Shown here: positions 1-64,000 of the stretch, in pieces | Numbering within the stretch: the stretch's first letter is position 1 | Layout: each line of letters begins with the position of its first letter | Source: an uncultured Actinomycetes bacterium | GTDB taxonomy: Bacteria; Actinomycetota; Thermoleophilia; UBA2241 | Assembly (NCBI GenBank): GCA_963767005.1 | Contig: CAVYCN010000003.1 | Coordinates: 192,001 to 256,000 of the forward strand | Direction: 5' to 3' | DNA: 64,000 nucleotides | The notes under the pieces: generated by a model | Told to the model about the DNA's origin: nothing | Seen by the model: the letters and a program-made list of their open reading frames with translations, nothing else | Databases searched by the model: none | Translations under genes and position numbers: made by a program

Positions 1-1
1 G

Positions 2-544
2 CGTGTCGAGGGTCTCGACGTGCGAGGCCCCCACGATCTGCATGGCGGCCGCCACGGCCAGCAGGTCGCCGTCGGGGCCGGCCTGCTCGGCCATGGCGCG
101 CACACGGATGAAGCGGCCGGGCATGAGCTCGCGGCGCTCGATCGCCCGGCGCGCCTCGGTCATGAGCCACGGGAAGTACTGCAGCGCGCTGATCTCGAGG
201 GTCACCGCCCGGTCTTCGTCGGGCGGTGCATCGGCGGCTCCGCCCAGGACGCGGCGGCGGTACTCGGCCAGCGACACGAACGCGCCGCGGTCGCGCTGCT
301 CGGTGAGCCAGGCCAGGTCGTCGAGGTAAGGCGACCCCTCGGCCCGCAGGCGCTCGAGCCGTGTCTCGAGGCGGCCGTTCTCGGCCGCCGCCCGGTTGAT
401 GGCCGCCACGCCCCCGTACCTGTCGACCAGGTCGAGCAGAGCGTCGACGAGCGGGTTGTCGTCGGCGGTCAGGGCGGCGTTCACGGCGGCGACGTCGGCC
501 GGCGCGAGCGCGAGCCTGCGACGCAGTACGGATCGGCCCGTCAT
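2..544 (-). CDS. Hypothetical protein, partial (runs off the window start)
   Basis: ATG at 544 after a GGAGGAGGGG SD; open frame MTGRSVLRRRLAL...LEISALQYFPWL...ETLDT to the edge; not in the ORF track; no function recognised. Confidence 0.75.
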   Translation of the reverse strand, partial: MTGRSVLRRRLALAPADVAAVNAALTADDNPLVDALLDLVDRYGGVAAINRAAAENGRLETRLERLRAEGSPYLDDLAWLTEQRDRGAFVSLAEYRRRVLGGAADAPPDEDRAVTLEISALQYFPWLMTEARRAIERRELMPGRFIRVRAMAEQAGPDGDLLAVAAAMQIVGASHVETLDT

Positions 545-869
545 GGCCCCTCCTCCCGGCCCCGCCTGGTCGACGGCCGGTGCCGCACCGGCCGGACGCC
601 GGGCCGGGGTCGTTGCGATGGCACGTGCAGTCCGCGACACACACTAGGACCTCGCGTTCTGCCCGTCAACAGAATCGCCGAACATCGTGCGGTCGACGAG
701 CATAGAAGCAGAACTTGGCGTATCGCCAGCGACGCCGGGGCGGGGCGGGGACGGCGCCGGAGACGGGGCCGCGAACTTCGAATGCCGGGCACACGAGAGG
801 CCAGCGCTTGTCACGAGAGACGGCGGCGCCCGCCGGCCACTGGCCGGCGGGCGCCGCCGCACGAGAAGG

Positions 870-1565
870 TCAGCCGATCAGCGCGAAGACGCGGCAGGGC
901 GTGGCCGAGCCGCCGACGAGCGGCAGCGCGCCCGTCACGAGCAGGGCGCCGGTGGGCGGCACCTCGCTCAAGTTGACGAGGCCCTCGAGGTTCCAGACGC
1001 CGTTCACGAGCGTCGCGTGGCGGTGCACCGAGAAGCCGGCGTCGTTGCCCGGGTCGATGCCGAGCGTGTCGATGCCGATGCCCACGACGCCGCGCTGCTC
1101 GACGAGCAGCCGCGCCGCCTCTTCGCCCACCCCTGGGAAGTGCAGGTCGCCCTCGGGACCCATGTACCGCTCACGGTCGTCGCCGAGCACGTCCCAGCCG
1201 GTGTGGATCAGGGCGGCCGCGCCCTGCGGCACCGCGCCGTGCGCGGCCTCGAAACGCGCCACGTCGTCGAGGGTGACGGTGTAATCGGGCTTGCCGGCGC
1301 AGCGGTCGGCCACCTCGATCACGACGGCCGGGCAGACCAGGCCGGCGAGCGGCAGGTTCTCGATCGTGGTGGCGCCGCTGATGAAGTGGGCCGGCGCGTC
1401 GATGTGCGTGCCGGTGTGCTCCCAGATGTGCAGAAGGCGGGCGAAGAAACCGTTCTCCTCGACGGTCACCCTGGTCTCGAAGCTGGGCGCCGGCGTGCCG
1501 GGCCACATGGCGACGTCGGGGTCGATCGGACGGGTGAGGTCGACGACGCGGTCAACGGAGATCAT
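870..1565 (-). CDS. Cyclase family metal-dependent hydrolase (kynurenine formamidase-like)
   Basis: HTGTHIDAPAHF motif, GIDTLGID, ENL-like LEGLVNL. Confidence 0.9.
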   Translation of the reverse strand: MISVDRVVDLTRPIDPDVAMWPGTPAPSFETRVTVEENGFFARLLHIWEHTGTHIDAPAHFISGATTIENLPLAGLVCPAVVIEVADRCAGKPDYTVTLDDVARFEAAHGAVPQGAAALIHTGWDVLGDDRERYMGPEGDLHFPGVGEEAARLLVEQRGVVGIGIDTLGIDPGNDAGFSVHRHATLVNGVWNLEGLVNLSEVPPTGALLVTGALPLVGGSATPCRVFALIG

Positions 1566-1628
1566 GGCGCCCCCTGACGTGTGCATTTTCGGTTCGTCCC
1601 TGTGAGCCGCGCGTAGCAGCCGAGGCGC

Positions 1629-1657
1629 AACGTACCGCCGCCGGCAGTCGGCGTCAA
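1629..1657 (-). promoter_or_regulatory. Sigma70-type promoter of the cyclase gene
   Basis: TTGACG-17 nt-TACGTT on the minus strand. Confidence 0.6.
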
Positions 1658-1724
1658 CGACAGTCGCCAGGCGCGCTACGAAGTCACGCCGGCCTGAACG
1701 GCGACGACGCGGCCGGTCGTCGCC

Positions 1725-2648
1725 CTAGGCCATCACCTCGATGCCCTTCTCGGCGGGGCGGTCCTGGGGCTCGAGCTGAACGATACGGGTGAGCGCCTCG
1801 ATCGCGACCTCGATCTGGTCGACGCTCGGCGGCTTGGTCGTCATCCACTGCAGCGCGAGGCCCGGGGCCATGACGGCACGCACCACGGGGTTGGTCTCGT
1901 AGCGCCCGGCGATGCGGATGATCTCATAGGAGACGCCGGCGATGAGCGGCACGAGCACGACGCGCGACAGGATGAGCAGGTACCACACCGGCCAGCGCAC
2001 GAGGGCGAAGACCAGGATCGACACGACCATCACGACGAGCAGGAACGAGGTGCCGCAGCGCACGTGCAGCGTCTTGTACTTCTCGACGTTGGCGACCGTC
2101 AGCGGATCGCCGTGCTCGAGGGCGTGGATCGACTTGTGCTCAGCGCCGTGGTACTCGAACACGCGGCGCAGGTCGCGAAACTGCGTGATGACGAGCAGAT
2201 AGACGACGAAGATGGTCACACGCACGAGGCCCTCGACCAGCCAGAAGACGATGCCCGAGCCGAGCTGTGCCCGGAACAGCCGCGTGATGCCGAGCGGCGC
2301 CAAGAAGAAGACGAGGACGGCGAAGGCGAGCGCGATGAACAGGGTGACGCCGATCTCGCGGCCGGAGAGCTCCTGGCCCTCCTCGCCGAGCGACTGGTTG
2401 GCCGAGATGGTGAGGGCGCGGACGCCGACGACGAGCGACTCGACGAGGGCGGTCACGCCGCGCAGCACGGGCAGCTTCAGCACGGGGTAGCGCTTCATGT
2501 ACGAGACGAGCGGCCACGACTCGAGGTAGATCGACGAGTCGGGGCGACGCACGGCCACCGACCAGTTGTCGACGCCGCGCATCATGACCCCCTCCATCAC
2601 CGCCTGGCCACCGATCGCCGCGCGGCGGGCCGCGACGGCCGGCAGCAT
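1725..2648 (-). CDS. DUF1385 (YqhQ-like) membrane protein
   Basis: IGGQAVMEGVMMR, YHGAEHK, RCGTSF motifs; start trimmed from a longer ORF; TAG stop. Confidence 0.9.
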   Translation of the reverse strand: MLPAVAARRAAIGGQAVMEGVMMRGVDNWSVAVRRPDSSIYLESWPLVSYMKRYPVLKLPVLRGVTALVESLVVGVRALTISANQSLGEEGQELSGREIGVTLFIALAFAVLVFFLAPLGITRLFRAQLGSGIVFWLVEGLVRVTIFVVYLLVITQFRDLRRVFEYHGAEHKSIHALEHGDPLTVANVEKYKTLHVRCGTSFLLVVMVVSILVFALVRWPVWYLLILSRVVLVPLIAGVSYEIIRIAGRYETNPVVRAVMAPGLALQWMTTKPPSVDQIEVAIEALTRIVQLEPQDRPAEKGIEVMA

Positions 2649-2731
2649 GAGCGCACGCAGGAGGCGGTGGGTCGTCCTACGGCGGACGGGGCGCGTGCCA
2701 TGCGCCTCGCGGCCGGGCACGCGCGCGGCGT

Positions 2732-3466
2732 TCACCCCGACTGCTCCGGAGCGTCGACCACGGCGGCGTCGTACGGCTTGCCGCAGGTCATGCGCCCCTC
2801 GGGGCAGCTCCCGTACAGGCAGCCGGGGCCGCTCTTGTGGAAGAGTGCCGGCGCCAGGAGCTTGACCCGGTCGCGCAGCTCCCAGGCGAGGGCGCGGATC
2901 TCCCACTGCGCCCGGTTGCAGCAGCGCACCGCGAAGAAGTGACGCAGCTCGCGACCGTTCATGGTCACGACGATCTTGGTCTCGGCGGCGTTCGGCAGCA
3001 CGAAGCGGGCGTCTTCTTGCACCGACTCGCGGCTGCGGCCCTGCGCCAGACCGAGCTCGACGAGCCGGTCGTAGGCCTCGCGCGCCTGCTCCATGGCGCG
3101 CAGGAACACCTGCTCCGCGGCGGCGTCGGCGGCGATCGCCGGCGGCACCACGAAGCTGTCGGCGTGGCTGAAGTTGACGTAGCGTTGCGACTGCTGGTTG
3201 TAGCTGGCCACGCGGTGCCGCACGAGCTGGTGCGTGCAGGCCCGGGAGACGCCGTCGACGGCGAAGGTGAACACCGCATGCTCGAGCGCCGAATGGTGGC
3301 CCGACGCCACGAGGCCGCGCACGAGCTTCGCGACGGCCTCGTCGCTCATCGTCTGGTTGAGCTCGGCGGCCGAGACCGGCGCGTAGCACAAGCGGCCGGC
3401 CGCCGCGACGGCGCGGTCGGGGTCGGGCGTGTGCGAAAGAAGGGTGACGGCGAGCGCCGCGGCCAT
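2732..3466 (-). CDS. thyX: FAD-dependent thymidylate synthase
   Basis: RHRVASYNQQSQRY signature, HHSALEH, AQWEIR. Confidence 0.95.
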   Translation of the reverse strand: MAAALAVTLLSHTPDPDRAVAAAGRLCYAPVSAAELNQTMSDEAVAKLVRGLVASGHHSALEHAVFTFAVDGVSRACTHQLVRHRVASYNQQSQRYVNFSHADSFVVPPAIAADAAAEQVFLRAMEQAREAYDRLVELGLAQGRSRESVQEDARFVLPNAAETKIVVTMNGRELRHFFAVRCCNRAQWEIRALAWELRDRVKLLAPALFHKSGPGCLYGSCPEGRMTCGKPYDAAVVDAPEQSG

Positions 3467-3473
3467 CGGCGCG

Positions 3474-3686
3474 CTAGCTCGCGTGGACCTTCTTGCCGAA
3501 CCGGCGCTGGAAGCGCTCGACGCGGCCGCCCGAATCGATCAGCTTCTGCTTGCCCGTGTAGAACGGGTGGCACTGCGAGCAGATCTCGACCTTGAGCTCG
3601 GGCTTGGTCGACCGCGTCATGAAGGTGTTGCCGCACGAGCAATGCACGGTCGCCTCGACGTACTGCGGGTGGATGTCCTTCTTCAT
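3474..3686 (-). CDS. rpmE: 50S ribosomal protein L31 (Zn-binding type)
   Basis: MKKDIHPQY...CSCG...[13 protein letters not shown]; TAG stop. Confidence 0.97.
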
Positions 3687-3854
3687 GAACCGTCGTCCCT
3701 TCGAAAGTGTCGGGGTGAAGCACGCTATGGTAGCACGCGGGCCACGCGCCGCGCCAACCACGGCACCGCGGCGGCACCGCTCCCCCCTGCTCCTCGTTTC
3801 TGTAGGTTTCCCGCCGCCAAACCCCGCGCCGGGCGCCGGGCGCGGTGCCCGGCC

Positions 3855-5420
<1,566 letters not shown>

Positions 5421-5643
5421 GACTGTCTCGCGTGGGGTGACGTCGGGGCTGGGCCGCCCCTGTGGGCTGCGCCCGACGACGATGCGCCCTGACGCGGGCT
5501 CCTTTCTGTGGGTCCGACTGCTGTGAGAGACGCGACCTGCTGATGGAGCACGTGGGGTGGGATGGTAGCCATATCGGCAGCGCCGAGCGCGGCTTGAGTC
5601 CCACGGCCGCCCTGAGCGTCGAGCGTGTCGATCGTGCCCTCCA

Positions 5644-6576
5644 TCACCCTCCTCTGCTCGTGGTCGCCGACGGCTGCGCGTGCTCGGAGACGGCGTCGAG
5701 CACGGTCGCCATGACGGCCTTCACGGTCTTGTCGATGTTGTCGTTCTCGACGACGGCCACGCCCTGCTTGTCGGCCTGGGCGAGGATGTAGTCCTGGATC
5801 TTGCGGATCTTGGCGAAACCCTGGATGTAGCGGCGCAGCGGCCGGATGCCGTCGGTCTCCCACTCGCGCACGTAGAAGTGGCTGCGGTGACGCTCGGCGT
5901 CGCTGATGGCGACCACCATCTCGACCACGACCGCATCGTGCCAGCGGCTGCGGTCGAGGAATCCGGGCACGAGGTGCACGCCCTCGATGATGGTGCGCTG
6001 CCCCTCGGTGATGGCGCGATCGACCACGGCGTTGACGCCCACCGCGATGCTCTTGGCCTGCTCGATGAAGCCGGCCTCGTCGGCGTCGGTCCAGTCGTAC
6101 AGTGGGATACGCAGGCCGGCGGCCGCGTCGAACGACGAGTACTGGATCTCGGGCATGAGGTCGGGCGCGAAGAAGGCGCGCATGACCTGCCGCACGGTGT
6201 CGGTCGAGACCACCCGCGAGATGCCGAGGCGGTGGGCGATCTGCGTGGCAAGCGTGCTCTTGCCCACGCCCGTGGTGCCGCCGACCAGGATGACGAGCGG
6301 CCGGGCCAGCATGGTGAGGCTCTGCCACTTGCGAAAGCGGGCGATGGTCGCGCGGCCGTCGGCCTCGCCCAGCACCGCGCTCGCGATCTCTTCGAGGCCG
6401 CGCAGCGTGATCGTGCCCTGCCGGCTGTCGTGGAGCCGCTCGCCGACCGCCGCGGCGATCTGGTAGGAACGCTCGGGCGACAGGCCGGTCGCCATCAGCG
6501 CCTGTGCCATGAGCCCCTTCGAGTAGGGCAGCGCCGGGTCGCGACTGACGACCACCATCTCGACGTCGTCGGTCAC
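5644..6576 (-). CDS. 2-phosphoglycerate kinase (ATP-cone plus P-loop)
   Basis: [30 protein letters not shown]; GTG start overlaps the cpgS stop (GTGA). Confidence 0.85.
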
Positions 6577-8030
6577 GATCGCTGCCTCGCTGCGTAGCGG
6601 CGCTGTGCGGTGTCGACGAGCCCGTCGACGACGGCCGTGAGGTCGCGGCCGTCGACCGCGACGGGCTCGTTGTCGCAGAAGACGAGCTCCTTGCCCAGGC
6701 GCGCCGCGGCCTCGGCAACGACGTCGACGGCCGCCGCCTTGATCTCGGTCAGGAACACGTCGGCCCGGTCGGCGGCGGCGGCCACGGCGTCGCGCAGGGC
6801 CGCCCGTCCGGCGAGGTCGGTCGAGACGAGCGTCACGTCGGCCTCGTGCGCGTCGCGCAGGTGGTCGGCGAGTAGATCGGCGCTCGCGGGGGTCGCCGTC
6901 GAAAAGAACGCCACGCGGCGCCCGGCGACAGAGGCGACGGGTCGCGGGCGAAGCACGGTCGGGATGAGGTCGATGTCCGGGTTCACGTCGGTCACGGCGG
7001 AACGCAACGCGTCGATACGCGCAGCGTCGCAGAACGGTGGTTCGCACATCGTGAGGAAGAGTGCGTCGGAGATGAGCATTCGGTACGTACCCAGATAGCC
7101 CGTTATGTACTCCGGCGGCTGCATGGCCGAGGCCACGCAGACGACGGCTTGCGCCTGCACCGGCGGTATCGCCGAGCCGCTGCCCTCCCAGATGACCGCC
7201 GCGGCCGGCATGTCGTCGACCAGCTCGAGCGCGGCTCCCACCGTGTCGAGCACCGAGGCGCCGGCCATGCCGCCGCCGCAGCGCCGGCAGCCCACCGTGG
7301 TGACCCCGGTGAGCACGGCATCCTCGAGGTAGTCCGAGGCCGCGTGCAGCCCCCGCCGCGACACCGCGAGCAGATCCGCGGCCCCCAGCCGGGCGCCGCC
7401 GGAGACCACCTGCGGCGCCGCCGGCCCACCGCGCCCCATCGCCACGATCACCACCCGTTCGCGCCCGAACCGGTCGCCGAGCCGGCGTCCGAAGAAGCCG
7501 CTGACGGCCGTCTTTCCGACCCGTTTGCCCGTCCCTATGATCGCAAGCGACGGTTTGCTGGAGAGTCGGGCTAGAGGCTGGGGCGAGAATTCGAAGTCGG
7601 CTCCGACGTACCGTGCACCCCACGACAGCGTCACGCTGATGAGCTGGAACCGCTCCTGGTAGCCTAGCACCGGCTCGTCGGACACGTCAACGACCACCCT
7701 CGCACCTGTGGCCTCGAGCAGCCCCGCGAGCGCCGCCCGCACCGCCGCGGCCCCGAGGGTCGCGCCGTCCGGCCCGGCGGCGACCGTCGCGACCGGCAGG
7801 CCGTAGAGCTCGTCGAGCGCGCCGGCCTGGACCTCGCGCAGCTTCTCGCCGCCGCCCAGGAACAGCGCCGCGGCGAAGGTGTAGCGCCCGGCCAGGACGC
7901 GCAGCGTGTCGACCACGACCGGCGGGTAGTGCTCGCCGTCGATCAGCGCGATCGCGGTGGCTCGCGCCGCCTCGGTCGCGGGCGCGCCGCCGCCGGTCAC
8001 GCCCGCGCCGCTCCCCGTCGCCCCGTCCAT
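6573..8030 (-). CDS. cpgS: Cyclic 2,3-diphosphoglycerate synthetase
   Basis: IDGEHYPPV, GTGKRVGKTAVS, MGRGGP, HAASDYLED, GCRRCGGGMAG, TEIKAAAVDVV. Confidence 0.9.
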   Translation of the reverse strand: MDGATGSGAGVTGGGAPATEAARATAIALIDGEHYPPVVVDTLRVLAGRYTFAAALFLGGGEKLREVQAGALDELYGLPVATVAAGPDGATLGAAAVRAALAGLLEATGARVVVDVSDEPVLGYQERFQLISVTLSWGARYVGADFEFSPQPLARLSSKPSLAIIGTGKRVGKTAVSGFFGRRLGDRFGRERVVIVAMGRGGPAAPQVVSGGARLGAADLLAVSRRGLHAASDYLEDAVLTGVTTVGCRRCGGGMAGASVLDTVGAALELVDDMPAAAVIWEGSGSAIPPVQAQAVVCVASAMQPPEYITGYLGTYRMLISDALFLTMCEPPFCDAARIDALRSAVTDVNPDIDLIPTVLRPRPVASVAGRRVAFFSTATPASADLLADHLRDAHEADVTLVSTDLAGRAALRDAVAAAADRADVFLTEIKAAAVDVVAEAAARLGKELVFCDNEPVAVDGRDLTAVVDGLVDTAQRRYAARQRS

Positions 8031-8050
8031 GCGACCCCCCCGCCGCTCCG

Positions 8051-8839
8051 CTAGGTCTGCAGCCGGCGCTCGTCGGGCCGGCCGGCGAAGCGCTCGTAGT
8101 GCAGGGTCGAGGGCGAGAACTCGATGATCTTCTCACTGCCGTGGAACGGGTACTTGCGCTCGACCCGGACGTGGTCGTCGTCGATCGTCACGATGTTGTA
8201 GCAGGGCCGCGTGTCGCCGCGCAGGCGCAGCGAGCAGACGGTCCCGGCGTTCACCACGAACATGTTCTCGAAGTGCCAGGCGTGCGGCACGTGCTTGTGG
8301 CCCGACAGCACGAGGTTGACGTTGCAGCGCTGCAGCACCTCGAGCGTGTCTCCGGCATCGTAGACCATGTTGCGCTCGCGCCCGGTGCCCGGGATCGGCA
8401 GCAGGTGGTGGTGCAGCATGAAGATGCGAAAGCGGGCCGGCGTCGAGAACTGCTCCTCGAGCCAGGCGTAGCGCGAGCGGCCGATGGTGCCGTAGTCGAG
8501 GTCGGGCTGTGTCGAGTCGACGCCGACGATCGAGATCTCGCCGGTGTGCAGCACCACGCCGCGCGGCCCGAACAGATGCTCGAAGTGGACGTAGCCGACG
8601 TTGCGCGAGTCGTGGTTGCCGGGGATGACGAGCACGTGCGGGCACTCGAGGCGGTCGAGGTAGTCCTTGGCCACCTGGTACTCCTGCTTGAAGCCCTCGT
8701 TCGTGAGGTCGCCGGTGACGGCCACGACGTCGGGTCTGAGCTCGTTCAGCTCGACGACCGCACGATCCATGAGATTGGCCACGAAGTACGGCGAGCCGGC
8801 GTGGAAGTCGGACACGTGAGCGAGCACGAAGGGGGCCAT
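8051..8839 (-). CDS. Calcineurin-like metallophosphoesterase (CpdA/Icc-like)
   Basis: SDFH, TGDL, PGNHD, HHH, GHKH motifs; TAG stop. Confidence 0.9.
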   Translation of the reverse strand: MAPFVLAHVSDFHAGSPYFVANLMDRAVVELNELRPDVVAVTGDLTNEGFKQEYQVAKDYLDRLECPHVLVIPGNHDSRNVGYVHFEHLFGPRGVVLHTGEISIVGVDSTQPDLDYGTIGRSRYAWLEEQFSTPARFRIFMLHHHLLPIPGTGRERNMVYDAGDTLEVLQRCNVNLVLSGHKHVPHAWHFENMFVVNAGTVCSLRLRGDTRPCYNIVTIDDDHVRVERKYPFHGSEKIIEFSPSTLHYERFAGRPDERRLQT

Positions 8840-8852
8840 GAGGCGTCCTTTC

Positions 8853-11042
8853 CTACTCCACGACGACGACGCGCACGCCGCCCTGCTTGTCGCGGAGCGA
8901 GAACGTGGTCTGGTTGCCGTCGCGGCGGAACCGCAGGCTCAGGCGGGAACGGCCGACGCTCAGGTTGCTGAGCGTGACCTCGGACAGCCACTTCGGCAGC
9001 AACGGGTTGTGCACGTAGAGCGCGTTCTCGGCGGCGCTCGCGTAGAGCCCGAGCATGGCCTGCAGCATGAGGAACGGGGCGCCGGCGGCCGGCGCGTCGG
9101 GCGAGCACGCCATGGGGTAGGCGACGGGGCGGTTCACGGCCTGCCGGGTGAAGCCGCAGATGAACTCGGGCAGGCGCTCGTACTGCTGGTCGAGGGCGGC
9201 GTCGAAGAGCGCGCCGGCCAGGCGGTTGGCCTCCTGGTCGAAGCCGTGCTTCTTGAGGCCGTTCACGATGAGCGCGTTGTCGAACGGCCAGACGCTGCCG
9301 TTGTAGAGGCTCATGGGGCTGTAGCCGACCGCCGACTTGGCCATCGTGCGTACGCCCCAGCCCGAGAACAGGTCGGGCGACAGCAGGCGCTCGGCCACCG
9401 GCGCCACATGCTCCTCGGAGAGGATGCGCGACCACAGGCAGTGGCCGGCGGTCGAGACGATCGTCTTCACCTGACGCTTGTCGGCGTCGAGGGCCATCGC
9501 CACGTAGCCCTCGTCGTCCATCCAGAAGCGGTCGTTGAAGCGCAGCTTGAGCGCCTGCGACTCGGCCTGCAGGCGCTCCGACAGCTCGACGTCGGCGAGG
9601 TGCCCGAACAGGCTCGCGAGACGGCGCTTGGCGTAGTAGACGTAGGCCTGCGACTCGGCGAGGGCGATGGGGCCCTGCGCGACGCTGCCGTCGGTGTGCA
9701 CCACCGCGTCGTGGGCGTCGCGCCAGCCCTGGTTGACGAGCCCGGCCCGCGAGCGCCGCCGGTACTCGACGAAGCCGTCGCCGTCGAGGTCGCCGTACTG
9801 GTCGATCCAGCGCAGGGCGGCCTCGATGGGGCCACGGAGCTGCTCGAAGGCCTCGAGGTCGCCGGTCCACATGGCGACCTCGCAGACGAGCAGCAGGTAC
9901 AGGGCCGTCGTGTCGACCGCGCCGTAGTAGGGGGTGTGTGGGATCGCCTTGACGGCGGCGAGCTCGCCACGGCGCAGCTCGTGCATGATCTTGCCGGGCT
10001 CCTCCTCGCGAAAGACGCTGTCGACGCGGCCCTGCAGCCCGGTGAGCAGGCGCACGCAGTCGATCGCGGGACGCGGGTCCAGCATGAGGGTCTCGAGGCT
10101 GGCGATGATCGCGTCGCGGCCGAACGGCGCCACGAACCAGGGCACGGCCGCCGCGAAGGTCCGGCCCCCCGACGTGTCGGTCATGAGCATGCGCAGGTCG
10201 GCCTGGCCGCGGCGCAGCACCCGGGTGACCTCTTCGGAGTCGGTGAAGATGCCAGTCGCGCCGGCGAACCAGCGCTCGTAGTCGCGCCGCATCTCGGTCA
10301 GGCGCTCGGTGAAGTCGCCGCCGGCCGACAGAGCCGGCCCGTCGGGCACCGACACCTCGATCGAGAACCGCAGCACCTTGCGCTCGCGCGGCGCGAGGTT
10401 CACGCGAAAGCGTGCCGTGCCGCCCTCGAGCCTGGCCGGCGCCTGCTCGAAACGCACGATCGTCTTGCGCAGCACCTCGTCGAGGCCCAGGTAGGCCAGC
10501 GTGAGCTTGTCGCCTTCGGCCTTGGGGGCGAAGCGAGTGCCGCGCTTGTGGCGGCGCATGCCACGCACCTCGAACATGTCGCGAAAGTCGGCGTCGAACC
10601 TGAGCTCCACGTCGACCTCGACCGGCGCCGCGTGGTAGTTCTTGACGCGCAGCAGCTCGTAGACGCGGTCGGCGACCACGCGCGTGCGCCGCAGGTGCAC
10701 CGAGGTCTGGGGGATCGCCTCGCCGCGCGCGCCCTTGATGGCGAGATTCGTGAACTCGGCCGACGAGACGTAGTTGCGCTCGGCGGTCGAGGAGAGCAGC
10801 ACCGGCGGCCGGCCGCCGACCGTCATCTCGAGGCGTGAGAGAAAGCGCGTGTCGCGAAAGTAGAGGCCGAGCGGCGAGCCGGCGGCGGCCGGGATCAGCC
10901 CCTCCTCGTCGGTGTACATGAGGAGCTCGTTCTCCATGCTGACGAGGCGGCGGCGGCGCTGCTCGGTCATCACGAAGCGCTCGGCTCCGGTCGTCACGCC
11001 GTCGGCGGCGCCGAGCGCCTCGAAGCGCTCGTCGCCGATCAC
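8853..11042 (-). CDS. Amylo-alpha-1,6-glucosidase / glycogen debranching family protein
   Basis: GLYFRDTRFLS, PWFVAPFGRD, EEPGKIMHE, NQGWRD, YNGSVWP; start uncertain; TAG stop. Confidence 0.88.
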   Translation of the reverse strand: MIGDERFEALGAADGVTTGAERFVMTEQRRRRLVSMENELLMYTDEEGLIPAAAGSPLGLYFRDTRFLSRLEMTVGGRPPVLLSSTAERNYVSSAEFTNLAIKGARGEAIPQTSVHLRRTRVVADRVYELLRVKNYHAAPVEVDVELRFDADFRDMFEVRGMRRHKRGTRFAPKAEGDKLTLAYLGLDEVLRKTIVRFEQAPARLEGGTARFRVNLAPRERKVLRFSIEVSVPDGPALSAGGDFTERLTEMRRDYERWFAGATGIFTDSEEVTRVLRRGQADLRMLMTDTSGGRTFAAAVPWFVAPFGRDAIIASLETLMLDPRPAIDCVRLLTGLQGRVDSVFREEEPGKIMHELRRGELAAVKAIPHTPYYGAVDTTALYLLLVCEVAMWTGDLEAFEQLRGPIEAALRWIDQYGDLDGDGFVEYRRRSRAGLVNQGWRDAHDAVVHTDGSVAQGPIALAESQAYVYYAKRRLASLFGHLADVELSERLQAESQALKLRFNDRFWMDDEGYVAMALDADKRQVKTIVSTAGHCLWSRILSEEHVAPVAERLLSPDLFSGWGVRTMAKSAVGYSPMSLYNGSVWPFDNALIVNGLKKHGFDQEANRLAGALFDAALDQQYERLPEFICGFTRQAVNRPVAYPMACSPDAPAAGAPFLMLQAMLGLYASAAENALYVHNPLLPKWLSEVTLSNLSVGRSRLSLRFRRDGNQTTFSLRDKQGGVRVVVVE

Positions 11043-11285
11043 GATCTCGGACTCGCTCCCCGCGGCGCCACTCGCAGCGACGCCCTCGGCGGCCGCGCCC
11101 TGCCGCTCGCCGGCAGCCGTGGCGCGTCGTTCGCCGGCGGCCGCGGCGCGACCTTGCGACCGCTTGTCAGTATCTGTGGACGAGGCGTGGTCCTTTCACG
11201 CGACCAGGATGGGCCGGCCGCTGCCGGCCCGCGTCGGGGCGACGGCCCTGCTTCGATGATCGGGGATACCCGCCATGGGCCCAGG

Positions 11286-12374
11286 TCACGCCCTCGCCGG
11301 CACGGCGAGGGCGCGCTCGATCTCGGCCAGAGGCTCCGACGTGAACACGGGCTCGGCCGCCGTGCGCACGGCGGTGTCGGGGTCCTTGAGGCCGTGACCG
11401 GTGAGCACGCACGTCACCAGCGCCCCGGCCGCGATGCGGCCGTCCTCGCGCGCCTTGCGCAGACCCGCGATCGATGCCGCGCTCGCCGGTTCGCAGAACA
11501 CGCCCTCGGTCGCCGCCACGAGCCGGTAGGCCGCCACGATCTCGTCGTCGGTCACCATATCGATGAAGCCGCCCGAGTCGCGCGCCGCCGCGAGAGCCTC
11601 GTCGCCACGCGCCGGATTGCCGATGCGGATCGCCGTGGCGATCGTCTCGGGAGCATCGATGCGGTGGCCGAGCACGAGCGGTGCCGCGCCCGCCGCCTGA
11701 AAGCCGCACATGACCGGCAGACGGTCCGTCACGCCCGCGTCGCGATACTCGCGGTAGCCCTTCCAGTAGCTCGTGATGTTGCCGGCGTTGCCGACCGGTA
11801 TGCAGTGATACGCGGGCGGCCCGCCGAGCGCGTCGCAGACCTCGAAGGCGCCGGTCTTCTGCCCCTCGATACGGTAGGGGTTGACCGAGTTCACGAGGGC
11901 GACCGGCAGCCGTGCGGCCGCCTCGCGCACGACGTCGAGGGCGACGTCGAAGTTGCCCGGGATCGACACCACATGGGCGCCGTACGCCACCGCCTGGGCG
12001 AGCTTGCCCATGGCGATCTTGCCCTCGGGGATCACGACGATCGCCCTGATGCCGGCCTTGGCCGCGTAGGCCGCCGCCGAGGCGCTCGTGTTGCCGGTAG
12101 AGGCGCAGACGACCGCGCGGAAGCCGTCCTCGATCACCTTGCTGACCGCCATCGTCATGCCGCGGTCCTTGAACGAGCAGGTCGGGTTCAGGCCCTCGAG
12201 CTTCAGGTGGAGCTCCACACCGAGCGCCTCGCCCAGGCGCGGCGCCGGCACGAGCGGCGTGTCGCCCTCGCCGAGAGTGACGATCGGGGTCGCGTCGGTC
12301 ACGGGCAGGTAGCGCCGGTAGCGGGCGATCACGCCGGCGCCACGGCCGGCCGGTCCCGCGGGGCTAGCCGCCAT
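11286..12374 (-). CDS. thrC: Threonine synthase
   Basis: [13 protein letters not shown] lysine, ASTGNTS, PVGNAGN. Confidence 0.95.
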
Positions 12375-13647
12375 CGCGACCCTCGATCCTGATCACGCTC
12401 GGCTGGCCGTGAACGGCGGGCAGCGCGGCGATGCGCGCGAGGGCGGCGAAGAAGGCCGCCTCGCGCACCGGGTGCATGACGAGCACGAGCTGGGCGCCGT
12501 CGTCGCCTCCGGTCTGCTGCATCGAGTCGATGCTGACGCCCTCGTCGCCGAACACGCCGGCGATCGTGGCCAGCACGCCGGGCTGGTCGGCCACTCGCAT
12601 GCGCAGGTAGAAGCGCGAGGCCACGTCGGCGCTGGGAAACGGGTCGAGCTGCTTGAAGCAGGTGCAGTTGCGCACGTAGCCGCCGCGTGCCGTGTTGACG
12701 ATCGAGATGACGTCGCCGATCACGGCCGAGGCGGTGGGCGTGCCGCCGGCGCCGGGACCGAGCAGCATGATGCTGCCGAAGCTGTCGGCTTCGAGGAACA
12801 CGGCGTTATAGGCGCCCGACACGCCGGCGAGCGGGTGCTCGAGCGGCACGAAACTGGGGTAGACGCGCACATTCACGCGATCGTCGATCAGGCGCGCCAC
12901 GCCGAGCAGCTTGGGCACGAGACCCAGGCGGCGGCCGTGGCCGACATCGACGTCGGTGACGCCCTCGATGCCCTCGTGCTCGACGTCGCCAAGGACGACC
13001 CGGCTATGGAAGGCGATCGAGGCGAGGATCGCCATCTTGGCGGCAGCGTCCTTGCCGGTCACGTCGTCGCTGGGATCGGCCTCGGCGTAGCCGAGCTCCT
13101 GGGCCCTGGCAAGCGTCGGCCCGTACTCGGCCCCGGTCTGCGCCATGGCTGAGAGGATGTAGTTGGTCGTGCCGTTGACGATGCCCATGACGCCGGTGAC
13201 GCGCGCCGCCGCAAGCGACTCGCGCAGCACCTTGATGACGGGCACGGCGCCGACCGAGCTCGCCTCGAACCGCAGGAACGTGCCGCCGTCCTCGGCCGCC
13301 TGCAGGAGCTCCGCACCGTGCTGCGACAGGAGCTGCTTGTTGGCGGTCACGACCGACTTGCCGGCGGCGAGCGCGGCGAGCTGGATCGTGCGCGCCGGCT
13401 CGATGCCGCCGATCAGCTCGATGACGACGTCGATCGCGGGGTCGGCGATCAGATCGTCGACGTCGGTCGTCGCGCGCACGCCGGCCGGCACGAGCGCGCG
13501 CCGCTCGGCCGAGAGATCGCAGACGGCGCGCAGGCGCACCTCGCGACCCGTGGCCAGGCGGATCTCGTCGGCGCTCTCGACGAGCAGCCGGCCCACACCC
13601 GACCCCACCGTCCCGTATCCAACAAGCCCGATGCCGACCTCGCTCAC
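12364..13647 (-). CDS. hom: Homoserine dehydrogenase with C-terminal ACT domain
   Basis: [27 protein letters not shown]; TAG stop. Confidence 0.95.
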
Positions 13648-13729
13648 CGGCGGTCCTTTCGTGTCGGGGTGTCTCGACGCGCCGGCTCAGCCCCGCCGGC
13701 CGGCGCGAGTCGGAGTCTATCGCAGCGTC

Positions 13730-15064
13730 TCACGCGCGGCCCGTCTCGCGCAGTGGCCGCTGCAGGCGCGCCACGTCCTGCCAGGTCTCGCGCTCGACGA
13801 TCACCCGCGCCTTGCCGCCGCCCGCCATGACCACGGCCGGTCGCGGCACCATGTTGTAGTTGTTCGCCATGACGTAGCCGTAGGCGCCGGTGCCAGGCGT
13901 GACCAGCACGTCGCCGACCTCGGGCGGCGCGATCGCCACGTCGCGTACGAGCACGTCGCTCATCTCGCAATGCTTGCCGGCCACGGTCACGACCACGCTC
14001 GCCGGCGTCTCGGCCTTGCCGGCCAGCATGGCCTCGTACTTCGAGTCGTAGAGCATCGGCCGCAGGTTGTCGCTCATGCCACCGTCGATCGCGACGTACG
14101 TGCGCACGCCGGGGATCTCCTTGATCGTGCCGATCGTGTACGCCGTGACCGCCGCCTTGCCGGCGATCGACCGGCCGGGCTCGACCAGCAGGCGTGGCAG
14201 GGGCAGGCCATAGCGTTCAGACGACGCCCGGGCGGCGCCCACCACGGCCTCGGCGAACTCGGCGATCGACGAGGGCCGGTCCTGCTCGGTGTAACGGATG
14301 CCGAGGCCGCCGCCGAAGTTGACCAGGCGACACTCGAAGCCGTGCTCGCGACGCCAGTCGGCGACGGCGGCGAACAGCACCTCGACCTCGCGGCGGTGCG
14401 ACGACAGGTCGAAGATCTGCGAGCCGATGTGGGCGTGCACGCCGACGAGCTCGAGGTCGGCGGCAGCGGCGAGCAGGCGGCGCACCGCCTCGCCGGCAAG
14501 CCCCTCGGACAGACCGAAGCCGAACTTGCTGTCGGCCTGGCCGGTCTGCACGTAGCTGTGCGTCGTCGGTCGGACGCCGGGCGTGAGTCGCACCAGGACT
14601 CGCTGGCGTACGCCACGCCGCCGCGCCGCCGCGGCCAGCAGCTCGATCTCGTGCAGCGAGTCGACGACGAAGAAGCCGATGCCGGCGTCGAGCCCGGCGT
14701 CGATCTCGGCCGGCGACTTGTTGTTGCCGTGGAAGTAGATCCGCTCGGGCGGCACGCCGGCGAGGCGCGCCGTGAAGAGCTCGCCCCCCGAGGCGACGTC
14801 GAGCGACAGGCCCTCTTCGGCGACGAGCTCGCACATGGCGCGACAGCAGAACGCCTTGCTCGCGTACACGATCTCGGTGTCGGCGAGGCGCGAGCGAAAG
14901 GCGTCGACGTAGGCGCGGCACTGGTCGCGCAGCGTCTGCTCGTCGTAGATGAACAGCGGCGTGCCGAAGCGCGCGGCGAGCTCGACCACGTCGCAGCCGC
15001 CGATCTCGAGGTGACCGGCGGCGTTGTGGCGGGAGGTGTGCGGATAGATCAGCGTGTGCGTCAC
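13730..15064 (-). CDS. lysA: Diaminopimelate decarboxylase
   Basis: YASKAF, HIGSQ, EPGRS, GKHCE; leaderless (TAGGAT 6 nt before the GTG). Confidence 0.95.
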   Translation of the reverse strand: MTHTLIYPHTSRHNAAGHLEIGGCDVVELAARFGTPLFIYDEQTLRDQCRAYVDAFRSRLADTEIVYASKAFCCRAMCELVAEEGLSLDVASGGELFTARLAGVPPERIYFHGNNKSPAEIDAGLDAGIGFFVVDSLHEIELLAAAARRRGVRQRVLVRLTPGVRPTTHSYVQTGQADSKFGFGLSEGLAGEAVRRLLAAAADLELVGVHAHIGSQIFDLSSHRREVEVLFAAVADWRREHGFECRLVNFGGGLGIRYTEQDRPSSIAEFAEAVVGAARASSERYGLPLPRLLVEPGRSIAGKAAVTAYTIGTIKEIPGVRTYVAIDGGMSDNLRPMLYDSKYEAMLAGKAETPASVVVTVAGKHCEMSDVLVRDVAIAPPEVGDVLVTPGTGAYGYVMANNYNMVPRPAVVMAGGGKARVIVERETWQDVARLQRPLRETGRA

Positions 15065-15168
15065 GGTCGTATCCTACGCCACACCGGCGCTCGACCGGGT
15101 CGCCGCCACTCAGGCGAGCGTGACTACGGTGCGCGCCTGGTCCGCCGGTCGCCCGCGGCGTCGCGCGG

Positions 15169-15693
15169 CTAGAACTCGATGCCCTCGCGCGCGCCCACGC
15201 CGGCGTCGAAGTAGTGCTTGACGGGGCGCATCTCGGTGACCAGGTCGGCCGCCGCGACGAGCTCGTCGGGCGCGCGGCGGCCGGTCATGACCAGCTCGGT
15301 GCCGGCGGGTCGGTCGGCGAGCAGGGCGAGCACGCCGGCGAGCGGCACGAGCTCGAAGAACAGGGCGGTGCAGAGCTCGTCGAGCACCACCACGTCGTAG
15401 GCGCCGCCGCGGACGAGCTCGCAGGCGCGAGTGAAACCGGCGGCGGCGGCGCGCCGGTCCTCGTCGGGGACCTTGCCCTTGACGACCCAATGATCGAGCC
15501 CGACCTGCTCGATCTCGATCCCGAGGCGGCGGGCAGACACGATCTCGCCCCACGTCGGGTCGGCCTTCATGAACTGCAGGACGAGCACGGCCAGGCCGTG
15601 GCCGGCGGCGCGCATGGCCAGGCCGAACGCGGCGGTCGTCTTGCCCTTGCCGTCGCCCGTGTAGACCTGCACGCGACCGTCACGCTCGCTCAT
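15169..15693 (-). CDS. cobO: Cob(I)yrinic acid a,c-diamide adenosyltransferase (CobO/BtuR type)
   Basis: YTGDGKGKTTAA, QFMK, LDE, TGR, AREGIEF; TAG stop. Confidence 0.92.
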   Translation of the reverse strand: MSERDGRVQVYTGDGKGKTTAAFGLAMRAAGHGLAVLVLQFMKADPTWGEIVSARRLGIEIEQVGLDHWVVKGKVPDEDRRAAAAGFTRACELVRGGAYDVVVLDELCTALFFELVPLAGVLALLADRPAGTELVMTGRRAPDELVAAADLVTEMRPVKHYFDAGVGAREGIEF

Positions 15694-15769
15694 CGGCCCT
15701 CCCGCGCCGGCTTGGCCGGCCGCGCCGCCGTCGCCCGCGGCGGCGGTTCGTTCGATCGACTCGCCGCCC

Positions 15770-16618
15770 TCAGTATGTGAAGAAGCCCTCGCCGCTCTTG
15801 CGGCCCAGCTTGCCGGCGGCGACGAGCTCGCCGAGCAGCGGGCAGGGGCGGTACTTGTCGTCGCCGAGGTCGCGCTCGAGCGTCTCGAGGATCGCCTTGG
15901 TGGTGTCGAGCCCGACGAGGTCGGCCAGGGCGAGCGGGCCCATCGGGAAGTTGGCGCCGAGTTTGAGCCCGGTGTCGATGTCGGCGGCGCTCGCGACGCC
16001 CTGGGCGAAGGCGTAAGCCGCCTCGTTGATCATCGGGAAGAGGATGCGGTTGACGACGAACCCGGGCGAGTCGACCACGGTGATCGGTGTCTTGCCGAGC
16101 GTCTCGCAGAAGGCGCGCGCCGCGGCGACCGTGTCGTCGGCGGTGGCGGTGCCGCGCACGACCTCGACGAGCGCCATGGCCGGCACGGGGTTGAAGAAGT
16201 GGATGCCGCAGAAGCGCTCGGGGCCGGCGACGAAGGCGGCCAGCGTGCTCACCGACAGGCTCGACGTGTTCGTGGCGATCAGCGCGTCGGGCCGCAGGGC
16301 CGCGGCGGCCCGCTCGAGTAACGGACGCTTGATGTCGACCGTCTCGGGCGCGGCCTCGATGAACAGGTCGGCGTCGGCGCCGGCCGTCACGTCGAGGCCG
16401 GTGGTGATGCGGGCCAGCGCGGCGTCGCGCTCGGCGGCGTCGAGACGACCCTTCTCGACCGCGCGCCCCAGGCGCTGCTCGATCCCGGCCATGCCCTTGG
16501 CGATGAACTCGTCGGCCACGTCGATCATGGTCGCCCGCAGGCCGGCCTGCGCCGCGACCTGGACGATGCCGGCGCCCATCTGCCCGGCCCCGGCGACCAG
16601 CACGCTTTGAACCTTCAC
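15770..16618 (-). CDS. 3-hydroxybutyryl-CoA (3-hydroxyacyl-CoA) dehydrogenase
   Basis: GAGQMGAGI, TNTSS, HFFNP, PMGPL. Confidence 0.92.
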   Translation of the reverse strand: MKVQSVLVAGAGQMGAGIVQVAAQAGLRATMIDVADEFIAKGMAGIEQRLGRAVEKGRLDAAERDAALARITTGLDVTAGADADLFIEAAPETVDIKRPLLERAAAALRPDALIATNTSSLSVSTLAAFVAGPERFCGIHFFNPVPAMALVEVVRGTATADDTVAAARAFCETLGKTPITVVDSPGFVVNRILFPMINEAAYAFAQGVASAADIDTGLKLGANFPMGPLALADLVGLDTTKAILETLERDLGDDKYRPCPLLGELVAAGKLGRKSGEGFFTY

Positions 16619-16981
16619 GATCGCTCCTTCGTACGATGACGGCGCCGCCTGCCCGTGGCTGCCGTCCGTCCGCGCTCACACGAGAGCTGCAGACGAAAAG
16701 CGCCGTGCGACCGGCGGCAAGGCCCTATGCTACCAAAGGGGGGACCCCGGTGAGGCACGCCGGCGATCGACTGCGCGTGGCTCCCGCGCAGGCGTGCGTG
16801 ACTTACGTGCCGCGCCTGGTCGTTTCAGTCCTGGGCAGAACCGACCGACAACTACTCCGACATGGATAGTCGGCGGTTGGTGGGGCGAGCGGGCAGGACC
16901 GACAAAGATGGGTCACGACCATAGCGAGAGCCTGACGACGGCGCGGAGCGGCGCCGGCGCGCCGTCGCCGCGCGCGGCGCG

Positions 16982-18634
16982 ATGATGGACTGCAAGTTCC
17001 TCGACTCCTACGAAGCCGACCTCGACGGCGACACGATCGATGTCTGGTACTGCCGCAAGCGCGACCCGTTCGTCCTGGGCCCCACGCGCGAGGTCGCGCT
17101 GCGCACCTGCTCGGGCTGCCGCCTGTCCGACCACACGCGACCGCCGAGCGAGCTCGCCAACGAGGTCGAGCGGCGCAACCAGGAGCTCGTCGCCCTGAAC
17201 GCGATCGTGGCGGCCGTGAACTCGTCGCTCGACCTCTCCACGGTGCTCAACACCGGGCTCGACAAGGCCATCGAGATCCTCCAGGTCGACGCGGGCTGGA
17301 TCGCCCCGGCGGGCGACGAGGCGGTGCGACTCACGGTCCACCGCGGCGTATCCGACGACTACGCTCAGACGATCGCGCGGCTGAACGCGCAGGAGGGCAT
17401 CGTCGGCATCGTGGCGCGCGAGCAGCAGACGACCGTCGTCGAGGACGTGGGCGCCAACGGCACGCTCCCGTTCGCCTCGGCCGAGGGTCTGCGCACGATC
17501 CTGGCCACGCCACTCAAGGCGCAGGGCAGGCTGCTCGGCGTGATGGCCGTCGCCACGCGAGCCGCACGCTCCTACTCGGCCGACGACGTCTACTTCGCGA
17601 GCGCCGCCGGCGCGCAGCTTGCCTCGGCGATCGAGCACGCGCTGCTGTTCGCCGAGCAGCTTGAGCGCGTCGAACGCGAGCGTCGCTTGCTCAAGGCGGT
17701 CGAGAAGGTCAACCGCAGCCTGGGCGCGCACTCCGCCTCGGCGACGGTCGTCGCCGAGGCGGCCCACCTCATGAACGCCGACAAGGCGGCGCTGCTCGTC
17801 CTGCGCGGCGACCTGCTCGTCGTCGAAGACGTCCACAACCTGAGCGACGAGTTCCGACGACGCTGCGTGCTGTCACTCCACGAGTCCCCGGAGGGCCTCG
17901 CGATCCGTGAGGGCGAGCCGGTGGCCGTCGACGACATCGAGGGCCAGCCGCTCGTGAACGTCCCGGTCTGCGCGGTAGGCGGCTTTCGCTCGTTCATCAC
18001 CGCGCCCCTGCAGTCGCACGAAGCCGTCTACGGATCGCTGTCGGTGTACTTCGACCGTCCTCACCGGTTCTCCGACGACGCCAAGACGATCCTCGCCACG
18101 TTCGCCAGCCAGGCGGCGGTCGCCCTCGAAAACCAGCGGCTCATGCGCGAGAAGGACATCATGGCTCGCACCGACGGCCTCACGGGGATCTACAACCGCA
18201 GCTACCTCGAGCTGGCGCTCGACCAGGCCATGCGCTCCCTGCACCGGAACGGCGGCCTCGTCAGCCTTCTGTTCGTCGACGTCGACCACCTGAAGCACGT
18301 GAACGACGAACGCGGGCACATGGCGGGCGACCGCATGCTGCGCGACCTGGCGACGCTCCTCGCCGAGAGCTGTCGCGAGACCGACACGGTGGCGCGGTAC
18401 GGCGGCGACGAGTTCGTGGTGCTCATGCCCGAGACCGACGCAAACGGCGCCCATCAGGTGCTCGCCAAGATCGACGCGGCCATCGAGCGACACAACAACG
18501 CGCAGGGCGACGGCCTGCCCCTGCGCGCCAGCATGGGCCTGCAGACTTCGGGCTGGACCGACCCCGAGGAGCTCCTGCTCGCGGCCGACCGCAGCATGTA
18601 CGCCATGAAGCGGCAGCGGGCGGCGGCCAGCTGA
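16982..18634 (+). CDS. Diguanylate cyclase, GAF-GAF-GGDEF
   Basis: DGLTGIYNR, DVDHLKHVND, RETD I-site, intact RYGGDEF. Confidence 0.9.
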   Translation: MMDCKFLDSYEADLDGDTIDVWYCRKRDPFVLGPTREVALRTCSGCRLSDHTRPPSELANEVERRNQELVALNAIVAAVNSSLDLSTVLNTGLDKAIEILQVDAGWIAPAGDEAVRLTVHRGVSDDYAQTIARLNAQEGIVGIVAREQQTTVVEDVGANGTLPFASAEGLRTILATPLKAQGRLLGVMAVATRAARSYSADDVYFASAAGAQLASAIEHALLFAEQLERVERERRLLKAVEKVNRSLGAHSASATVVAEAAHLMNADKAALLVLRGDLLVVEDVHNLSDEFRRRCVLSLHESPEGLAIREGEPVAVDDIEGQPLVNVPVCAVGGFRSFITAPLQSHEAVYGSLSVYFDRPHRFSDDAKTILATFASQAAVALENQRLMREKDIMARTDGLTGIYNRSYLELALDQAMRSLHRNGGLVSLLFVDVDHLKHVNDERGHMAGDRMLRDLATLLAESCRETDTVARYGGDEFVVLMPETDANGAHQVLAKIDAAIERHNNAQGDGLPLRASMGLQTSGWTDPEELLLAADRSMYAMKRQRAAAS

Positions 18635-18665
18635 CGGTCGCCGCGACCCGCTTCCGCGCGGTACC

Positions 18666-19367
18666 ATGGGAAGCGACGTGATCGATCTGCCGGGAAACGA
18701 CGGGCAGCCGCCCAAGATCATCGCCTGCGAGACGCTGCGCGACGAGGTCACGCGCGTGGCCGGCGACCTCGAGGTCGAGTACCTCGAGGGCCGCCTGCAC
18801 GACCACCCCGATCGTCTCCGCGACCTGCTCAACGAACGCATCGCGGCGACCCCGGGGGCGCGCACCATCCTGCTCGCCTACGGGCGCTGCTCCAACGGCA
18901 CGGCCGGCCTCGAAGCCGGACCCCACCGCCTGGTGCTGCCGGCGGTCGACGACTGCATCGCCATCCTGCTCGGCTCGCGCGACGAGTACCTGCGCCAGTT
19001 CAACGGCTGCCCCGGCACCTACTACTACACGCGCGGCTGGATCGAGTACATCCAGGACCCCTATCACGAGTACCTCGAGATGATCCCCAGGTACGGCGAG
19101 CAGAAGGCCCGCGAGATCGCCCACCTCATCCTGGGCAACTACCGGCGCGTCGCGCTCGTCGACACGGGCACCTACGACCCCGACGAGTATCGCGACTACC
19201 TGCGCACGGTCTGCGAGTTCTACGATCTGCCGCTCGAGGTGCTGCCCGGCTCGCTGCGCCTGCTCGAGAAGCTCGTCCACGACGGCCCGCACGACGGTGA
19301 GTTCATCACGGTCGACCCCGGCGGGACCCTCGACGAGCCTCTCTTCTGGCGATCGGCCGAGGGGTAG
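18666..19367 (+). CDS. DUF1638 domain protein (associated with corrinoid methyltransferase systems)
   Basis: IIAC, LHDHP, YGRCSNG, DDCIAILLG, TYYYTRGW; TAG stop. Confidence 0.8.
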   Translation: MGSDVIDLPGNDGQPPKIIACETLRDEVTRVAGDLEVEYLEGRLHDHPDRLRDLLNERIAATPGARTILLAYGRCSNGTAGLEAGPHRLVLPAVDDCIAILLGSRDEYLRQFNGCPGTYYYTRGWIEYIQDPYHEYLEMIPRYGEQKAREIAHLILGNYRRVALVDTGTYDPDEYRDYLRTVCEFYDLPLEVLPGSLRLLEKLVHDGPHDGEFITVDPGGTLDEPLFWRSAEG

Positions 19368-19370
19368 AGC

Positions 19371-20183
19371 GTGCGCGTCGGCGTCGTACAGAGCATGAAC
19401 GCGCCGCCCGACCTGACCGAGTCGCTGCGCGCCGGACTCACGCGGCTGCAGGACGCCAAGGACGCCGGCGTCGACCTCGTCGTGTTTCCCGAGCTCTTCC
19501 TGGGCGGCTACTACCTCGACCAGGCCATGGTGGGTCGCGCCGGCAAGGCGCGGGCCGCGCTGGCCCGCCTGCAGGCGGCGGTCGACACGCTCGAGGTCTC
19601 CTGTGTCGTCGGCCTGCCCGACCTGCGCGACGGCGTGCTCTACAACGCGGTCGCCATCCTGCGCCCCGGGCAGGAGCCCGGCCGCTACGCCAAGACGCAC
19701 CTCTTCCGCGCCGAGAAAGAGCTCTTCACTCCGGGCGCGCGGTTCTGGACGGGCGAGATCGCCGGCTGGCCGTGCGGCGTGCTCGTCTGCTACGAGGTCG
19801 CGTTCCCCGAGGTCGCCCGCGCCCTCGCCCTCGCGGGCGCCCGGCTGTTGATCGTGACCGCGGCCTTCGGCCGCCCGCGCCTGCGCATCTGGCAGATCGC
19901 CACCATCTCGCGGGCGCTCGAGAACGGCTGCTACCTCGTGGCCGCCGGCCACGCCGGCCAGAGCGGACCGATCCAGTTCGCCGGCCACAGCCGGATCGTC
20001 GACCCGGCCGGCGAGCTGCTCGCCGACGCCGGCGAGCGCGCCGAGATGCTGACCGCCGAGCTGCGGCCGCGCCTGGTCGACGAGGCGCGCGCCGGCCGCG
20101 CCGACACACACGCCTGTCTGAGCGACCGCCGTCCCGAGCTGTACAGCGCCCTCAGCCGCGCGCCCGAGGCGCCGCGCCGCTAG
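19371..20183 (+). CDS. Carbon-nitrogen hydrolase (nitrilase superfamily)
   Basis: FPE, YAKTHL and VCYE give the E-K-C triad; RALENG; TAG stop. Confidence 0.9.
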   Translation: MRVGVVQSMNAPPDLTESLRAGLTRLQDAKDAGVDLVVFPELFLGGYYLDQAMVGRAGKARAALARLQAAVDTLEVSCVVGLPDLRDGVLYNAVAILRPGQEPGRYAKTHLFRAEKELFTPGARFWTGEIAGWPCGVLVCYEVAFPEVARALALAGARLLIVTAAFGRPRLRIWQIATISRALENGCYLVAAGHAGQSGPIQFAGHSRIVDPAGELLADAGERAEMLTAELRPRLVDEARAGRADTHACLSDRRPELYSALSRAPEAPRR

Positions 20184-20233
20184 GCCGCCGGCCGGCCTCG
20201 TCGGCGCTCGGGCAGACGCACTCCGTCGCGCGG

Positions 20234-20917
20234 CTACTTCTCTTTGCGCCGGCGCGGCGTCGCGCCGCCCTTGCTCCCGGCGCCCTTGGCACCGGCGCCC
20301 TTGCTCCCAGCGCCCTTGGCACCGCCGCCCTTGCTGGCGGCGCCCCCGGCGCGCCCGCGGCTCCTGCTCGTCGAAGCCTTCTCCGATGCCGACCTCGATC
20401 TCGCCCTCGGGGGAGTATTTCGAGCCTGAGTCTCATGCTCGCCTTGAGCCTGAGTACCGGTCTCGGAAGGTTCCTCGCCGGCCGATCCGGCGTCACTCGC
20501 CGACGGCGCGGTCGCGGGTTTCTGCTCGGGCGACCGTGCGGCGGCCTCGGGGCGCGCCTCTGGGGTGGGCTCGCGCGGCGCGGACGGGCCCGGCTCGGCG
20601 CTCGCCCGCGCGAAGTTCAGCTGCATCTGGGCGAGCGTCGAGCGCAGGCTCGACGCCTCGGGATCGCCCTCGGCCTCGACCACCTCGATCAGGCGGCGCA
20701 GCGATTCGATGGCCACGCGCGCATCGCGCAGATCGCGCAGCTCCCGGGTCTGCTCGGTGAGCCCGAGCTTCTCGTAGCCCACGGTGACGAGGGTCACCAT
20801 CATGTCGCGCACGAGGTCGACCACGTGCAACTGCTTGAGCTGCTCGCGGTACAGGTCGGCGCGCTCCTGGTCGGTCAGCGGCCGCTCCTCGCGAGTGTCG
20901 CTTGCGTCGTCGGTCAC
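20234..20917 (-). CDS. Hypothetical protein, DUF1844-like N-terminus with basic low-complexity tail
   Basis: GTG after GGAGGT SD; LRDARVAIESL...LAQMQLNF helix; K/G/A-rich C-terminus; TAG stop. Confidence 0.65.
   Translation of the reverse strand: MTDDASDTREERPLTDQERADLYREQLKQLHVVDLVRDMMVTLVTVGYEKLGLTEQTRELRDLRDARVAIESLRRLIEVVEAEGDPEASSLRSTLAQMQLNFARASAEPGPSAPREPTPEARPEAAARSPEQKPATAPSASDAGSAGEEPSETGTQAQGEHETQARNTPPRARSRSASEKASTSRSRGRAGGAASKGGGAKGAGSKGAGAKGAGSKGGATPRRRKEK
20268..20342. repeat. Five imperfect 15-bp tandem repeats encoding KG(A/G)G(A/S)
   Basis: cccttg-N9 units, e.g. cccttgctcccggcg and cccttggcaccggcg. Confidence 0.85.
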
Positions 20918-20921
20918 GTCG

Positions 20922-22100
20922 TCACCTCCGCTCGTTGCCGTCGAGGATCGCGCCGGCGCGCGCGACCGCGTCGGCGTGCACCTCATGGACTGTGCGCCCG
21001 GCGGCGAGCTCGCGGACCTGTCGCTGGGCGCCGTTTCCTGTGGACAGCAGCCGCTCGGCGTCGTCGAGGTACGGCGCGAGGCCGAGCGCATCGCCGGCCG
21101 GCCGCACCCATTCGATCAGGCCGCGCAGCGCCTCGGGAGCCGCCACCTCGACGCCCCGGTCCCAGTCGACGAGGCGGCCGTCGAGACCGTGCCGGATGGC
21201 ACGCCAGAGGTTCTCTTCGATCCAGCGCGTCTCGAGCACCGGCAGCGGCCGACCCTCATCGAGCATCGTGGCCAGCGTGGCCACGAGGCCCAGGGCGAGC
21301 GCATGCACGGCGAGCGTCTGCCAGACCTCGGTCTGCACGTCGCAGATGCGCACCTCGACCGTACCGTAGGAGTGGTGCGCACGCACGCTCCACCACACTT
21401 GCGTGAACTCCTGGATACAGTCGGTGGCAAACAGCAGCTCGAAGTAGCGCCGCTGCGTGGCCCACGAGCCGAAGATGTCGGGCACGCCACAGCGCGGGAA
21501 CATGCGCACGAAGGTCTGCGTGCGGGCCGAGTGCAGGTGGCTCCACACGCCCTCGACACACGGCGAGTTGGCCGACAGGGCGAGCAGATGGGGCAGGTAG
21601 GCCCGCATCGCGTCGCAGACACGCACGGCGCGCTCGATGCCGCGCACACCGACGTGGATGTGCTGGCTCCACGTGTTGTTGCGCCAGGCCACGTACTTGA
21701 GCTTGTCCTCGACCGCGCGGTAGTGCGGCGTGTCGATGATGCGCTGGTCCTGCCAGGGCGAGAAGGCGTGCGTGCCGGTCGCGCCGAGCATGAAGCCCTG
21801 CCCGCGCGCGTGGCCGAACAGGGCGAGGCGGCGCGCGACGATGTCGCGCGCCGCTTCGGCGAACGACTCGCAGCGCGGCGTCGCGATCTCGATCTCGCTC
21901 GAGATCAGCTCGCCGAGGATGCGCTCGCGCAGGCCGGGAGGGGCGCTGTCGCGCAGCAGCTCGAAGCCGGCGGTAAGACCGAGGGTGCCGGGGTCGAGGA
22001 TCTGATACTCCTCCTCGAGCCCGATCGTGTAGTCGGTCGACGCGGCGAAGATCTCCTCGACCCGGTCGAGGTAGGCGTGGGTGTCGTTGTCGGGGGCCAC
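20922..22100 (-). CDS. Glutamate--cysteine ligase family 2 / YbdK carboxylate-amine ligase
   Basis: TIGLEEEYQILD, HIHVG, LALSANSP, GTVEVRICD; TATACT -10 just upstream of the GTG. Confidence 0.9.
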   Translation of the reverse strand: MAPDNDTHAYLDRVEEIFAASTDYTIGLEEEYQILDPGTLGLTAGFELLRDSAPPGLRERILGELISSEIEIATPRCESFAEAARDIVARRLALFGHARGQGFMLGATGTHAFSPWQDQRIIDTPHYRAVEDKLKYVAWRNNTWSQHIHVGVRGIERAVRVCDAMRAYLPHLLALSANSPCVEGVWSHLHSARTQTFVRMFPRCGVPDIFGSWATQRRYFELLFATDCIQEFTQVWWSVRAHHSYGTVEVRICDVQTEVWQTLAVHALALGLVATLATMLDEGRPLPVLETRWIEENLWRAIRHGLDGRLVDWDRGVEVAAPEALRGLIEWVRPAGDALGLAPYLDDAERLLSTGNGAQRQVRELAAGRTVHEVHADAVARAGAILDGNERR

Positions 22101-22127
22101 TGCCGGCCTAGTATACCCGTGCCCAAC

Positions 22128-22181
22128 GTGAGGGCGGGGGCGGGCGGCGCGCACGTGCGCGCCGCCCGCCCCCGCCCTCAC
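22128..22181. repeat. Perfect 54-bp palindrome (possible terminator after the corrinoid gene)
   Basis: gtgagggcgggggcgggcggcgcgcac followed directly by its exact reverse complement. Confidence 0.9.
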
Positions 22182-22229
22182 CGGGTCCGTCGCTGTGGGC
22201 GACGAAAAGCGGGTGAGCCGGCTGTCGGC

Positions 22230-22880
22230 TCAGGCCACGCCGAGCAGGCCCTTGGCGGCACTCACGGCCTCGATGGCGTCCTCGGCGTAGCCGTCGGCGC
22301 CGATCTCATCGGCCCAGGCGCGCGTCGTCGGGGCGCCGCCGATCATCACCTTGATCGACTCGCGCAGACCGGCGGCCTTCAGGGCCTCGATCGTCTTTTG
22401 CTGGTTGGGCATGGTGGTGGTCAGCAGGGCACTGAGCAGCAGCAGGTCGGGCTTGACGGACTGGCAGGTGGCGACGAAGGTCTCGGGGGCCACGTCGCAG
22501 CCCACGTCGGTGACCTCAAAGCCGGCCGCGCTGAGCATGGAGCAGACGATCGTCTTGCCGATCTCGTGGATGTCGCCGGCCACCGTGCCGGCGACCGCGA
22601 TGCCGGTCGCCTTGCGGCCCTCCTTGGAGGCATCCAGGGCGGGCTGCAGGACCTTCACCGCGGCCTTCATGGCCTCGGCCCCCTGGACCAGCTCGGGCAG
22701 GAAGAACTCGCCCTTGCCGAACAGCTCGCCGACGGTCTCGATGCCCTTGACGAAGCCCTTGTCCAGGATGTCGGCCGCACTGAGGCCGGCGTCGAGGCCC
22801 TGCTGGGCCAAGGCGGCGGCGCTGTCGTCTTCGCCGTCGATCACCGCCTGGGCCATCTTTGCGTAGAGTTCGTCGCTCAC
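22230..22880 (-). CDS. Methyltransferase cognate corrinoid protein (MtbC/MttC-like)
   Basis: B12 cap (FLPEL) plus GDIHEIGK, SALLTTT, IGGAP; GTG after AAGGAGG. Confidence 0.92.
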   Translation of the reverse strand: MSDELYAKMAQAVIDGEDDSAAALAQQGLDAGLSAADILDKGFVKGIETVGELFGKGEFFLPELVQGAEAMKAAVKVLQPALDASKEGRKATGIAVAGTVAGDIHEIGKTIVCSMLSAAGFEVTDVGCDVAPETFVATCQSVKPDLLLLSALLTTTMPNQQKTIEALKAAGLRESIKVMIGGAPTTRAWADEIGADGYAEDAIEAVSAAKGLLGVA

Positions 22881-23155
22881 CAGGTCCTCCTTCACGCACT
22901 GCTGCCGTCAGCAAGGTCTTCTCGCTCCGGGCGCTCGAACGCGCAGGCCGGCAAGAAGCTCAGGTTGCAGGACACGTCCGACCCCATCGTCGCGCACGGA
23001 CGCCGGCTCAGGCTACAGAAGCCCGACTCGCTCTGCAACCGGGCGTCCACGCGCCGCCGATCCACCCCTTGCGCCGCGCCCAGTTCCCGTTACCATACCT
23101 GCGGCGCATGGGCGGTGCGTCGCGCCCGCGCGAGACGACGACCAGGGGGGCATCC

Positions 23156-23773
23156 GTGAAGTTCAGCCTCGTGCCGCAGGAACGGGAGTACTTCCGCCTG
23201 TTCTCCGACTTCGCTGCGACGCTCGACCAGGCCGCCCAGCTACTGGTCTCCCTCCTTGCCGACTACGCCACGCTGAAGAGCGCCGCCCGCGAGATGACCG
23301 AGCTCGAGCATGTCGGCGACAAGATCGTGCACGACATCGTCAACCGCCTGAACAAGAGCTTCGTCACGCCACTCGATCGCGAGGACATCTACAACCTCTC
23401 ATCGACCCTCGACGAGATCCTCGACAGCATCGAAGCCGCGGTCGATCTGCTGCTGCTCTACCGCATCCCGCAGCCCACGGCCCACCTGGTCGAGCAGGCC
23501 GCGGTACTGGGCAAGCAGACGTCGCTGGTGCGCACGGCGATCGACGGCCTCGAGAAGCGCAAGGGCCTCGAACAGTACTGGATCGAGCTCAACCGCCTCG
23601 AGAACGACGGCGACCGGCTGCACCGCGACGCCGTCGCGGAGCTGTTCGACGGCGACATGAAGTGCACCGACATCATCAAGTGGAAGGACATCTACACGAC
23701 CCTCGAGGCGGCCATCGACCAGTGCGAGGACGTCGCCAACATCATCGAGACGATCGTCCTCAAGAACACCTGA
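23156..23773 (+). CDS. DUF47 PhoU-like phosphate transport regulator
   Basis: LEHVGD, FVTPLDREDI, LENDGD, IIKWKDIY; precedes pit. Confidence 0.9.
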   Translation: MKFSLVPQEREYFRLFSDFAATLDQAAQLLVSLLADYATLKSAAREMTELEHVGDKIVHDIVNRLNKSFVTPLDREDIYNLSSTLDEILDSIEAAVDLLLLYRIPQPTAHLVEQAAVLGKQTSLVRTAIDGLEKRKGLEQYWIELNRLENDGDRLHRDAVAELFDGDMKCTDIIKWKDIYTTLEAAIDQCEDVANIIETIVLKNT

Positions 23774-23807
23774 TGCCCGCCGTCTTCCTCACCGTCACGG
23801 CCGCCTG

Positions 23808-24791
23808 ATGCTGCTCATCGTCGTCATCTTCGTCGCCCTCGGCTTCGACTTCACGAACGGCTTCCACGACTCGGCCAACGCGATCGCTACGTCGATCTCG
23901 ACGCGCGCCCTGTCGCCGCGCGTCGCCCTGGCCATGGCCGCCGCGCTCAACCTCGCGGGCGCCTTCATCAGCCAGAACGTCGCCAAGACGGTGGGCAAGG
24001 GCATCGTGGCGTTGCCGGCCGACTCACAGAGGGTCGTGCTCGCGGCGCTCATTGGCGCCATCGTCTGGAACCTCGTCACCTGGCGCTTCGGCATCCCCTC
24101 GAGCTCATCACACGCGCTGATCGGCGGTCTCGTCGGCGCGACCCTGGTCGCCGTCGGCGTGAGCGGCGTCGAGTGGACCGGCATCTGGCACAAGGTCGTG
24201 CTGCCCATGGTGTCGTCGCCGCTGCTCGGCCTGCTCGCCGCGTTCGTGCTCATGAACCTGCTGCTGCTGCTCGTGTTCCGCTGGTCGCCACGACCGGTGA
24301 ACCGCACCTTCCGTATCCTGCAGCCGGTCTCGGCCGGCGCCGTCGCCCTCGCTCATGGCATGAACGACGCGCAGAAGACGATGGGCGTGATCACCCTCGC
24401 GCTCATCACCTCGGGCCATCTGCCGAAGACGGCCGACATCCCGATCTGGGTGATCCTGCTGTCGGCCCTCTCGATCGCCCTCGGGACCTACAGCGGCGGC
24501 TGGCGCATCATCCGTACCCTCGGCACCAAGGTGATCCACCTCGACCCGATCCACGGCTTCGCCGCCGAGGCGAGCTCGGCGGCCGTGATCTGGACGGCCA
24601 GCACGCTCGGCTACCCGATCTCCACGACGCAGACGATCACCGCCTCGATCATGGGCTCGGGCGCCACCGGCGGCCTCTCCGCCGTCAAATGGGGCGTGGC
24701 CGGCAACATCGTCTGGGCCTGGATCCTGACCATCCCGGCGGCCGGGGCGGTGGCGGCCGGCGCCTACCTGCTCGTCAATCTGGCCCACTAG
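23808..24791 (+). CDS. Inorganic phosphate transporter, PiT family
   Basis: NGFHDSANAIAT, GIPSSSSH, HGMNDAQK; TAG stop. Confidence 0.93.
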   Translation: MLLIVVIFVALGFDFTNGFHDSANAIATSISTRALSPRVALAMAAALNLAGAFISQNVAKTVGKGIVALPADSQRVVLAALIGAIVWNLVTWRFGIPSSSSHALIGGLVGATLVAVGVSGVEWTGIWHKVVLPMVSSPLLGLLAAFVLMNLLLLLVFRWSPRPVNRTFRILQPVSAGAVALAHGMNDAQKTMGVITLALITSGHLPKTADIPIWVILLSALSIALGTYSGGWRIIRTLGTKVIHLDPIHGFAAEASSAAVIWTASTLGYPISTTQTITASIMGSGATGGLSAVKWGVAGNIVWAWILTIPAAGAVAAGAYLLVNLAH

Positions 24792-24810
24792 CGCGCGCGA
24801 GCGGGGGGTC

Positions 24811-24841
24811 GCGATCCCGCAGACGCAGCGATCCCGCAGAC
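24811..24841. repeat. Short direct repeat gcgatcccgcagac x2
   Basis: Two 14-bp copies separated by 3 bp just after pit. Confidence 0.6.
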
Positions 24842-25190
24842 CTCGCGACCCGTCACCTCCCGCGGGGTTTGGTGTGTCGTTTCGCTCGATCTCCACCCGG
24901 GAAGGCTGCCCGAGGGTACAGGCCGACAGAGGAGCAGACGATCTCGACACACGACCAGGCGAGCGCCGACGGCGACGGGCTTATCGACCGCATCCGCCGG
25001 TGGATCGCCGGCCAGGCAGCGCCCGACGGCCTGCTGGACCACGGCCGCCCGGCGCACCCTGTGAGTGCCGGTCGCTTTGACTTCGAGCGGCGTCGTGCGG
25101 TACCGTTCATTAGTTCAGGTGCCGAACCCGTCCCCCCCGTCGCCCGCCGCCGCGTCGCCAGACGACCCGCCCAGGGCAGTTGAGGTGAGC

Positions 25191-26600
25191 ATGAAGATCC
25201 GCATGATCGAACCCGAACCGCCGGACATGAACGTCTTCAGCATGATCCAGCTCCCGCGGCTCGGCCTGCCGATCATGGGCGCTACGCTCAGGGCAAACGG
25301 CCACGACGTGCGCATCTACAACTCGAACATCGCGCCCATCGACTGGAACGACGTCCTGTCGTCCGACCTCGTCGGCATCTCGACGACGACCTCGACCGTC
25401 ACCGAAGGCTACCGCTTCGCCGACAGCTGCCGCGAGCACGGCATCCCCGTCATCATGGGCGGCTCGCACGTCACCTTCCTGGCCGACGAGGCGCTCGGCC
25501 ACGCCGACTTCGTGGCTCGCGGCGAGGGCGGCGAGCAGCTCATGCTCGAGCTGATCGCGGCGCTCGAGTCGGGCGGCACGTTCGACCACATCAAAGGTCT
25601 GTCGTTCACGCGCGACGGCGAAGCCGTGCACAACGAGGCCCGCGGCCAGTGCACCGTGCTCGACGACCTCCCGTTCCCGGCGCTCGACCTGATCCACGGC
25701 TACGAGAACATGAAGACCACGCCGATGATGACGAGCTGGGGCTGCCCGTTCCACTGCAACTTCTGCTCGGTCACGGCCATGTTCGGCCGCAAATACCGGT
25801 TCCGCAGCACCGACAACATCATCGCCGAGCTCAAGCAGCGCCAGCCGCGCAAGATCTTCTTCTACGACGACAACCTGGCCGCCGACAAGAAGCGCCTCAA
25901 GGAGCTCTGCCAGCGCATGCTCGACGAAGACATCGTCGTGCCCTGGTCGGCCCAGATGCGTACCGATGTCGTGCGCGATCCCGAGCTGCTCGACCTCATG
26001 CACCGCACGGGCTGCTTTCGCGCCTACCTCGGCCTCGAGTCGGTCAGCCAGGAGACCCTCGACGCCTTCGACAAGCACCAGAGCGTCGACGACATTGTGC
26101 AGGCCATCCGCATCCTCCACGAGCACGGCATCGAGTCGCACGGCATGTTCGTGCTGGGCGCCGACACCGACACCAAGCAGTCGGTGCGTGAGACGGTCAA
26201 GTTCGCCATGAAGAACCACATCGACACGATCCAGCTCGCGGCCCTCACGCCGCTGCCCGGTACGCCGCTCTACGACGAGCTCGACGCCGCCGGTCGCATC
26301 TTCGAGAAGCAGTGGTACCTCTACGACGCCCAGCACGTCGTCTTCGAGCCGGCCAACATGACGGCCTACGAGCTGCAGCTCGAGGCGCTGCGCGGCTACA
26401 TGAAGTTCTACTCGAAACGCCAGTGGGCGAAGTACTTCTTCACCTTCCGTTTCACCAAGCTGCTCTTCCAGACCTGGGGCTGGTGGATCGTGCGCACGTG
26501 GCGCAAGAACAAGGCCAACCAGGCTTTCATGCAATACCTGCAGAAGCTCCCGCGGCCGCGGCCGCAGCAGGTGGCGCGGACCTCAGAGTCGCAGCGGTAG
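25191..26600 (+). CDS. B12-binding domain radical SAM protein
   Basis: PRLGL, GGSHVT, RGEG, CPFHCNFC, DDN, GLES, TPLPGT; TAG stop. Confidence 0.9.
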   Translation: MKIRMIEPEPPDMNVFSMIQLPRLGLPIMGATLRANGHDVRIYNSNIAPIDWNDVLSSDLVGISTTTSTVTEGYRFADSCREHGIPVIMGGSHVTFLADEALGHADFVARGEGGEQLMLELIAALESGGTFDHIKGLSFTRDGEAVHNEARGQCTVLDDLPFPALDLIHGYENMKTTPMMTSWGCPFHCNFCSVTAMFGRKYRFRSTDNIIAELKQRQPRKIFFYDDNLAADKKRLKELCQRMLDEDIVVPWSAQMRTDVVRDPELLDLMHRTGCFRAYLGLESVSQETLDAFDKHQSVDDIVQAIRILHEHGIESHGMFVLGADTDTKQSVRETVKFAMKNHIDTIQLAALTPLPGTPLYDELDAAGRIFEKQWYLYDAQHVVFEPANMTAYELQLEALRGYMKFYSKRQWAKYFFTFRFTKLLFQTWGWWIVRTWRKNKANQAFMQYLQKLPRPRPQQVARTSESQR

Positions 26601-26697
26601 GCGCCACCCCCGTCACGCACGCCTGAGCGGCGACGAAGTCGCTCGCCGGCACCAGGCGCTCACCGTGGCCGGGCGACGACGAAGTCGCCCGCCCAGG

Positions 26698-27291
26698 CTA
26701 GGCGGCGGCGAGCACGATCAACTGGTAGACGACGAGCGCCGCGTACACGGCCGCGAGGCCGACGCTGGCGAGCAGGACGAGGCGGCGGCGGCGCTGCGAC
26801 CACAGGAAGAGCGCACCGGCCGTGACCACGCTCATCTTGATGAGCGCCGCCGGCACGAACCCCAGGCGCAGGAAGAACCCCATGATGGCGTTGGCCTCGA
26901 CCGCCCCGAGCGACAGCGCGCGCCGGGTGAGCAGCACGTCCTCGAGGTTGAACAGCCAGAGCAGCACGAGGGCGGCACCGATCACGAGACGCCGGCCCCT
27001 GTCGGCGACCGGCGCGGCCGCGGGCAGCGAGCACGGGCAGGGCGGCGCGACGGCGAGCCCCGCGCCGAGCCGGTAAGGCACGATCGACAGGCGGCCGCAG
27101 TCGCCACAGGTGTGGACCAGGGCGAGCTCGGCGCCGTTGGAGCGCAGGCGCGGCGCCTGCAGGTGACGGCGCTCGTCGCCGGCGTAGGCCGGGTGCTCGG
27201 CGGCCCGCCGGTCCCGCACCAGGCTGACGCCCGGCAGCGCGGCGGGCAGACGGTCGTCGAGACCGGGGTCGATGAGGACGACGGTGCTCAC
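26698..27291 (-). CDS. Membrane protein with DUF5658-like C-terminus
   Basis: FNLED..LT...GAVEANAIM and hydrophobic helices; N-terminal CGDC/CPC; TAG stop. Confidence 0.6.
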   Translation of the reverse strand: MSTVVLIDPGLDDRLPAALPGVSLVRDRRAAEHPAYAGDERRHLQAPRLRSNGAELALVHTCGDCGRLSIVPYRLGAGLAVAPPCPCSLPAAAPVADRGRRLVIGAALVLLWLFNLEDVLLTRRALSLGAVEANAIMGFFLRLGFVPAALIKMSVVTAGALFLWSQRRRRLVLLASVGLAAVYAALVVYQLIVLAAA

Positions 27292-27442
27292 GGGGCGGCA
27301 GACGGCGCTGGGCGCGCCCAGTCATGCCGGCGGTCGCCCGCCGTTCGTGCTACGTCTGCGACACTGTCCACCGCATCACCCCCCCTCGAAGGCGCACTGT
27401 ACGACACAAACCCGGCCCGCGCCAAGCCCTCGCACCCTCAGA

Positions 27443-27651
27443 GCCGTCCCAGATGCGGCTCAGGGCCGCGAGCCGGGACCGGCCCGACCGAGCCGCCTGG
27501 AGCCCTTCGGGCGGGCCGAGGAGAGGGCCTGCAAGGTCTCCGGGGCCACCGGCCTTCCTTGAAATGCCGGGTGGCCGATGGTACGGTACCCCGGACCCGA
27601 GAGGAGCCAGCGGGGTCGAACGTTTGAGGAGTCGCGTCGGGCGACGACGGC
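27443..27651 (+). ncRNA. Candidate ~210-nt structured RNA (6S-like rod or cis-leader)
   Basis: Ends pair (GCCGUC/GACGGC; CCAGAUGCGGCUC/GAGUCGCGUCGGG); internal stems UCCGGGG/CCCCGGA and GGCCACCGGC/GCCGGGUGGCC. Confidence 0.5.
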
Positions 27652-27706
27652 GTGCCCACGTCCGGGCGTACGCGCCGTGATGCCGAGCCCCGCAAGGAGG
27701 CGATGC

Positions 27707-28723
27707 ATGAAGCGCAAGCGCAGGATCTTCTTGGTCGCCCTCACCGCCGCACTGCTCGTTCTCCCCTTCGCCCTCCCCTCCACCTCCGCCGCCGAGACGC
27801 TCGCTCAGAAGCGCGCCCGCGCGCACGAGATCATCGGCCAGCTCGCCACGCTCGACGCCCGCATGGAGCGTGTCGTCGAAAGCTACGACGCCGCGACCGG
27901 CAAGCTCGCCGCCATCCAGGCACGCATCACCCAGAACGAGCACACCCTCGCGGTCACGCACTACGACCTGCAGCTCGCCAAGGCCACGCTGCAGCAGCGC
28001 GTGGTCGCGATCTACAAGCAGCGTCCGGTCGACATGCTCGACGTGATCGTCGCCACCAAGAGCTTCTCGTCGATGGTCGACCAGCTCTCGATGCTGCACC
28101 GCGTGAGCTCCGACGAGTCGACCATGATCGACTCGATCGCCACCTATCGCAAGACGATCAAGGGGGCCCAGGCGGCACTCGCCACAGAGAAGGTCGCCGC
28201 CCAGGCGCTCGTCACCCAGCGGACCGCCGAGAAGGATCGCGTCGAGCACACGCTCGCCGTGCGCCAGTCGATGCTGCGCGGCGTCAAGGCGCAGATCGCC
28301 GCGATCGAAGCTGCCCAGTCGCGCGCCGCCGAAGAGAGCGCCGCGCACTCGGGCGGGCAGGTCCTCACGTCGGTCCCGGTCAACCCCGACCACAGCAGCG
28401 TGGTCGCCTTCGCCGAGAGCTTCGTCGGCAAGTCACCCTATGTCTGGGGCGGCGCCTCGCCGTCGGGTTTCGACTGCTCCGGCTTCACCATGTACTGCTG
28501 GGGCGCCTTCGGCGTCAGCCTGCCGCACAACGCGGCCGCCCAGCAGTCCATGTGCGCCAGCTCGACCGGCGACCCGCAGCCGGGCGACCTCGTGTTCTTC
28601 GGCAGCCCGGCCTACCACGTCGGCCTCTACGTCGGCGGCGGCAGCATGGTGAACGCGCCGCACACCGGCTGCTACGTGAGCTACGGCTCGGTGGCCGGCA
28701 ACTCGGGGTTCGGCCGGCCCTAG
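27707..28723 (+). CDS. Secreted coiled-coil plus NlpC/P60 peptidoglycan endopeptidase
   Basis: Signal peptide, coiled coil, PYVWGG, FDCSGF, HVGLY; TAG stop. Confidence 0.92.
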   Translation: MKRKRRIFLVALTAALLVLPFALPSTSAAETLAQKRARAHEIIGQLATLDARMERVVESYDAATGKLAAIQARITQNEHTLAVTHYDLQLAKATLQQRVVAIYKQRPVDMLDVIVATKSFSSMVDQLSMLHRVSSDESTMIDSIATYRKTIKGAQAALATEKVAAQALVTQRTAEKDRVEHTLAVRQSMLRGVKAQIAAIEAAQSRAAEESAAHSGGQVLTSVPVNPDHSSVVAFAESFVGKSPYVWGGASPSGFDCSGFTMYCWGAFGVSLPHNAAAQQSMCASSTGDPQPGDLVFFGSPAYHVGLYVGGGSMVNAPHTGCYVSYGSVAGNSGFGRP

Positions 28724-28944
28724 CAGGCCCCAGGCCGGCCGGCGCCCGGCCGCGCGCCCATCATCGCCCGCCCCGACCGGCCGCCACGCGGGCCGCCACA
28801 CACCCCCCGGCTCGTCGTCCGTCACCACAGGTGTAAACATCTGCGCGCTCCGGCCGATGAAGGAGAGGGACCCACGTCGGCGCCGCGCACCTCGAGCGAC
28901 GGCCGACACGCCCGCGACCTCGTGGCAACGACGGAGATGAGCAC

Positions 28945-30036
28945 GTGAAGACGGTAGACGAGCTGCTGAACGAGATGGTCTCGCGCAACGCGTCCGACCT
29001 TCACATCAAGGCCGGCAGCCCGCCGGTGGTGCGCGTCGACGGCGAGCTCCACCTGCTCGACGAGCCCGTCCTGTCGCCCGAGGACACCAAGGACGCCGCG
29101 GCCTCGATCATGACCGACAAGCAGATCCGCCGGTTCAGCGAGCACAACGAGATCGACTTCGCCTACTCGGCGGTCAACGTCGGCCGGTTCCGCGTGAACA
29201 TCTACCGCCAGCGCGGCAGCATCTCGGTCGCGATGCGCCAGGTGGCCACGCAGATCCCCTCGTTCGAGAGCCTGAAGCTGCCCGACATCATCAAGCGCCT
29301 CGCGCTCGAGCCACGCGGCCTGGTCCTCGTGACCGGCACGACGGGCTCAGGCAAGACCACCACCCTGGCGGCGATGATCGACCACATCAACAACACGCTG
29401 CGCCGCCACATCGTCACGATCGAAGACCCGATCGAGGTGCTCCACAAGGACCGCAAGGCGGTCATCAACCAGCGCGAGATCGGGCTCGACACCGAGTCGT
29501 ACGGCAGCGCCCTCAAGTACGTGCTGCGACAGGACCCCGACGACATCCTGATCGGCGAGATGCGCGACGTCGAGACCGTGTCGGCGGCGCTCACCGCCGC
29601 CCAGACGGGCCACTTCGTGATGAGCACGCTGCACACGATCGACGCGACCGAGACGATCAACCGCATCATCGACTTCTTCCCGCTGCACCAGCAGAAGCAG
29701 GTGCGCATCATGCTCGCCGGCACGCTGCGCGGCATCATCTCGCAGCGCCTCCTGCCACGCGCCGACGGCCAGGGCCGCGTGCCGGCCGTCGAGGTCATGG
29801 TCATGACGAGCCGCATCCGCGACTTCGTGCTCGACCCCGACCAGACGTCGATGATCGGCGCGGCCATCAAGGAAGGCGAGTTCTACGGCATGATGACCTT
29901 CGACCAGGCCCTGCTGAAGCTCTACGAGCAAGGCCACATCACGCTGCACGACGCCGCCCAGGTGGCCAACAACCCGCACGACTTCAAGCTGCTCGTGCAG
30001 TCGCAGGGCCACGACGTCAGCCTGATGACCTTCTAG
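28945..30036 (+). CDS. pilT: Type IV pilus retraction ATPase, PilT/PilU family
   Basis: ASDLHI, GTTGSGKTTT, TIEDPIE, LRQDPD, GEMRD; TAG stop. Confidence 0.88.
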   Translation: MKTVDELLNEMVSRNASDLHIKAGSPPVVRVDGELHLLDEPVLSPEDTKDAAASIMTDKQIRRFSEHNEIDFAYSAVNVGRFRVNIYRQRGSISVAMRQVATQIPSFESLKLPDIIKRLALEPRGLVLVTGTTGSGKTTTLAAMIDHINNTLRRHIVTIEDPIEVLHKDRKAVINQREIGLDTESYGSALKYVLRQDPDDILIGEMRDVETVSAALTAAQTGHFVMSTLHTIDATETINRIIDFFPLHQQKQVRIMLAGTLRGIISQRLLPRADGQGRVPAVEVMVMTSRIRDFVLDPDQTSMIGAAIKEGEFYGMMTFDQALLKLYEQGHITLHDAAQVANNPHDFKLLVQSQGHDVSLMTF

Positions 30037-30149
30037 GCAGCCGTGGCCTCACGGCCGCCGGCGGCACCGCCCGCCCGACCCGAACGGCGTCGTTGCGGTG
30101 GCGCGAGGGAGACTCGACCGCCCTTGCCGGCGCGACCGAAGGGCCGGGC

Positions 30150-30833
30150 CTAGAGCAGGACCTTGCGGCTCTCGAGATGCAGGTCGACCTTGCGCTTGAT
30201 GCGCTGCAGCGCGTTGTCGACGGTCTTGCAATCGCAGTCGAGCTGGCGGGCGATCTTCTCGTACGACAACCCCTGCAGGTAGAGCCGCAGCACGCGGCTC
30301 TCGAGGGTCGAGAGCAGGCGCGTGAGGCAGTGCATCAGGCTCTCGACCTCCTCGGCCGAGATCACCTGGTTCACGGGGTCGTTCACCGACGAGCCGGGCA
30401 GGACGTCGGCCAGGCTGCACTCGCCGTCGTCGCCGGCGTCGCTGGGCGTGTGGCTGAACGACAGGTAGCCGTTCAAGGGCACGTGCTTCTGACGCGTGGC
30501 AGTCTTGATCGCGGTGATGATCTGCCGCGTGATGCACAGCTCGGCGAAGCTGCGGAACGACGCCTGGCGGTCATCGCGGTAGTCGCGCACCGCCTTGTAG
30601 AGCCCGACCATGCCTTCCTGGATCAGGTCCTCGGAGTCGCCGCCGGCCAGAAAGTACGAGCTCGCCTTGAGGCGCACGAACTGGTGGTAGCGCAGGATGA
30701 GCGCGTTGAGGGCCTTCTGGTCGCCGCGACGGTACGAGTTGACGAGGGCGAGATCGGAACTCTCGGAGTGGACCTGAGGGTTAGAGAGACGACCTGCCGT
30801 CCGGCTGCTGTCGGCCTGTCGCCGCTGCGTCAT
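30150..30833 (-). CDS. sigH: RNA polymerase sigma factor of the Firmicutes SigH (Spo0H) family
   Basis: EDLIQEGMVGLYKAVRDY, SFAELCITRQIITAIKTATRQKH, KTVDNALQRIKRK; TAG stop. Confidence 0.9.
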   Translation of the reverse strand: MTQRRQADSSRTAGRLSNPQVHSESSDLALVNSYRRGDQKALNALILRYHQFVRLKASSYFLAGGDSEDLIQEGMVGLYKAVRDYRDDRQASFRSFAELCITRQIITAIKTATRQKHVPLNGYLSFSHTPSDAGDDGECSLADVLPGSSVNDPVNQVISAEEVESLMHCLTRLLSTLESRVLRLYLQGLSYEKIARQLDCDCKTVDNALQRIKRKVDLHLESRKVLL

Positions 30834-30862
30834 GCCGTATGACCCCCCGAGCTTCAGCCTGA

Positions 30863-31384
30863 CTACTCTTGACTGCCGCCCTCGCGCCTCAGGCGTTCCA
30901 GCTTTCGCCAAGTCTCAAGGTCAAGTTTATCCTCAAGTCTCTGCGGTATTCTACTGGTCTTTTCGTGGTTTGCAAGGTCTTTCTGGCCTCCGGACAGGGC
31001 CGCGCCGAGCTCACGGGGGGTCATGCGCCGCACTCCGGCACGGGCGGCCGTACGCTGCACTTCGTAGTCGGCCGACACCACGACGATGGCCGCGTCGGCC
31101 GGCTCGCCGGCGATGCGCCGCGCGATCACCTCGTCGGCGGTCTGCGAGCCGCCGGCGAAGCAGACCTCGACGCCCGTGCCGGCCAGCGGCTCGCAGGTCG
31201 CGCGCGGCTGCGAGTGGGCGTCGAAGACGAGGGTCACCCGGGCGCCCTGCAGCGCGGCGAAGCCGGCGAGCTGGTCGGCCAGCCAGCGGCGCAGGTCGTC
31301 GAGCTGTTCGCGGCGCAGGTCGGGGTACAGCGCGTGCAGCACGTTGTAGCCGTCGACGATATATGAGTCGTGAGAGCCGGCCAT
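30863..31384 (-). CDS. NYN domain ribonuclease, YacP/Rae1-like
   Basis: IVDGYN, LVFD, TADEVI, VVSAD; context upstream of sigH; TAG stop. Confidence 0.85.
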   Translation of the reverse strand: MAGSHDSYIVDGYNVLHALYPDLRREQLDDLRRWLADQLAGFAALQGARVTLVFDAHSQPRATCEPLAGTGVEVCFAGGSQTADEVIARRIAGEPADAAIVVVSADYEVQRTAARAGVRRMTPRELGAALSGGQKDLANHEKTSRIPQRLEDKLDLETWRKLERLRREGGSQE

Positions 31385-31388
31385 GACG

Positions 31389-32156
31389 CTAGCCTGCCCC
31401 GCCGCCGCGAGGCTCACGCCGGGGACCGCCGGCGGCCGCGGCCGCGCGCTGGCGGCGCGCCTCGTACAGGAACAGCGCCGCCGCGACGCTCACGTTGAGG
31501 CTGCCGACCGGGCCCGCCATTGGGATGGCGGCAAGGTCGTCGCAGGCGCGCCGCACGAGCGGTCGCAGACCGCGCCCCTCGGCCCCGAAGACCAGGGTCA
31601 CGCGACCGGTGAGGTCGAGCTCGTCGAAACCGCGGCCGGCCTCACCGGCCGCGCCGTACACCCAGTGACCGGCCTGCTTGCAGTCGGCCAGGAACGCGAC
31701 GAGGTTGCCGATGTGGGCGATGGCGAGGTGCTCGGTGGCGCCGGCCGCGGCCTTGACGGCGGCCGGCGTGACCGCGGCCGCGCGGTGACGCGGCAGAGCG
31801 AGCGCGCCGGCGCCGGCCGCCAGCGCGCTGCGCGCCACGGCGCCGAGGTTGCGCGGGTCGCTCACCTCGTCGAGCACGACCAGCAGGTCGGCGGCGAGCG
31901 CGTCGGCCGGCGCGGCGTAGGGGTAGTCACCGACCTGGCAGGCGAGGCCCTGGTGCTCGCGGCTGCCGGTCAGGCGCTGCAGGTCGACGGGCGCGAGGCG
32001 TTCGGTGGGCAGGCCGGGCTCGCCGGCGTGGGCCGCGAGCCAGGCGAGACCCTCGTCGGTGCCGGCGAGGGTGCGCGGGCGGCGCTTCGCGCCGCCCGCG
32101 CAGGCCAGGCGCACGACCTGACGACCGTACAGCCAGTCCACGACTAGGCGCTCCAC
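31389..32156 (-). CDS. rlmB: 23S rRNA Gm2251 methyltransferase (TrmH family)
   Basis: HQG, DPRNLGA, GAEGRG, SLNVSVAA; start may be the GTG near 32141; TAG stop. Confidence 0.9.
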   Translation of the reverse strand: MERLVVDWLYGRQVVRLACAGGAKRRPRTLAGTDEGLAWLAAHAGEPGLPTERLAPVDLQRLTGSREHQGLACQVGDYPYAAPADALAADLLVVLDEVSDPRNLGAVARSALAAGAGALALPRHRAAAVTPAAVKAAAGATEHLAIAHIGNLVAFLADCKQAGHWVYGAAGEAGRGFDELDLTGRVTLVFGAEGRGLRPLVRRACDDLAAIPMAGPVGSLNVSVAAALFLYEARRQRAAAAAGGPRREPRGGGAG

Positions 32157-32201
32157 GAAGTCAAGCCCACCTGAGCGATGACGACGAAGTCGCTCATCGG
32201 C

Positions 32202-33749
32202 CTAGCTCTTGCGCAGCACCTGCGTGCCGGCCGGGGTGTCGCGCACCTCGAAACCGGCCGCCTCGATGCGCGCGCGCAGCTCGTCGGCCTGAGACCAGTC
32301 CTTGGCCGCCCGCGCGTGGTCGCGCAGCAGGCAGGCGTAGGTCGCGTCGGCGCAGGCCAGGCGCTCGTCGACGAGCTCGGCCATGTCGTCCCAGCGCTCC
32401 TCGGCGGCCAGGCGCGCGGCCGGCGGCAGCGGCACGACTTCGGTCACGCAGACTTCGCCGTCGGTGGCGGCCACGGGCACCGCGGCCGGCGCCTCGTCGG
32501 GCAGCGTGATGCAGAGGTCGTCGAGGCATTCGACGAGCAAGTCCTCGACGTCTTCGAGCACCGCCGGCTCGACGGCGTGACGGGCGTGATCGGCCGCGCT
32601 CACGTAGCGGAACAGCTCGCGGCCCAGGCCGAACAGCTCGCCGAGCGCGCCGGCCGTGTTCAGGTCGTCGTCCATGTGCTCGGCGAAGGCCTCGCGGGCG
32701 CGCGTGAGCGCCGCGGCGAGCTCGGCCGGGTCGTGCGTGTCGCCCTGACCCGGGTTGTCGGCGCGAAAGCCGGCCGTGCGCACCGCCTCGACGAGGCGGC
32801 CGTAGGCGGCCGCGGCCTCGTCGAGCTTCTCGAGCGAGAACTCGAGCGGGCTGCGGTAGTGCGTCGTCAGGAAGTAGGTGAGCACGACCGGCGCCGGGTA
32901 GCGGTCGAGCACCTCGCGCAGCAGGAAGATGTTGCCCACCGACTTGGCCATCTTCTCGCCGCTCGCGCGGATCATGCCGTTGTGCATCCAGATGCGGGCG
33001 AAGGGCATGCCGGCCGCCTCGGCCTGGGCGATCTCGTTCTCGTGGTGCGGGAAGATGAGGTCGCGCCCGCCGCCGTGGATGTCGAAGCCGGCGCCCAGAT
33101 AGCGCAGGCCCATCGCCGAGCACTCGATGTGCCAGCCGGGCCGGCCGAGGCCCCAGGGGCTCTCCCACAGGTGGTCGCGCTCACCGGGCTTGGCGGCCTT
33201 CCAGACGGCGAAGTCGAGCGGGTCCTCTTTGCCCGGCTCGGCTTCGACCCGGGCCTCCTCGCCGAGCTCGTCGATGCGCTGCTTGGAGAGCTTGCCGTAC
33301 TCGGGGAAGCTGCGCACCCGAAAGTAGACGCTGCCCTGCGCCTCGTAGGCGTGGCCGGCGGCGATGAGCTGGCAGACGAGGTCGACGATCTCGGGGATCG
33401 TCTCGCTGGCGAGCGGCTCGACGTCGGGCCGCGGCACGCCGAGCCGGTCGGTGTCGTCGACGTAGGCCTGGGCGTACTCGGCGGCGACGGCGATCGGCGA
33501 GCGCCCCTCGGCGTCGGCCTTGGCGTTGATCTTGTCGTTCACGTCGGTGACGTTCTCGACGAGCGTGACCGCGAAGCCGCGGGCGACGAGCCAGGAGCGC
33601 AGCACGGCGAAGACGACGTAGGGCCGGGCGTTGCCGACGTGGACGAGGTTGTAGACCGTGGGGCCGCACGCGTAGATGCCGACCTTGCCCTCGTCGCGCG
33701 GCACGAGCTCCTCTTTGCGCTGGGTGAGTGAGTTGAAGAGCCTGATCAC
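32202..33749 (-). CDS. cysS: Cysteine--tRNA ligase
   Basis: [30 protein letters not shown]; TAG stop. Confidence 0.96.
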
Positions 33750-33761
33750 GGTCGGTCTCCT

Positions 33762-35183
33762 TTAAGTCGAGGCGGTCGCTGCGGCGAGACGCGCGAGCGT
33801 CTCGCCGCCGTCGATGGCGGCGAGGACGTAGTGCAGCTCGGGGCCGTGCTCGCGGCCGGTCAGGACCCGGCGCAGCGGCATGAGCAGGTCGCGCGGGGTC
33901 CAGCCCCGCTCCTTGCCCAGACGGCGATACTCGCCGAGCAGCTCGCGAGCGACGTCGGGCGCGAGCCAGGGCGCCGGCGCGGCGCGACGCAGCCCGGCGA
34001 AGAGCTCAAGCCGCTCGCCGGCGTCGGCGGCGATGCGCCGCGCCTCGGCGTCGAGCGCGGGCCGTTCGAGCACGGCGGCGGCGAGCTCGGGCACCTGACC
34101 GTAGCGCTCGAGCGACGGCTTGAAGGCGGCGGCGAGCGCGCGGACGGCCGGCGCCGGGGCGCCGGCCAGACGCTCGCCCACCAGGCGCTCGTGCTCGGCG
34201 TCGTCGAGCGTCATGATCCAGCGATGGTTCAGCCAGTCGAGCTTGGCCAGGTCGAACACGGCCGGGCTGGCCGCCAGCGCCGCGAGGTCGAAGTCGGCGA
34301 CGAGCCGCTCGAGGCCGAGGATCTCGTCGTCGCCGTGCGACCACGACAGCAGGGCCAGGTAGTTGACGACCGCCTGGGGCAGGTAGCCGAGCGCCCGGTA
34401 CTCGCCCACCGCGGTCGCGCCGTGGCGCTTGGAGAGCTTGCCGCCGTCCGGCGCGAGGATCATCGAGTGGTGGGCGTAGACCGGCGCCGGCGCGTCGGGC
34501 CACAGGCTGCGCCGCAGCAGCTCCTGGCGGGCGGTGTTGGTGAGGTGGTCGTCGCCGCGGATGACGTGGCTGATGGCCATCGCGCCGTCGTCGACGACCG
34601 CCGCGAAGTTGTAGCTCGGCATGCCGTCGGAGCGCAGGATGATGAAGTCGCCGATCGCGTCGCCACCGATGGTGATCGGCCCGCGGATGGCGTCGTCGAA
34701 GCGCACCTCGCCGGCCGGCACGGCAAAGCGCAGCGCGGCGCGCTCGCCGGCGGCCAGGCGGCGCTCGACCTCGCCCTTCTCGAGCGCGCGGCAGCGGCCA
34801 TCGTAGCGCGGCGGCCGGCCGCTCGCCAGGGCCGCCTCGCGCAGCGCGTCGAGACGCTCCTGGCTGCAGAGGCAGGGGTAGGCGAGGCCGGCGGCCAGCA
34901 GGTGATCGGCCGCAACCCGGTAGCCCGGTGCGCGCTCGGCCTGACGGTAGGGGCCGAACGGGCCGCCCACGTCGGGCCCCTCGTCCCAGCCCAAGCCGAG
35001 CCAGGCGAGGTCGTCGAGGATGGCTCGCTCGAAGCGCTCCTCTGAGCGCGCCGTGTCGGTGTCCTCGATGCGCACGACGAAGCGGCCGCCCCAGTGGCGC
35101 GCCATGAGGAAGTTGTAGAGCGCGGTCCGTGCGGTGCCGATATGAAGCGAGCCCGTGGGGCTCGGCGCGAAGCGGACTCTCAC
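33762..35183 (-). CDS. gltX: Glutamate--tRNA ligase
   Basis: RFAPSPTG, HIGT, RIEDTD, KLSKR; start uncertain (GTG 35183 or ATA 35201). Confidence 0.93.
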   Translation of the reverse strand: MRVRFAPSPTGSLHIGTARTALYNFLMARHWGGRFVVRIEDTDTARSEERFERAILDDLAWLGLGWDEGPDVGGPFGPYRQAERAPGYRVAADHLLAAGLAYPCLCSQERLDALREAALASGRPPRYDGRCRALEKGEVERRLAAGERAALRFAVPAGEVRFDDAIRGPITIGGDAIGDFIILRSDGMPSYNFAAVVDDGAMAISHVIRGDDHLTNTARQELLRRSLWPDAPAPVYAHHSMILAPDGGKLSKRHGATAVGEYRALGYLPQAVVNYLALLSWSHGDDEILGLERLVADFDLAALAASPAVFDLAKLDWLNHRWIMTLDDAEHERLVGERLAGAPAPAVRALAAAFKPSLERYGQVPELAAAVLERPALDAEARRIAADAGERLELFAGLRRAAPAPWLAPDVARELLGEYRRLGKERGWTPRDLLMPLRRVLTGREHGPELHYVLAAIDGGETLARLAAATAST

Positions 35184-35332
35184 CGTCTGGTCGAAGCTTA
35201 TCGTTCTGCCCCCGTGCTGGTCGGGACCACCGTATCCGAGTCTACCACCGCCTCCGTCCGGAGGGCGCGTACGGCGTGGCGGCCGGGAGCGCGTACGGTG
35301 CCGGCAGCCGGTGATACACTCAAGCGCTCGAG

Positions 35333-36841
35333 GTGACCAGCGCCCCACGGGAGCCCCGCATCGTGAGAAAGCAAGCGCAGACGAGCGGCCAGCAGGCGAC
35401 CCCCTACGTCGACGCCCTGCTCGCCTACCGCGCGCGCGGCTTCGTGCCCTTCCACACGCCCGGTCACAAGCTCGGCAAGGGCGCGCCCGACGTCATGCGC
35501 GAGGCCTTCGGCGAAGACCTGCTCGCGGTCGACGTCGCGATGGCCGGCGGGGTCGAGGACACGCGCGAGTCGACCGCCCTCGTGCGCGCCGCCGAGGACC
35601 TCGCCGCCGCGGCCTGGGGCGGCGAGCGCTGCTTCTTCTTGGTGAACGGCTCGACGAGCGGCGTCCACGCCCTGCTGCTGGCTCTCGCCGGGCCCGGCGA
35701 GAGCGTCATCCTGCCACGCAACGCGCACAAGTCCGTGCAGGCCGCCCTCATCTTCTCGGGCGCCGTGCCGCACTACGTCGAGCCGGTCATCGACCCGGTC
35801 TGGGGCATTCCCCTGAACGTGCCGGCCGAGGCCGTCGCGGCGACGGTCGCCGCCCACCCCGAGGCCCGGGCGGTGCTCGTCGTCTCGCCCTCGAGCAACG
35901 GCGTCTGCGCCGCCGTCGAGGCGATCGCCGCCTGCGCCCACGGCGCCGGCCTGCCGCTCGTCGTCGACCAAGCCTGGGGGCCGCACCTGCGCTTCTGCAG
36001 CCGCCTGCCGCTCGACGCCATGTCGGCCGGCGCCGACGCCATGGTGGCGAGCACGCACAAGCTGATCAGCGGCATCACGCAGTCGTCGGTCCTCGTCGCC
36101 GGGGGCGAGCGCGTCCGCCTGCACCGCCTCGAGAGCGTGATCAAGATGACCCAGAGTACGAGCCCGCAGGTGCTGATCTACGCCTCGATCGACGCCGCCC
36201 GGGCGCAGATGGCGACGCACGGCGAGGAGCTCTGGTCGCGGGCGGTCGACAACGCGGGCTGGCTGCGCGAGCGCCTGGCCGCGTTGCCCGGGGTGCGCGT
36301 ACTCGGCGAAGAGGTGCTCGAGCGCCCCGGCGTCGCCGACCTCGACCGCACACGCGTGACCGTGTCGGCCTGCGACCTCGGTCTGACCGGCTACGAGCTC
36401 GAGACGGCGCTGCGCGACGGCTACGGCATGGCCGTCGAGGCGGCCGACCCGCTCAACGTGCTGCTCAACGTCACCTACGGCGACTCGCGCGACGACGTCG
36501 CCGGCTTTCTCTCGGCCATGACCGACCTGGCCGCCAGGCGCCGCGACGCCGGCGCGGTGCGATGCGCGACGCCGCTCGCCGCCTGGCCGCGCTTTCCGCG
36601 CCAGGTCATGACCCCGCGTGACGCCTTCTTCGCGCCCTCCGAGGCCGTGCCGGTGGCGCAGGCAGTCGGCCGAGTGAGCGCCGAGCTCGTCGCCCCCTAC
36701 CCGCCGGGCATCCCCGTCGTGGCTCCCGGCGAGGAGGTCTCCGACGAGATCGCGGCGTACCTTGCCGAGGCCGCGACCCGCGGCATGCACGTGCACGGCC
36801 CCGAAGACCTCACCCTCGAGACGCTGCGCGTCGTGAGCTGA
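35333..36841 (+). CDS. Orn/Lys/Arg decarboxylase family PLP enzyme
   Basis: FHTPGHK, VNGST, RNAHKS, STHK, STSP, PYPPGIP. Confidence 0.9.
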   Translation: MTSAPREPRIVRKQAQTSGQQATPYVDALLAYRARGFVPFHTPGHKLGKGAPDVMREAFGEDLLAVDVAMAGGVEDTRESTALVRAAEDLAAAAWGGERCFFLVNGSTSGVHALLLALAGPGESVILPRNAHKSVQAALIFSGAVPHYVEPVIDPVWGIPLNVPAEAVAATVAAHPEARAVLVVSPSSNGVCAAVEAIAACAHGAGLPLVVDQAWGPHLRFCSRLPLDAMSAGADAMVASTHKLISGITQSSVLVAGGERVRLHRLESVIKMTQSTSPQVLIYASIDAARAQMATHGEELWSRAVDNAGWLRERLAALPGVRVLGEEVLERPGVADLDRTRVTVSACDLGLTGYELETALRDGYGMAVEAADPLNVLLNVTYGDSRDDVAGFLSAMTDLAARRRDAGAVRCATPLAAWPRFPRQVMTPRDAFFAPSEAVPVAQAVGRVSAELVAPYPPGIPVVAPGEEVSDEIAAYLAEAATRGMHVHGPEDLTLETLRVVS

Positions 36842-36852
36842 GGGGGCGCGAA

Positions 36853-37503
36853 GTGCGCCGCTCGTCTGGATCCGGCCGTCAAGCGCGGCGCGCCGCCCCG
36901 CCGGCCGGCGCGCCGACGACCGGGCCGCGCCCACGCCACGCGGCGCTTGCGACGGCCCTGGCCGGCGTCGCCCTGGCGGCCTGCCTCGTGCTGGGGGCCG
37001 GTTGCGGCGCCCACGCCGCGACCGGCCCCCAGCACTACCGCGACGCGACGTTCGGCGTGTCGCTCACGGTCGCCGGCCGCCTGCCGCAGTGGCGCACGAC
37101 CACGACCGGCGGCGCCTTCGAGGTGTCGTTCGTCGATCCGGCCGGCGCCGTGGCGCAAGGCCGCCACCTCGACGCGCTCACCCTGTCGCTCGTCGACACC
37201 GGCACCATGCCGACCGGCGCCACCCAGTTCGCGAGCGCGCTGCGCGGCCTGGGCACGGCGATGGTCGCCAAGCTCGGCACGCAGGCGCAGGCCGGCACGG
37301 CGAGCGACGTGGCGCTCAACGGCCTGTCCGGGGTCGTCGTGCCCTACGCCGCCACGGTCTCGGGCCGGCAGGTGGTGGGCTGGCTGTACCTGCTCGCCTC
37401 GTCGGGCCGCATCTACGCGATCACCGCGCAAGCCACGACCGACCGCTGGAGCTTCTACCGGCCGCTGTTCAGCCGGGCGATCGCCTCGTTCCGGGTGAGC
37501 TGA
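36853..37503 (+). CDS. Putative lipoprotein (PsbP-like fold possible)
   Basis: Hydrophobic stretch ending GAGC; C-terminal IASFRV; start uncertain. Confidence 0.55.
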   Translation: MRRSSGSGRQARRAAPPAGAPTTGPRPRHAALATALAGVALAACLVLGAGCGAHAATGPQHYRDATFGVSLTVAGRLPQWRTTTTGGAFEVSFVDPAGAVAQGRHLDALTLSLVDTGTMPTGATQFASALRGLGTAMVAKLGTQAQAGTASDVALNGLSGVVVPYAATVSGRQVVGWLYLLASSGRIYAITAQATTDRWSFYRPLFSRAIASFRVS

Positions 37504-37601
37504 CCGCGGCCGGCGTGCGCCGACGCCGCCGGCCGCGCCGACGCCGCCGGGCGCGCCGACGCGGCGGCGCAGGCAGCGCGCGAGTCGGCCCGACGGGACC
37601 C

Positions 37602-38126
37602 TCAGACCTTGATGCCCAGACCGCTCGCGGTGAAGAGGGGGTCGAGCCGCACGCCCTCGGCGGCGAAGGCCGCCGCGCCGCCCTGCTCGCGGTCGACCAC
37701 GCAGAGCACGCCGCGCACCTCGAGGCCCGCTTCGCGCAGCACGCGCACGGCCTGCAGGGCCGCGCCCCCCGACGTGACGATGTCCTCGACCACGACCACG
37801 CCCTGGCCGGCCTCGGCGCGGCCCTCGAGCAGGCGCTTGGTGCCATAGTCCTTCTCGGCCTTACGGACGATGACGAACGGCTTCTCGGCGACGAGCGAGA
37901 GGGCGGCGACCAGGGCGACGGCGCCGAGCTCGGGCCCCGCGAGCAGGTCGAACGGCCCGCAGGCGGGCAGGCGCTCGGCCAGTCCGGCGGCGAGGTCGCG
38001 CAGCAGGTCGGGACGCGTCTCGAACAGGTACTTGTCGAGGTAGTACCTGCTCCGCGCGCCCGAGCGCAGCACGAAGTCGCCCTCGAGGTAGCTGGCCGCA
38101 AGCAGCCGGTCGCCGAGCTCGCTCAC
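37602..38126 (-). CDS. pyrE: Orotate phosphoribosyltransferase
   Basis: FVLRSG, YYLDK, VRK..K.YG, VVEDIVTSG. Confidence 0.93.
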   Translation of the reverse strand: MSELGDRLLAASYLEGDFVLRSGARSRYYLDKYLFETRPDLLRDLAAGLAERLPACGPFDLLAGPELGAVALVAALSLVAEKPFVIVRKAEKDYGTKRLLEGRAEAGQGVVVVEDIVTSGGAALQAVRVLREAGLEVRGVLCVVDREQGGAAAFAAEGVRLDPLFTASGLGIKV

Positions 38127-38241
38127 GATGGTGCCCCCTGTCCGTCAACTAGACTGCGTCGTTGCCGCGCATGCTGGCGCGACTTCGTCGCGCCGCTCGC
38201 GGGCGCGCCGCGCTTGCCTGCCCCGTGCGAGGGCGGCGCCG

Positions 38242-39582
38242 TCAGGCGCCGCCGATCGACACCCCTTCGATCACGACCGAGGGCGTGAGGATGCTGCCGC
38301 TCGGCACCCAGCGGGCGTCGTCGCCCAGCGCCACGATGCTGCGCAGCATCGACACGATGTCGCCGGCCATGGTGACCTCGTGCACCGCCGCGCCCACGCG
38401 GCCGCCCTCGATCAGCAGGCCGCTGATGCCCACCGAGAACTCGCCCGAGACCGGGTTCGCGCCCGAGTGGATGCCGATGGCGTTGGTCACGAGCACGCCG
38501 TGGTCGATCGCGCCGATCAGGTCGGCGAGCGGCGTCGTGGGGCCCGACAGCACCAGGTTGGTCGTGCCCACGCCCGGCGTCGTCTGATACGAGCCGCGCA
38601 CGCCGTTGCCGGTCGACCGGCGACCCTCGCGATGCGCCGTCTTCACGTTGTAGAGAAAGCCCGACAGGACGCCGCCGGCAAGCAGCGGCGTGCGCCCGCA
38701 GGGCACACCCTCGCCGTCGAACGGCGCACTCGCCAGGCCGTCGGGGTGGATGCCGTCGTCGGTCAGGGTGACGACCGACCCGGCCACCTGCTCGCCGACC
38801 CGGCCGGCGAACAGCGACCGGCCCTTCTGCACGGCCTCGGCCGTGAGCGCGGCCGACAGCACACCGAAGAACGACGCCGACACGAACGGGTCGAGCACCA
38901 CCGTCGTCCTGGTCGTCTGTGCCTTGGTGGCGCCGAGCTGGCGCACCGCGCGCATGGCGGCCTCGGCGCCGCAGCCCGCCGGGTCGAGATCGGCCGGCTT
39001 GCGCGCCACGGTGAACGACAGGCCGGTCTCGATCTGCTCGTCCTGCTCGGCGAGCACGTAGGCGTAGGCGTAGCAGTGACCCTCGCGGTACTGGCCGCGC
39101 ACGCCGGTCGAGCTCGCGAGGAACACCTGCGCGTCGCCGTCGGCGTACACCGCCTCGTCGACCGACTTGACCCGCGGGTCGGCGTCGAGAGCGGCCCGCT
39201 CGGCGGCGAGGGCGAGCTCGATGCGCTGCTCGTCGGTCGCTTCGTCCAAGCCCGGGTCGAACACGTCGACGCGGGCCGGCTCGTCGCCCGGCTCGGGCAG
39301 CACCGCGTCGGGGTCGTGGTCGGCCACGCCGGCGTTGCCGAGCGCGGTCGCGACGACCTCGCCGAGCGACGCCTCGGACAGGTCGGAGGTGTAGGCGTAG
39401 CCGACCGAGCCGTCCTGGACGACGCGCAGGCCGAGGCCCTTGCGCCGCGCCGAGGTGAGCTCCTCGACGGCGCCGCGGAACACCTTGACGCGCCGTGACA
39501 CGCTCTGCTCGGCGTACACCTCGGCCGCGCGCGCGCCACGCGCCAGCGCGAGCTCGAGGAGCCTGTCGACGGCCTCGTTCAC
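38242..39582 (-). CDS. pmbA: TldD/PmbA family protein (PmbA/TldE-like)
   Basis: PFDGEG, STGNG, NPVSGEFS; GTGA overlap with the tldD stop. Confidence 0.85.
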   Translation of the reverse strand: MNEAVDRLLELALARGARAAEVYAEQSVSRRVKVFRGAVEELTSARRKGLGLRVVQDGSVGYAYTSDLSEASLGEVVATALGNAGVADHDPDAVLPEPGDEPARVDVFDPGLDEATDEQRIELALAAERAALDADPRVKSVDEAVYADGDAQVFLASSTGVRGQYREGHCYAYAYVLAEQDEQIETGLSFTVARKPADLDPAGCGAEAAMRAVRQLGATKAQTTRTTVVLDPFVSASFFGVLSAALTAEAVQKGRSLFAGRVGEQVAGSVVTLTDDGIHPDGLASAPFDGEGVPCGRTPLLAGGVLSGFLYNVKTAHREGRRSTGNGVRGSYQTTPGVGTTNLVLSGPTTPLADLIGAIDHGVLVTNAIGIHSGANPVSGEFSVGISGLLIEGGRVGAAVHEVTMAGDIVSMLRSIVALGDDARWVPSGSILTPSVVIEGVSIGGA

Positions 39583-40982
39583 GAGGCGGTGCCGCCCACC
39601 GTCATCGCGGCGATGCGCAGGGTCGCCTGGCCGGTGCCGACCGGCACGCTCTGGCCGTCCTTGCCGCAGATCCCCGACTTCACCTCGAAGTCGGCGCCGA
39701 TCATGTCGATGCTCTTGAGGATGTCGATGCCGCTCCCGACGAGCGTCGCGCCACGCAGTGGCGTCGTTACGCGGCCGTGCTCGATCAGGTAGCCCTCGGC
39801 CACGCCGAAGACGAAGTTGCCGCTCGCCGGCTCGACCTGGCCGCCGGCCAGCGTCTTTGCGTAGAAGCCGTGGTCGGTGGCGGCGATGATGTCGTCGGCG
39901 GTCGCCGCGCCGGCCGCGATGCAGGTCGTCGTCATGCGCGGGATCGGCACGTGGCGGAACGACTGCCGGCGGCCGTTGCCCGTCTGCGCCGCGCCGGCCT
40001 CGCGGGCACGCAGGCCGTCGTAGAGGAAGCCGGTCAGGCGACCCTCCTCGATCACGACCGTGTGTTGCGTGGGCGCGCCCTCGTCGTCGACCGCCGCCGA
40101 GCCCCATTCGCCGGGGATGCTCCCGTCGTCGAAGGCGCTGACGATCGGGGCGGCGACGACCTCGCCGATCCTGCCCTGGTAGATGCTCGAGCCCTTGGCG
40201 ATGCCGTCGGCCTCGAGGCCGTGGCCGCAGGCCTCGTGGAACAGCGTGCCGCCAAAACCGTTGCCCATGACGACGGCCATGGGGCCGGTCGGCGCCGGCC
40301 GGGCGTCGAGCATGGTGACCGCCTTGTGCGCGGCGGCGCGCGCCATGTCCTGGGCGATCGTCTCGTCGATGATCTCGAAGCCCAGGCTCTTGCCCAGGCT
40401 CTCGTAGCCGGTCTGGATCACGCCGTCGCGGCGCGCCACGGCGTTCACCGTAAAGCGCACGCGCGTGCGGTCGTCGGCGACGTAGGCGCCCAATGAGTTT
40501 GCGACCAGCACGCGCTGCCGGCTTTCGAGGTAGCCGGCCATGACCTGGACGACGGCGGGGCTCATAGCGCGGGCCGCCTCGTCGGCGGCCCGCAGCAGCC
40601 CCGCCTTGACGGCGGTCGCAACCGACGGCGGCGGCACCAGCACCGGCGCCGTCGGCAGGCTCGCTTGGACCGGACCGAGCTCGACGACGCGGCCGGCGCC
40701 GCCTCCGCCGCGCAGCGCGGCCGCGACGGCGTCGGCGGCGCGCTCGAGGTCGGCCTCGGAGATGTCGTCGGCGTAGGAGTAGTAGGTGCGGTCGCCGCTC
40801 GTCAGGCGCACGCCGAAGCCCGCCTCGCGGCCGCCGGCGGCGCGTTCGACGCGGGCGTCCTCGAGCGACAGGCCGAGCGAGCCGCGGTCCTCGACGAACA
40901 CCTCGGCGAAGTCGCCGCCGTGGCGCAGAGCGCGCCGAATCGTGGCGTCGAGCAGGTCCTTGGACAGGTCGTCGAGCTGCAT
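39579..40982 (-). CDS. tldD: TldD metalloprotease
   Basis: FHEACGHGLEAD, DDEG, GNGRRQ, PRM, CGKDGQ. Confidence 0.92.
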   Translation of the reverse strand: MQLDDLSKDLLDATIRRALRHGGDFAEVFVEDRGSLGLSLEDARVERAAGGREAGFGVRLTSGDRTYYSYADDISEADLERAADAVAAALRGGGGAGRVVELGPVQASLPTAPVLVPPPSVATAVKAGLLRAADEAARAMSPAVVQVMAGYLESRQRVLVANSLGAYVADDRTRVRFTVNAVARRDGVIQTGYESLGKSLGFEIIDETIAQDMARAAAHKAVTMLDARPAPTGPMAVVMGNGFGGTLFHEACGHGLEADGIAKGSSIYQGRIGEVVAAPIVSAFDDGSIPGEWGSAAVDDEGAPTQHTVVIEEGRLTGFLYDGLRAREAGAAQTGNGRRQSFRHVPIPRMTTTCIAAGAATADDIIAATDHGFYAKTLAGGQVEPASGNFVFGVAEGYLIEHGRVTTPLRGATLVGSGIDILKSIDMIGADFEVKSGICGKDGQSVPVGTGQATLRIAAMTVGGTAS

Positions 40983-41094
40983 CAGATGGTCATTCCCCGC
41001 AGGCGAGGGTCCCGTAAACGGAACGTACTGTACCACGCGCAGGAGGCACGGCGCGGCCGGGCGTCACGGCACCCGGGCCGGCGCTCCCGGAGGC

Positions 41095-41790
41095 TCACCC
41101 GAACAGGATGCGCAGCCGGCAGCGGTCGTCGCCGCGACTGATCGCCGACGAGGCCTCGAGGGCGGCGGCGCTGCCGGTCTCGGCGAGACGCCCGATGAAC
41201 CCTTCGAGGAAGGCGCGGTGCATGACGCACACGAGGTCGGGCTGGGCCGACGAGAGCTCCTTGAAGATGCAGTTGCGCACGTCGAGGGCCAGCACGTCGT
41301 CGTCCCAGCTCACCTGGGGCAGCATGCCGACCTCTTCGCCGACCTCGACGATGGCCGTGACGAGCTCGTCGCGGCCGCCGCGGCGAAAGTCGGGGTGGTC
41401 GGTGGCGTAGGCCACGGCCGCGTCGTCGCCCGCCACCCGGCACACGGCCGCCACCCGCTCGAGGTCGCCCGCCTCGGCGAGCGCCCTGAGCGCGAGGTCG
41501 GCGAGCACGTCGTAGCGGCGCGGCGGCAGCGACAGCGACGAGACCGTGTCGCTCAGCCGGTACAGCCGGGCCGGCCTGCCGCCCGAGCCGTCCTTGCGCA
41601 GCGCGGTCTCGAGCAGACCGGCCTGCTCGAGCTTGCCGAGGTGCATGCGCGCCACGTTGGGGTGCAGGCCGAACCGCTCGGCGACCTCGGCCACGGTCAC
41701 CTGGTCGTGCGGCCGTTCGACGATCGAGCGGTAGATGCCGTAGCGCGTGCCGTCGGCGAGGACGGCCGTGAGTCTCTGTTGGCGGTCCAC
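41095..41790 (-). CDS. ArsR/SufR-like HTH transcriptional regulator
   Basis: HPNVARMHL..L, GRPARLY, C-terminal NCIF/VCVMH/C ligands. Confidence 0.8.
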   Translation of the reverse strand: MDRQQRLTAVLADGTRYGIYRSIVERPHDQVTVAEVAERFGLHPNVARMHLGKLEQAGLLETALRKDGSGGRPARLYRLSDTVSSLSLPPRRYDVLADLALRALAEAGDLERVAAVCRVAGDDAAVAYATDHPDFRRGGRDELVTAIVEVGEEVGMLPQVSWDDDVLALDVRNCIFKELSSAQPDLVCVMHRAFLEGFIGRLAETGSAAALEASSAISRGDDRCRLRILFG

Positions 41791-42004
41791 GGGCCCCTTT
41801 CGTTTCGCCCTGCCATCGTACTGGAAACGGGTGGGGGTAACAACGGTGCCAACAGTGGGAACGCCGGCGACCGCCGGCCGACCCGCCGCTGGCCGTTGGG
41901 CCGCGCCCGCCCCATGAGCTAGACTGCCAGGGCGTCAGACCGGCCACGACGACCTCGGAGGAGCTCGCCATGATCCATCTCGCCCCGCGGCCCTCCGCGC
42001 AACG

Positions 42005-42853
42005 ATGAGCGTCCTGCACGCGATCATCCTCGGCATCGTCCAGGGCCTGACCGAGTTCCTGCCGATCTCGAGCTCGGGTCACCTGATCCTCGTGCCCTGG
42101 CTGCTCGGCTGGAATGTGTTCCACGGCAACGAGAACCTGAACAAGACATTCGATGTCGCCCTGCACCTGGGCACGTTCGTCGCGGCGATCGCCTACTTCC
42201 GCCGCGAGGTCGTGGTCATCGTGCGCGCCTGGCTGCGCAGCCTGGCGCGGCGCAGCGTGAAGACGCCCGACGAGCGCCTCGCCTGGCTGCTGCTCGTGAG
42301 CACCATCCCCGCCGGCCTGGTCGGCGTGGCCTTCGAGAGCTTCGTCGAAGACCGGCTCGGCAAGCCCTGGCTGATCTGCGTGATGCTGATCGTCTTCGGC
42401 CTCGTCATGCTGGCCGTCGACATCACGGCGCGGGCGAACAAGCACATGGACGACCTGCGCTTCGGCGGCGCCCTGGGGATCGGCGTCGCGCAGGCGATCG
42501 CCCTGTCGCCCGGAGTCTCGCGCTCGGGCATCACGATGGTCACCGGCCTGCTGCTCGGGCTCGACCGCGAGTCGGCCGCGCGCTACTCGTTCCTGCTGTC
42601 CGTGCCGGTGGTCGGCGGCGCCGCCGTGCTCAAGCTCGGCCAGCTCGCCGCCAACGGCATGCCACCGCACATGCTCACGCCCTTCGTGGCGGGCACGATC
42701 GCCGCCGCGATCAGCGGCCTGGCGGCCATCTGGTTCCTGCTCGACTACCTGCGCAAGCACACCTTTGCGATCTTCGTGGCCTACCGGCTGATCGTCGGCG
42801 TGGCCCTGCTCGTGGTCATTCTCGCCGGCCTGCGGCCCGCGACCGGCATCTAG
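42005..42853 (+). CDS. uppP: Undecaprenyl-diphosphate phosphatase
   Basis: QGLTEFLPISSSGHL, PGVSRSG; TAG stop. Confidence 0.95.
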   Translation: MSVLHAIILGIVQGLTEFLPISSSGHLILVPWLLGWNVFHGNENLNKTFDVALHLGTFVAAIAYFRREVVVIVRAWLRSLARRSVKTPDERLAWLLLVSTIPAGLVGVAFESFVEDRLGKPWLICVMLIVFGLVMLAVDITARANKHMDDLRFGGALGIGVAQAIALSPGVSRSGITMVTGLLLGLDRESAARYSFLLSVPVVGGAAVLKLGQLAANGMPPHMLTPFVAGTIAAAISGLAAIWFLLDYLRKHTFAIFVAYRLIVGVALLVVILAGLRPATGI

Positions 42854-42917
42854 CAGAAGGCGGGCGGCGAGGGGGCGGGCGGCTGCGCCGCTCGCCCCCT
42901 CGCCGCCCGCGACCGCT

Positions 42918-42926
42918 TGCTATACT
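42918..42926 (+). promoter_or_regulatory. Extended -10 promoter for the amidase-pylSc unit
   Basis: TGCTATACT. Confidence 0.55.
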
Positions 42927-42983
42927 TTGGCGGCCCGGCGGGCAGATAGCGCAAGCGCGTGACAGCGAAAGCGGCGACCCCTC

Positions 42984-44051
42984 ATGCGGACACTCACCCT
43001 CGGCGATCGTGGCAAAGAAGTCTCCGACGTGCAGAAACGCCTGCACGCGCTGGGCTACGAGCTCGGCAGCGAGGGCGTCGACGGCTTTCTCGGGCCGCGC
43101 ACCCGCCTGGCCCTGCGCGCCTTTCAGCAGGAGCGCGGCCTGCTCGCCGACGGCGTCCTCGGGGCCAACACCTGGCGCGAGCTCGTCGAGGCCGGCTACG
43201 CGCTGGGCGACCGCCTGCTCTACCTGCGCGTGCCCAACTTCCGCGGCGACGACGTGCTCGCCCTGCAGGTGAAGCTCGACCTGCTCGGCTTCAACGCCGG
43301 CCCCGAGCGTGGCATCTTCGACAGGTCCGTCGAGCGCGCGCTGATCGACTTCCAGCGCAACGCCGGCCTGCCGTCCGACGGCATCGTCGGCGACGACACC
43401 CTGCGCAAGCTCGACGCGCTGCGCAAGGCCGAGTCGGGCCGCGAGGGCAAGAAGATCCCCGACCGCGACGAAGGCTTCGTGCCCGAGACCAGCCTGGCCG
43501 GCGCGGTCATCGTGATCGACCCCGGGCACGGTGGTCAGGACGTCGGCATCGTCTCGCCCGGCGGGCGGCGCGAGAAGGACCTCACGCTCGCCGTCGGCCT
43601 GCGCCTGGCCGAGATGCTGCGGGCCGAGGGCAGCCGCGTGGTCATGACGCGCGAATCCGACCAGACCGTGCCGCTCTACGTGCGCACCGACGCCGCCGAC
43701 ACGGCCACCGCGACCTACCTCGTCTCACTGCACTTCAACGCCAACGAGAGCCCCGCCGCGGACGGTGCCGTCTGTTACTACTTCCAGCGCAGCCACTACT
43801 ACTCCGAGCACGGCGCCCGCCTGGCCGACTACATCGGCGCCGAGGTCGGGCGCCTGTCCCCGGCCGGTTTCATCGCCGGCCTGGGGCGTAACTTCGCCAT
43901 GCTGCGCGAGCCCACCGCGATCGCCGTGCTGGTCGAGCCGCTGTTCCTCACCAACCCCGCCGACGACGCCCGCGCCGGGCGCGCCGACTACATCGAGGCC
44001 GTGGCACGCGCCATCGTGACCGGCTTCACGCGCTACCTCTCACGGGCGTGA
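42984..44051 (+). CDS. N-acetylmuramoyl-L-alanine amidase with two PG-binding domains (CwlM-like)
   Basis: Two PG_binding_1 repeats (AFQ..GL.ADG), DPGHGG, EKD, SLHFN, LVEP. Confidence 0.9.
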   Translation: MRTLTLGDRGKEVSDVQKRLHALGYELGSEGVDGFLGPRTRLALRAFQQERGLLADGVLGANTWRELVEAGYALGDRLLYLRVPNFRGDDVLALQVKLDLLGFNAGPERGIFDRSVERALIDFQRNAGLPSDGIVGDDTLRKLDALRKAESGREGKKIPDRDEGFVPETSLAGAVIVIDPGHGGQDVGIVSPGGRREKDLTLAVGLRLAEMLRAEGSRVVMTRESDQTVPLYVRTDAADTATATYLVSLHFNANESPAADGAVCYYFQRSHYYSEHGARLADYIGAEVGRLSPAGFIAGLGRNFAMLREPTAIAVLVEPLFLTNPADDARAGRADYIEAVARAIVTGFTRYLSRA

Positions 44052-44911
44052 GCACCGGGCCGACCGACGACGACGGCGGGATCGCTTTCACCGCGACCCA
44101 GCGCCAGCGCCTGCACGAGCTGGGCGCCGACGCCGCGGCCGGCGGGCGGACCTTCGCCGACGCGGGCGCGCGCGACGCGGCCTTCCGCGACCTCGAGACG
44201 AGCTTCGCCGCCGCCAGCCGCGCCGCCCTCGACGCGCTGCGCGCCGGGTCGCGCGTCCCGGCGCTGCGCCGTCTCGAACAGGCGCTGCGGGCGGCGCTCA
44301 GCGACGCCGGCCTGGTCGAAGTCGTGACGCCGACGATCGTCGGAGTCGAGGCGCTGCGCAAGATGGGCATCGAGCCGGGCGGCGAGCTTGCCGAGCAGGT
44401 CTTCTGGCTCGACCGCGACCGCTGCCTGCGGCCCATGCTCGCGCCCAACCTCTACACCCTGATGCGACGCCTGGCGCGGGTGTGGCGGCAGCCCTTCGCG
44501 ATCTACGAGATCGGCTCGTGCTTTCGCCGCGACACCAAGGGCAGCCGCCACCTGAACGAGTTCACGATGCTCAACCTCGTCGAGCTCGGCACGCCGCTCG
44601 AGCGCCGCGACGACCGCCTGCGCGAGCTCGCCGCGGTCGTGCTCGACGCGGCCGGCGTGACCGGCCACGAGCTCGTGCGCAAGCACTCCGAGGTGTACGG
44701 CGACGAGCTCGACGTAGTGGTCGCCGGCGTCGAGGTCTGCTCCACGGCCCTGGGGCCGCACCCGCTCGACGACGCCTGGGGCATCACCGATCCCTGGGTC
44801 GGCCTCGGCTTCGGGCTCGAGCGGCTGCTCGTGGCGCGCGACGGCCTGGCCGGCATCGAGCGCGTCGGCCGCAGCGTGAGCTACCTCGACGGCGTGCGGC
44901 TGCAGCTCTAG
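44048..44911 (+). CDS. pylSc: Pyrrolysine--tRNA ligase catalytic subunit (bacterial split type)
   Basis: TQRQRLHEL, VTPTI, QVFWLD, CLRPMLAPNLY, YEIGSCFR, HLNEFTMLN, VYGD, PWVGLGFGLERL, YLDGVRL; TAG stop. Confidence 0.96.
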   Translation: MSTGPTDDDGGIAFTATQRQRLHELGADAAAGGRTFADAGARDAAFRDLETSFAAASRAALDALRAGSRVPALRRLEQALRAALSDAGLVEVVTPTIVGVEALRKMGIEPGGELAEQVFWLDRDRCLRPMLAPNLYTLMRRLARVWRQPFAIYEIGSCFRRDTKGSRHLNEFTMLNLVELGTPLERRDDRLRELAAVVLDAAGVTGHELVRKHSEVYGDELDVVVAGVEVCSTALGPHPLDDAWGITDPWVGLGFGLERLLVARDGLAGIERVGRSVSYLDGVRLQL

Positions 44912-44977
44912 GCGGCGGCTCATGCGGGACGGGGCCGGTGAGGCTGCCGCCTCATCGGCCCCGTCCCATCGCCGCTC

Positions 44978-45535
44978 TCAGGCGGTCGCGCCCGCGCTCA
45001 CCGTCTCGGCCGGCTCCGCCGCCTTGACGAACTCGGCGTCGACGCTCAGCTTGACCTCGTCGCCGACGAGCAGGCCGCCAGCCTCGGTCACGACGTTCCA
45101 GGTGAGGCCGAAGTCCTTGCGGTTCAGCTTGCCGGTGGCCGACACGCCGATGCGCGTGTTGCCCCACGGGTCGGCGACCGGCCCCGATACCTCGGCGTCG
45201 AGCACGACCTCGCGGGTGACGTCCTTGATGGTGAGGTCGCCGGTGATCGCGTACCGGCCGTCGCCGCCCTCGACCCGCTTGACCACGTAGGTCATCTCCG
45301 GGTACGTCTGGGCGTCGAAGAAGTCGGGCGAGGCCAGGTGACCGTCGCGCTGGGCCTCGCGCGTGTTCACGCTGCCGGTCCGCACCGTCACGGTGCCGCG
45401 CGACCTGCTCAGGTCGTCCTCGTCGATGTCGGCGTCGATCGTGAAGTCGTCGAAGTGGCCGCGCACCGTCGAGACCACCATGTGGCGTACGGCGAACTCG
45501 AGGTTCGCATGCGTTCCGTCTGTCGTCCAGGCCAT
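44978..45535 (-). CDS. YceI family protein
   Basis: FAVRHM, VRG.F, RDGHL.S.DFF, GDLTIK, DPWGN, RKDFGL. Confidence 0.92.
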   Translation of the reverse strand: MAWTTDGTHANLEFAVRHMVVSTVRGHFDDFTIDADIDEDDLSRSRGTVTVRTGSVNTREAQRDGHLASPDFFDAQTYPEMTYVVKRVEGGDGRYAITGDLTIKDVTREVVLDAEVSGPVADPWGNTRIGVSATGKLNRKDFGLTWNVVTEAGGLLVGDEVKLSVDAEFVKAAEPAETVSAGATA

Positions 45536-45556
45536 CGTGCCCTCCTTTGAAGCATG

Positions 45557-45603
45557 ATGTTTGGCTGGCCAACAAAGTACCCGATAGTTGGCCAGCCAAA
45601 CAT
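45557..45603. promoter_or_regulatory. Likely MarR operator pair (17-bp inverted repeat)
   Basis: atgtttggctggccaac-13 bp-gttggccagccaaacat between divergent yceI and marR; each arm contains TTGGC-N2-GCCAA. Confidence 0.75.
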
Positions 45604-45620
45604 TCGGGTAGACTACGAGC

Positions 45621-46283
45621 ATGACTCCTGCGGGCAGACACGATGCAGCACGAGCGCCGGGCGGAGACCCCGCCCATCAGGCGACCCCGGCGCCGGCTGC
45701 CTGCGGCGCGGGCCCGTGCGCCGCGTCCGACGCGGACGCCGTCTCAGGCGCACGCACCGGCGAGTCACCCTGCGCGGGCCAGGAGACCGCGGCGCCGGAG
45801 GGGCTCGTCTGCGAGCACTGGCCGCGCAGCACCGCCCTCGCCGAGCGCACCGGCCCGACGGTGCACGCCGTGTTCCGCCTGTCGCGCATGCACCGCACGA
45901 TGGCCGGCCGCCTGCTGCGCGACCTCGGCCTGGCGCCCGGTCAGGAGCTCCTGCTGCTGCAGCTCTGGGACCGCGACCGCTGCTCGCAGACCGACCTCGT
46001 CGAGCGCCTCGGCATCGACCCGTCGACGGTGACCAAGATGCTGCAGCGTCTCGAGCGCGGCGGCTGGGTGCGCCGCGAGCCGTCGCCCGACGACGGGCGC
46101 GTGATGCTGGTGACCCTGACCGCCGCCGGCCGCGACCTGCAGGCCGCGGTCACCGACCTCTGGCGGCAGCTCGAGCACGAGACCGTGAAAACGCTGGCCG
46201 ACGAGGACCGGGCGGAGCTGCTGCGCCTGCTGCGCAAGGTCGAGACCGGCCTGCGCGCCACCTGCCCCGGCGGCGACGGCTGA
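45621..46283 (+). CDS. MarR family regulator
   Basis: SQTDL...IDPSTVTKMLQRLE, DGRV..V.LT; leaderless (TAGACT 6 nt before the ATG). Confidence 0.9.
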   Translation: MTPAGRHDAARAPGGDPAHQATPAPAACGAGPCAASDADAVSGARTGESPCAGQETAAPEGLVCEHWPRSTALAERTGPTVHAVFRLSRMHRTMAGRLLRDLGLAPGQELLLLQLWDRDRCSQTDLVERLGIDPSTVTKMLQRLERGGWVRREPSPDDGRVMLVTLTAAGRDLQAAVTDLWRQLEHETVKTLADEDRAELLRLLRKVETGLRATCPGGDG

Positions 46284-46290
46284 ACAACGA

Positions 46291-46331
46291 GGACCGGCCG
46301 GGCGGCGCCTGCGGCGCCGCCCGGCCGGTCC
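46291..46331. terminator. Bidirectional hairpin terminator
   Basis: Perfect 19-bp stem with 3-nt loop between convergent genes. Confidence 0.8.
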
Positions 46332-46353
46332 GTCTTCCGCCTCTTGTCGCGCC

Positions 46354-46995
46354 TTACCTGCCGAGCAGGGCGTCGATCTTCTTGACGCCGTCCGAGGCGT
46401 CCTCGGCGTAGGCGTCGGCGCCGATCTGGTCGGCCCAGCGCTGCGTGCAGGGGGCACCGCCGACCACGGTCTTGAAGGGCAGGCCCTCGTCGCGGATGAT
46501 CTTGATGACGCGGCGCTGCTCTTCCATCGTGGTGGTCAAAAGGGCGCTCATGCCGATGATGTCGGCGCCCTGCTCCTTGGCGCGGGCGATGAAGGTCTCG
46601 GCCGGCACGTCGCGGCCGCAGTCGGTGACGTCGTAGCCGTGGGCCTTCAGGTAGGCGATCACGATCGCCTTGCCGATGTCGTGCACGTCGCCCTGCACGG
46701 TGCCGATGATGACGGTGCCCTTCTTCTCGGCGGCGCCGCCCTCTAAGGCCGCGTTACAGACCCGGGTGGCGGCGTCCATCGCCTGGGCGGCGAGCATGAG
46801 CTCGGGCAAAAAGACCTCGCCCGACTCGAAGAGGTCGCCGACCTCGCTGATGCCGGCCACGAAACCCTTGTTGACGATCTCGCCGGGGCTCATGCCGGCC
46901 GCCAGGGCGCGCGTGGCGACGTCCTCGGCGGCGGCGGCGTCGTAGTTGACGATCGAATCGATCGCTTCCTGGATGAGCTCGTCTGTGTTGGCCAT
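46354..46995 (-). CDS. Methylamine-type methyltransferase corrinoid protein (MttC/MtbC-like)
   Basis: FLPEL cap, GDVHDIGK, SALLTTTM, VGGAP.TQRWADQIGAD; SD GAGGAGGAG. Confidence 0.93.
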   Translation of the reverse strand: MANTDELIQEAIDSIVNYDAAAAEDVATRALAAGMSPGEIVNKGFVAGISEVGDLFESGEVFLPELMLAAQAMDAATRVCNAALEGGAAEKKGTVIIGTVQGDVHDIGKAIVIAYLKAHGYDVTDCGRDVPAETFIARAKEQGADIIGMSALLTTTMEEQRRVIKIIRDEGLPFKTVVGGAPCTQRWADQIGADAYAEDASDGVKKIDALLGR

Positions 46996-47184
46996 AGCGT
47001 GCAACTCCTCCTCAAGAAGTCTGCCGTCCACTCGCCTCGCAAGCGATGGGTGCGCAAGCCCGGCGAACCGCGCCCGTACGCGTGGCGACGGTCCGCTTCG
47101 TTCGCGCACAAGTATACAGGTTCGCCCGAGCGCAAGCGTCCCACGGCGAGCGCCGGCGACACCGCGTGTTGGTACAATCGGGCC

Positions 47185-48063
47185 ATGCGTTACGTCGGCG
47201 CCGTCATCCGTCCGCCCAGCGAGGCTGCGAGCCTGATCGTACAGGTCACCTACGGCTGCTCCAACGCCTCGTGCGACTTCTGCTCGACCTACCTCGACAA
47301 GCCCTTCGCAGTGCGCCCCGCCGACGAGGTCGAGCAGGACCTGGCCGACCTGCCGCTCGCCATCAAGGAGCGCGTGCGCCGCGTCTTTCTGGCCGACGGC
47401 GACGCCCTCGCGCTGTCGCGCCGCCGGCTCGAGCACATCCTCGGGCTGCTGCGCCGCGAGCTGCCGGCCCTGGAGCGCGTGAGCTCCTACGCCAACGCCC
47501 GCAACCTGCTCACCAAGAGTCCCGACGACCTGGGCGCGATCCGCGCCGCCGGGCTCGAGCTGCTCTACCTGGGCCTCGAGTCGGGCGACGAGGAGACCCT
47601 CGCCGCCATCCACAAGGGCATCACCGTGGCCGAGCAGATCGAGGGTTGCGCCCGCGCGACGGCGGCCGGCTTCGAGCTCTCGGTCACCGCCATCCTCGGC
47701 CTGGCCGGGCCCGCACGCTCGCTCGCCCACGCGCGCGCCACGGGCGCCGCCCTGTCGGCCATCGACCCGCGCTACATCGGCGTGCTCAGCCTCATGGTCG
47801 AGCCCGGTACGCGCACGGCGGCGCGGGTCGCGTCGGGCGAGTTCGTCGTGCCCGACGCCTTCACCATGCTGCGCGAGCTGCGCGAGATCGTCGCCACGAC
47901 CGACGTGACCGACGCGCTGTTCCGCTCGAACCACGCCTCGAACTACCTGCCGGTCGGTGGCCGCCTGCCGCGCGACAGGGACGCCATGGTGGCGGCCCTC
48001 GACGGCGTGCTGTCGGCGCCCGACCGGGCCCGTCTCAAGCCCGAGGAGTGGCGCCTGCTGTAG
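47185..48063 (+). CDS. Radical SAM protein
   Basis: IRPPSEA, CSNASCDFC, FLADGD, GLESG, RSNHASNY; leaderless (TGGTACAAT); TAG stop. Confidence 0.88.
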   Translation: MRYVGAVIRPPSEAASLIVQVTYGCSNASCDFCSTYLDKPFAVRPADEVEQDLADLPLAIKERVRRVFLADGDALALSRRRLEHILGLLRRELPALERVSSYANARNLLTKSPDDLGAIRAAGLELLYLGLESGDEETLAAIHKGITVAEQIEGCARATAAGFELSVTAILGLAGPARSLAHARATGAALSAIDPRYIGVLSLMVEPGTRTAARVASGEFVVPDAFTMLRELREIVATTDVTDALFRSNHASNYLPVGGRLPRDRDAMVAALDGVLSAPDRARLKPEEWRLL

Positions 48064-48091
48064 CGGCTGGTGGCGCGACCGCGTCGCGCGG

Positions 48092-48433
48092 CTAGTGTCC
48101 GGTGTCCCGCTCGCGCAGGAACGACCCGTAGCCCCGCCGGAACTTGGTCGCGGCGTACTTCTGCAGCTTCCACTCCGGGATGCGGCACTGCGGGCAGGCC
48201 TCGAAGAAGAGCTTGTTGCGCAGCCAGCGCGCCGAGCGGCTCGTCTTGGAGTCGCGCACGATCATGACCTTGCCGCAATGGGTAGTCAGGCGCGCCCTGC
48301 TGCCCAGCACCTCGAACTCCTTGACGCCGTGCAGCAGGCCGCGGCGCGAGGGCCACAGCTTCATCTTCTCGACGAGCCTGAAGAGCGGCACCTGCTTGCG
48401 GTAGTAGACGACCTTGTTGGGATCGGTGGGCAC
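48092..48433 (-). CDS. pylSn: Pyrrolysine--tRNA ligase N-terminal tRNA-binding subunit
   Basis: LVEKMKLWPSRRGLLHGVK, THCG, DSKTSRSARWLRNK, CPQCRIPEWKL; leaderless (TGCTACACT); TAG stop. Confidence 0.95.
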   Translation of the reverse strand: MPTDPNKVVYYRKQVPLFRLVEKMKLWPSRRGLLHGVKEFEVLGSRARLTTHCGKVMIVRDSKTSRSARWLRNKLFFEACPQCRIPEWKLQKYAATKFRRGYGSFLRERDTGH

Positions 48434-48523
48434 GCCTGCGAGTGTAGCAAAGCCGGGCGGCCGCGAGGAACGCGGGCGGCGGCGCCGAAGCGGAACTTTT
48501 CACAGTCGTCTATCATCTGACCA

Positions 48524-50908
48524 GTGGCGCGACAGGCAGGCGCGGCCAGCGAGCGAGCGGAGTCGCACGAGGTGACGGGCAGGACCGAAGGAGCACGACG
48601 GCGGGGCGCCGGGCGTCCCCACGCCGTGCGCCTACGCCCCGCCCCGGGCACACGCCTCCACCGCCGCCTGCCGATCACGGCCTGGCTACCCACCTATCAG
48701 CGCCGCTTCCTGCGCGACGACACGATCGCCGCGCTGACCGTCATCGGCCTGCTCCTGCCCGAGTGCATGGCCTACGCGCAGATCGCCGGCGTGCCGCCCC
48801 AGGCCGGCCTCTACGCCACGCTGGCCGGCCTGACCGTCTACGCCCTCTTCGGCACCTCGCGCCAGATCATCTGCTCGCCGACCTCGACGGCCGCCATCAT
48901 GGCGGCCGCCGTCGTGGCCGCGCACGGCAGTCGCAGCCCCGCGCAGGCCATCACTCTGGTGGCGATGGTGGCCGTCATCGTCGGCCTGTTCATGGTGATC
49001 GCCGGCGTCGCCCGCCTCGGCTTCATCTCGGAGTTCCTCGCCCGCCCCGTGGTCACCGGCTACGTGACCGGCCTGGCGATGACCATCATCGCGCGGCAGG
49101 TGCCGAGCCTGCTCGGCATCCACGTCACGACCTCGGCCGACTTCTTCCGGGTCGCCTGGGCCGACCTCACGCACCTCGACGAGGCCAGCCTGGCGACGGC
49201 CGCGCTCAGCGCGGTCGCCCTCACCCTCCTGTTCCTCGCCCGGCGCTGGCCGCGCTTGCCGGGCGCGCTCACCGTGCTCGTGCTCGGCGTGATCGCGGCG
49301 GCCGTCCTGCACCTTGGCAGTCACGGCGTGGCCGTCGTGGGCACCATCCCGAGCGGCCTGCCGCTGCCGCGGCTGCCCCACCTGCACGGCGTCGACCTCG
49401 TCACGCTGCTGCCCAGCGCCGCCGGCATCGCCATCGTCGTCTACGCCGAGGCGCTGTCCGGGGCGCGGACCTTCGCCGTGCGCCATAGCTACGAGATCGA
49501 CGCCAACCAGGAGCTCGTGGCGCTCGGCCTGTCGAACATGAGCTCCGGCGCCTTCGGCGGCATCGTCGTGAGCGGCGGCCTGTCGGGCTCCGCCCTCGCC
49601 GACACGAGCGGCGCGCAGTCGCAGCTCACCGCCCTGATCGGCGCCGGCGTGCTGCTCGTCATGGTCTTCACCGTCACGCGCGTCGGCCACGACCTGCCCG
49701 AGGCGATCCTCGGCGCGGTCGTGGTGCGCGCCGTCTGGGGCCTGATCGACTTCGGCGCCCTGCGTCGCTTCGCCGGCGTGCGCGTGCTCGACGCCGCCCC
49801 GGCGGTCGCCGCTCTCATCGGCGTCCTCGCTCTGGGCGTGCTGCCCGGCCTGGGGGTGGCCGTCGGTCTGTCGCTCGCCATCCTGATCTACCGCTCGAGC
49901 CGGCCCCACGCCGCGGTGCTCGGGCGGGTGCCCCACTCCAAGACCTACAGCGACGTGTCGCGCCATCCCGAGAACGAGACGTTCCCCGGCCTGCTGATCT
50001 TCCGTCTCGACGGCCAGCTCTTCTTCGCCAATGCCGGCTTTGCCGTCGACCGTCTGAACCAGTTGCTCTCCGCCATGCAACCGTCGCCCCGCGTCGTGAT
50101 CTGGAACATGGAGTCGACCACCGACCTCGACGTGACGGCCGCCGAGACGCTGCTGCGCCTCACCCGCACCCTGCGCGAGAGCGGCCGCGACGTCGTGTTC
50201 GCCCGCGTCGGCTCGGCCGTGATCGACGTCTTCGGGCGCTGCGGCATGCTCGAGCTGATCGGCGAGGACCACCTCTTCCTCACGGTGGACAGCGCCGTGC
50301 AGGACTGCCTGCACAGCCGCCTCGCGGTGATCGCGGCGCTCGAGGCGCAGCTCAAAGAGGCGACGGCGGCCTGCATCATCGCTCACGGCGTGGCCGCCGG
50401 CGAGGTCACCGTGGCCGACGCCTACCGGACGATCGCCGACATCGAGGGCCGCGGCGACGCCATGCGTGGCGAGCTCGTCGCCCGCCTGTCGGGCGTGCTC
50501 GTCGCGCCGATCGACCGCGAGGACCTGTTCCGCCTCTCGCGCTCGATCGACGACGTCCTCGACAACCTGCGCGACTTCATCCGCGAGTGGGACCTCTACG
50601 AGATCGATGCCGCGAGCGCCTACCTGGGCCTGCTCGACGCCACCGCCGACGCGATCGCCGACCTCAAGCGCGCCGTACACGCCGTGGCCACCGACCCCAA
50701 GGACGTGAAGCAGGCGCTCACCTCGAAGGAGTCGGCCGAGGAGATCCGCCGGCTCTACGACGTCGAGCTCGGCCGGCTGTTCCACGGCACGCTCACGATG
50801 GAGGTCGTGAAGTGCCGCGAGGTGCTGCGCAGGCTCGACGTCGTCGGCCTGCGCTTGAACGAGGCCGCCGACCGGCTCTCCGACGCGGCCATCAAGCGCT
50901 GGGCCTGA
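48524..50908 (+). CDS. SulP (SLC26) anion transporter with STAS domain and C-terminal DUF47-like domain
   Basis: PECMAYAQIAG, NQELVALG, LFFANA/STAS, then IEGRGD...PIDREDL; TATCAT 7 nt before the GTG. Confidence 0.88.
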   Translation: MARQAGAASERAESHEVTGRTEGARRRGAGRPHAVRLRPAPGTRLHRRLPITAWLPTYQRRFLRDDTIAALTVIGLLLPECMAYAQIAGVPPQAGLYATLAGLTVYALFGTSRQIICSPTSTAAIMAAAVVAAHGSRSPAQAITLVAMVAVIVGLFMVIAGVARLGFISEFLARPVVTGYVTGLAMTIIARQVPSLLGIHVTTSADFFRVAWADLTHLDEASLATAALSAVALTLLFLARRWPRLPGALTVLVLGVIAAAVLHLGSHGVAVVGTIPSGLPLPRLPHLHGVDLVTLLPSAAGIAIVVYAEALSGARTFAVRHSYEIDANQELVALGLSNMSSGAFGGIVVSGGLSGSALADTSGAQSQLTALIGAGVLLVMVFTVTRVGHDLPEAILGAVVVRAVWGLIDFGALRRFAGVRVLDAAPAVAALIGVLALGVLPGLGVAVGLSLAILIYRSSRPHAAVLGRVPHSKTYSDVSRHPENETFPGLLIFRLDGQLFFANAGFAVDRLNQLLSAMQPSPRVVIWNMESTTDLDVTAAETLLRLTRTLRESGRDVVFARVGSAVIDVFGRCGMLELIGEDHLFLTVDSAVQDCLHSRLAVIAALEAQLKEATAACIIAHGVAAGEVTVADAYRTIADIEGRGDAMRGELVARLSGVLVAPIDREDLFRLSRSIDDVLDNLRDFIREWDLYEIDAASAYLGLLDATADAIADLKRAVHAVATDPKDVKQALTSKESAEEIRRLYDVELGRLFHGTLTMEVVKCREVLRRLDVVGLRLNEAADRLSDAAIKRWA

Positions 50909-50985
50909 GGGAGCGCACCCGGCTCACCGCGACCGCGGTGGATCAGGAGAAAGTCGTTCGGGGTCTTCCTGTGCAGGGAGATCGG

Positions 50986-51058
50986 TGGCGGGGAGTAGGG
51001 GAGTTACACCCCTCTACGTGGATTTAGAGTCCACGCTGATCCTTCCGATCGACCCCCC
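50986..51058 (-). tRNA. pylT: tRNA-Pyl, anticodon CUA
   Basis: GGGGGGU C GAUC GGAAG GAUC AG CGUGGA CUCUAAA UCCACG UAG AGGGG UGUAACU CCCCU ACUCCCC G CCA: 1-nt connector, 5-nt D loop, 6-bp anticodon stem, no TpsiC, G discriminator, encoded CCA. Confidence 0.97.
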
Positions 51059-51101
51059 GCGCCGAGGCCAAGGGTAGCTCATCGGCGGCCGCGCGACAAA
51101 G

Positions 51102-51923
51102 TCAGCGCGTGAGCGCCTCGACGGCCATCGCGGCCACACCGAGGGCGAGCGGCTCGTGCACGAGCCGCTCGCCCAGCGCCCGGGCCGCGGCTGCCGTGAC
51201 GCCGGGCGGCAGGCCCGGCGAGCTCACCACGCCGTCGCTGCCCACCCAGCCGGCGTCGATCAGGTCGGGCGTGGGGGTGGCGTCGAGCACGAACCGGCTG
51301 CGCGCGAGGCCGTCGGCCAGCGTGACCGGCGTGACCTGCGGCAGCTCGGCGACGATGGGCGCGAGACGCGCCTCGTCGCGCTCGCAGACGAGCACGTCGG
51401 CGCCGAGCGTGACCAGACGGGCGGCGGCGGCCCGGCCGACGGGGCCGAGGCCGATCAGCAGGACGGGCCGGCCGGCGAGGCCGGCGGGCCCGGCGGCGGC
51501 CGCGAGCGCCGCGACGTAGGCGTGCGCCGTGCAGGGATCGTCGTCGGCGACCACGCGGCGCGCGAAGTCGAGCGCCAGGAACCTGCCGTCGTCGGCGGCG
51601 AAGACGAGGTCGTCGCCGGCCTTCAGGGCCTCGCCGAAGCCGGCCACGTCGGTGGCGTCGGTCACGCGGGCGCGGCAGCCCAGGCGGGCGCAGATGGCGG
51701 CGACGCAGTCGACGAAGCCGGGGATGACGCCCTCGCCGCTCGTGATCGGCACGACGGCGACGGCGGCCTGGGCGAGGGCGTCGCGGGCGACACCCGCGGA
51801 TGCGCCGCAGGCCCGCGCGGCCAGTGCGACGAAGTCGCAGCCGGTGAGCGCCACCAGGCGCCCCTCGACCTCGTCGAGATGCGCGGTCAGCGTACGGACG
51901 TCGTCCTCGACCAGTCTCGTCAC
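51102..51923 (-). CDS. pylD: 3-methylornithyl-N6-L-lysine dehydrogenase
   Basis: MTRL, VPITSGEGVIPGF, TDVAG, AADD, IGLGPVG, HEPLALGVAAM. Confidence 0.93.
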   Translation of the reverse strand: MTRLVEDDVRTLTAHLDEVEGRLVALTGCDFVALAARACGASAGVARDALAQAAVAVVPITSGEGVIPGFVDCVAAICARLGCRARVTDATDVAGFGEALKAGDDLVFAADDGRFLALDFARRVVADDDPCTAHAYVAALAAAAGPAGLAGRPVLLIGLGPVGRAAAARLVTLGADVLVCERDEARLAPIVAELPQVTPVTLADGLARSRFVLDATPTPDLIDAGWVGSDGVVSSPGLPPGVTAAAARALGERLVHEPLALGVAAMAVEALTR

Positions 51924-51941
51924 CGCGACTCCTCCTCGCCC

Positions 51942-53240
51942 CTACTCGAGCACGACGTCGAGGCCGTACTCGCCCGCCAGGCGGTCGACGGCGGCCGCGG
52001 CGCGCATGCGCGCCTCGGCCGCCGTCTCGCCTCTCGTCATGATCACGGCGACCCAGCCGCCTGCCCGGCTGCGGGCGCGCGCCTCGCGCGCCTCGCCGAG
52101 GTCGACCACCTTGGCCCCGAGCGCGCGTTCGACCGGCCCGTCGGTCAGCACCACGTCGGCGCCCCACAGGCCCTCGCAGCGACGCAGGGGACCGGCCGCC
52201 CCGACCACGTGCTCGCCCAGCACCTGCACCCGCCCGTCGGCGACGAGCACGTGCTCGTAGACGGCGCCGCGCCGGGCGGCGGTCGCGGCCGGTCCGGCGG
52301 CCAGATCGGCCGGCACGGCGCCGCTCGCGAACGTCTCGGCCAGGACCTGGACGATGTTGACGTCGCTCGCGTGGTAGGCGCAGGCCGGCGTCTGGCTGGG
52401 CAGCCGCGCGTCGATCTCGAGCACCTTGGGCACGCCGGCGTGCCCCATCATGACCTCGACATCCATCACGCCGCCCAGCCCGGCGGCGGCGCCCGCGCCG
52501 GTGCGACCGACGCCGGCCGCGAGGCGCCGGCTCACCTCGTCGAGCGCGGCCAGCGCCCCGTCGTCGATCAGGTCGGAGCCACCGCCCTGCGCGGCGGGGT
52601 CCTTCGCCGCCTGCGCGACCGGGGCGACGACGCGTTTGCAGTCCCAGCCCGCGTCGAACTCGAGCCAGGTGGGCGCCAGCGTGACCGTCGCGCCACCGTA
52701 CGAGACCATGTCGACCGAGAGCGAAGGCCCGGGCACGTACTCCTCGATGACGGCGTCGGCGCCGCTTGCGGCCAGACGGGCGCGCGCGAGCGCGAGCTCG
52801 GTATCCGACCAGACGAGCTCGACCTGCACGCTGCCGCTCCCCACGCTCGGCTTGACGATCACGGGAAAGCCGCAGGGCCAGGGCGCCGGGCGGGGCACGT
52901 CGAGCCGCGCGAACAGCTCGTTCGAGCGCAGCTTGGACTGGGTCACCGCGTAGGCGTCGGGGTCGAAGAGCAGCGGCACGCCCAGCCCTGGCACGAACGA
53001 GGCGAGAAAGGCGAGCGTGCGCTCGTCCTCGCAGGCCGGCAGCACGGCGTCGCACGACAGGAGCACCTCGCGAGTGCGGGCCGGGTCGACGGCGACGTCG
53101 AACACGTGGCTCTCGGCGGCCAGGCCGGCCGCCGGCCGCCCCGGGCGCCGGTCGACCAGCACGACGTCGTAACCGGCCTCGCCGGCCAGGTACGCCGCCT
53201 CGGTGCCCTGCAGCTTGCCGCCGACGACCGCGAGCCTCAT
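51942..53240 (-). CDS. pylC: 3-methylornithine--L-lysine ligase (ATP-grasp)
   Basis: VVGGKLQGTEAAYLA, SKLRS, VKPSVGSGS, DCKRV, MDVE, EIDARLPSQTP; ATGA overlap with pylB; TAG stop. Confidence 0.94.
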   Translation of the reverse strand: MRLAVVGGKLQGTEAAYLAGEAGYDVVLVDRRPGRPAAGLAAESHVFDVAVDPARTREVLLSCDAVLPACEDERTLAFLASFVPGLGVPLLFDPDAYAVTQSKLRSNELFARLDVPRPAPWPCGFPVIVKPSVGSGSVQVELVWSDTELALARARLAASGADAVIEEYVPGPSLSVDMVSYGGATVTLAPTWLEFDAGWDCKRVVAPVAQAAKDPAAQGGGSDLIDDGALAALDEVSRRLAAGVGRTGAGAAAGLGGVMDVEVMMGHAGVPKVLEIDARLPSQTPACAYHASDVNIVQVLAETFASGAVPADLAAGPAATAARRGAVYEHVLVADGRVQVLGEHVVGAAGPLRRCEGLWGADVVLTDGPVERALGAKVVDLGEAREARARSRAGGWVAVIMTRGETAAEARMRAAAAVDRLAGEYGLDVVLE

Positions 53241-54370
53241 GCGGGGCGCTCGGCGGCCGCCACCCCGTCGCCGCCCGCGGCGATCGCGGCCGCCGCCCGG
53301 CGGCCGCGCGCGGCCGCCACCCAGGCGGCGTACTCGGCCGCGCTCGCGACCCGCAAGCCTGACTTGGCCAGCCGTTCCACGACGACGGGCGCGGTGCGCA
53401 AGCCGGCGTCGATGTCGAGCTCGGACTGCGAGACGCCGGCGAGACCGGTGTGGGGCGGCACGAGCGACGTGACGACGTTCGCGCCGGCGGCGATGCGCGA
53501 CTCGAGGCCGGCGATGCCGTCGACGTCGAGCGACGCGGGGATCAACCGGTCGGGCATGGCCAGGCGCATGGTGGCGATCGTGACGAGCTCGCCGAGCCGT
53601 CCGGCCGGTCGCAGGTCGGCGAGCGGGGTGCCGCGCTGCGGCACGAAGGTCATGACGCGCACCTGGTCGAGCGGCTCGGCCCGCATGGCGGTCACCGTCA
53701 TGGCGCGCTCGGCCACCGTCTCGCCGACGCCGAGCAGCATGCCGTCCTCGACCAGCATGCCGCGCGCGGCGGCGTCGAGTCGCGCCTGGGCGCGCTCGTC
53801 GAAGTCCTGACCGACCCGCAGGCGGTCGTACAGCTCGCGGGCCTGCGTCTCCTGGTAGCAGGCGTACCACTCGGCGCCGGTCGCGGCCAGAGCGGCGAGG
53901 GCGCCGGGCCCGAGCACGCCCGGCGAGGCCATCACCGGCAGGCCGGTGGTGGCGCGCACCGCCGACACGAGCACGAGAAAGGCGTCGAACTCGCGGCCCT
54001 CGCGGTAGCGCGGGTCCTCGCCCATGGTGAGGTCGATCAGGTGGACGCCTGATCCGGCGAGGCCGACGCTGATCGCCACGACCTCGTCGAGCGACTTGCG
54101 GTACCGCGGCCCCGCGCGGTTGCTGCGACGGTACAGGCAGAACGTGCAGTCGTTGCGACAGTACGTCGAGAAGTAGACGAAGCCGTAGAGAAAGACGGCG
54201 TCGCCGAACCGCCGCCGGCGCAGCTCGCTCGCGGCGGCGAACAGGTCGGCCGCCGCGGCCTGGTCGTCGACCGCGAGCAGCGTGGCGATCTCGCTGTCCG
54301 ACGGCCCCTGCCCGGCGAGCGCCCGTTCCAGGATCGGAGCGATGGCGGCCGACGCCGCGTCGGGCCTCAT
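53237..54370 (-). CDS. pylB: 3-methylornithine synthase (radical SAM lysine mutase)
   Basis: YGFVYFSTYCRNDCTFC, HLIDLTMGED, CYQET, RVMTFVPQ.GTP, IPASLDVDG, GANVVTS. Confidence 0.96.
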   Translation of the reverse strand: MRPDAASAAIAPILERALAGQGPSDSEIATLLAVDDQAAAADLFAAASELRRRRFGDAVFLYGFVYFSTYCRNDCTFCLYRRSNRAGPRYRKSLDEVVAISVGLAGSGVHLIDLTMGEDPRYREGREFDAFLVLVSAVRATTGLPVMASPGVLGPGALAALAATGAEWYACYQETQARELYDRLRVGQDFDERAQARLDAAARGMLVEDGMLLGVGETVAERAMTVTAMRAEPLDQVRVMTFVPQRGTPLADLRPAGRLGELVTIATMRLAMPDRLIPASLDVDGIAGLESRIAAGANVVTSLVPPHTGLAGVSQSELDIDAGLRTAPVVVERLAKSGLRVASAAEYAAWVAAARGRRAAAAIAAGGDGVAAAERPA

Positions 54371-54441
54371 CGGGCCGGTCCGCGGGCCGCTGCCGCAACG
54401 GACGCAGGAAGGTCGTGAGACGGGGCGCGGCGAATCATCAC
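54367..54441 (-). CDS. Putative 24-aa leaderless upstream ORF coupled to pylB
   Basis: GTG 6 nt after a TGGTACCAT -10; its TGA overlaps the pylB ATG (ATGA). Confidence 0.4.
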   Translation of the reverse strand: MMIRRAPSHDLPASVAAAARGPAR

Positions 54442-54447
54442 GATCAC

Positions 54448-54456
54448 ATGGTACCA
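54448..54456 (-). promoter_or_regulatory. Extended -10 promoter of pylBCD(T)
   Basis: TGGTACCAT on the minus strand. Confidence 0.55.
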
Positions 54457-54742
54457 GAGCCCGCGAGGAGCCCGATGTGAGGAAATGGGACGACACCCCG
54501 TGGCCGCCGCCGCGCGCCGGCCAGGCCGCGCGGACCGGCGAGGCGCGGCCCGACTCCGGCGAGCGCGACGCGAAGCCGGTCCGGCTGCTGCCGTTCCGCC
54601 TGCGCTCGCTGAAGAGTAGATCGCGGACCGGCGTGCCCGAGCGACCGCGCGGCGCCTGACGGCGACCGGCGGTCCTTGCCGCCCCACGACGACCGGCGGC
54701 TCGTGACCCGACGCGCCGCCGCCGCTTGGGCGACCCCGCGAG

Positions 54743-55033
54743 TCAGTCGTGGTCGGGCGCCTCGGGCAGGTTGCGGATGTTCTCGCCGGCCTGCCACTTG
54801 CCGAAGTTGTCGTTCATCGCGTCGATGAGCTCCTTCATGAAGCGCGCCGACATGTTGATGCGCGCGACGACGACACCGTTCACCTCTTCCTCGGTCTCGT
54901 TCTCGTGGTCGAGCCGCATGAAGGTGAGCGAGAACTCGTAGTCCGAGTGGCTCACGTTGGCGAAGTTGGCGTAGACGCCGGCCATCATCTCGGGCGTGGC
55001 GTGAATGTTGAAGCGACGTTCGTCGTCTTGCAT
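54743..55033 (-). CDS. DUF3467 family small protein
   Basis: GVYANFANVSHS..EF.L.F, VVARI; SD AAAGGAGG. Confidence 0.8.
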   Translation of the reverse strand: MQDDERRFNIHATPEMMAGVYANFANVSHSDYEFSLTFMRLDHENETEEEVNGVVVARINMSARFMKELIDAMNDNFGKWQAGENIRNLPEAPDHD

Positions 55034-55055
55034 GGTTGCTGCGGCCTCCTTTGCT

Positions 55056-56072
55056 TTACGCGACGGTGTCCCGCTGCAGGCGTGCGGCCACGGCGGCGCT
55101 GAACTCGCGGGTGCCGGCGGTGCCGCCGAGATCGCGGGTGAGGTGGCTGCCCTCGGCGAGCACCGCGGCCACGGCGCCGGACAGCCGGTCGGCGGCCGCA
55201 TCCTCGCCCAGGTGAGCCAGCATGAGCGCGCCCGACAGCAGGAAGGCCGTCGGATTGACGATGTCCCGCCCGGCGATGTCGGGGCCGCTGCCGTGCACCG
55301 CCTCGAACACGGCGCACTCGGGCCCGATGTTGGCGCCCGGCGCCATGCCGGGGCCGCCGATCAGGCCGGCGCAGAGATCGCTCACGATGTCGCCGTACAG
55401 GTTCGGGCAGACGAGCACGTCGAAGCGCTCGGGCGCCATGACGAGCTGCTGGCAGAGATTGTCGACGATGCAGTCGTCGAGCTCGATGTCGGGGTAGCCG
55501 GCGGCGACCTCGCGGACGCAGCGCAGGAACAGGCCGTCGGTCAGCTTCATGATGTTGGCCTTGTGCACCGCCGTCACCCGGCGGCGACCGCGGGCGCGGG
55601 CGTAGTCGAAGGCAAAGCGCGCGATGCGCTCGCTCGCCGCTCGCGTGATCACCTTGATCGACTCGGCCTCATCGGCACTCACCTGGCGCTCGATGCCGGC
55701 GTAGAGGTCCTCGGTGTTCTCGCGCACGACCACGAGGTCGACGCCCGTGAAGCGGCTGGGCACGCCGGGCAGCGAGCGCACCGGCCGCAGGCACGCGTAC
55801 AGGTCGAGCTCCTTGCGCAGCGCCACGTTGACCGAGCGAAAGCCGCTGCCGACCGGCGTGGTGACCGGGCCCTTGATCGCCACTTTGGTCTCGCGCACCG
55901 ACTCGAGGACGTCGTCGGGCAGCGGCACGCCGGCCCGCTCGATGACTGCGGCACCGGCGTCGCGACGCTGCCAGGCGATCTCGACGCCGCTGGCCGCGAC
56001 GACCGTCTCGAGGGCGGCGGCGAGCTCGGGCCCGGTGCCGTCGCCGGGGATCAGCGTGACGGTGTGCGGCAC
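55056..56072 (-). CDS. Isocitrate/homoisocitrate/isopropylmalate dehydrogenase family
   Basis: IPGDGTGPE, SVNVALR, RENTEDLY, HKANI, NLYGDIVSD, EAVHGS. Confidence 0.9.
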   Translation of the reverse strand: MPHTVTLIPGDGTGPELAAALETVVAASGVEIAWQRRDAGAAVIERAGVPLPDDVLESVRETKVAIKGPVTTPVGSGFRSVNVALRKELDLYACLRPVRSLPGVPSRFTGVDLVVVRENTEDLYAGIERQVSADEAESIKVITRAASERIARFAFDYARARGRRRVTAVHKANIMKLTDGLFLRCVREVAAGYPDIELDDCIVDNLCQQLVMAPERFDVLVCPNLYGDIVSDLCAGLIGGPGMAPGANIGPECAVFEAVHGSGPDIAGRDIVNPTAFLLSGALMLAHLGEDAAADRLSGAVAAVLAEGSHLTRDLGGTAGTREFSAAVAARLQRDTVA

Positions 56073-56077
56073 GGGCC

Positions 56078-56608
56078 CTACCCCTCGGGCAGGTGGAACT
56101 CGCCGTAGCGGCGGAAGTGCTCGACGAGGCCGCCGTCGGAGAGGATCTTGAGCATGACCGGCGGCAGCGGCGCGAAGGGCAGGACGAGGCCCCTGGTCAG
56201 GTCGCGCACCTCGCCGACCTCGAGGTCGACCTCGAGGTCGTCCCACTGCTCGACGGCGCTCGTGTCGCAGGTGAGCGCCGGCAGGCCGACGTTGATCGCG
56301 TTGCGAAAGAAGATGCGGGCGAAGGACTGGGCGAGGACCGCGCCGGCGCCGGCCAGCCTGATGATGCGCGGCGCATGCTCGCGGCTCGAGCCCAGGCCGA
56401 AGTTGCGCCCGCCGACCACGAAGTCGCCCGGCTTGATGCGCTTGGCGAACTCGGGGTTCTCGTCCTCGAGCACGTGCTTGGCGAGCTCGGGCAGGTCGGT
56501 GCGCAGGTGAAACAGGCGACCGGGCGCGATCTGGTCGGTCGAGATGTCGTCGCCGAACGTCCAGGCGCGGCCGCGCAGGACCCCGGGGCTGCCGCTCGGC
56601 GCGGTCAT
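56078..56608 (-). CDS. LeuD/HacB-type dehydratase small subunit
   Basis: [27 protein letters not shown]; TAG stop. Confidence 0.9.
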
Positions 56609-56611
56609 CGG

Positions 56612-57127
56612 TCAGGCGTCGCTTTCGGCGATCGTCACGCTGTTCATGGCAAGGCCGGGCTCGCGCGCCGTCATCGGGTCGCGCGGCGGGATCGCGAGCA
56701 CGACGTCCATGCCCGACACGACCCGCCCGAACACGGCGTGCTTGCCGTCGAGGTGGGGCGTCGCGCGGTGCGTGATGAAGAACTGCGAGCCGTTCGTGTT
56801 CGGCCCGGCGTTGGCCATCGACAGCACGCCGGGCCCGTCGTGCACGAGGCCCGGGCCGAACTCGTCGGCGAAGCGGTAGCCGGGACCGCCGCGGCCGGTG
56901 CCGGTTGGGTCGCCGGTCTGCGCCATGAAATCAGGGATGACGCGGTGGAACGTGACGCCGTCGTAGTAGCCGTCACGGGCCAGGAACACGAAGTTGTTGA
57001 CGGTGGCCGGCGCCTTGTCGGCGTAGAGCTCGACGACGATGTCGCCGCGGTCGGTCGCGATCGTGGCCTTGTAGGCGTGGGTCGGGTCGATGCCCATGGC
57101 CGGCGGGGCGTCGTACTGCTTAGCCAT
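56612..57127 (-). CDS. Cyclophilin-type peptidyl-prolyl isomerase
   Basis: FHRVI, QTGDP, LSMANAG, NGSQFFI, HAVFG. Confidence 0.94.
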
Positions 57128-58427
57128 CGTGGTCTCCTTCGGTCGGGTGCTCGCCGCCCGCCGGCGCGCCGGCGGCGAGCAGCTCGCGCGGGTCGACGAT
57201 CTCGCCGGCGACGGCCGCCGCGGCCGCCGTGAGCGGCGAGGCGAGGTAGATGGCGCCCTGGGGGTTGCCCATGCGCCCCTTGAAGTTGCGGTTGGCGGTG
57301 CTCACGCAGACCTCGCCGTCGGCGAGGATGCCCTGGTGCACGCCGACGCAGGCGCCGCAGCCCGGGTTGGTGACGACCGCGCCGGCGTCGGCGAAGGCCT
57401 GCAGGAGCCCCTCGTCGACGGCCGCGCGCCACACCGCCTGCGAGGCCGGCGTGACGATCAGGCGCGTGCGCGCCGCCCGCCGCCGGCCGCGCAGCAGACG
57501 CGCGGCGGCGCGCAGGTCGTCGAGGCGGCCATTCGTGCAGGTGCCGATCAGCACCTGGTCGACCCGAGTGCCGGCGAGCTCGCTCGCCGGGTGCACGTTG
57601 TCGACCGTGTGGGGCGCGGCCAGCACCGGCACGATCTCGTCGGCGATGAACGACAGGCTGCGCTCGTAGACGGCGTCGGCATCGGGCTCGACCGCGCGCC
57701 AGTCGGCCGCCCGCCCCCGGTCGGCGAGGAACGACCTGGTGACGCCGTCGCTCGCCACGAGGCCGGCCTTGGCGCCGGCCTCGACCGCCATGTTGCTCAG
57801 GGTCAGGCGCTCGTGCATGGGCAGCGCGTCGATCGCGGGCCCGCCGAACTCGAGCGCCTTGTAGGTGGCGCCGTCGGCGCCCAGGCGGCCGATGAGCGTG
57901 AGGACGAGGTCCTTGGCGCTGACCCCGTCGGCGAAGCGCCCGCCGACCTCGACGCGGAAGGTCTCCGGCACGCGCAGCCAGGTCTGGCCGGTCGCCATGC
58001 CGATCGCCACGTCGGTCGAGCCCATGCCGGTGGCGAAGGCGCCCAGGGCGCCGGCCGTGCAGGTGTGCGAGTCGGCGCCGATCACGAGGTCGCCGGGCCG
58101 TGCGTAGCTTTCGGCGACGCGCTGGTGGCAGACGCCCATCTCGACGTCGGACAGGGTCGCGCCCGTCTCGGCGCAGAAGCAGCGCACGATCTCGTGGGCG
58201 TTGGCGAGCTCGACGCGCGGCGCCGGCGCCGCGTGGTCGATGAAGAACACGGCGCGCGGCACGGTGACGCGCACGCGGCCAAGCTCGCGGAGCTGCTGGA
58301 TGGCGAGCGGCCCGGTGCCGTCCTGAGCGATCGCCAGGTCGACCATGGCGACCACGATCTGACCGGCCTGGACCGAGTCGAGCGCCGTGTGGGCGGCGAT
58401 GACCTTCTCGGCGATGGTGGCGGGCAC
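57120..58427 (-). CDS. LeuC/HacA-type dehydratase large subunit
   Basis: [35 protein letters not shown]. Confidence 0.92.
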
Positions 58428-58438
58428 CGCCCGACCGC

Positions 58439-59668
58439 CTACCCGTCGCCCTCGGCCGCTTGGGCGCCGGGCAGCGGCACGGCGTCGCCCAGGCGCCCGA
58501 CGTAGTCCTGGTAGATGTACATGATCTCCTTCGAGAACAGGGCGCGCTTGAGCTCGACCGCGGTCTGCCGCACCATCTTCAGGATCTCCTCGGCGTCGTG
58601 CTGGGACAGCTCGATGCCGAACTCCTGGAACTTGCGGTAGATCGTGCGCGAGCCCGAGTGCTTGCCGACCACGATCTGCCGTTCGAGCCCGACGTCCTCG
58701 GGCGAGTAGGCTTCGTAGTTGAGCGGGTTCTTGATGACGCCGTCGGCGTGGATGCCCGACTCGTGGGCGAACACGTTGGTGCCCACGATGCTCTTCCAGT
58801 CGGGGATCGTGCGGGCCGACGCCGCCGCCACGTACTCGCACAGCTCGCGGAAGCGCGACGTGTGCAGGCCCAGCTCGACGTGGCCGATGTACTTGAGCGC
58901 CATGACGACCTCTTCGAGGGCGGCGTTGCCGGCCCGCTCGCCGAGGCCGTTCACCGTCGTGTTGACGTAGGTCGCACCGGCCTTGATGCCGGCCAGGGCG
59001 TTGGCCGTGGCCATGCCGAAGTCGTCGTGGGTGTGCATCTCGATCTCGAGGCCCTGCAGGTGCAGGAACCGCACCACGTTGTAGGTGTCGAACGGGTCGA
59101 GGATGCCGAGCGTGTCGCAGAAGCGCAGGCGGTCGGCGCCCTCGTCCTTGGCGGCCTGGCCGAAGCGCAGCAGGAACTCGAGGTCGGCGCGGCTTGCGTC
59201 TTCGGCGTTCACCGACACGTAGACGCCGTGCTCCTTGGCGAAGGCCACGCAGGCGCGGATCTGGTCGAGCACCCACTGGCGCGACTTCTGCAGCTTGTGC
59301 TCGATGTGGATGTCGCTCGCCGACATCGAGATGGCGACGGCGTCGACACCGCAGTCGAGCGAGTGCTGGATGTCGGAGATCACGGCCCGGTTCCAGGCGA
59401 GGATCGAGGGCTTGAGACCGAGCTCGACGATCTGGCAGATGACCTGCTTCTCGTCGCCGAGCATGGCCGGGATGCCGACCTCGATCTGGTGCACGCCGAC
59501 CTCGTTCAGCAGGCGCGCGATGCGGATCTTCTCGTGGTTGGAGAACACGACGCCGGCGGTCTGCTCGCCGTCGCGCAGGGTGGTGTCGTCGATGCGCACC
59601 GACGGCCCCTCGGCCGGCTCTTCGCCGATGACGAAGGTCGACAGGTCGCCCGGGTGGAACTCGCTCAC
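58439..59668 (-). CDS. Homocitrate synthase family (NifV/AksA-like)
   Basis: DTTLRDGEQ, EDASRAD, HTHDDFGMATAN, GERAGNA, HESGIH; no LeuA regulatory domain; TAG stop. Confidence 0.85.
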   Translation of the reverse strand: MSEFHPGDLSTFVIGEEPAEGPSVRIDDTTLRDGEQTAGVVFSNHEKIRIARLLNEVGVHQIEVGIPAMLGDEKQVICQIVELGLKPSILAWNRAVISDIQHSLDCGVDAVAISMSASDIHIEHKLQKSRQWVLDQIRACVAFAKEHGVYVSVNAEDASRADLEFLLRFGQAAKDEGADRLRFCDTLGILDPFDTYNVVRFLHLQGLEIEMHTHDDFGMATANALAGIKAGATYVNTTVNGLGERAGNAALEEVVMALKYIGHVELGLHTSRFRELCEYVAAASARTIPDWKSIVGTNVFAHESGIHADGVIKNPLNYEAYSPEDVGLERQIVVGKHSGSRTIYRKFQEFGIELSQHDAEEILKMVRQTAVELKRALFSKEIMYIYQDYVGRLGDAVPLPGAQAAEGDG

Positions 59669-61131
59669 TGCGGCCCTCGCGGGGCGAGGGCCGCCCGCAC
59701 GAGCTCGTCGACCAGGCGCGGGTTGGCCTTGCCCTGGGTGCCCTTCATCACCTGGCCGACGAAGAAGCCGGCCACCTGCTCCTTGCCGGCCCGGTACTGC
59801 TCGACCTGGGCCGGCCATGCGGCGAGCACCTCGGCCACGATGGCGCGCAGGGCGTCCTCGTCGGACACCTGGCCGAGGTCGTGCCGCTCGACCACGTCGC
59901 GCGGCTCGGCGCGCTCGTCGACCATGAGGGCGAAGGCCTGCTTGGCGGCCGTGCCCGACACGGTGCCGTCGGCCACCAGGCGCAGCAGCGCCGCGAGGCG
60001 CTCGGCCGTGACGTGGCCGTGGCCCGGCTCGAGGCCCGTGGCGTTCAGGTGAGCCGCGTACTCGCCCATCGTCCAGTTGGCCGCCGGCTTGGGCTCGATG
60101 CCGGCCGCGACGAGGTCCTCGTAGAACCGCGCGAGGGCGCCGCCGCCGCCCAGCACCGCGGCGTCGTAGCGGGAGAGGCCGTACTGGCTCGTGAACCGCT
60201 CGACGCGGGCGGCCGGCAACTCGGGCAGGTCGCGCCGCACCCGCTCGACCCAGGCCGGGTCGGCGAGCAACGGCACCAGGTCGGGCTCGGGGAAGTAGCG
60301 GTAGTCGTGCGCCTCTTCCTTGGAGCGCAGCGGCGTGGTCGAGCCGGTATCGGGGTCGAAGTGCAGCGTCTCCTGCTCGATCGTGCCGCCGGCTTCGAGC
60401 ACCGCGATCTGGCGCGGCAGCTCGGACTCGAGCGCCTGCTGCAGGAACTTGAAGCTGTTCATGTTCTTGAGCTCGGTGCGCGTGCCGAGGGTGTCGCTGC
60501 CCACCGGGCGGACGCTGATGTTGGCGTCCCAGCGGATCTGGCCCTCCTCCATGTTGCACTCGCTCACGCCCAGGCCGACCACCAGGTCGCGGAGCTGGTG
60601 CAGGAATTCGCGGGCCGCTTCGGGCGAGGGGATGTCGGGCTCGGAGACGATCTCGATGAGCGGCGTCCCGCCGCGGTTGAAGTCGACCATCGAGGAGTCG
60701 GAGCCGGCGATGCGCCCGGCCTCGCCGCCGGCGTGCACGAGCTTGGCGGCGTCTTCTTCCATGTGGACCCGGTTGATGCGGCACACGAGCTGCCGGTCGC
60801 CGACCCAGTACGCGAAGCTGCCGGCGACGGCCAGAGGCTCGTCGTACTGCGAGATCTGGTAGGCCTTGGGCAGGTCGGGATAGAAGTAGTTCTTGCGGTG
60901 GAACACGCTGCGTGGCCGGATCGTGCAGCCCAGGGCGAGGGCGATGCGTGCGGCGTACTCGACGGCGCGCTCGTTGACCACGGGCAGCGCGCCGGGGTGC
61001 GCGAGGCAGACCGGGCAGGTGTGCGTGTTGGGCGGCTCGCCCTTGGTGACGGCGCAGCCGCAGAACATCTTCGTGGCGGTGTCGAGCTCGACGTGGACCT
61101 CGAGGCCGATGACCGGTTCCCAGGCGCTCAT
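59665..61131 (-). CDS. gatB: Asp/Glu-tRNA amidotransferase subunit B
   Basis: IGLEVH, RKNYFYPD, DFNR, DYRYFPEPD. Confidence 0.97.
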   Translation of the reverse strand: MSAWEPVIGLEVHVELDTATKMFCGCAVTKGEPPNTHTCPVCLAHPGALPVVNERAVEYAARIALALGCTIRPRSVFHRKNYFYPDLPKAYQISQYDEPLAVAGSFAYWVGDRQLVCRINRVHMEEDAAKLVHAGGEAGRIAGSDSSMVDFNRGGTPLIEIVSEPDIPSPEAAREFLHQLRDLVVGLGVSECNMEEGQIRWDANISVRPVGSDTLGTRTELKNMNSFKFLQQALESELPRQIAVLEAGGTIEQETLHFDPDTGSTTPLRSKEEAHDYRYFPEPDLVPLLADPAWVERVRRDLPELPAARVERFTSQYGLSRYDAAVLGGGGALARFYEDLVAAGIEPKPAANWTMGEYAAHLNATGLEPGHGHVTAERLAALLRLVADGTVSGTAAKQAFALMVDERAEPRDVVERHDLGQVSDEDALRAIVAEVLAAWPAQVEQYRAGKEQVAGFFVGQVMKGTQGKANPRLVDELVRAALAPRGPQ

Positions 61132-62657
61132 CGCTCGACCGCCTCGCCGGTCGGGTCGCCGGGCGGGCCGCCGGAGGCCACGTCCGCCTCGCGTGAGTCG
61201 CGGAACGTCGGCACGGCGTCGAAGCCGAGCGCCCCTTCGATCGCGTGGGCGGCGGCCAGGATGCGGTTCTCGGAGAACGCCGGCCCGATGATCTGGAAGC
61301 CGACCGGCAGATGGCCGGCCAGGCCGCATGGGATCGAGATCGCCGGCAGCCCGGCGAGGTTGACCGGCAGGGTGCAGATGTCGCTCATGTACATGGCGAG
61401 CGGGTCGGCGGTGCGCGTGCCCATGCCGAAGGCGACGGTCGGCGAGGTCGGCGACACGATCAGGTCGACCTGGCCGAAGGCCGTCTCGAAGTCGCGCCGC
61501 ACGAGGGTGCGGACCTTCTGCGCCTGGCCGTAGTAGGCGTCGTAGTAGCCCGACGAGAGCGCGTAGGTGCCGATCATGATGCGGCGCTTGACCTCGGGCC
61601 CGAAGCCCTCGGCTCGCGTGGCCTCGTACATCTCGGTGAGGTCGGCGGCGTGCGGCGAGCGGTAGCCGTAGCGCACGCCGTCGTAGCGCGCGAGGTTCGC
61701 GCTCGCCTCGGCCGGCGCGATGATGTAGTAGGCCGGCAGGGCGTACTCGGTGTGCGGCAGGCTGATCTCGACGCAGGTGCCGCCGAGCTCCTCGATCAGG
61801 GCCACAGTCTGCTCGAAGCGGGCCATGACACCGGGCTCGATGCCGGCCGCGAGGTACTCGGTGGGGATGCCGAAGTGGACGCCGTCGAGACGCTCGGCGG
61901 TGGGCAGCTCGATCGGGTCGGGCAGCGCCACCGAGGTCGAGTCGCACGGGTCGTGCCCGGCGATGCGGCGCAGCAGCATGGCGCAGTCGTAGACGGTGCG
62001 CGTGAGCGGTCCGATCTGGTCGAGCGAGCTCGCGAAGGCCACGAGCCCGTAGCGCGACACCAGACCGTAGGTGGGCTTCATGCCGACGATGCCGCAGAGC
62101 GCCGCGGGCTGGCGGATGGAGCCGCCCGTGTCTGAGCCCAGCGCCCAGAGCGCCTCGCCGGCGGCGACGGCGGCGGCGGAGCCGCCCGAGGAGCCGCCCG
62201 GCACCGTGCCGAGGTCCCAGGGGTTGTGCGTGGCGCCGAAGGCCGAGTTTTCGGTCGACGAGCCCATCGCGAACTCGTCGAGGTTGGACTTGCCCAGCAT
62301 GACGATGTGATCGCCCCAGATGCGGCGCACGGCCGTCGCGGTGTACACGGGCTGGTAGTTGGCCAGGATGCGCGAGCCGCACGTGGTGGTGACGCCCTCG
62401 GTGACCATGTTGTCCTTGATGGCCGTCGGCAGGCCGGCCAGGGCGCCGCGCGTGGCGCCGGCCTCCTGGTCGATCTCGGTCGCGAACTTGGCGGCGTTGT
62501 CGGCGGTGACCAGGATGAAGGCGTGCACGCGACTCTCGACGCGCTCGATCTGGTCGAGGTAGGTCTTGGTGAGCTCCGACGCGGCGAGCTCGCCCTCGAC
62601 GAGCAGGCGCCGCGCCTCGCGCGCCGTCAGGCGCAGCGGGTCGAGGCCGGCGGTCAC
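61128..62657 (-). CDS. gatA: Asp/Glu-tRNA amidotransferase subunit A
   Basis: IKDN, GGSSGGS, SDTGGSIRQP, EVKRRI. Confidence 0.97.
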   Translation of the reverse strand: MTAGLDPLRLTAREARRLLVEGELAASELTKTYLDQIERVESRVHAFILVTADNAAKFATEIDQEAGATRGALAGLPTAIKDNMVTEGVTTTCGSRILANYQPVYTATAVRRIWGDHIVMLGKSNLDEFAMGSSTENSAFGATHNPWDLGTVPGGSSGGSAAAVAAGEALWALGSDTGGSIRQPAALCGIVGMKPTYGLVSRYGLVAFASSLDQIGPLTRTVYDCAMLLRRIAGHDPCDSTSVALPDPIELPTAERLDGVHFGIPTEYLAAGIEPGVMARFEQTVALIEELGGTCVEISLPHTEYALPAYYIIAPAEASANLARYDGVRYGYRSPHAADLTEMYEATRAEGFGPEVKRRIMIGTYALSSGYYDAYYGQAQKVRTLVRRDFETAFGQVDLIVSPTSPTVAFGMGTRTADPLAMYMSDICTLPVNLAGLPAISIPCGLAGHLPVGFQIIGPAFSENRILAAAHAIEGALGFDAVPTFRDSREADVASGGPPGDPTGEAVER

Positions 62658-62938
62658 GACTGCATCCTGGGCACGCGGAAGCAGTCGGCGCTCACCGCCG
62701 GCGCGTTGCGCAGCGCGTCGTCGCGCGAGAGGCCGGGCCGCGGCTTGTCGGACCGCACCACGTCGGTCACGGCGAGCACGTGGGCGGTCGGCTCGACCGC
62801 GGCGAGATCGAGCTCGCCGATCTTGTCGATGTGGTCGAGGATCTTGGCAAGCTCGGCGGTCATGCGCTCGGCCTCGGCCGGCTCGAGCCGCAGACGCGCC
62901 AGGCGGGCGACGTGACGGACGTCGTCTTGCTCGATCAT
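62654..62938 (-). CDS. gatC: Asp/Glu-tRNA amidotransferase subunit C
   Basis: VRHVARLARL, VEPT, NAP, FRVP. Confidence 0.93.
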   Translation of the reverse strand: MIEQDDVRHVARLARLRLEPAEAERMTAELAKILDHIDKIGELDLAAVEPTAHVLAVTDVVRSDKPRPGLSRDDALRNAPAVSADCFRVPRMQS

Positions 62939-63054
62939 GCGTCCTCCTAGCACATCCCCGCGCGGGCGGGCCTGCTATCGTACCAGAAACCGCGGGGGCG
63001 CGAGAGCGCGCGCGCGAGCGGCGGCGGCGCGGCATCGGCTGCCCGGCCCCCGAC

Positions 63055-63092
63055 GAAGAAGCGGCCCCGCCGGACTGGTCCGGCGGGGCCGC
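63055..63092 (-). terminator. Intrinsic terminator after the cold-shock gene
   Basis: 15-bp inverted repeat gcggccccgccggac/gtccggcggggccgc followed by UUCUUC on the minus strand. Confidence 0.75.
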
Positions 63093-63123
63093 GGAGCGGC
63101 GTGGATCTGCGCCGGTACGGCGA

Positions 63124-63327
63124 TCAGCCGACCGGCACGACCTTGGAGGCCTGGAGGCCCTTGTCGCTCTGGGCGATCTCGAACTCGACCGCCTGCCCCT
63201 GGTTCAGGGTCTTGTAGCCGTCGACCTGGATCTCTGAGAAGTGGACGAACAGGTCTTCACCCTCTTCACGTTCGATGAAGCCGTACCCCTTCTCATTGCT
63301 GAACCACTTCACTGTTCCTCGGGCCAA
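63124..63327 (-). CDS. Cold-shock protein
   Basis: GTVKWF, KGYGFI, DLFVHFS; TTG start after AGGAGG. Confidence 0.95.
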
Positions 63328-63516
63328 CGTGTTCCCTCCTGCTACCGCCGCGGTATGCCGTGCGGCACCCCCCGGGGTCGCCGAATCGACGGCGACCGTT
63401 TCACAACGCGGTCAAACTACACCACCGGGACCGGCGCTGCAAATACATAGGACCATCATCGTACGCCCGCGCTCCGGTCCGAGCGCCACGCAGCCTTCGC
63501 CACACGGCGCCGGCCC

Positions 63517-63534
63517 TTGGCAGAGGCTCTGCTT
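63517..63534 (+). promoter_or_regulatory. Candidate sigma54 (-24/-12) promoter
   Basis: TTGGCAGAGGCTCTGCTT = GG-N10-GC upstream of the aminotransferase. Confidence 0.45.
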
Positions 63535-63728
63535 GAGAGTAAAGTGCTGTCGATCAGGGGGGCCTCTCCTTGGCGTTTGCGGCGGGGTCGCGCCGGCTGG
63601 CCGTCGAGTGCGCGACCCACTCCCGCGGGCCTCGGGCGGGAGAGCGTCTCATCCCCTCGCTCTTCAGGGTCGCGGTGCTCAAAGACGACCGCACCGGCCG
63701 CAACGTGTCAGGCGTGAGGAGAGGGAGG

Positions 63729-64000
63729 ATGGACGAACAGCTGCGCGGCCGCGTTCTGCGCGAATCCCGCAAGGCGCTCGAGCTTATGCAGAAGAGTGAG
63801 CTCAGCACCGACGAGCAGGACGCCGTCATCGCCGACTGCGTCGAGAACTTCAGCCGCTACGTCAACCCCGGCATCCTCGATTACCGCAAGTCGGTCTCGA
63901 CCGACTACACGGCGGTCGAGTGGAGCGACGGCGGGGCGACGTTCAAGGACATCCGCGGCCGCGAGTTCATCGACTGCCTCGGCGGCTTCGGCATCTACAT
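63729..64000 (+). CDS. patA: Putrescine aminotransferase (class III), partial
   Basis: FSRYVNPG.LDYRKSV...AVEW...EFIDCLGGFGI; strong GGAGG SD; runs off the window end. Confidence 0.85.
   Translation, partial: MDEQLRGRVLRESRKALELMQKSELSTDEQDAVIADCVENFSRYVNPGILDYRKSVSTDYTAVEWSDGGATFKDIRGREFIDCLGGFGIY

Follow-up and report, generated by a model that had tools for sequence, protein, structure and literature searches.

Pyrrolysine genes at the locus and in the genome

The window analyzed here is a stretch of 64,000 nucleotides from an uncultured Actinomycetes bacterium of the class Thermoleophilia. We found in it a complete bacterial pyrrolysine (Pyl) cassette, composed of pylT and the genes for PylSn, PylSc, PylB, PylC and PylD, with all of the proteins scoring above their NCBIfam cut-offs. 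The split pyrrolysyl-tRNA synthetase is encoded by pylSc, its catalytic part (44048..44911, forward strand; TIGR02367, 297.8 bits versus a cut-off of 178), and by pylSn, a free-standing PylRS N-terminal domain (48092..48433, reverse strand; TIGR03912, 122 bits versus 51), and both genes end with TAG. The reverse strand further carries pylT, a tRNA-Pyl with a CUA anticodon and a cloverleaf-like fold (50986..51058; ARAGORN), pylD (51102..51923; TIGR03911, 194.7 versus 150; TGA end), pylC (51942..53240; TIGR03909, 279 versus 248; TAG end) and pylB (53237..54370; TIGR03910, 428.6 versus 348; TGA end). The TAG of pylC lies six codons ahead of pylD and in frame with it; this join was observed only in this genome and one very close relative, and the TAG end itself is not conserved (2 of 9 pylC genes compared). 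The start of pylSc overlaps the stop of an upstream cell-wall amidase gene, and both genes were found side by side in 17 of 19 compared pyl loci. Other conserved neighbors encode an MtbC-like corrinoid protein (46354..46995, reverse strand; TIGR02370, 218.8 versus 215; 16/19 loci) and, next to pylSn, a radical SAM protein (47185..48063, forward strand; PF04055; 13/19 loci). A second methyltransferase corrinoid protein is encoded at 22230..22895 (reverse strand; TIGR02370, 223 versus 215). Autoregulation through TAG-ending pyl genes was considered and set aside: TAG closes 14 of 26 pylSc, 12 of 19 pylSn and 0 of 11 pylB genes, a mixed pattern among kin that is suggestive for pylS.

In the whole genome, we predicted 16 Pyl methyltransferase genes (7 mttB, 8 mtbB and 1 mtmB), each with one in-frame TAG at the position typical of its family. 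By comparison, Desulfitobacterium hafniense has one such gene and the Olavius symbiont has eight. D. hafniense and other bacterial Pyl users share with this genome the split PylSn/PylSc, the restriction of Pyl to methylamine methyltransferases and frequent UAG stops; they differ in host class. Outside the class, no mtbB was found in the genomes searched, since the 2 matching genomes among 401 were both Thermoleophilia. Some Pyl genes themselves close with TAG (4/16 in this genome and 21/105 in the family). Additional Pyl genes were sought and rejected: at 21 TAG ends that carry a hairpin by chance, the coding signal beyond the TAG was weak or absent, and an extra in-frame TAG in one ABC binding-protein gene was private to this genome.

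Stop-codon use in the window, the genome and relatives

Genes were called with a self-trained gene caller in the window and in the whole genome. The window yielded 61 genes ending in 26 TAG, 31 TGA and 4 TAA; removal of two short low-score TGA calls (25115-25243 and 54477-54659) reproduced the 26 TAG, 29 TGA and 4 TAA among 59 genes given in an earlier note on this DNA. The TAG share of about 44% stated there was thus correctly counted, but it is a high local draw and not typical of the genome, where 954 of 2948 calls end in TAG (32.4%), or 905 of 2800 (32.3%) after the 16 Pyl junctions are taken out. The upward deviation is mild (26/59, binomial p = 0.04), and a share as high as that of the window is reached in 3 of 50 non-overlapping blocks of 61 genes. 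The claim that TAG is not depleted despite the Pyl machinery held genome-wide, with about 900 TAG stops beside 16 Pyl genes and an intact RF1. The 32% was not below the values in Pyl-negative relatives, 28% and 26% (70/248 in Pyl-negative samples of one sister genus and 86/328 in samples of other families), and Pyl-positive samples of that sister genus were similar to the Pyl-negative ones (79/334; Fisher p = 0.21).

The housekeeping genes said to end in TAG do so, with NCBIfam matches finishing 4 to 9 residues short of it. For rho, whose TAG is a true stop (3855..5384), and rpmE, encoding L31 (3474..3686), the next in-frame TGA or TAA is more than 500 codons away; the distance is 398 codons for hom (12364..13647), 382 for sigH (30150..30833), 396 for cysS (32202..33749), all on the reverse strand like the first two, and 345 for uppP (42005..42853, forward strand). 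Genome-wide, the next TGA or TAA follows a TAG stop at a median distance of 94 codons, so there is no backup. Backup stops were not enriched after TAG, nor were they reliable after TAG-ending pyl or methyltransferase genes. Moreover, rplL, rplA, rplK and rpmG use TAG as their stop, and the TAG share increases with codon-bias quartile, going from 29.5% up to 37.2%.

The earlier note had measured these numbers against the TAG depletion of methanogens. This is the wrong baseline and the surprise was therefore overstated: TAG shares between 1 and 27%, with a median of about 5%, are given for Pyl-positive archaea (PMC12626013), whereas bacterial Pyl users are reported to retain UAG as a frequent stop (PMC1976440, PMC3941956). 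Since this is already described, the TAG frequency itself is ordinary. It does mean that TAG must carry two meanings in this genome. How bacteria distinguish a Pyl UAG from a stop UAG was stated as unknown in 2007 (PMC1976440), and a 2025 paper knows of no targeted mechanism (PMC12626013).

Codons and hairpins around the Pyl TAG

We observed a GGN-UUR or GG(G/U)-GCG codon pair directly 5' of the Pyl UAG in 15 of the 16 genes. When Leu precedes the Pyl TAG, it is always encoded by the rare TTG or TTA (12/12 in this genome). UUR stands directly before UAG in all three methyltransferase families; in most mttB genes the preceding residue is not Leu. GGN-TTR-TAG was found in 65 of 105 Pyl genes versus 0 of 919 stop TAGs. 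An excess of rare codons was confined mainly to codons -2 to +45 in these three unrelated families (rare-codon columns there versus elsewhere: mttB, 9/47 versus 6/444; mtbB, 12/47 versus 4/405; mtmB, 13/47 versus 26/412). The base after the stop does not discriminate: G follows 15 of 16 Pyl TAGs, yet also 43% of stop TAGs.

Downstream, all 16 genes have a hairpin that is capped by an AG(A/G)N tetraloop and composed of rare synonymous codons. The loop lies 72 to 114 nt past the TAG, starting at +72 in mttB, +78 in mtbB and +114 in mtmB. Counting stems of at least 5 bp, the hairpin was present in 41/42 mttB, 47/57 mtbB and 3/6 mtmB genes of the family, which as kin are not independent, versus 28 of 917 stop TAGs (about 3%) and 0 of 29 non-Pyl MttB paralogs. 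In 92 mtbB genes, the top four of 136 covarying third-position pairs formed one nested helix, and the stem showed 134 two-sided changes versus 55 in shuffled data (0/500). The mttB hairpin was kept within the family with few compensatory changes, and a broad set of 30 mttB genes gave no significant covariation. The mtmB stem-loop spans +92 to +141, with 6 genes as its covariation sample. Among metagenome genes, 9 of 73 mtbB lacked the hairpin and 9 of 19 mttB had it; at metagenome loci, its loss was not significantly related to local TAG use (61/215 versus 5/36, p = 0.10). A fold directly after the UAG was not supported, with no significant z-score in the first 80 nt (-1.3 to +1.4). Re-initiation at a GTG behind an internal mtbB Shine-Dalgarno sequence (GGAG) was not favored, because those bases belong to the covarying hairpin and a fixed start codon is missing at this place in mttB.

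Part of this was already known, since the mtbB hairpin lies within Rfam PYLIS_2 (RF02509). All 7 mtbB genes tested passed its gathering score, the eighth being outside the tested set, and the second hairpin of the model has the same AGAY loop. PYLIS_2 is a computational consensus, to which our predicted mtbB stem adds its extent to +66/+93 and covariation at synonymous sites. Its source paper analyzed 12 genomes that include TAG-poor Methanosarcina; the mtbB hairpin may therefore be independent of high TAG use. The 7 mttB genes also passed the gathering threshold of PYLIS_3 (RF02510), whose consensus, unlike these genes, leaves the +66 to +81 hairpin unpaired. The mtmB gene scored 46 bits against PYLIS_1 (RF01982), below the cut-off of 70, and its stem-loop lies almost wholly beyond that 100-nt model. 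All of these models also score coding-sequence similarity. mttB is said to have no common structure (PMC3639795), and a 2024 preprint (10.1101/2024.09.30.615893) found no common RNA structure, in contrast to the shared tetraloop seen here, and reports that PYLIS elements had no effect in E. coli and are missing from some Pyl genes. Neither the mttB and mtmB hairpins with their shared loop, in Rfam consensus structures or the literature searched, nor the UUR context, in that literature, had been reported; most subscription papers and supplements lay outside the search.

Two meanings of one codon

The RNA hairpin and the rare preceding codon likely help the ribosome to separate the two meanings of TAG. 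The earlier note had proposed that amber decoding is inducible, context dependent or tolerated, and had expected a control mechanism; of the three, context dependence has direct sequence support in the codon pair and the hairpin, and the mRNA marks on the 16 Pyl genes are a concrete candidate for the mechanism. Our leading reading, to which we give an even chance, is that these marks may bias the contest between RF1 and Pyl-tRNA to read-through at those sites only. The 5' codon would act via the P-site tRNA, slowing termination, and the hairpin, too distant to touch a UAG-paused ribosome, would act via a loop-binding factor or ribosome traffic. Methylamines would increase the Pyl-tRNA supply, as they are reported to do in other organisms, and unmarked UAGs would terminate with little read-through, leaving no pressure to remove TAG from the genome. 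Should the marks prove to promote read-through, the idea that Pyl can do without an mRNA signal would have to be revised, and portable contexts for amber suppression could follow. In this family, with its 71% GC and many Pyl paralogs, synonymous constraint is easily seen and the exact bases to mutate can be named.

Alternatively, decoding may be ambiguous and set by Pyl-tRNA supply, with real hairpins acting after termination: bare downstream mRNA would fold and be shielded from, or passed to, Rho or nuclease, with effects on operon polarity or decay. We regard this as plausible, if on balance unlikely. The hairpins span 66 to 141 nt downstream, past the reach of a paused ribosome, and mtbB, mttB and corrinoid genes are arranged in runs in which polarity would matter. 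Methanosarcina acetivorans likewise reads UAG as stop and Pyl through competition of release factor with Pyl-tRNA, and ambiguity and Pyl supply account for its decoding without an insertion element (PMC12626013, PMC13663744), though TAG is depleted there, as opposed to about 32% here. This explanation does not account for the UUR right before UAG in three families, and with high read-through at every TAG, the long unbuffered extensions of highly expressed genes would impose a heavy cost.

A true bacterial Pyl insertion signal, composed of the AG(A/G)N hairpin and a UUR P-site codon, read by a dedicated factor and site specific like SECIS, seems doubtful. The hairpin would then have arisen in three unrelated methyltransferase families, with free-standing PylSn as one candidate reader. 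The bacterial SECIS/SelB system likewise pairs a stop codon of two meanings with an in-gene downstream hairpin bearing a conserved loop. However, SECIS adjoins the UGA (PMC8318568), whereas the hairpins here start 60 to 90 nt from the UAG, with loops at +72, +78 and +114. SECIS also has a dedicated factor; by names read from the sequences, which left the EF-Tu gene unrecognized too, we found no extra elongation factor in the assembly besides one SelB-like gene, and no trans factor for the hairpin emerged there or across the compared pyl loci.

A global switch alone, with pyl induced only on methylamines, all UAGs read alike and the codons being inherited leftovers, is improbable. Bacteria are said to manage Pyl by regulation and not by codon avoidance (PMC3941956, citing Prat 2012). 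Against this, the marks are nearly invariant although fourfold sites elsewhere in Pyl genes are only 56 to 61% identical, they covary in mtbB and are absent from non-Pyl paralogs, and pylSc sits in a housekeeping context behind its amidase gene. That the pyl machinery is unexpressed or a mere remnant, with TAG just a stop, is very unlikely. One relative (G031) does have a split mttB whose hairpin is broken, and the RNA runs (word shares of 0.06 to 0.11 on contigs of other strains, DNA carry-over possible) weigh neither way for the pyl genes of this genome; but all six components are intact, a PylSc above its cut-off is present in 32 of 36 relatives from the family, mtbB was found in 58 of 60, each of the 150 matches listed has exactly one in-frame TAG, and expression of Pyl mttB and mtbB has been reported for actinobacterial MAGs (PMC10805028). 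Finally, full conversion of TAG into a pyrrolysine codon, on the pattern of archaeal code 34, has a negligible probability and is already contradicted, the additional TAG of the ABC binding-protein gene notwithstanding: rho and rpmE would each gain more than 500 residues, homologs span only 10 TAG junctions among 2143 TAG and TGA ends tested, 8 of them in known methyltransferases, RF1 is intact and 32% of genes end in TAG.

TAG as a stop codon in the genome and in relatives

All stops were counted with our own self-trained dicodon gene caller, together with an NCBIfam check on 57 window proteins. The window gave 26 TAG, 31 TGA and 4 TAA (61 gene calls), and the 26/29/4 of 59 in the earlier note was reproduced once two weak short calls were dropped. 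In the whole genome (3.44 Mb, about 71% GC), TAG ended 954 of 2948 genes (32.4%), a figure that was steady over score thresholds. Thus, the observation that TAG is not depleted stood, but its 44% is a high local value: the window share was mildly high compared to the genome (p=0.04) and was equalled in 3 of 50 blocks. As had been noticed, TAG ends the housekeeping genes rho, rpmE, cysS, hom, uppP and sigH, whose profiles stop 4 to 9 residues short of it. Measuring the distance to the next TGA or TAA revealed no backup stop behind these six TAGs (345 to >500 codons; the median for TAG stops was 94 codons). TAG also terminates rplL, rplA, rplK and rpmG, its share rose with codon bias, and RF1 and RF2 were both above their cut-offs. 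TAG is a real, undepleted stop in this genome. In convergent gene pairs, TAG accounted for 338 of 732 ends, more than among co-oriented genes, possibly as an effect of the caller.

Of 36 family members, 32 had PylSc above cut-off, as did 1 of 24 other members of the class. The relatives' TAG counts rest on samples of 100-200 kb, not whole genomes. In the relatives G020 and G027 (98% complete), searches for PylSc, mtbB and pyrrolysine (Pyl) mttB found none, and TAG made up 45 of 135 and 25 of 113 sampled stops, compared to 79 of 334 (range 11-32%) in four Pyl-positive members of their genus (Fisher p=0.21). The share was 86/328 in four Pyl-negative genomes from other families and 94/312 in 18 further samples (Pyl loci). 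The genome-wide depletion named in the earlier note as evidence against its reading was not found, the genome's share not being below that of Pyl-negative relatives. The lowest share seen (10/93) came from the relative G029, which has 15 mtbB matches; early TAG depletion is possible there.

Frequent TAG stops in a Pyl user are a known, ordinary pattern, since UAG has been reported to be kept as a bacterial stop. In the following sources, UAG is a frequent stop in D. hafniense, with the mechanism stated as unknown and no common RNA structure found (PMC1976440); bacteria rely on regulation, not codon avoidance (PMC3941956); and bacterial TAG is otherwise a stop (code 34 preprint). Likewise, Pyl-positive archaea have 1-27% TAG with ambiguity shown (PMC12626013), ambiguity is tied to tRNA charging (PMC13663744), and Actinobacteriota MAGs express Pyl mttB and mtbB (PMC10805028). 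The available portion of PMC8318568 held nothing on TAG frequency.

Rare codons and hairpins at pyrrolysine TAGs

Seven mttB, eight mtbB and one mtmB gene carry a single in-frame TAG each, all outside the window, which spans C3:192001-256000, the nearest being at C3:80980, C3:158114 and C3:159499 on the same contig. TAG also terminates 4 of these 16 genes and 21 of 105 Pyl genes in the family, so that both meanings often occur on one mRNA. The methyltransferase expansion is very large: the 3.4 Mb genome holds 41 MttB-family matches, seven with a Pyl TAG, and three non-Pyl MtmB homologs.

Where Leu precedes a Pyl TAG in this genome, its codon is TTG or TTA (12/12); these codons represent 2.3% of genomic Leu codons and encode one of the 69 Leu residues that precede stop TAGs. 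In the family, TTR preceded the Pyl TAG in 55/57 mtbB and 6/6 mtmB genes, and mttB mostly had GGT-GCG. Among 73 non-redundant metagenome mtbB genes, TTR was used at 69 of 70 Leu, versus 21.7 expected from the genes' own usage. Whole-gene codon alignments showed a rare-codon excess at codons -2 to +45 in mttB, mtbB and mtmB.

A hairpin follows the Pyl TAG (positions in nucleotides after TAG). In mttB, +66..71 pairs with +76..81 around an AGGN loop; in mtbB, +66..77 pairs with +82..93 around AGAY; and the mtmB fold spans +92..+141, with AGGN at +114. In all three, the first A of the loop falls on the third position of a codon. That codon is GCA in 42/42 mttB genes and GGA in 57/57 mtbB genes; in 5/6 mtmB genes it ends in A as well, with four different amino acids encoded. 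A-ending codons amount to 0.5-3% in this genome. A descriptor (loop at +45..+130, stem of at least 5 bp) matched 41/42 mttB, 47/57 mtbB, 3/6 mtmB and all 16 Pyl genes of the genome, compared with 28 of 917 stop TAGs, 52 of 1802 TGAs and 51 of 2059 internal sites, a contrast that is partly circular because the descriptor was built from these genes. Further checks did not share this circularity. None of 29 non-Pyl MttB paralogs had the hairpin, even with the same L-A-G residues. Both the mttB and mtbB hairpins were present in G044, from another family, and 64/73 mtbB and 9/19 mttB metagenome genes had one (stem of at least 4).

Among 136 third-position pairs in 92 non-redundant mtbB genes, 72-87, 75-84, 69-90 and 66-93 were the top four, and two-sided changes in the helix numbered 134, versus 55 when shuffled and at most 50 when slid. 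For the mttB stem, only two compensatory changes were seen within the family, and covariation was not significant in the broad set. In mttB mRNA, another helix of six conserved pairs (-5..+1 with +86..+91) would span UAG itself and might be a side effect of protein conservation. The only Pyl mttB seen in the relative G031 (L208/L214, G031:C4:518759-520163) falls into two parts through a frame change, with the closing base pair of its hairpin broken; Pyl use may be decaying there, or the assembly may be at fault.

We also looked for homologs bridging TAG or TGA ends that are followed by 25 or more open codons (2143 ends); because the database was small (the genome's own proteome and 1806 genes of relatives), other Pyl genes may have escaped detection. 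Of the ten TAG junctions that were bridged, eight belong to known methyltransferases, one to a short fragment and one to an ABC peptide-binding protein gene (L315:776-2578, equal to C13:17276-19078 of this genome, G000). The latter has one in-frame TAG with neither hairpin nor UUR; the TAG is absent from its closest orthologs, at 80-84% identity, and a nonsense mutation, an assembly error and a neutral Pyl gain are alternative explanations.

A putative recoding role

TAG thus has two uses, is undepleted and lacks backup stops, and the mRNA marks, which are locked in position, occur at Pyl sites only. Termination can be altered by the P-site tRNA, and the marks are inferred to tip UAG towards Pyl-tRNA and away from RF1. 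Since the hairpins lie beyond the reach of a paused ribosome, a loop-binding factor or a ribosome-queuing effect would be needed; no candidate factor was found in the assembly or the compared pyl loci. EF-Tu was not recognised among the genes of the assembly, whose completeness is stated as 100; its gene was probably lost at a contig end. A serious rival explanation is that the marks serve mRNA fate. As sequence features, these candidate bacterial recoding marks are real; their role in recoding is putative.

Of the known elements, Rfam PYLIS_3 was matched by mttB and PYLIS_2 by mtbB. PYLIS_2 already contains the AGAY hairpin, whereas PYLIS_3 leaves the mttB hairpin unpaired and the mtmB hairpin lies almost wholly outside PYLIS_1. 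For mttB, the available portion of PMC3639795 reports that no structure was found.

Neighbours of the pyl genes

At 42984-44911 of the window, pylSc comes after a gene for a peptidoglycan amidase, whose stop its own start overlaps, and this pair was found in 17 of 19 pyl loci; pylSc may be constitutively expressed. In the relative G021, the pylSc match (G021:C9:10153-10875) contains an in-frame TAG. The conserved neighbours of pylSn (46354-48433) encode a corrinoid protein and an uncharacterised radical SAM protein; among 17 relatives, 16 have a TAG stop in the radical SAM gene. Homocitrate synthase, homoaconitase subunit and isocitrate/homoisocitrate dehydrogenase-like genes adjoin pylB (55056-59668); lysA also lies in the window (13730-15064), and a second lysine-related route is possible. 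Elsewhere, the genome carries a SelB-like gene (G000:C4:374451-376409), a tRNA-Sec (C4:389248-389345) and a formate-dehydrogenase-like gene with an in-frame TGA (G000:C19:163119-164171), and it seems to use Sec as well as Pyl.

Follow-up and report, generated by a model that had tools for sequence, protein, structure and literature searches.

The 64,000-nt stretch of DNA analysed here, referred to throughout as the window, carries a complete set of genes for making and using pyrrolysine (Pyl). PylB, PylC and PylD build Pyl from two lysines, PylSc together with PylSn charges it onto tRNA-Pyl, and the residue activates methylamines, whose methyl group is then passed to a corrinoid protein. As a first-pass annotation of this DNA had proposed, all six components are present and open, the five proteins passing their NCBIfam cut-offs (score vs cut-off given below) and the tRNA being intact. 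The features of the locus are as follows.

42005..42853, + strand: uppP/bacA, conserved left flank
42984..44051, + strand: N-acetylmuramoyl-L-alanine amidase with PG-binding domains, overlapping pylSc in GTGA
44048..44911, + strand: pylSc, catalytic subunit of pyrrolysyl-tRNA synthetase (TIGR02367, 298 vs 178 bits; stop TAG)
44978..45535, - strand: yceI-family gene, an insertion found only in the host's genus
45621..46283, + strand: marR regulator (ORF limits, real start uncertain), only in the host's genus
46354..46995, - strand: methyltransferase cognate corrinoid protein (TIGR02370, 219 vs 215), in 28/31 family loci
47185..48063, + strand: radical SAM protein, function unassigned (PF04055), in 26/31 family loci, with a leaderless-type promoter
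48092..48433, - strand: pylSn, tRNA-binding subunit, a separate gene (TIGR03912, 122 vs 51; stop TAG)
48441..48449, - strand: extended -10 box TGCTACACT, predicted leaderless promoter, 7 nt before the pylSn GTG
48524..50908, + strand: sulP-STAS-PhoU_div fusion (ORF limits), a variable insertion between pylSn and pylT
50986..51058, - strand: pylT, tRNA-Pyl with CUA anticodon, G discriminator and encoded CCA (ARAGORN)
51071..51099, - strand: predicted pylT promoter, TTGTCG-17 nt-TACCCT; relatives have TACAAT-type boxes in this place
51102..51923, - strand: pylD (TIGR03911, 195 vs 150)
51942..53240, - strand: pylC (TIGR03909, 279 vs 248; stop TAG)
53237..54370, - strand: pylB, radical SAM methylornithine synthase (TIGR03910, 429 vs 348; CxxxCxxC motif)
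54743..55048, - strand: DUF3467 gene, the conserved right flank; genomes without pyl genes have it close to the amidase

The tRNA-Pyl folds as a cloverleaf with the CUA anticodon and an extended anticodon stem; an Rfam scan of the window gave no match. PylSc, over its curated cut-off and with a conserved pocket, shares 51% identity with an Eubacterium limosum PylSc, has its best PDB matches in 3DSQ and 2ZNI, and by sequence is an ordinary split-type enzyme; a separate pylSn was also found in 5/5 relatives checked. We predict with near certainty that the Pyl system functions in this host, and its synthetase and tRNA may possibly be a new orthogonal PylRS/tRNA pair.

The locus had been described as a dispersed system in three units. 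The gene groups and strands hold, as do the intervening yceI, marR, corrinoid, radical SAM and sulP(-PhoU fusion) genes, and pylB, pylC and pylD make up a single unit whose genes overlap or lie close together, but pylT and pylSn each have their own conserved -10 box and the units therefore likely number four. The pylSn box is conserved as TGnTAnACT in most relatives, while a strict consensus promoter scan of the region found none and so did not recover the predicted pylT promoter. A terminator-like 19-bp stem follows the corrinoid gene (46331-46291), and the true start of the radical SAM gene is 47185. The apparent dispersal comes from variable insertions into one conserved locus, in which the amidase is the fixed upstream partner of pylSc (41/41 family loci); the genes for the corrinoid and radical SAM proteins belong to this conserved set and are not passengers. 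No integrase or transposase was found among the 14 neighbouring ORFs scanned, and the insertions show no duplicated tRNA end of the att-site kind. GC content resembles that of the flanks, as previously noted (71-76% over the locus, 68-76% over the window), and the pyl genes have a GC3 of 0.95-0.97, where the genome median is 0.945.

Host, inheritance and client genes

The source genome is a metagenome-assembled genome (MAG). Its rpoB (contig C10) and its pyl genes (contig C3) fall in the same genus-level clade, and for this reason there is no sign of a chimeric assembly. The Thermoleophilia-type host suggested earlier is borne out. In the rpoB tree, a quick search, the genome lies inside family f1, and the topology of the concatenated pyl tree (FastTree) follows it. 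Syntenic pylSc loci with 63-87% identity to the host's are labelled Thermoleophilia, Actinomycetes or bog_752, and genus Bog-752 is listed under family UBA2241. The class Thermoleophilia is thus well supported, and the family is likely UBA2241, a name inferred from the Bog-752 listing and the pylSc relatives. PylSc of f1 and of a further family, f4, form separate clades, their monophyly not being rejected (AU p 0.103), so that the class may have acquired the system either once or twice.

Novelty of the lineage for Pyl, implied by the first-pass annotation, does not stand: earlier work had listed it among Pyl users, and to that extent the host belongs to a described Pyl lineage. The supplement of Guo 2022 lists PylSc of a "Thermoleophilia bacterium" and of "Actinobacteria bacterium ADurb.BinA094", both without a PylSn entry (PMC9630628), and Ellenbogen 2023 reports that peat Actinobacteriota express Pyl-mttB/mtbB and names Bog-752 (family UBA2241) among the most active methylotrophs (PMC10805028). 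The lineages recorded there share the host's class and its PylSc pocket motifs (MLAPNLY and FTMLNLV). In the passages and table rows consulted, neither paper covers the locus as a whole, its conservation across the family, TAG usage or the codons around UAG. A literature search pairing pyrrolysine with Thermoleophilia, UBA2241 or Actinomycetota returned nothing relevant by title. The stronger result concerns sequence outside the window, where the first-pass annotation could not see it: the client genes and the marked context of their UAGs (below).

Across the family, pylSc is over the cut-off in 72/80 genomes, pylC is found in 80/89 and MtbB in 85/89. In two small genomes, each 98% complete, the pyl genes are missing from this site, and neither MtbB nor Pyl-type MttB is present. 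Native GC3, family-wide synteny, congruent pyl and rpoB trees and co-loss with the client genes sustain the earlier view of a long-resident system, and the locus is family-wide and likely inherited vertically. A second pylB and pylD lie elsewhere in the genome, inside a low-GC3 island bearing an integrase. Family records include peat and bioreactor samples.

The genome holds 16 amber-containing methyltransferase genes (seven MttB, eight MtbB, one MtmB), all of which standard annotation cuts at TAG. Each has a single TAG, in one alignment column per family, matching in position the Pyl residue seen in PDB 7XCL and 1L2Q; for MtbB the position comes from the family model and the shared column. 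RF1 is present. Of 2723 non-Pyl genes predicted with a purpose-made codon model, 873 (~32%) stop at TAG, as do pylSc, pylSn and pylC themselves; the TAG share of stops is 20-22% in sampled Pyl-lost kin and 22-50% in Pyl-negative families. Genome-wide recoding of TAG (genetic code 34) was rejected, the coding score falling after TAG and conserved C-termini ending there. Coding-score and hairpin scans gave no convincing Pyl protein beyond the 16, weakly scoring genes being able to escape them and the coding-score scan recovering only some of the 16. Code-34 archaea (bioRxiv 10.1101/2024.09.30.615893) and ambiguous-amber Methanosarcina (PMC12626013) likewise combine Pyl machinery with in-frame TAG. 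In Pyl archaea, however, TAG is reported at 1-27% of gene ends (median 5%), against ~32% here, and whereas in code-34 archaea every TAG means Pyl, the host has no convincing internal TAG beyond its methyltransferases.

For comparison we used Desulfitobacterium hafniense, whose pyl order we take to be pylT-Sc-B-C-D-Sn. Its type of split PylRS system (PDB 3DSQ, 2ZNI) has the same six parts, separate pylSn and pylSc, a linked corrinoid gene and Pyl-MttB clients. In the host, by contrast, pylSc is paired with a cell-wall amidase gene on the strand opposite pylB-C-D, pylT and pylSn, the chromosomal site is fixed and has a hotspot for insertions following pylT, and the 16 client genes span all three families.

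Codon context and predicted hairpin of the sense UAG

Two features accompany the sense UAG. The first is codon choice immediately upstream, with UUR at -1 and GGG/GGT at -2: the Leu just before Pyl-UAG is TTG or TTA at 83/86 family sites, codons that make up 2.1% of Leu codons in the genome and occur at 1/67 before TAG stops. A close mttB paralog that has lost its TAG keeps the ALAGAN motif in ordinary codons.

The second is a predicted hairpin with an AGRN tetraloop, found after all 16 internal UAGs at +72 nt in mttB, +78 in mtbB and +114 in mtmB. A stem of at least 5 bp is present at 16/16 sites vs 0.14 expected under synonymous recoding, at 20/873 ordinary TAG and 35/1734 TGA stops, and in 0/33 amber-free MttB. 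Distant bacteria retain it: among 80 metagenome pyl loci of 32-63% GC, hairpins of at least 4 bp follow the UAG in mtbB (25/25), TAG-bearing mttB (11/13) and mtmB (7/9), against 0/8 for TAG-free mttB; class-wide, at five contiguous bp, only 31/40 mttB and 9/17 mtmB sites pass. Loop exceptions are one mtmB with CGGA and two distant mtmB with CAGU. Double-sided stem changes outnumber those in shuffled data (mtbB 21 vs 4.2, mttB 7 vs 0.8, mtmB 12 vs 4.4), totals reached in 0/500 shuffles for each family, while a count of doubly changed pairs does not exceed that of shuffled data in mtbB (290/500) or mtmB (262/500), sequence kinship inflating all of these tests. At one mtbB pair position four pair types arise from two synonymous sites; selection at synonymous sites is easy to see here because genome GC is 71%. 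Folded as single sequences, the mttB (z 0.05) and mtbB (-0.54) regions do not stand out, only mtmB being unusually stable (-4.4), and a 42-nt mttB piece prefers an alternative fold over the AGRN hairpin. Viral contigs and plasmids, searched for an archaeal control of the hairpin, gave no match. The hairpin is a conserved structure specific to the recoded codons, and we consider it very probably a selected RNA structure.

Two further TAG codons of the locus were considered and set aside. Read-through of the radical SAM gene was rejected since its TAG, present in 28/35 rows, always follows CTG or CTC and is thus a true stop, with neither a conserved extension nor a hairpin beyond it in the 35 rows. 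A programmed PylC-Pyl-PylD fusion was also rejected, the pylC TAG being in frame with pylD (6 codons on) in only 5/34 rows, which include the window and two identical rows; the pylC stop in most relatives is TGA, and the hairpin is absent after the pylC TAG.

The 100 nt after the host UAGs match the Rfam models PYLIS_1 (RF01982, mtmB), PYLIS_2 (RF02509, mtbB) and PYLIS_3 (RF02510, mttB), which also score coding conservation; scanned mtbB and mttB sites exceed the gathering score and the host mtmB falls under it (46 vs 70). PYLIS_2 already draws the +78 hairpin with an AGAY loop, PYLIS_3 does not draw the +72 AGGN hairpin, and PYLIS_1 spans 100 nt, so that the mtmB hairpin at +114 falls beyond it. 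Rfam treats the three as unrelated families, whereas the host hairpins share one loop type. The likely source paper describes regions without a common structure, mttB having none; no published account of a loop common to the three families was found, and the PYLIS literature searched contains no "tetraloop".

Recoding of UGA by SECIS and SelB likewise uses a hairpin in coding sequence downstream of the recoded stop, and the host has a tRNA-Sec and an in-frame-UGA formate dehydrogenase with a hairpin of its own. We know of no dedicated elongation factor for Pyl insertion. The formate dehydrogenase hairpin starts a few nt after UGA and has a different loop, while the Pyl hairpin, 72-114 nt away at a distance that varies by family, lies beyond the reach of a SelB-like tether to UAG.

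Decoding of the sense UAG and its meaning

The observed genes, tRNA, family distribution, 16 catalytic-position TAGs, codon bias, hairpin-compatible sequence and covariation lead us to favour, at a probability of roughly 0.6, a vertically inherited split-synthetase system serving 16 methyltransferases, whose sense UAG is marked by the UUR codon and the AGRN hairpin while other UAGs stop. The synthetase and tRNA would be expressed from housekeeping-type promoters, and Pyl-tRNA would therefore compete with RF1 at ~870 UAG stops. The marks in cis would tilt this competition on methyltransferase mRNAs only, or alternatively protect the message during the ribosome's wait at UAG; that the hairpin raises the amount of full-length Pyl protein seems somewhat more probable than the contrary. 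More tentatively, and with odds below even, bacteria may have a true Pyl insertion code, in which an AGRN hairpin that evolved thrice and a P-site UUR let Pyl-tRNA beat RF1, with the free-standing PylSn as a possible reader; no dedicated reader gene other than PylSn was found to co-occur with pyl loci. If true, this would explain both the separate pylSn gene and the tolerance of UAG at a third of gene ends, and the element would be portable as a site-selective amber-suppression tag.

The hairpin could instead act on the message of a working Pyl system, as a site for RNA polymerase pausing, anti-Rho action, a nuclease or a regulator, by which the 3' portion of the transcript is preserved or destroyed once ribosomes have stalled or terminated at UAG. 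We hold this to be improbable, at about one chance in a few. Its distance of 72-114 nt, outside the ribosome and variable by family, fits such a role, which also predicts the observed loss of the hairpin together with TAG; according to the passages cited, Methanosarcina requires no element to insert Pyl (PMC2933860, PMC13663744), and amber suppression without one works in archaea and E. coli (PMC2933860). It leaves unexplained, however, the bias at -1 (UUR) and -2 (GGG/GGT), both codons being inside the ribosome as UAG is decoded.

Distinctly less likely is context-blind ambiguity as in Methanosarcina, set only by Pyl supply through induction of pylBCD on methylamines, the marks being inherited by-products of protein motifs and gene transfer. 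The pylB-C-D unit could be regulated, ALAGAN is conserved in the archaeal protein as well, folding z is weak for mttB and mtbB, and published searches, in the parts available, found no common structure after UAG (PMC1976440, PMC3639795). By-products would not be expected, however, to give one loop common to three families with unrelated Pyl sites, at 16/16 sites, with four synonymously generated pair types at one mtbB position, a constraint absent in 32 amber-free MttB. A recent origin, loss of function or an artefact of binning, as 4.87% contamination of the MAG and the second pylB/pylD in the integrase-bearing island might suggest, is highly improbable and already largely refuted by native GC3, family synteny, congruent trees and co-loss with clients.

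How a Pyl-UAG is distinguished from a stop-UAG is an open question, a mechanism for targeted Pyl insertion being known in no organism according to a 2025 paper (PMC12626013), and the AGRN hairpin is a candidate that is short, easily mutated and supplied with its own negative controls. Should it function in E. coli, it would make context-selective genetic code expansion possible. For the organism itself, methyl groups would pass to THF via an AcsE-type methyltransferase and, because the genome has no match to acetyl-CoA synthase (present in 60/89 family genomes), would be oxidised to formate/CO2; by gene content the host is not predicted to be an acetogen with a complete Wood-Ljungdahl pathway. 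This uncultured actinobacterial family, as judged from its genomes, appears to centre on the use of methylamines, a single genome carrying as many as 11 MtbB copies, and therefore likely competes with methanogens for these substrates.

Pyrrolysine machinery and the history of its locus

All six components of the pyrrolysine (Pyl) system reported in the first-pass annotation are intact: pylSc, pylSn, pylB, pylC and pylD each exceeded their curated NCBIfam cut-offs in profile searches, and ARAGORN called a tRNA with a cloverleaf fold.

50986-51058, minus strand, tRNA-Pyl(CUA)

The genes between the pyl units matched their earlier description in profile searches, and GC and GC3 of the locus agree with those of the host genome, a 3.44 Mb MAG of 19 contigs that is 100% complete and 4.87% contaminated (near-identical gene pairs across contigs, C4:434668-435684 with C3:320201-321220 and C6:241889 with C15:5192, are possibly part of this contamination or recent duplications). 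The system is an ordinary case of the split bacterial Pyl type. A housekeeping amidase gene is coupled to pylSc, and pylSn and pylT have conserved -10 boxes of their own, although neither promoter scored in a strict promoter scan; the synthetase and tRNA genes would be expressed constitutively.

The claim that a new lineage carries Pyl holds as sequence but is only partly new: the lineage is already on record in the accessible parts of PMC9630628 and PMC10805028. The 11 closest public-genome pylSc loci (63-87% identity, same neighbours) are titled Thermoleophilia, Actinomycetes or Actinomycetota bog_752, and the PMC10805028 supplement, as far as available, assigns genus Bog-752 to family UBA2241 of the Thermoleophilia, which is probably the host family. 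In the same partial sources, two Actinobacteria stand among 81 bacterial PylRS genomes, with a Thermoleophilia bacterium named in the supplement without a PylSn entry (PMC9630628), and peat Actinobacteriota MAGs express Pyl-type mttB and mtbB (PMC10805028); neither "Thermoleophil" nor "PYLIS" turns up in the available text of PMC11467909.

Within the class, pylSc exceeds its cut-off in 81 of 401 genomes: 72/80 in the host family (f1), 9/61 in a second family (f4) and 0/260 in ten others. pylC has matches in 80 of 89 host-family genomes, and a phylum-level sample of 401 genomes yielded pylB only in this genome and in one second-family genome. In all 31 host-family loci compared, selected for pylSc and pylC less than 20 kb apart on one contig, the amidase and pylSc are followed by pylSn and pylC on the opposite strand; 30 of them have a called tRNA-Pyl, 28 the corrinoid gene and 26 the radical SAM gene. 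Since this order is fixed, while the pylSn-pylT gap ranges from ~0.5 kb to ~40 kb and yceI, marR and sulP are confined to the host's genus, the units previously described as dispersed represent a fixed family locus with insertions. Insertions of ~40 kb separate pylSn and pylT in genomes G161 (L140:4272-11631) and G196 (L141/L142); in G161 an integrase (Pfam) lies ~110 nt past the tRNA-Pyl 3′ end, with a terminase-like ORF, recognized by reading and lacking a Pfam match, further in, and tRNA-Pyl may be an integration site. Most genomes in the largest genus of the family have genes for aldehyde:ferredoxin oxidoreductase and ferredoxin, a small MoaD-like ORF and a nitroreductase gene on the pylB strand, leading straight into pylB (L119:14027-17388), an arrangement absent from the window.

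The main clades agree between a concatenated Pyl tree (28 genomes) and an rpoB tree (40 genomes), both built by quick methods, and one genus shifts slightly. Two 98%-complete genomes of 1.7-1.8 Mb, G014 (L137) and G002 (L138), are nested in the family, have an empty pyl site and carry no MtbB or other client methyltransferase genes, which indicates loss; G014 also retains the GerMN gene that its congeners carry between pylSn and pylT, again a sign of loss. A third apparently negative genome is likely an assembly gap, since the amidase is missing too and three MtbB are kept. PylSc of the two families forms separate clades, but their monophyly is not rejected (AU p 0.103), and Pyl may have been acquired once or twice. 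The f4 genomes (L097-L105) carry a compact pylT-Sn-Sc-B-C-D operon, mostly adjoining mtmB/mtbB/mttB, in 9 of 61 cases. Their tRNA-Pyl is of another form, 72 nt long and differing at the A before the CCA region, and TTA or GGT precedes the amber codon. Three f4 loci also have the radical SAM gene of the window (47185-48063) close to the pyl operon, but no copy was seen in the 80 metagenome pyl loci from distant bacteria. The host genome itself holds a second intact pylB and pylD, without pylC (C4:551779-554336, L189). They sit on an island of lower GC (GC3 0.81-0.82) that also carries a phage-type integrase gene (C4:538968), a Pyl-mttB and an amber-free mttB, a corrinoid gene and a permease gene; their placement in trees, loosely with a different genus of the family, suggests that pyl modules still move between kin.

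Client enzymes and UAG as an ordinary stop

Over cut-off, the genome encodes 7 MttB, 8 MtbB and 1 MtmB, every one with a single TAG, which falls in the same column and aligns with the Pyl of 7XCL and 1L2Q. PMC1976440, in the part available, gives 8 for the Olavius delta-1 symbiont, formerly described as the richest case among bacteria. MtbB occurs in 85 of 89 family genomes in 1-11 copies, with one TAG in all 150 matches listed, and Pyl-type MtmB in 11/89. The host also has ~30 amber-free MttB-superfamily genes and three TAG-less MtmB homologues (C19:119913, C2:314112, C3:104519) with Asn in the Pyl column and 24-28% identity to the Pyl copy.

Downstream genes include single copies of an AcsE-type methyltransferase and a corrinoid reactivase (beside lysine 2,3-aminomutase), MetF with Hdr/Mvh subunits, FolD and Fhs, and the genome further has a UGA-containing formate dehydrogenase, hydrogenase, Nuo and a DMSO-reductase-family complex.

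Methyl-metabolism and selenocysteine genes of the host genome
C7:30199-38245, HdrA-MvhD-(MetV-like)-MetF-HdrC-HdrB cluster
C18:54958-61319, Mvh/Hdr hydrogenase cluster
C3:261655-267773, FolD-FchA-Fhs
C3:328992, AcsE-type methyltransferase
C4:106678, corrinoid reactivase
C4:389248-389345, tRNA-Sec
C19:161457-164171, formate dehydrogenase with in-frame TGA

Because acetyl-CoA synthase has no match in this genome and is present in 60/89 relatives, methyl groups would be oxidised in this host, and acetogenesis is likely in many relatives. With tRNA-Sec and this in-frame TGA, all 22 amino acids are likely in use in the genome.

TAG also ends 873 of 2723 non-Pyl genes (32%, on our own gene caller's calls), pylSc, pylSn and pylC among them, and RF1 is present. 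Samples of 57-109 genes put the TAG-stop share of the two Pyl-lost kin at 20-22%, of two Pyl-positive kin at 22-32% and of three Pyl-negative families at 22-50%, so that TAG as a stop is not depleted. For Pyl archaea, the available part of PMC12626013 gives a median of 5% (range 1-27%).

Probable marking of sense UAG codons

TTG or TTA supplies the Leu before Pyl UAG in 83 of 86 family cases; the two make up 2.1% of genome-wide Leu codons and precede 1/67 true TAG stops, and the control radical SAM gene of the window has its TAG stop after CTG or CTC in 28/28 rows. Synonymous constraint in Pyl genes peaks at codons -2/-1 and +21 to +30, peaks absent from 32 amber-free MttB, and the constrained region marks a predicted hairpin with an AGRN tetraloop in all three client families.

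Predicted hairpins downstream of UAG
mttB, +72, GUUGGC-AGGN-GCCAAC
mtbB, +78, GCYGG-AGAY-CUGGU
mtmB, +114, GACGY-AGGN-GCGUU, on a long stem

An AGRN-capped stem of at least 5 bp follows 16/16 Pyl sites of the genome, against 0.14 expected from synonymous recoding; these sites include related paralogs and are not independent, but the three families are. The background is 20/873 TAG stops, 35/1734 TGA stops and 0/33 amber-free MttB. Across 50 mtbB sequences 98.3% of cells pair, one position appearing as CG, UA, GC, UG and AU, and double-change cells exceed all 500 shuffles there as well as in mttB (42 sequences) and mtmB (21), a test inflated by relatedness. A close mttB paralog that has lost the TAG still encodes the same residues, in ordinary codons. 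Queries from outside the Actinobacteria found 573 pylSc loci in metagenomes; among the best 80 (GC 32-63%, with PylSc no more than 58% identical to any reference), the hairpin occurs in 25/25 mtbB, 11/13 TAG-bearing mttB, 7/9 mtmB and 0/8 TAG-free mttB. Some results speak against the element: by folding energy alone the mttB and mtbB hairpins are unremarkable, and a strict 5-bp test across the class was passed by only 31/40 mttB and 9/17 mtmB sites. The UAG-hairpin distance is long and varies between families, and PylSn is the only recurring partner gene near pyl loci.

Of the Rfam models, PYLIS_2 already draws the mtbB hairpin, whereas PYLIS_3 does not draw our mttB hairpin and PYLIS_1 ends before our mtmB hairpin. 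As far as the accessible parts go, PMC3639795 describes the regions after UAG as lacking a common structure, and mttB as lacking any; a search of bacterial genes found no common structure (PMC1976440); and no element is needed according to PMC2933860 and PMC13663744. We found no published account of a loop common to all three families in the searchable part of the PYLIS literature. The Pyl system of this lineage gains weight from what it leads to, the probable marking of sense UAGs. A bacterium that uses UAG as a common stop would appear to mark its 16 sense UAGs, and the marking is shared by three enzyme families and kept in distant bacteria.
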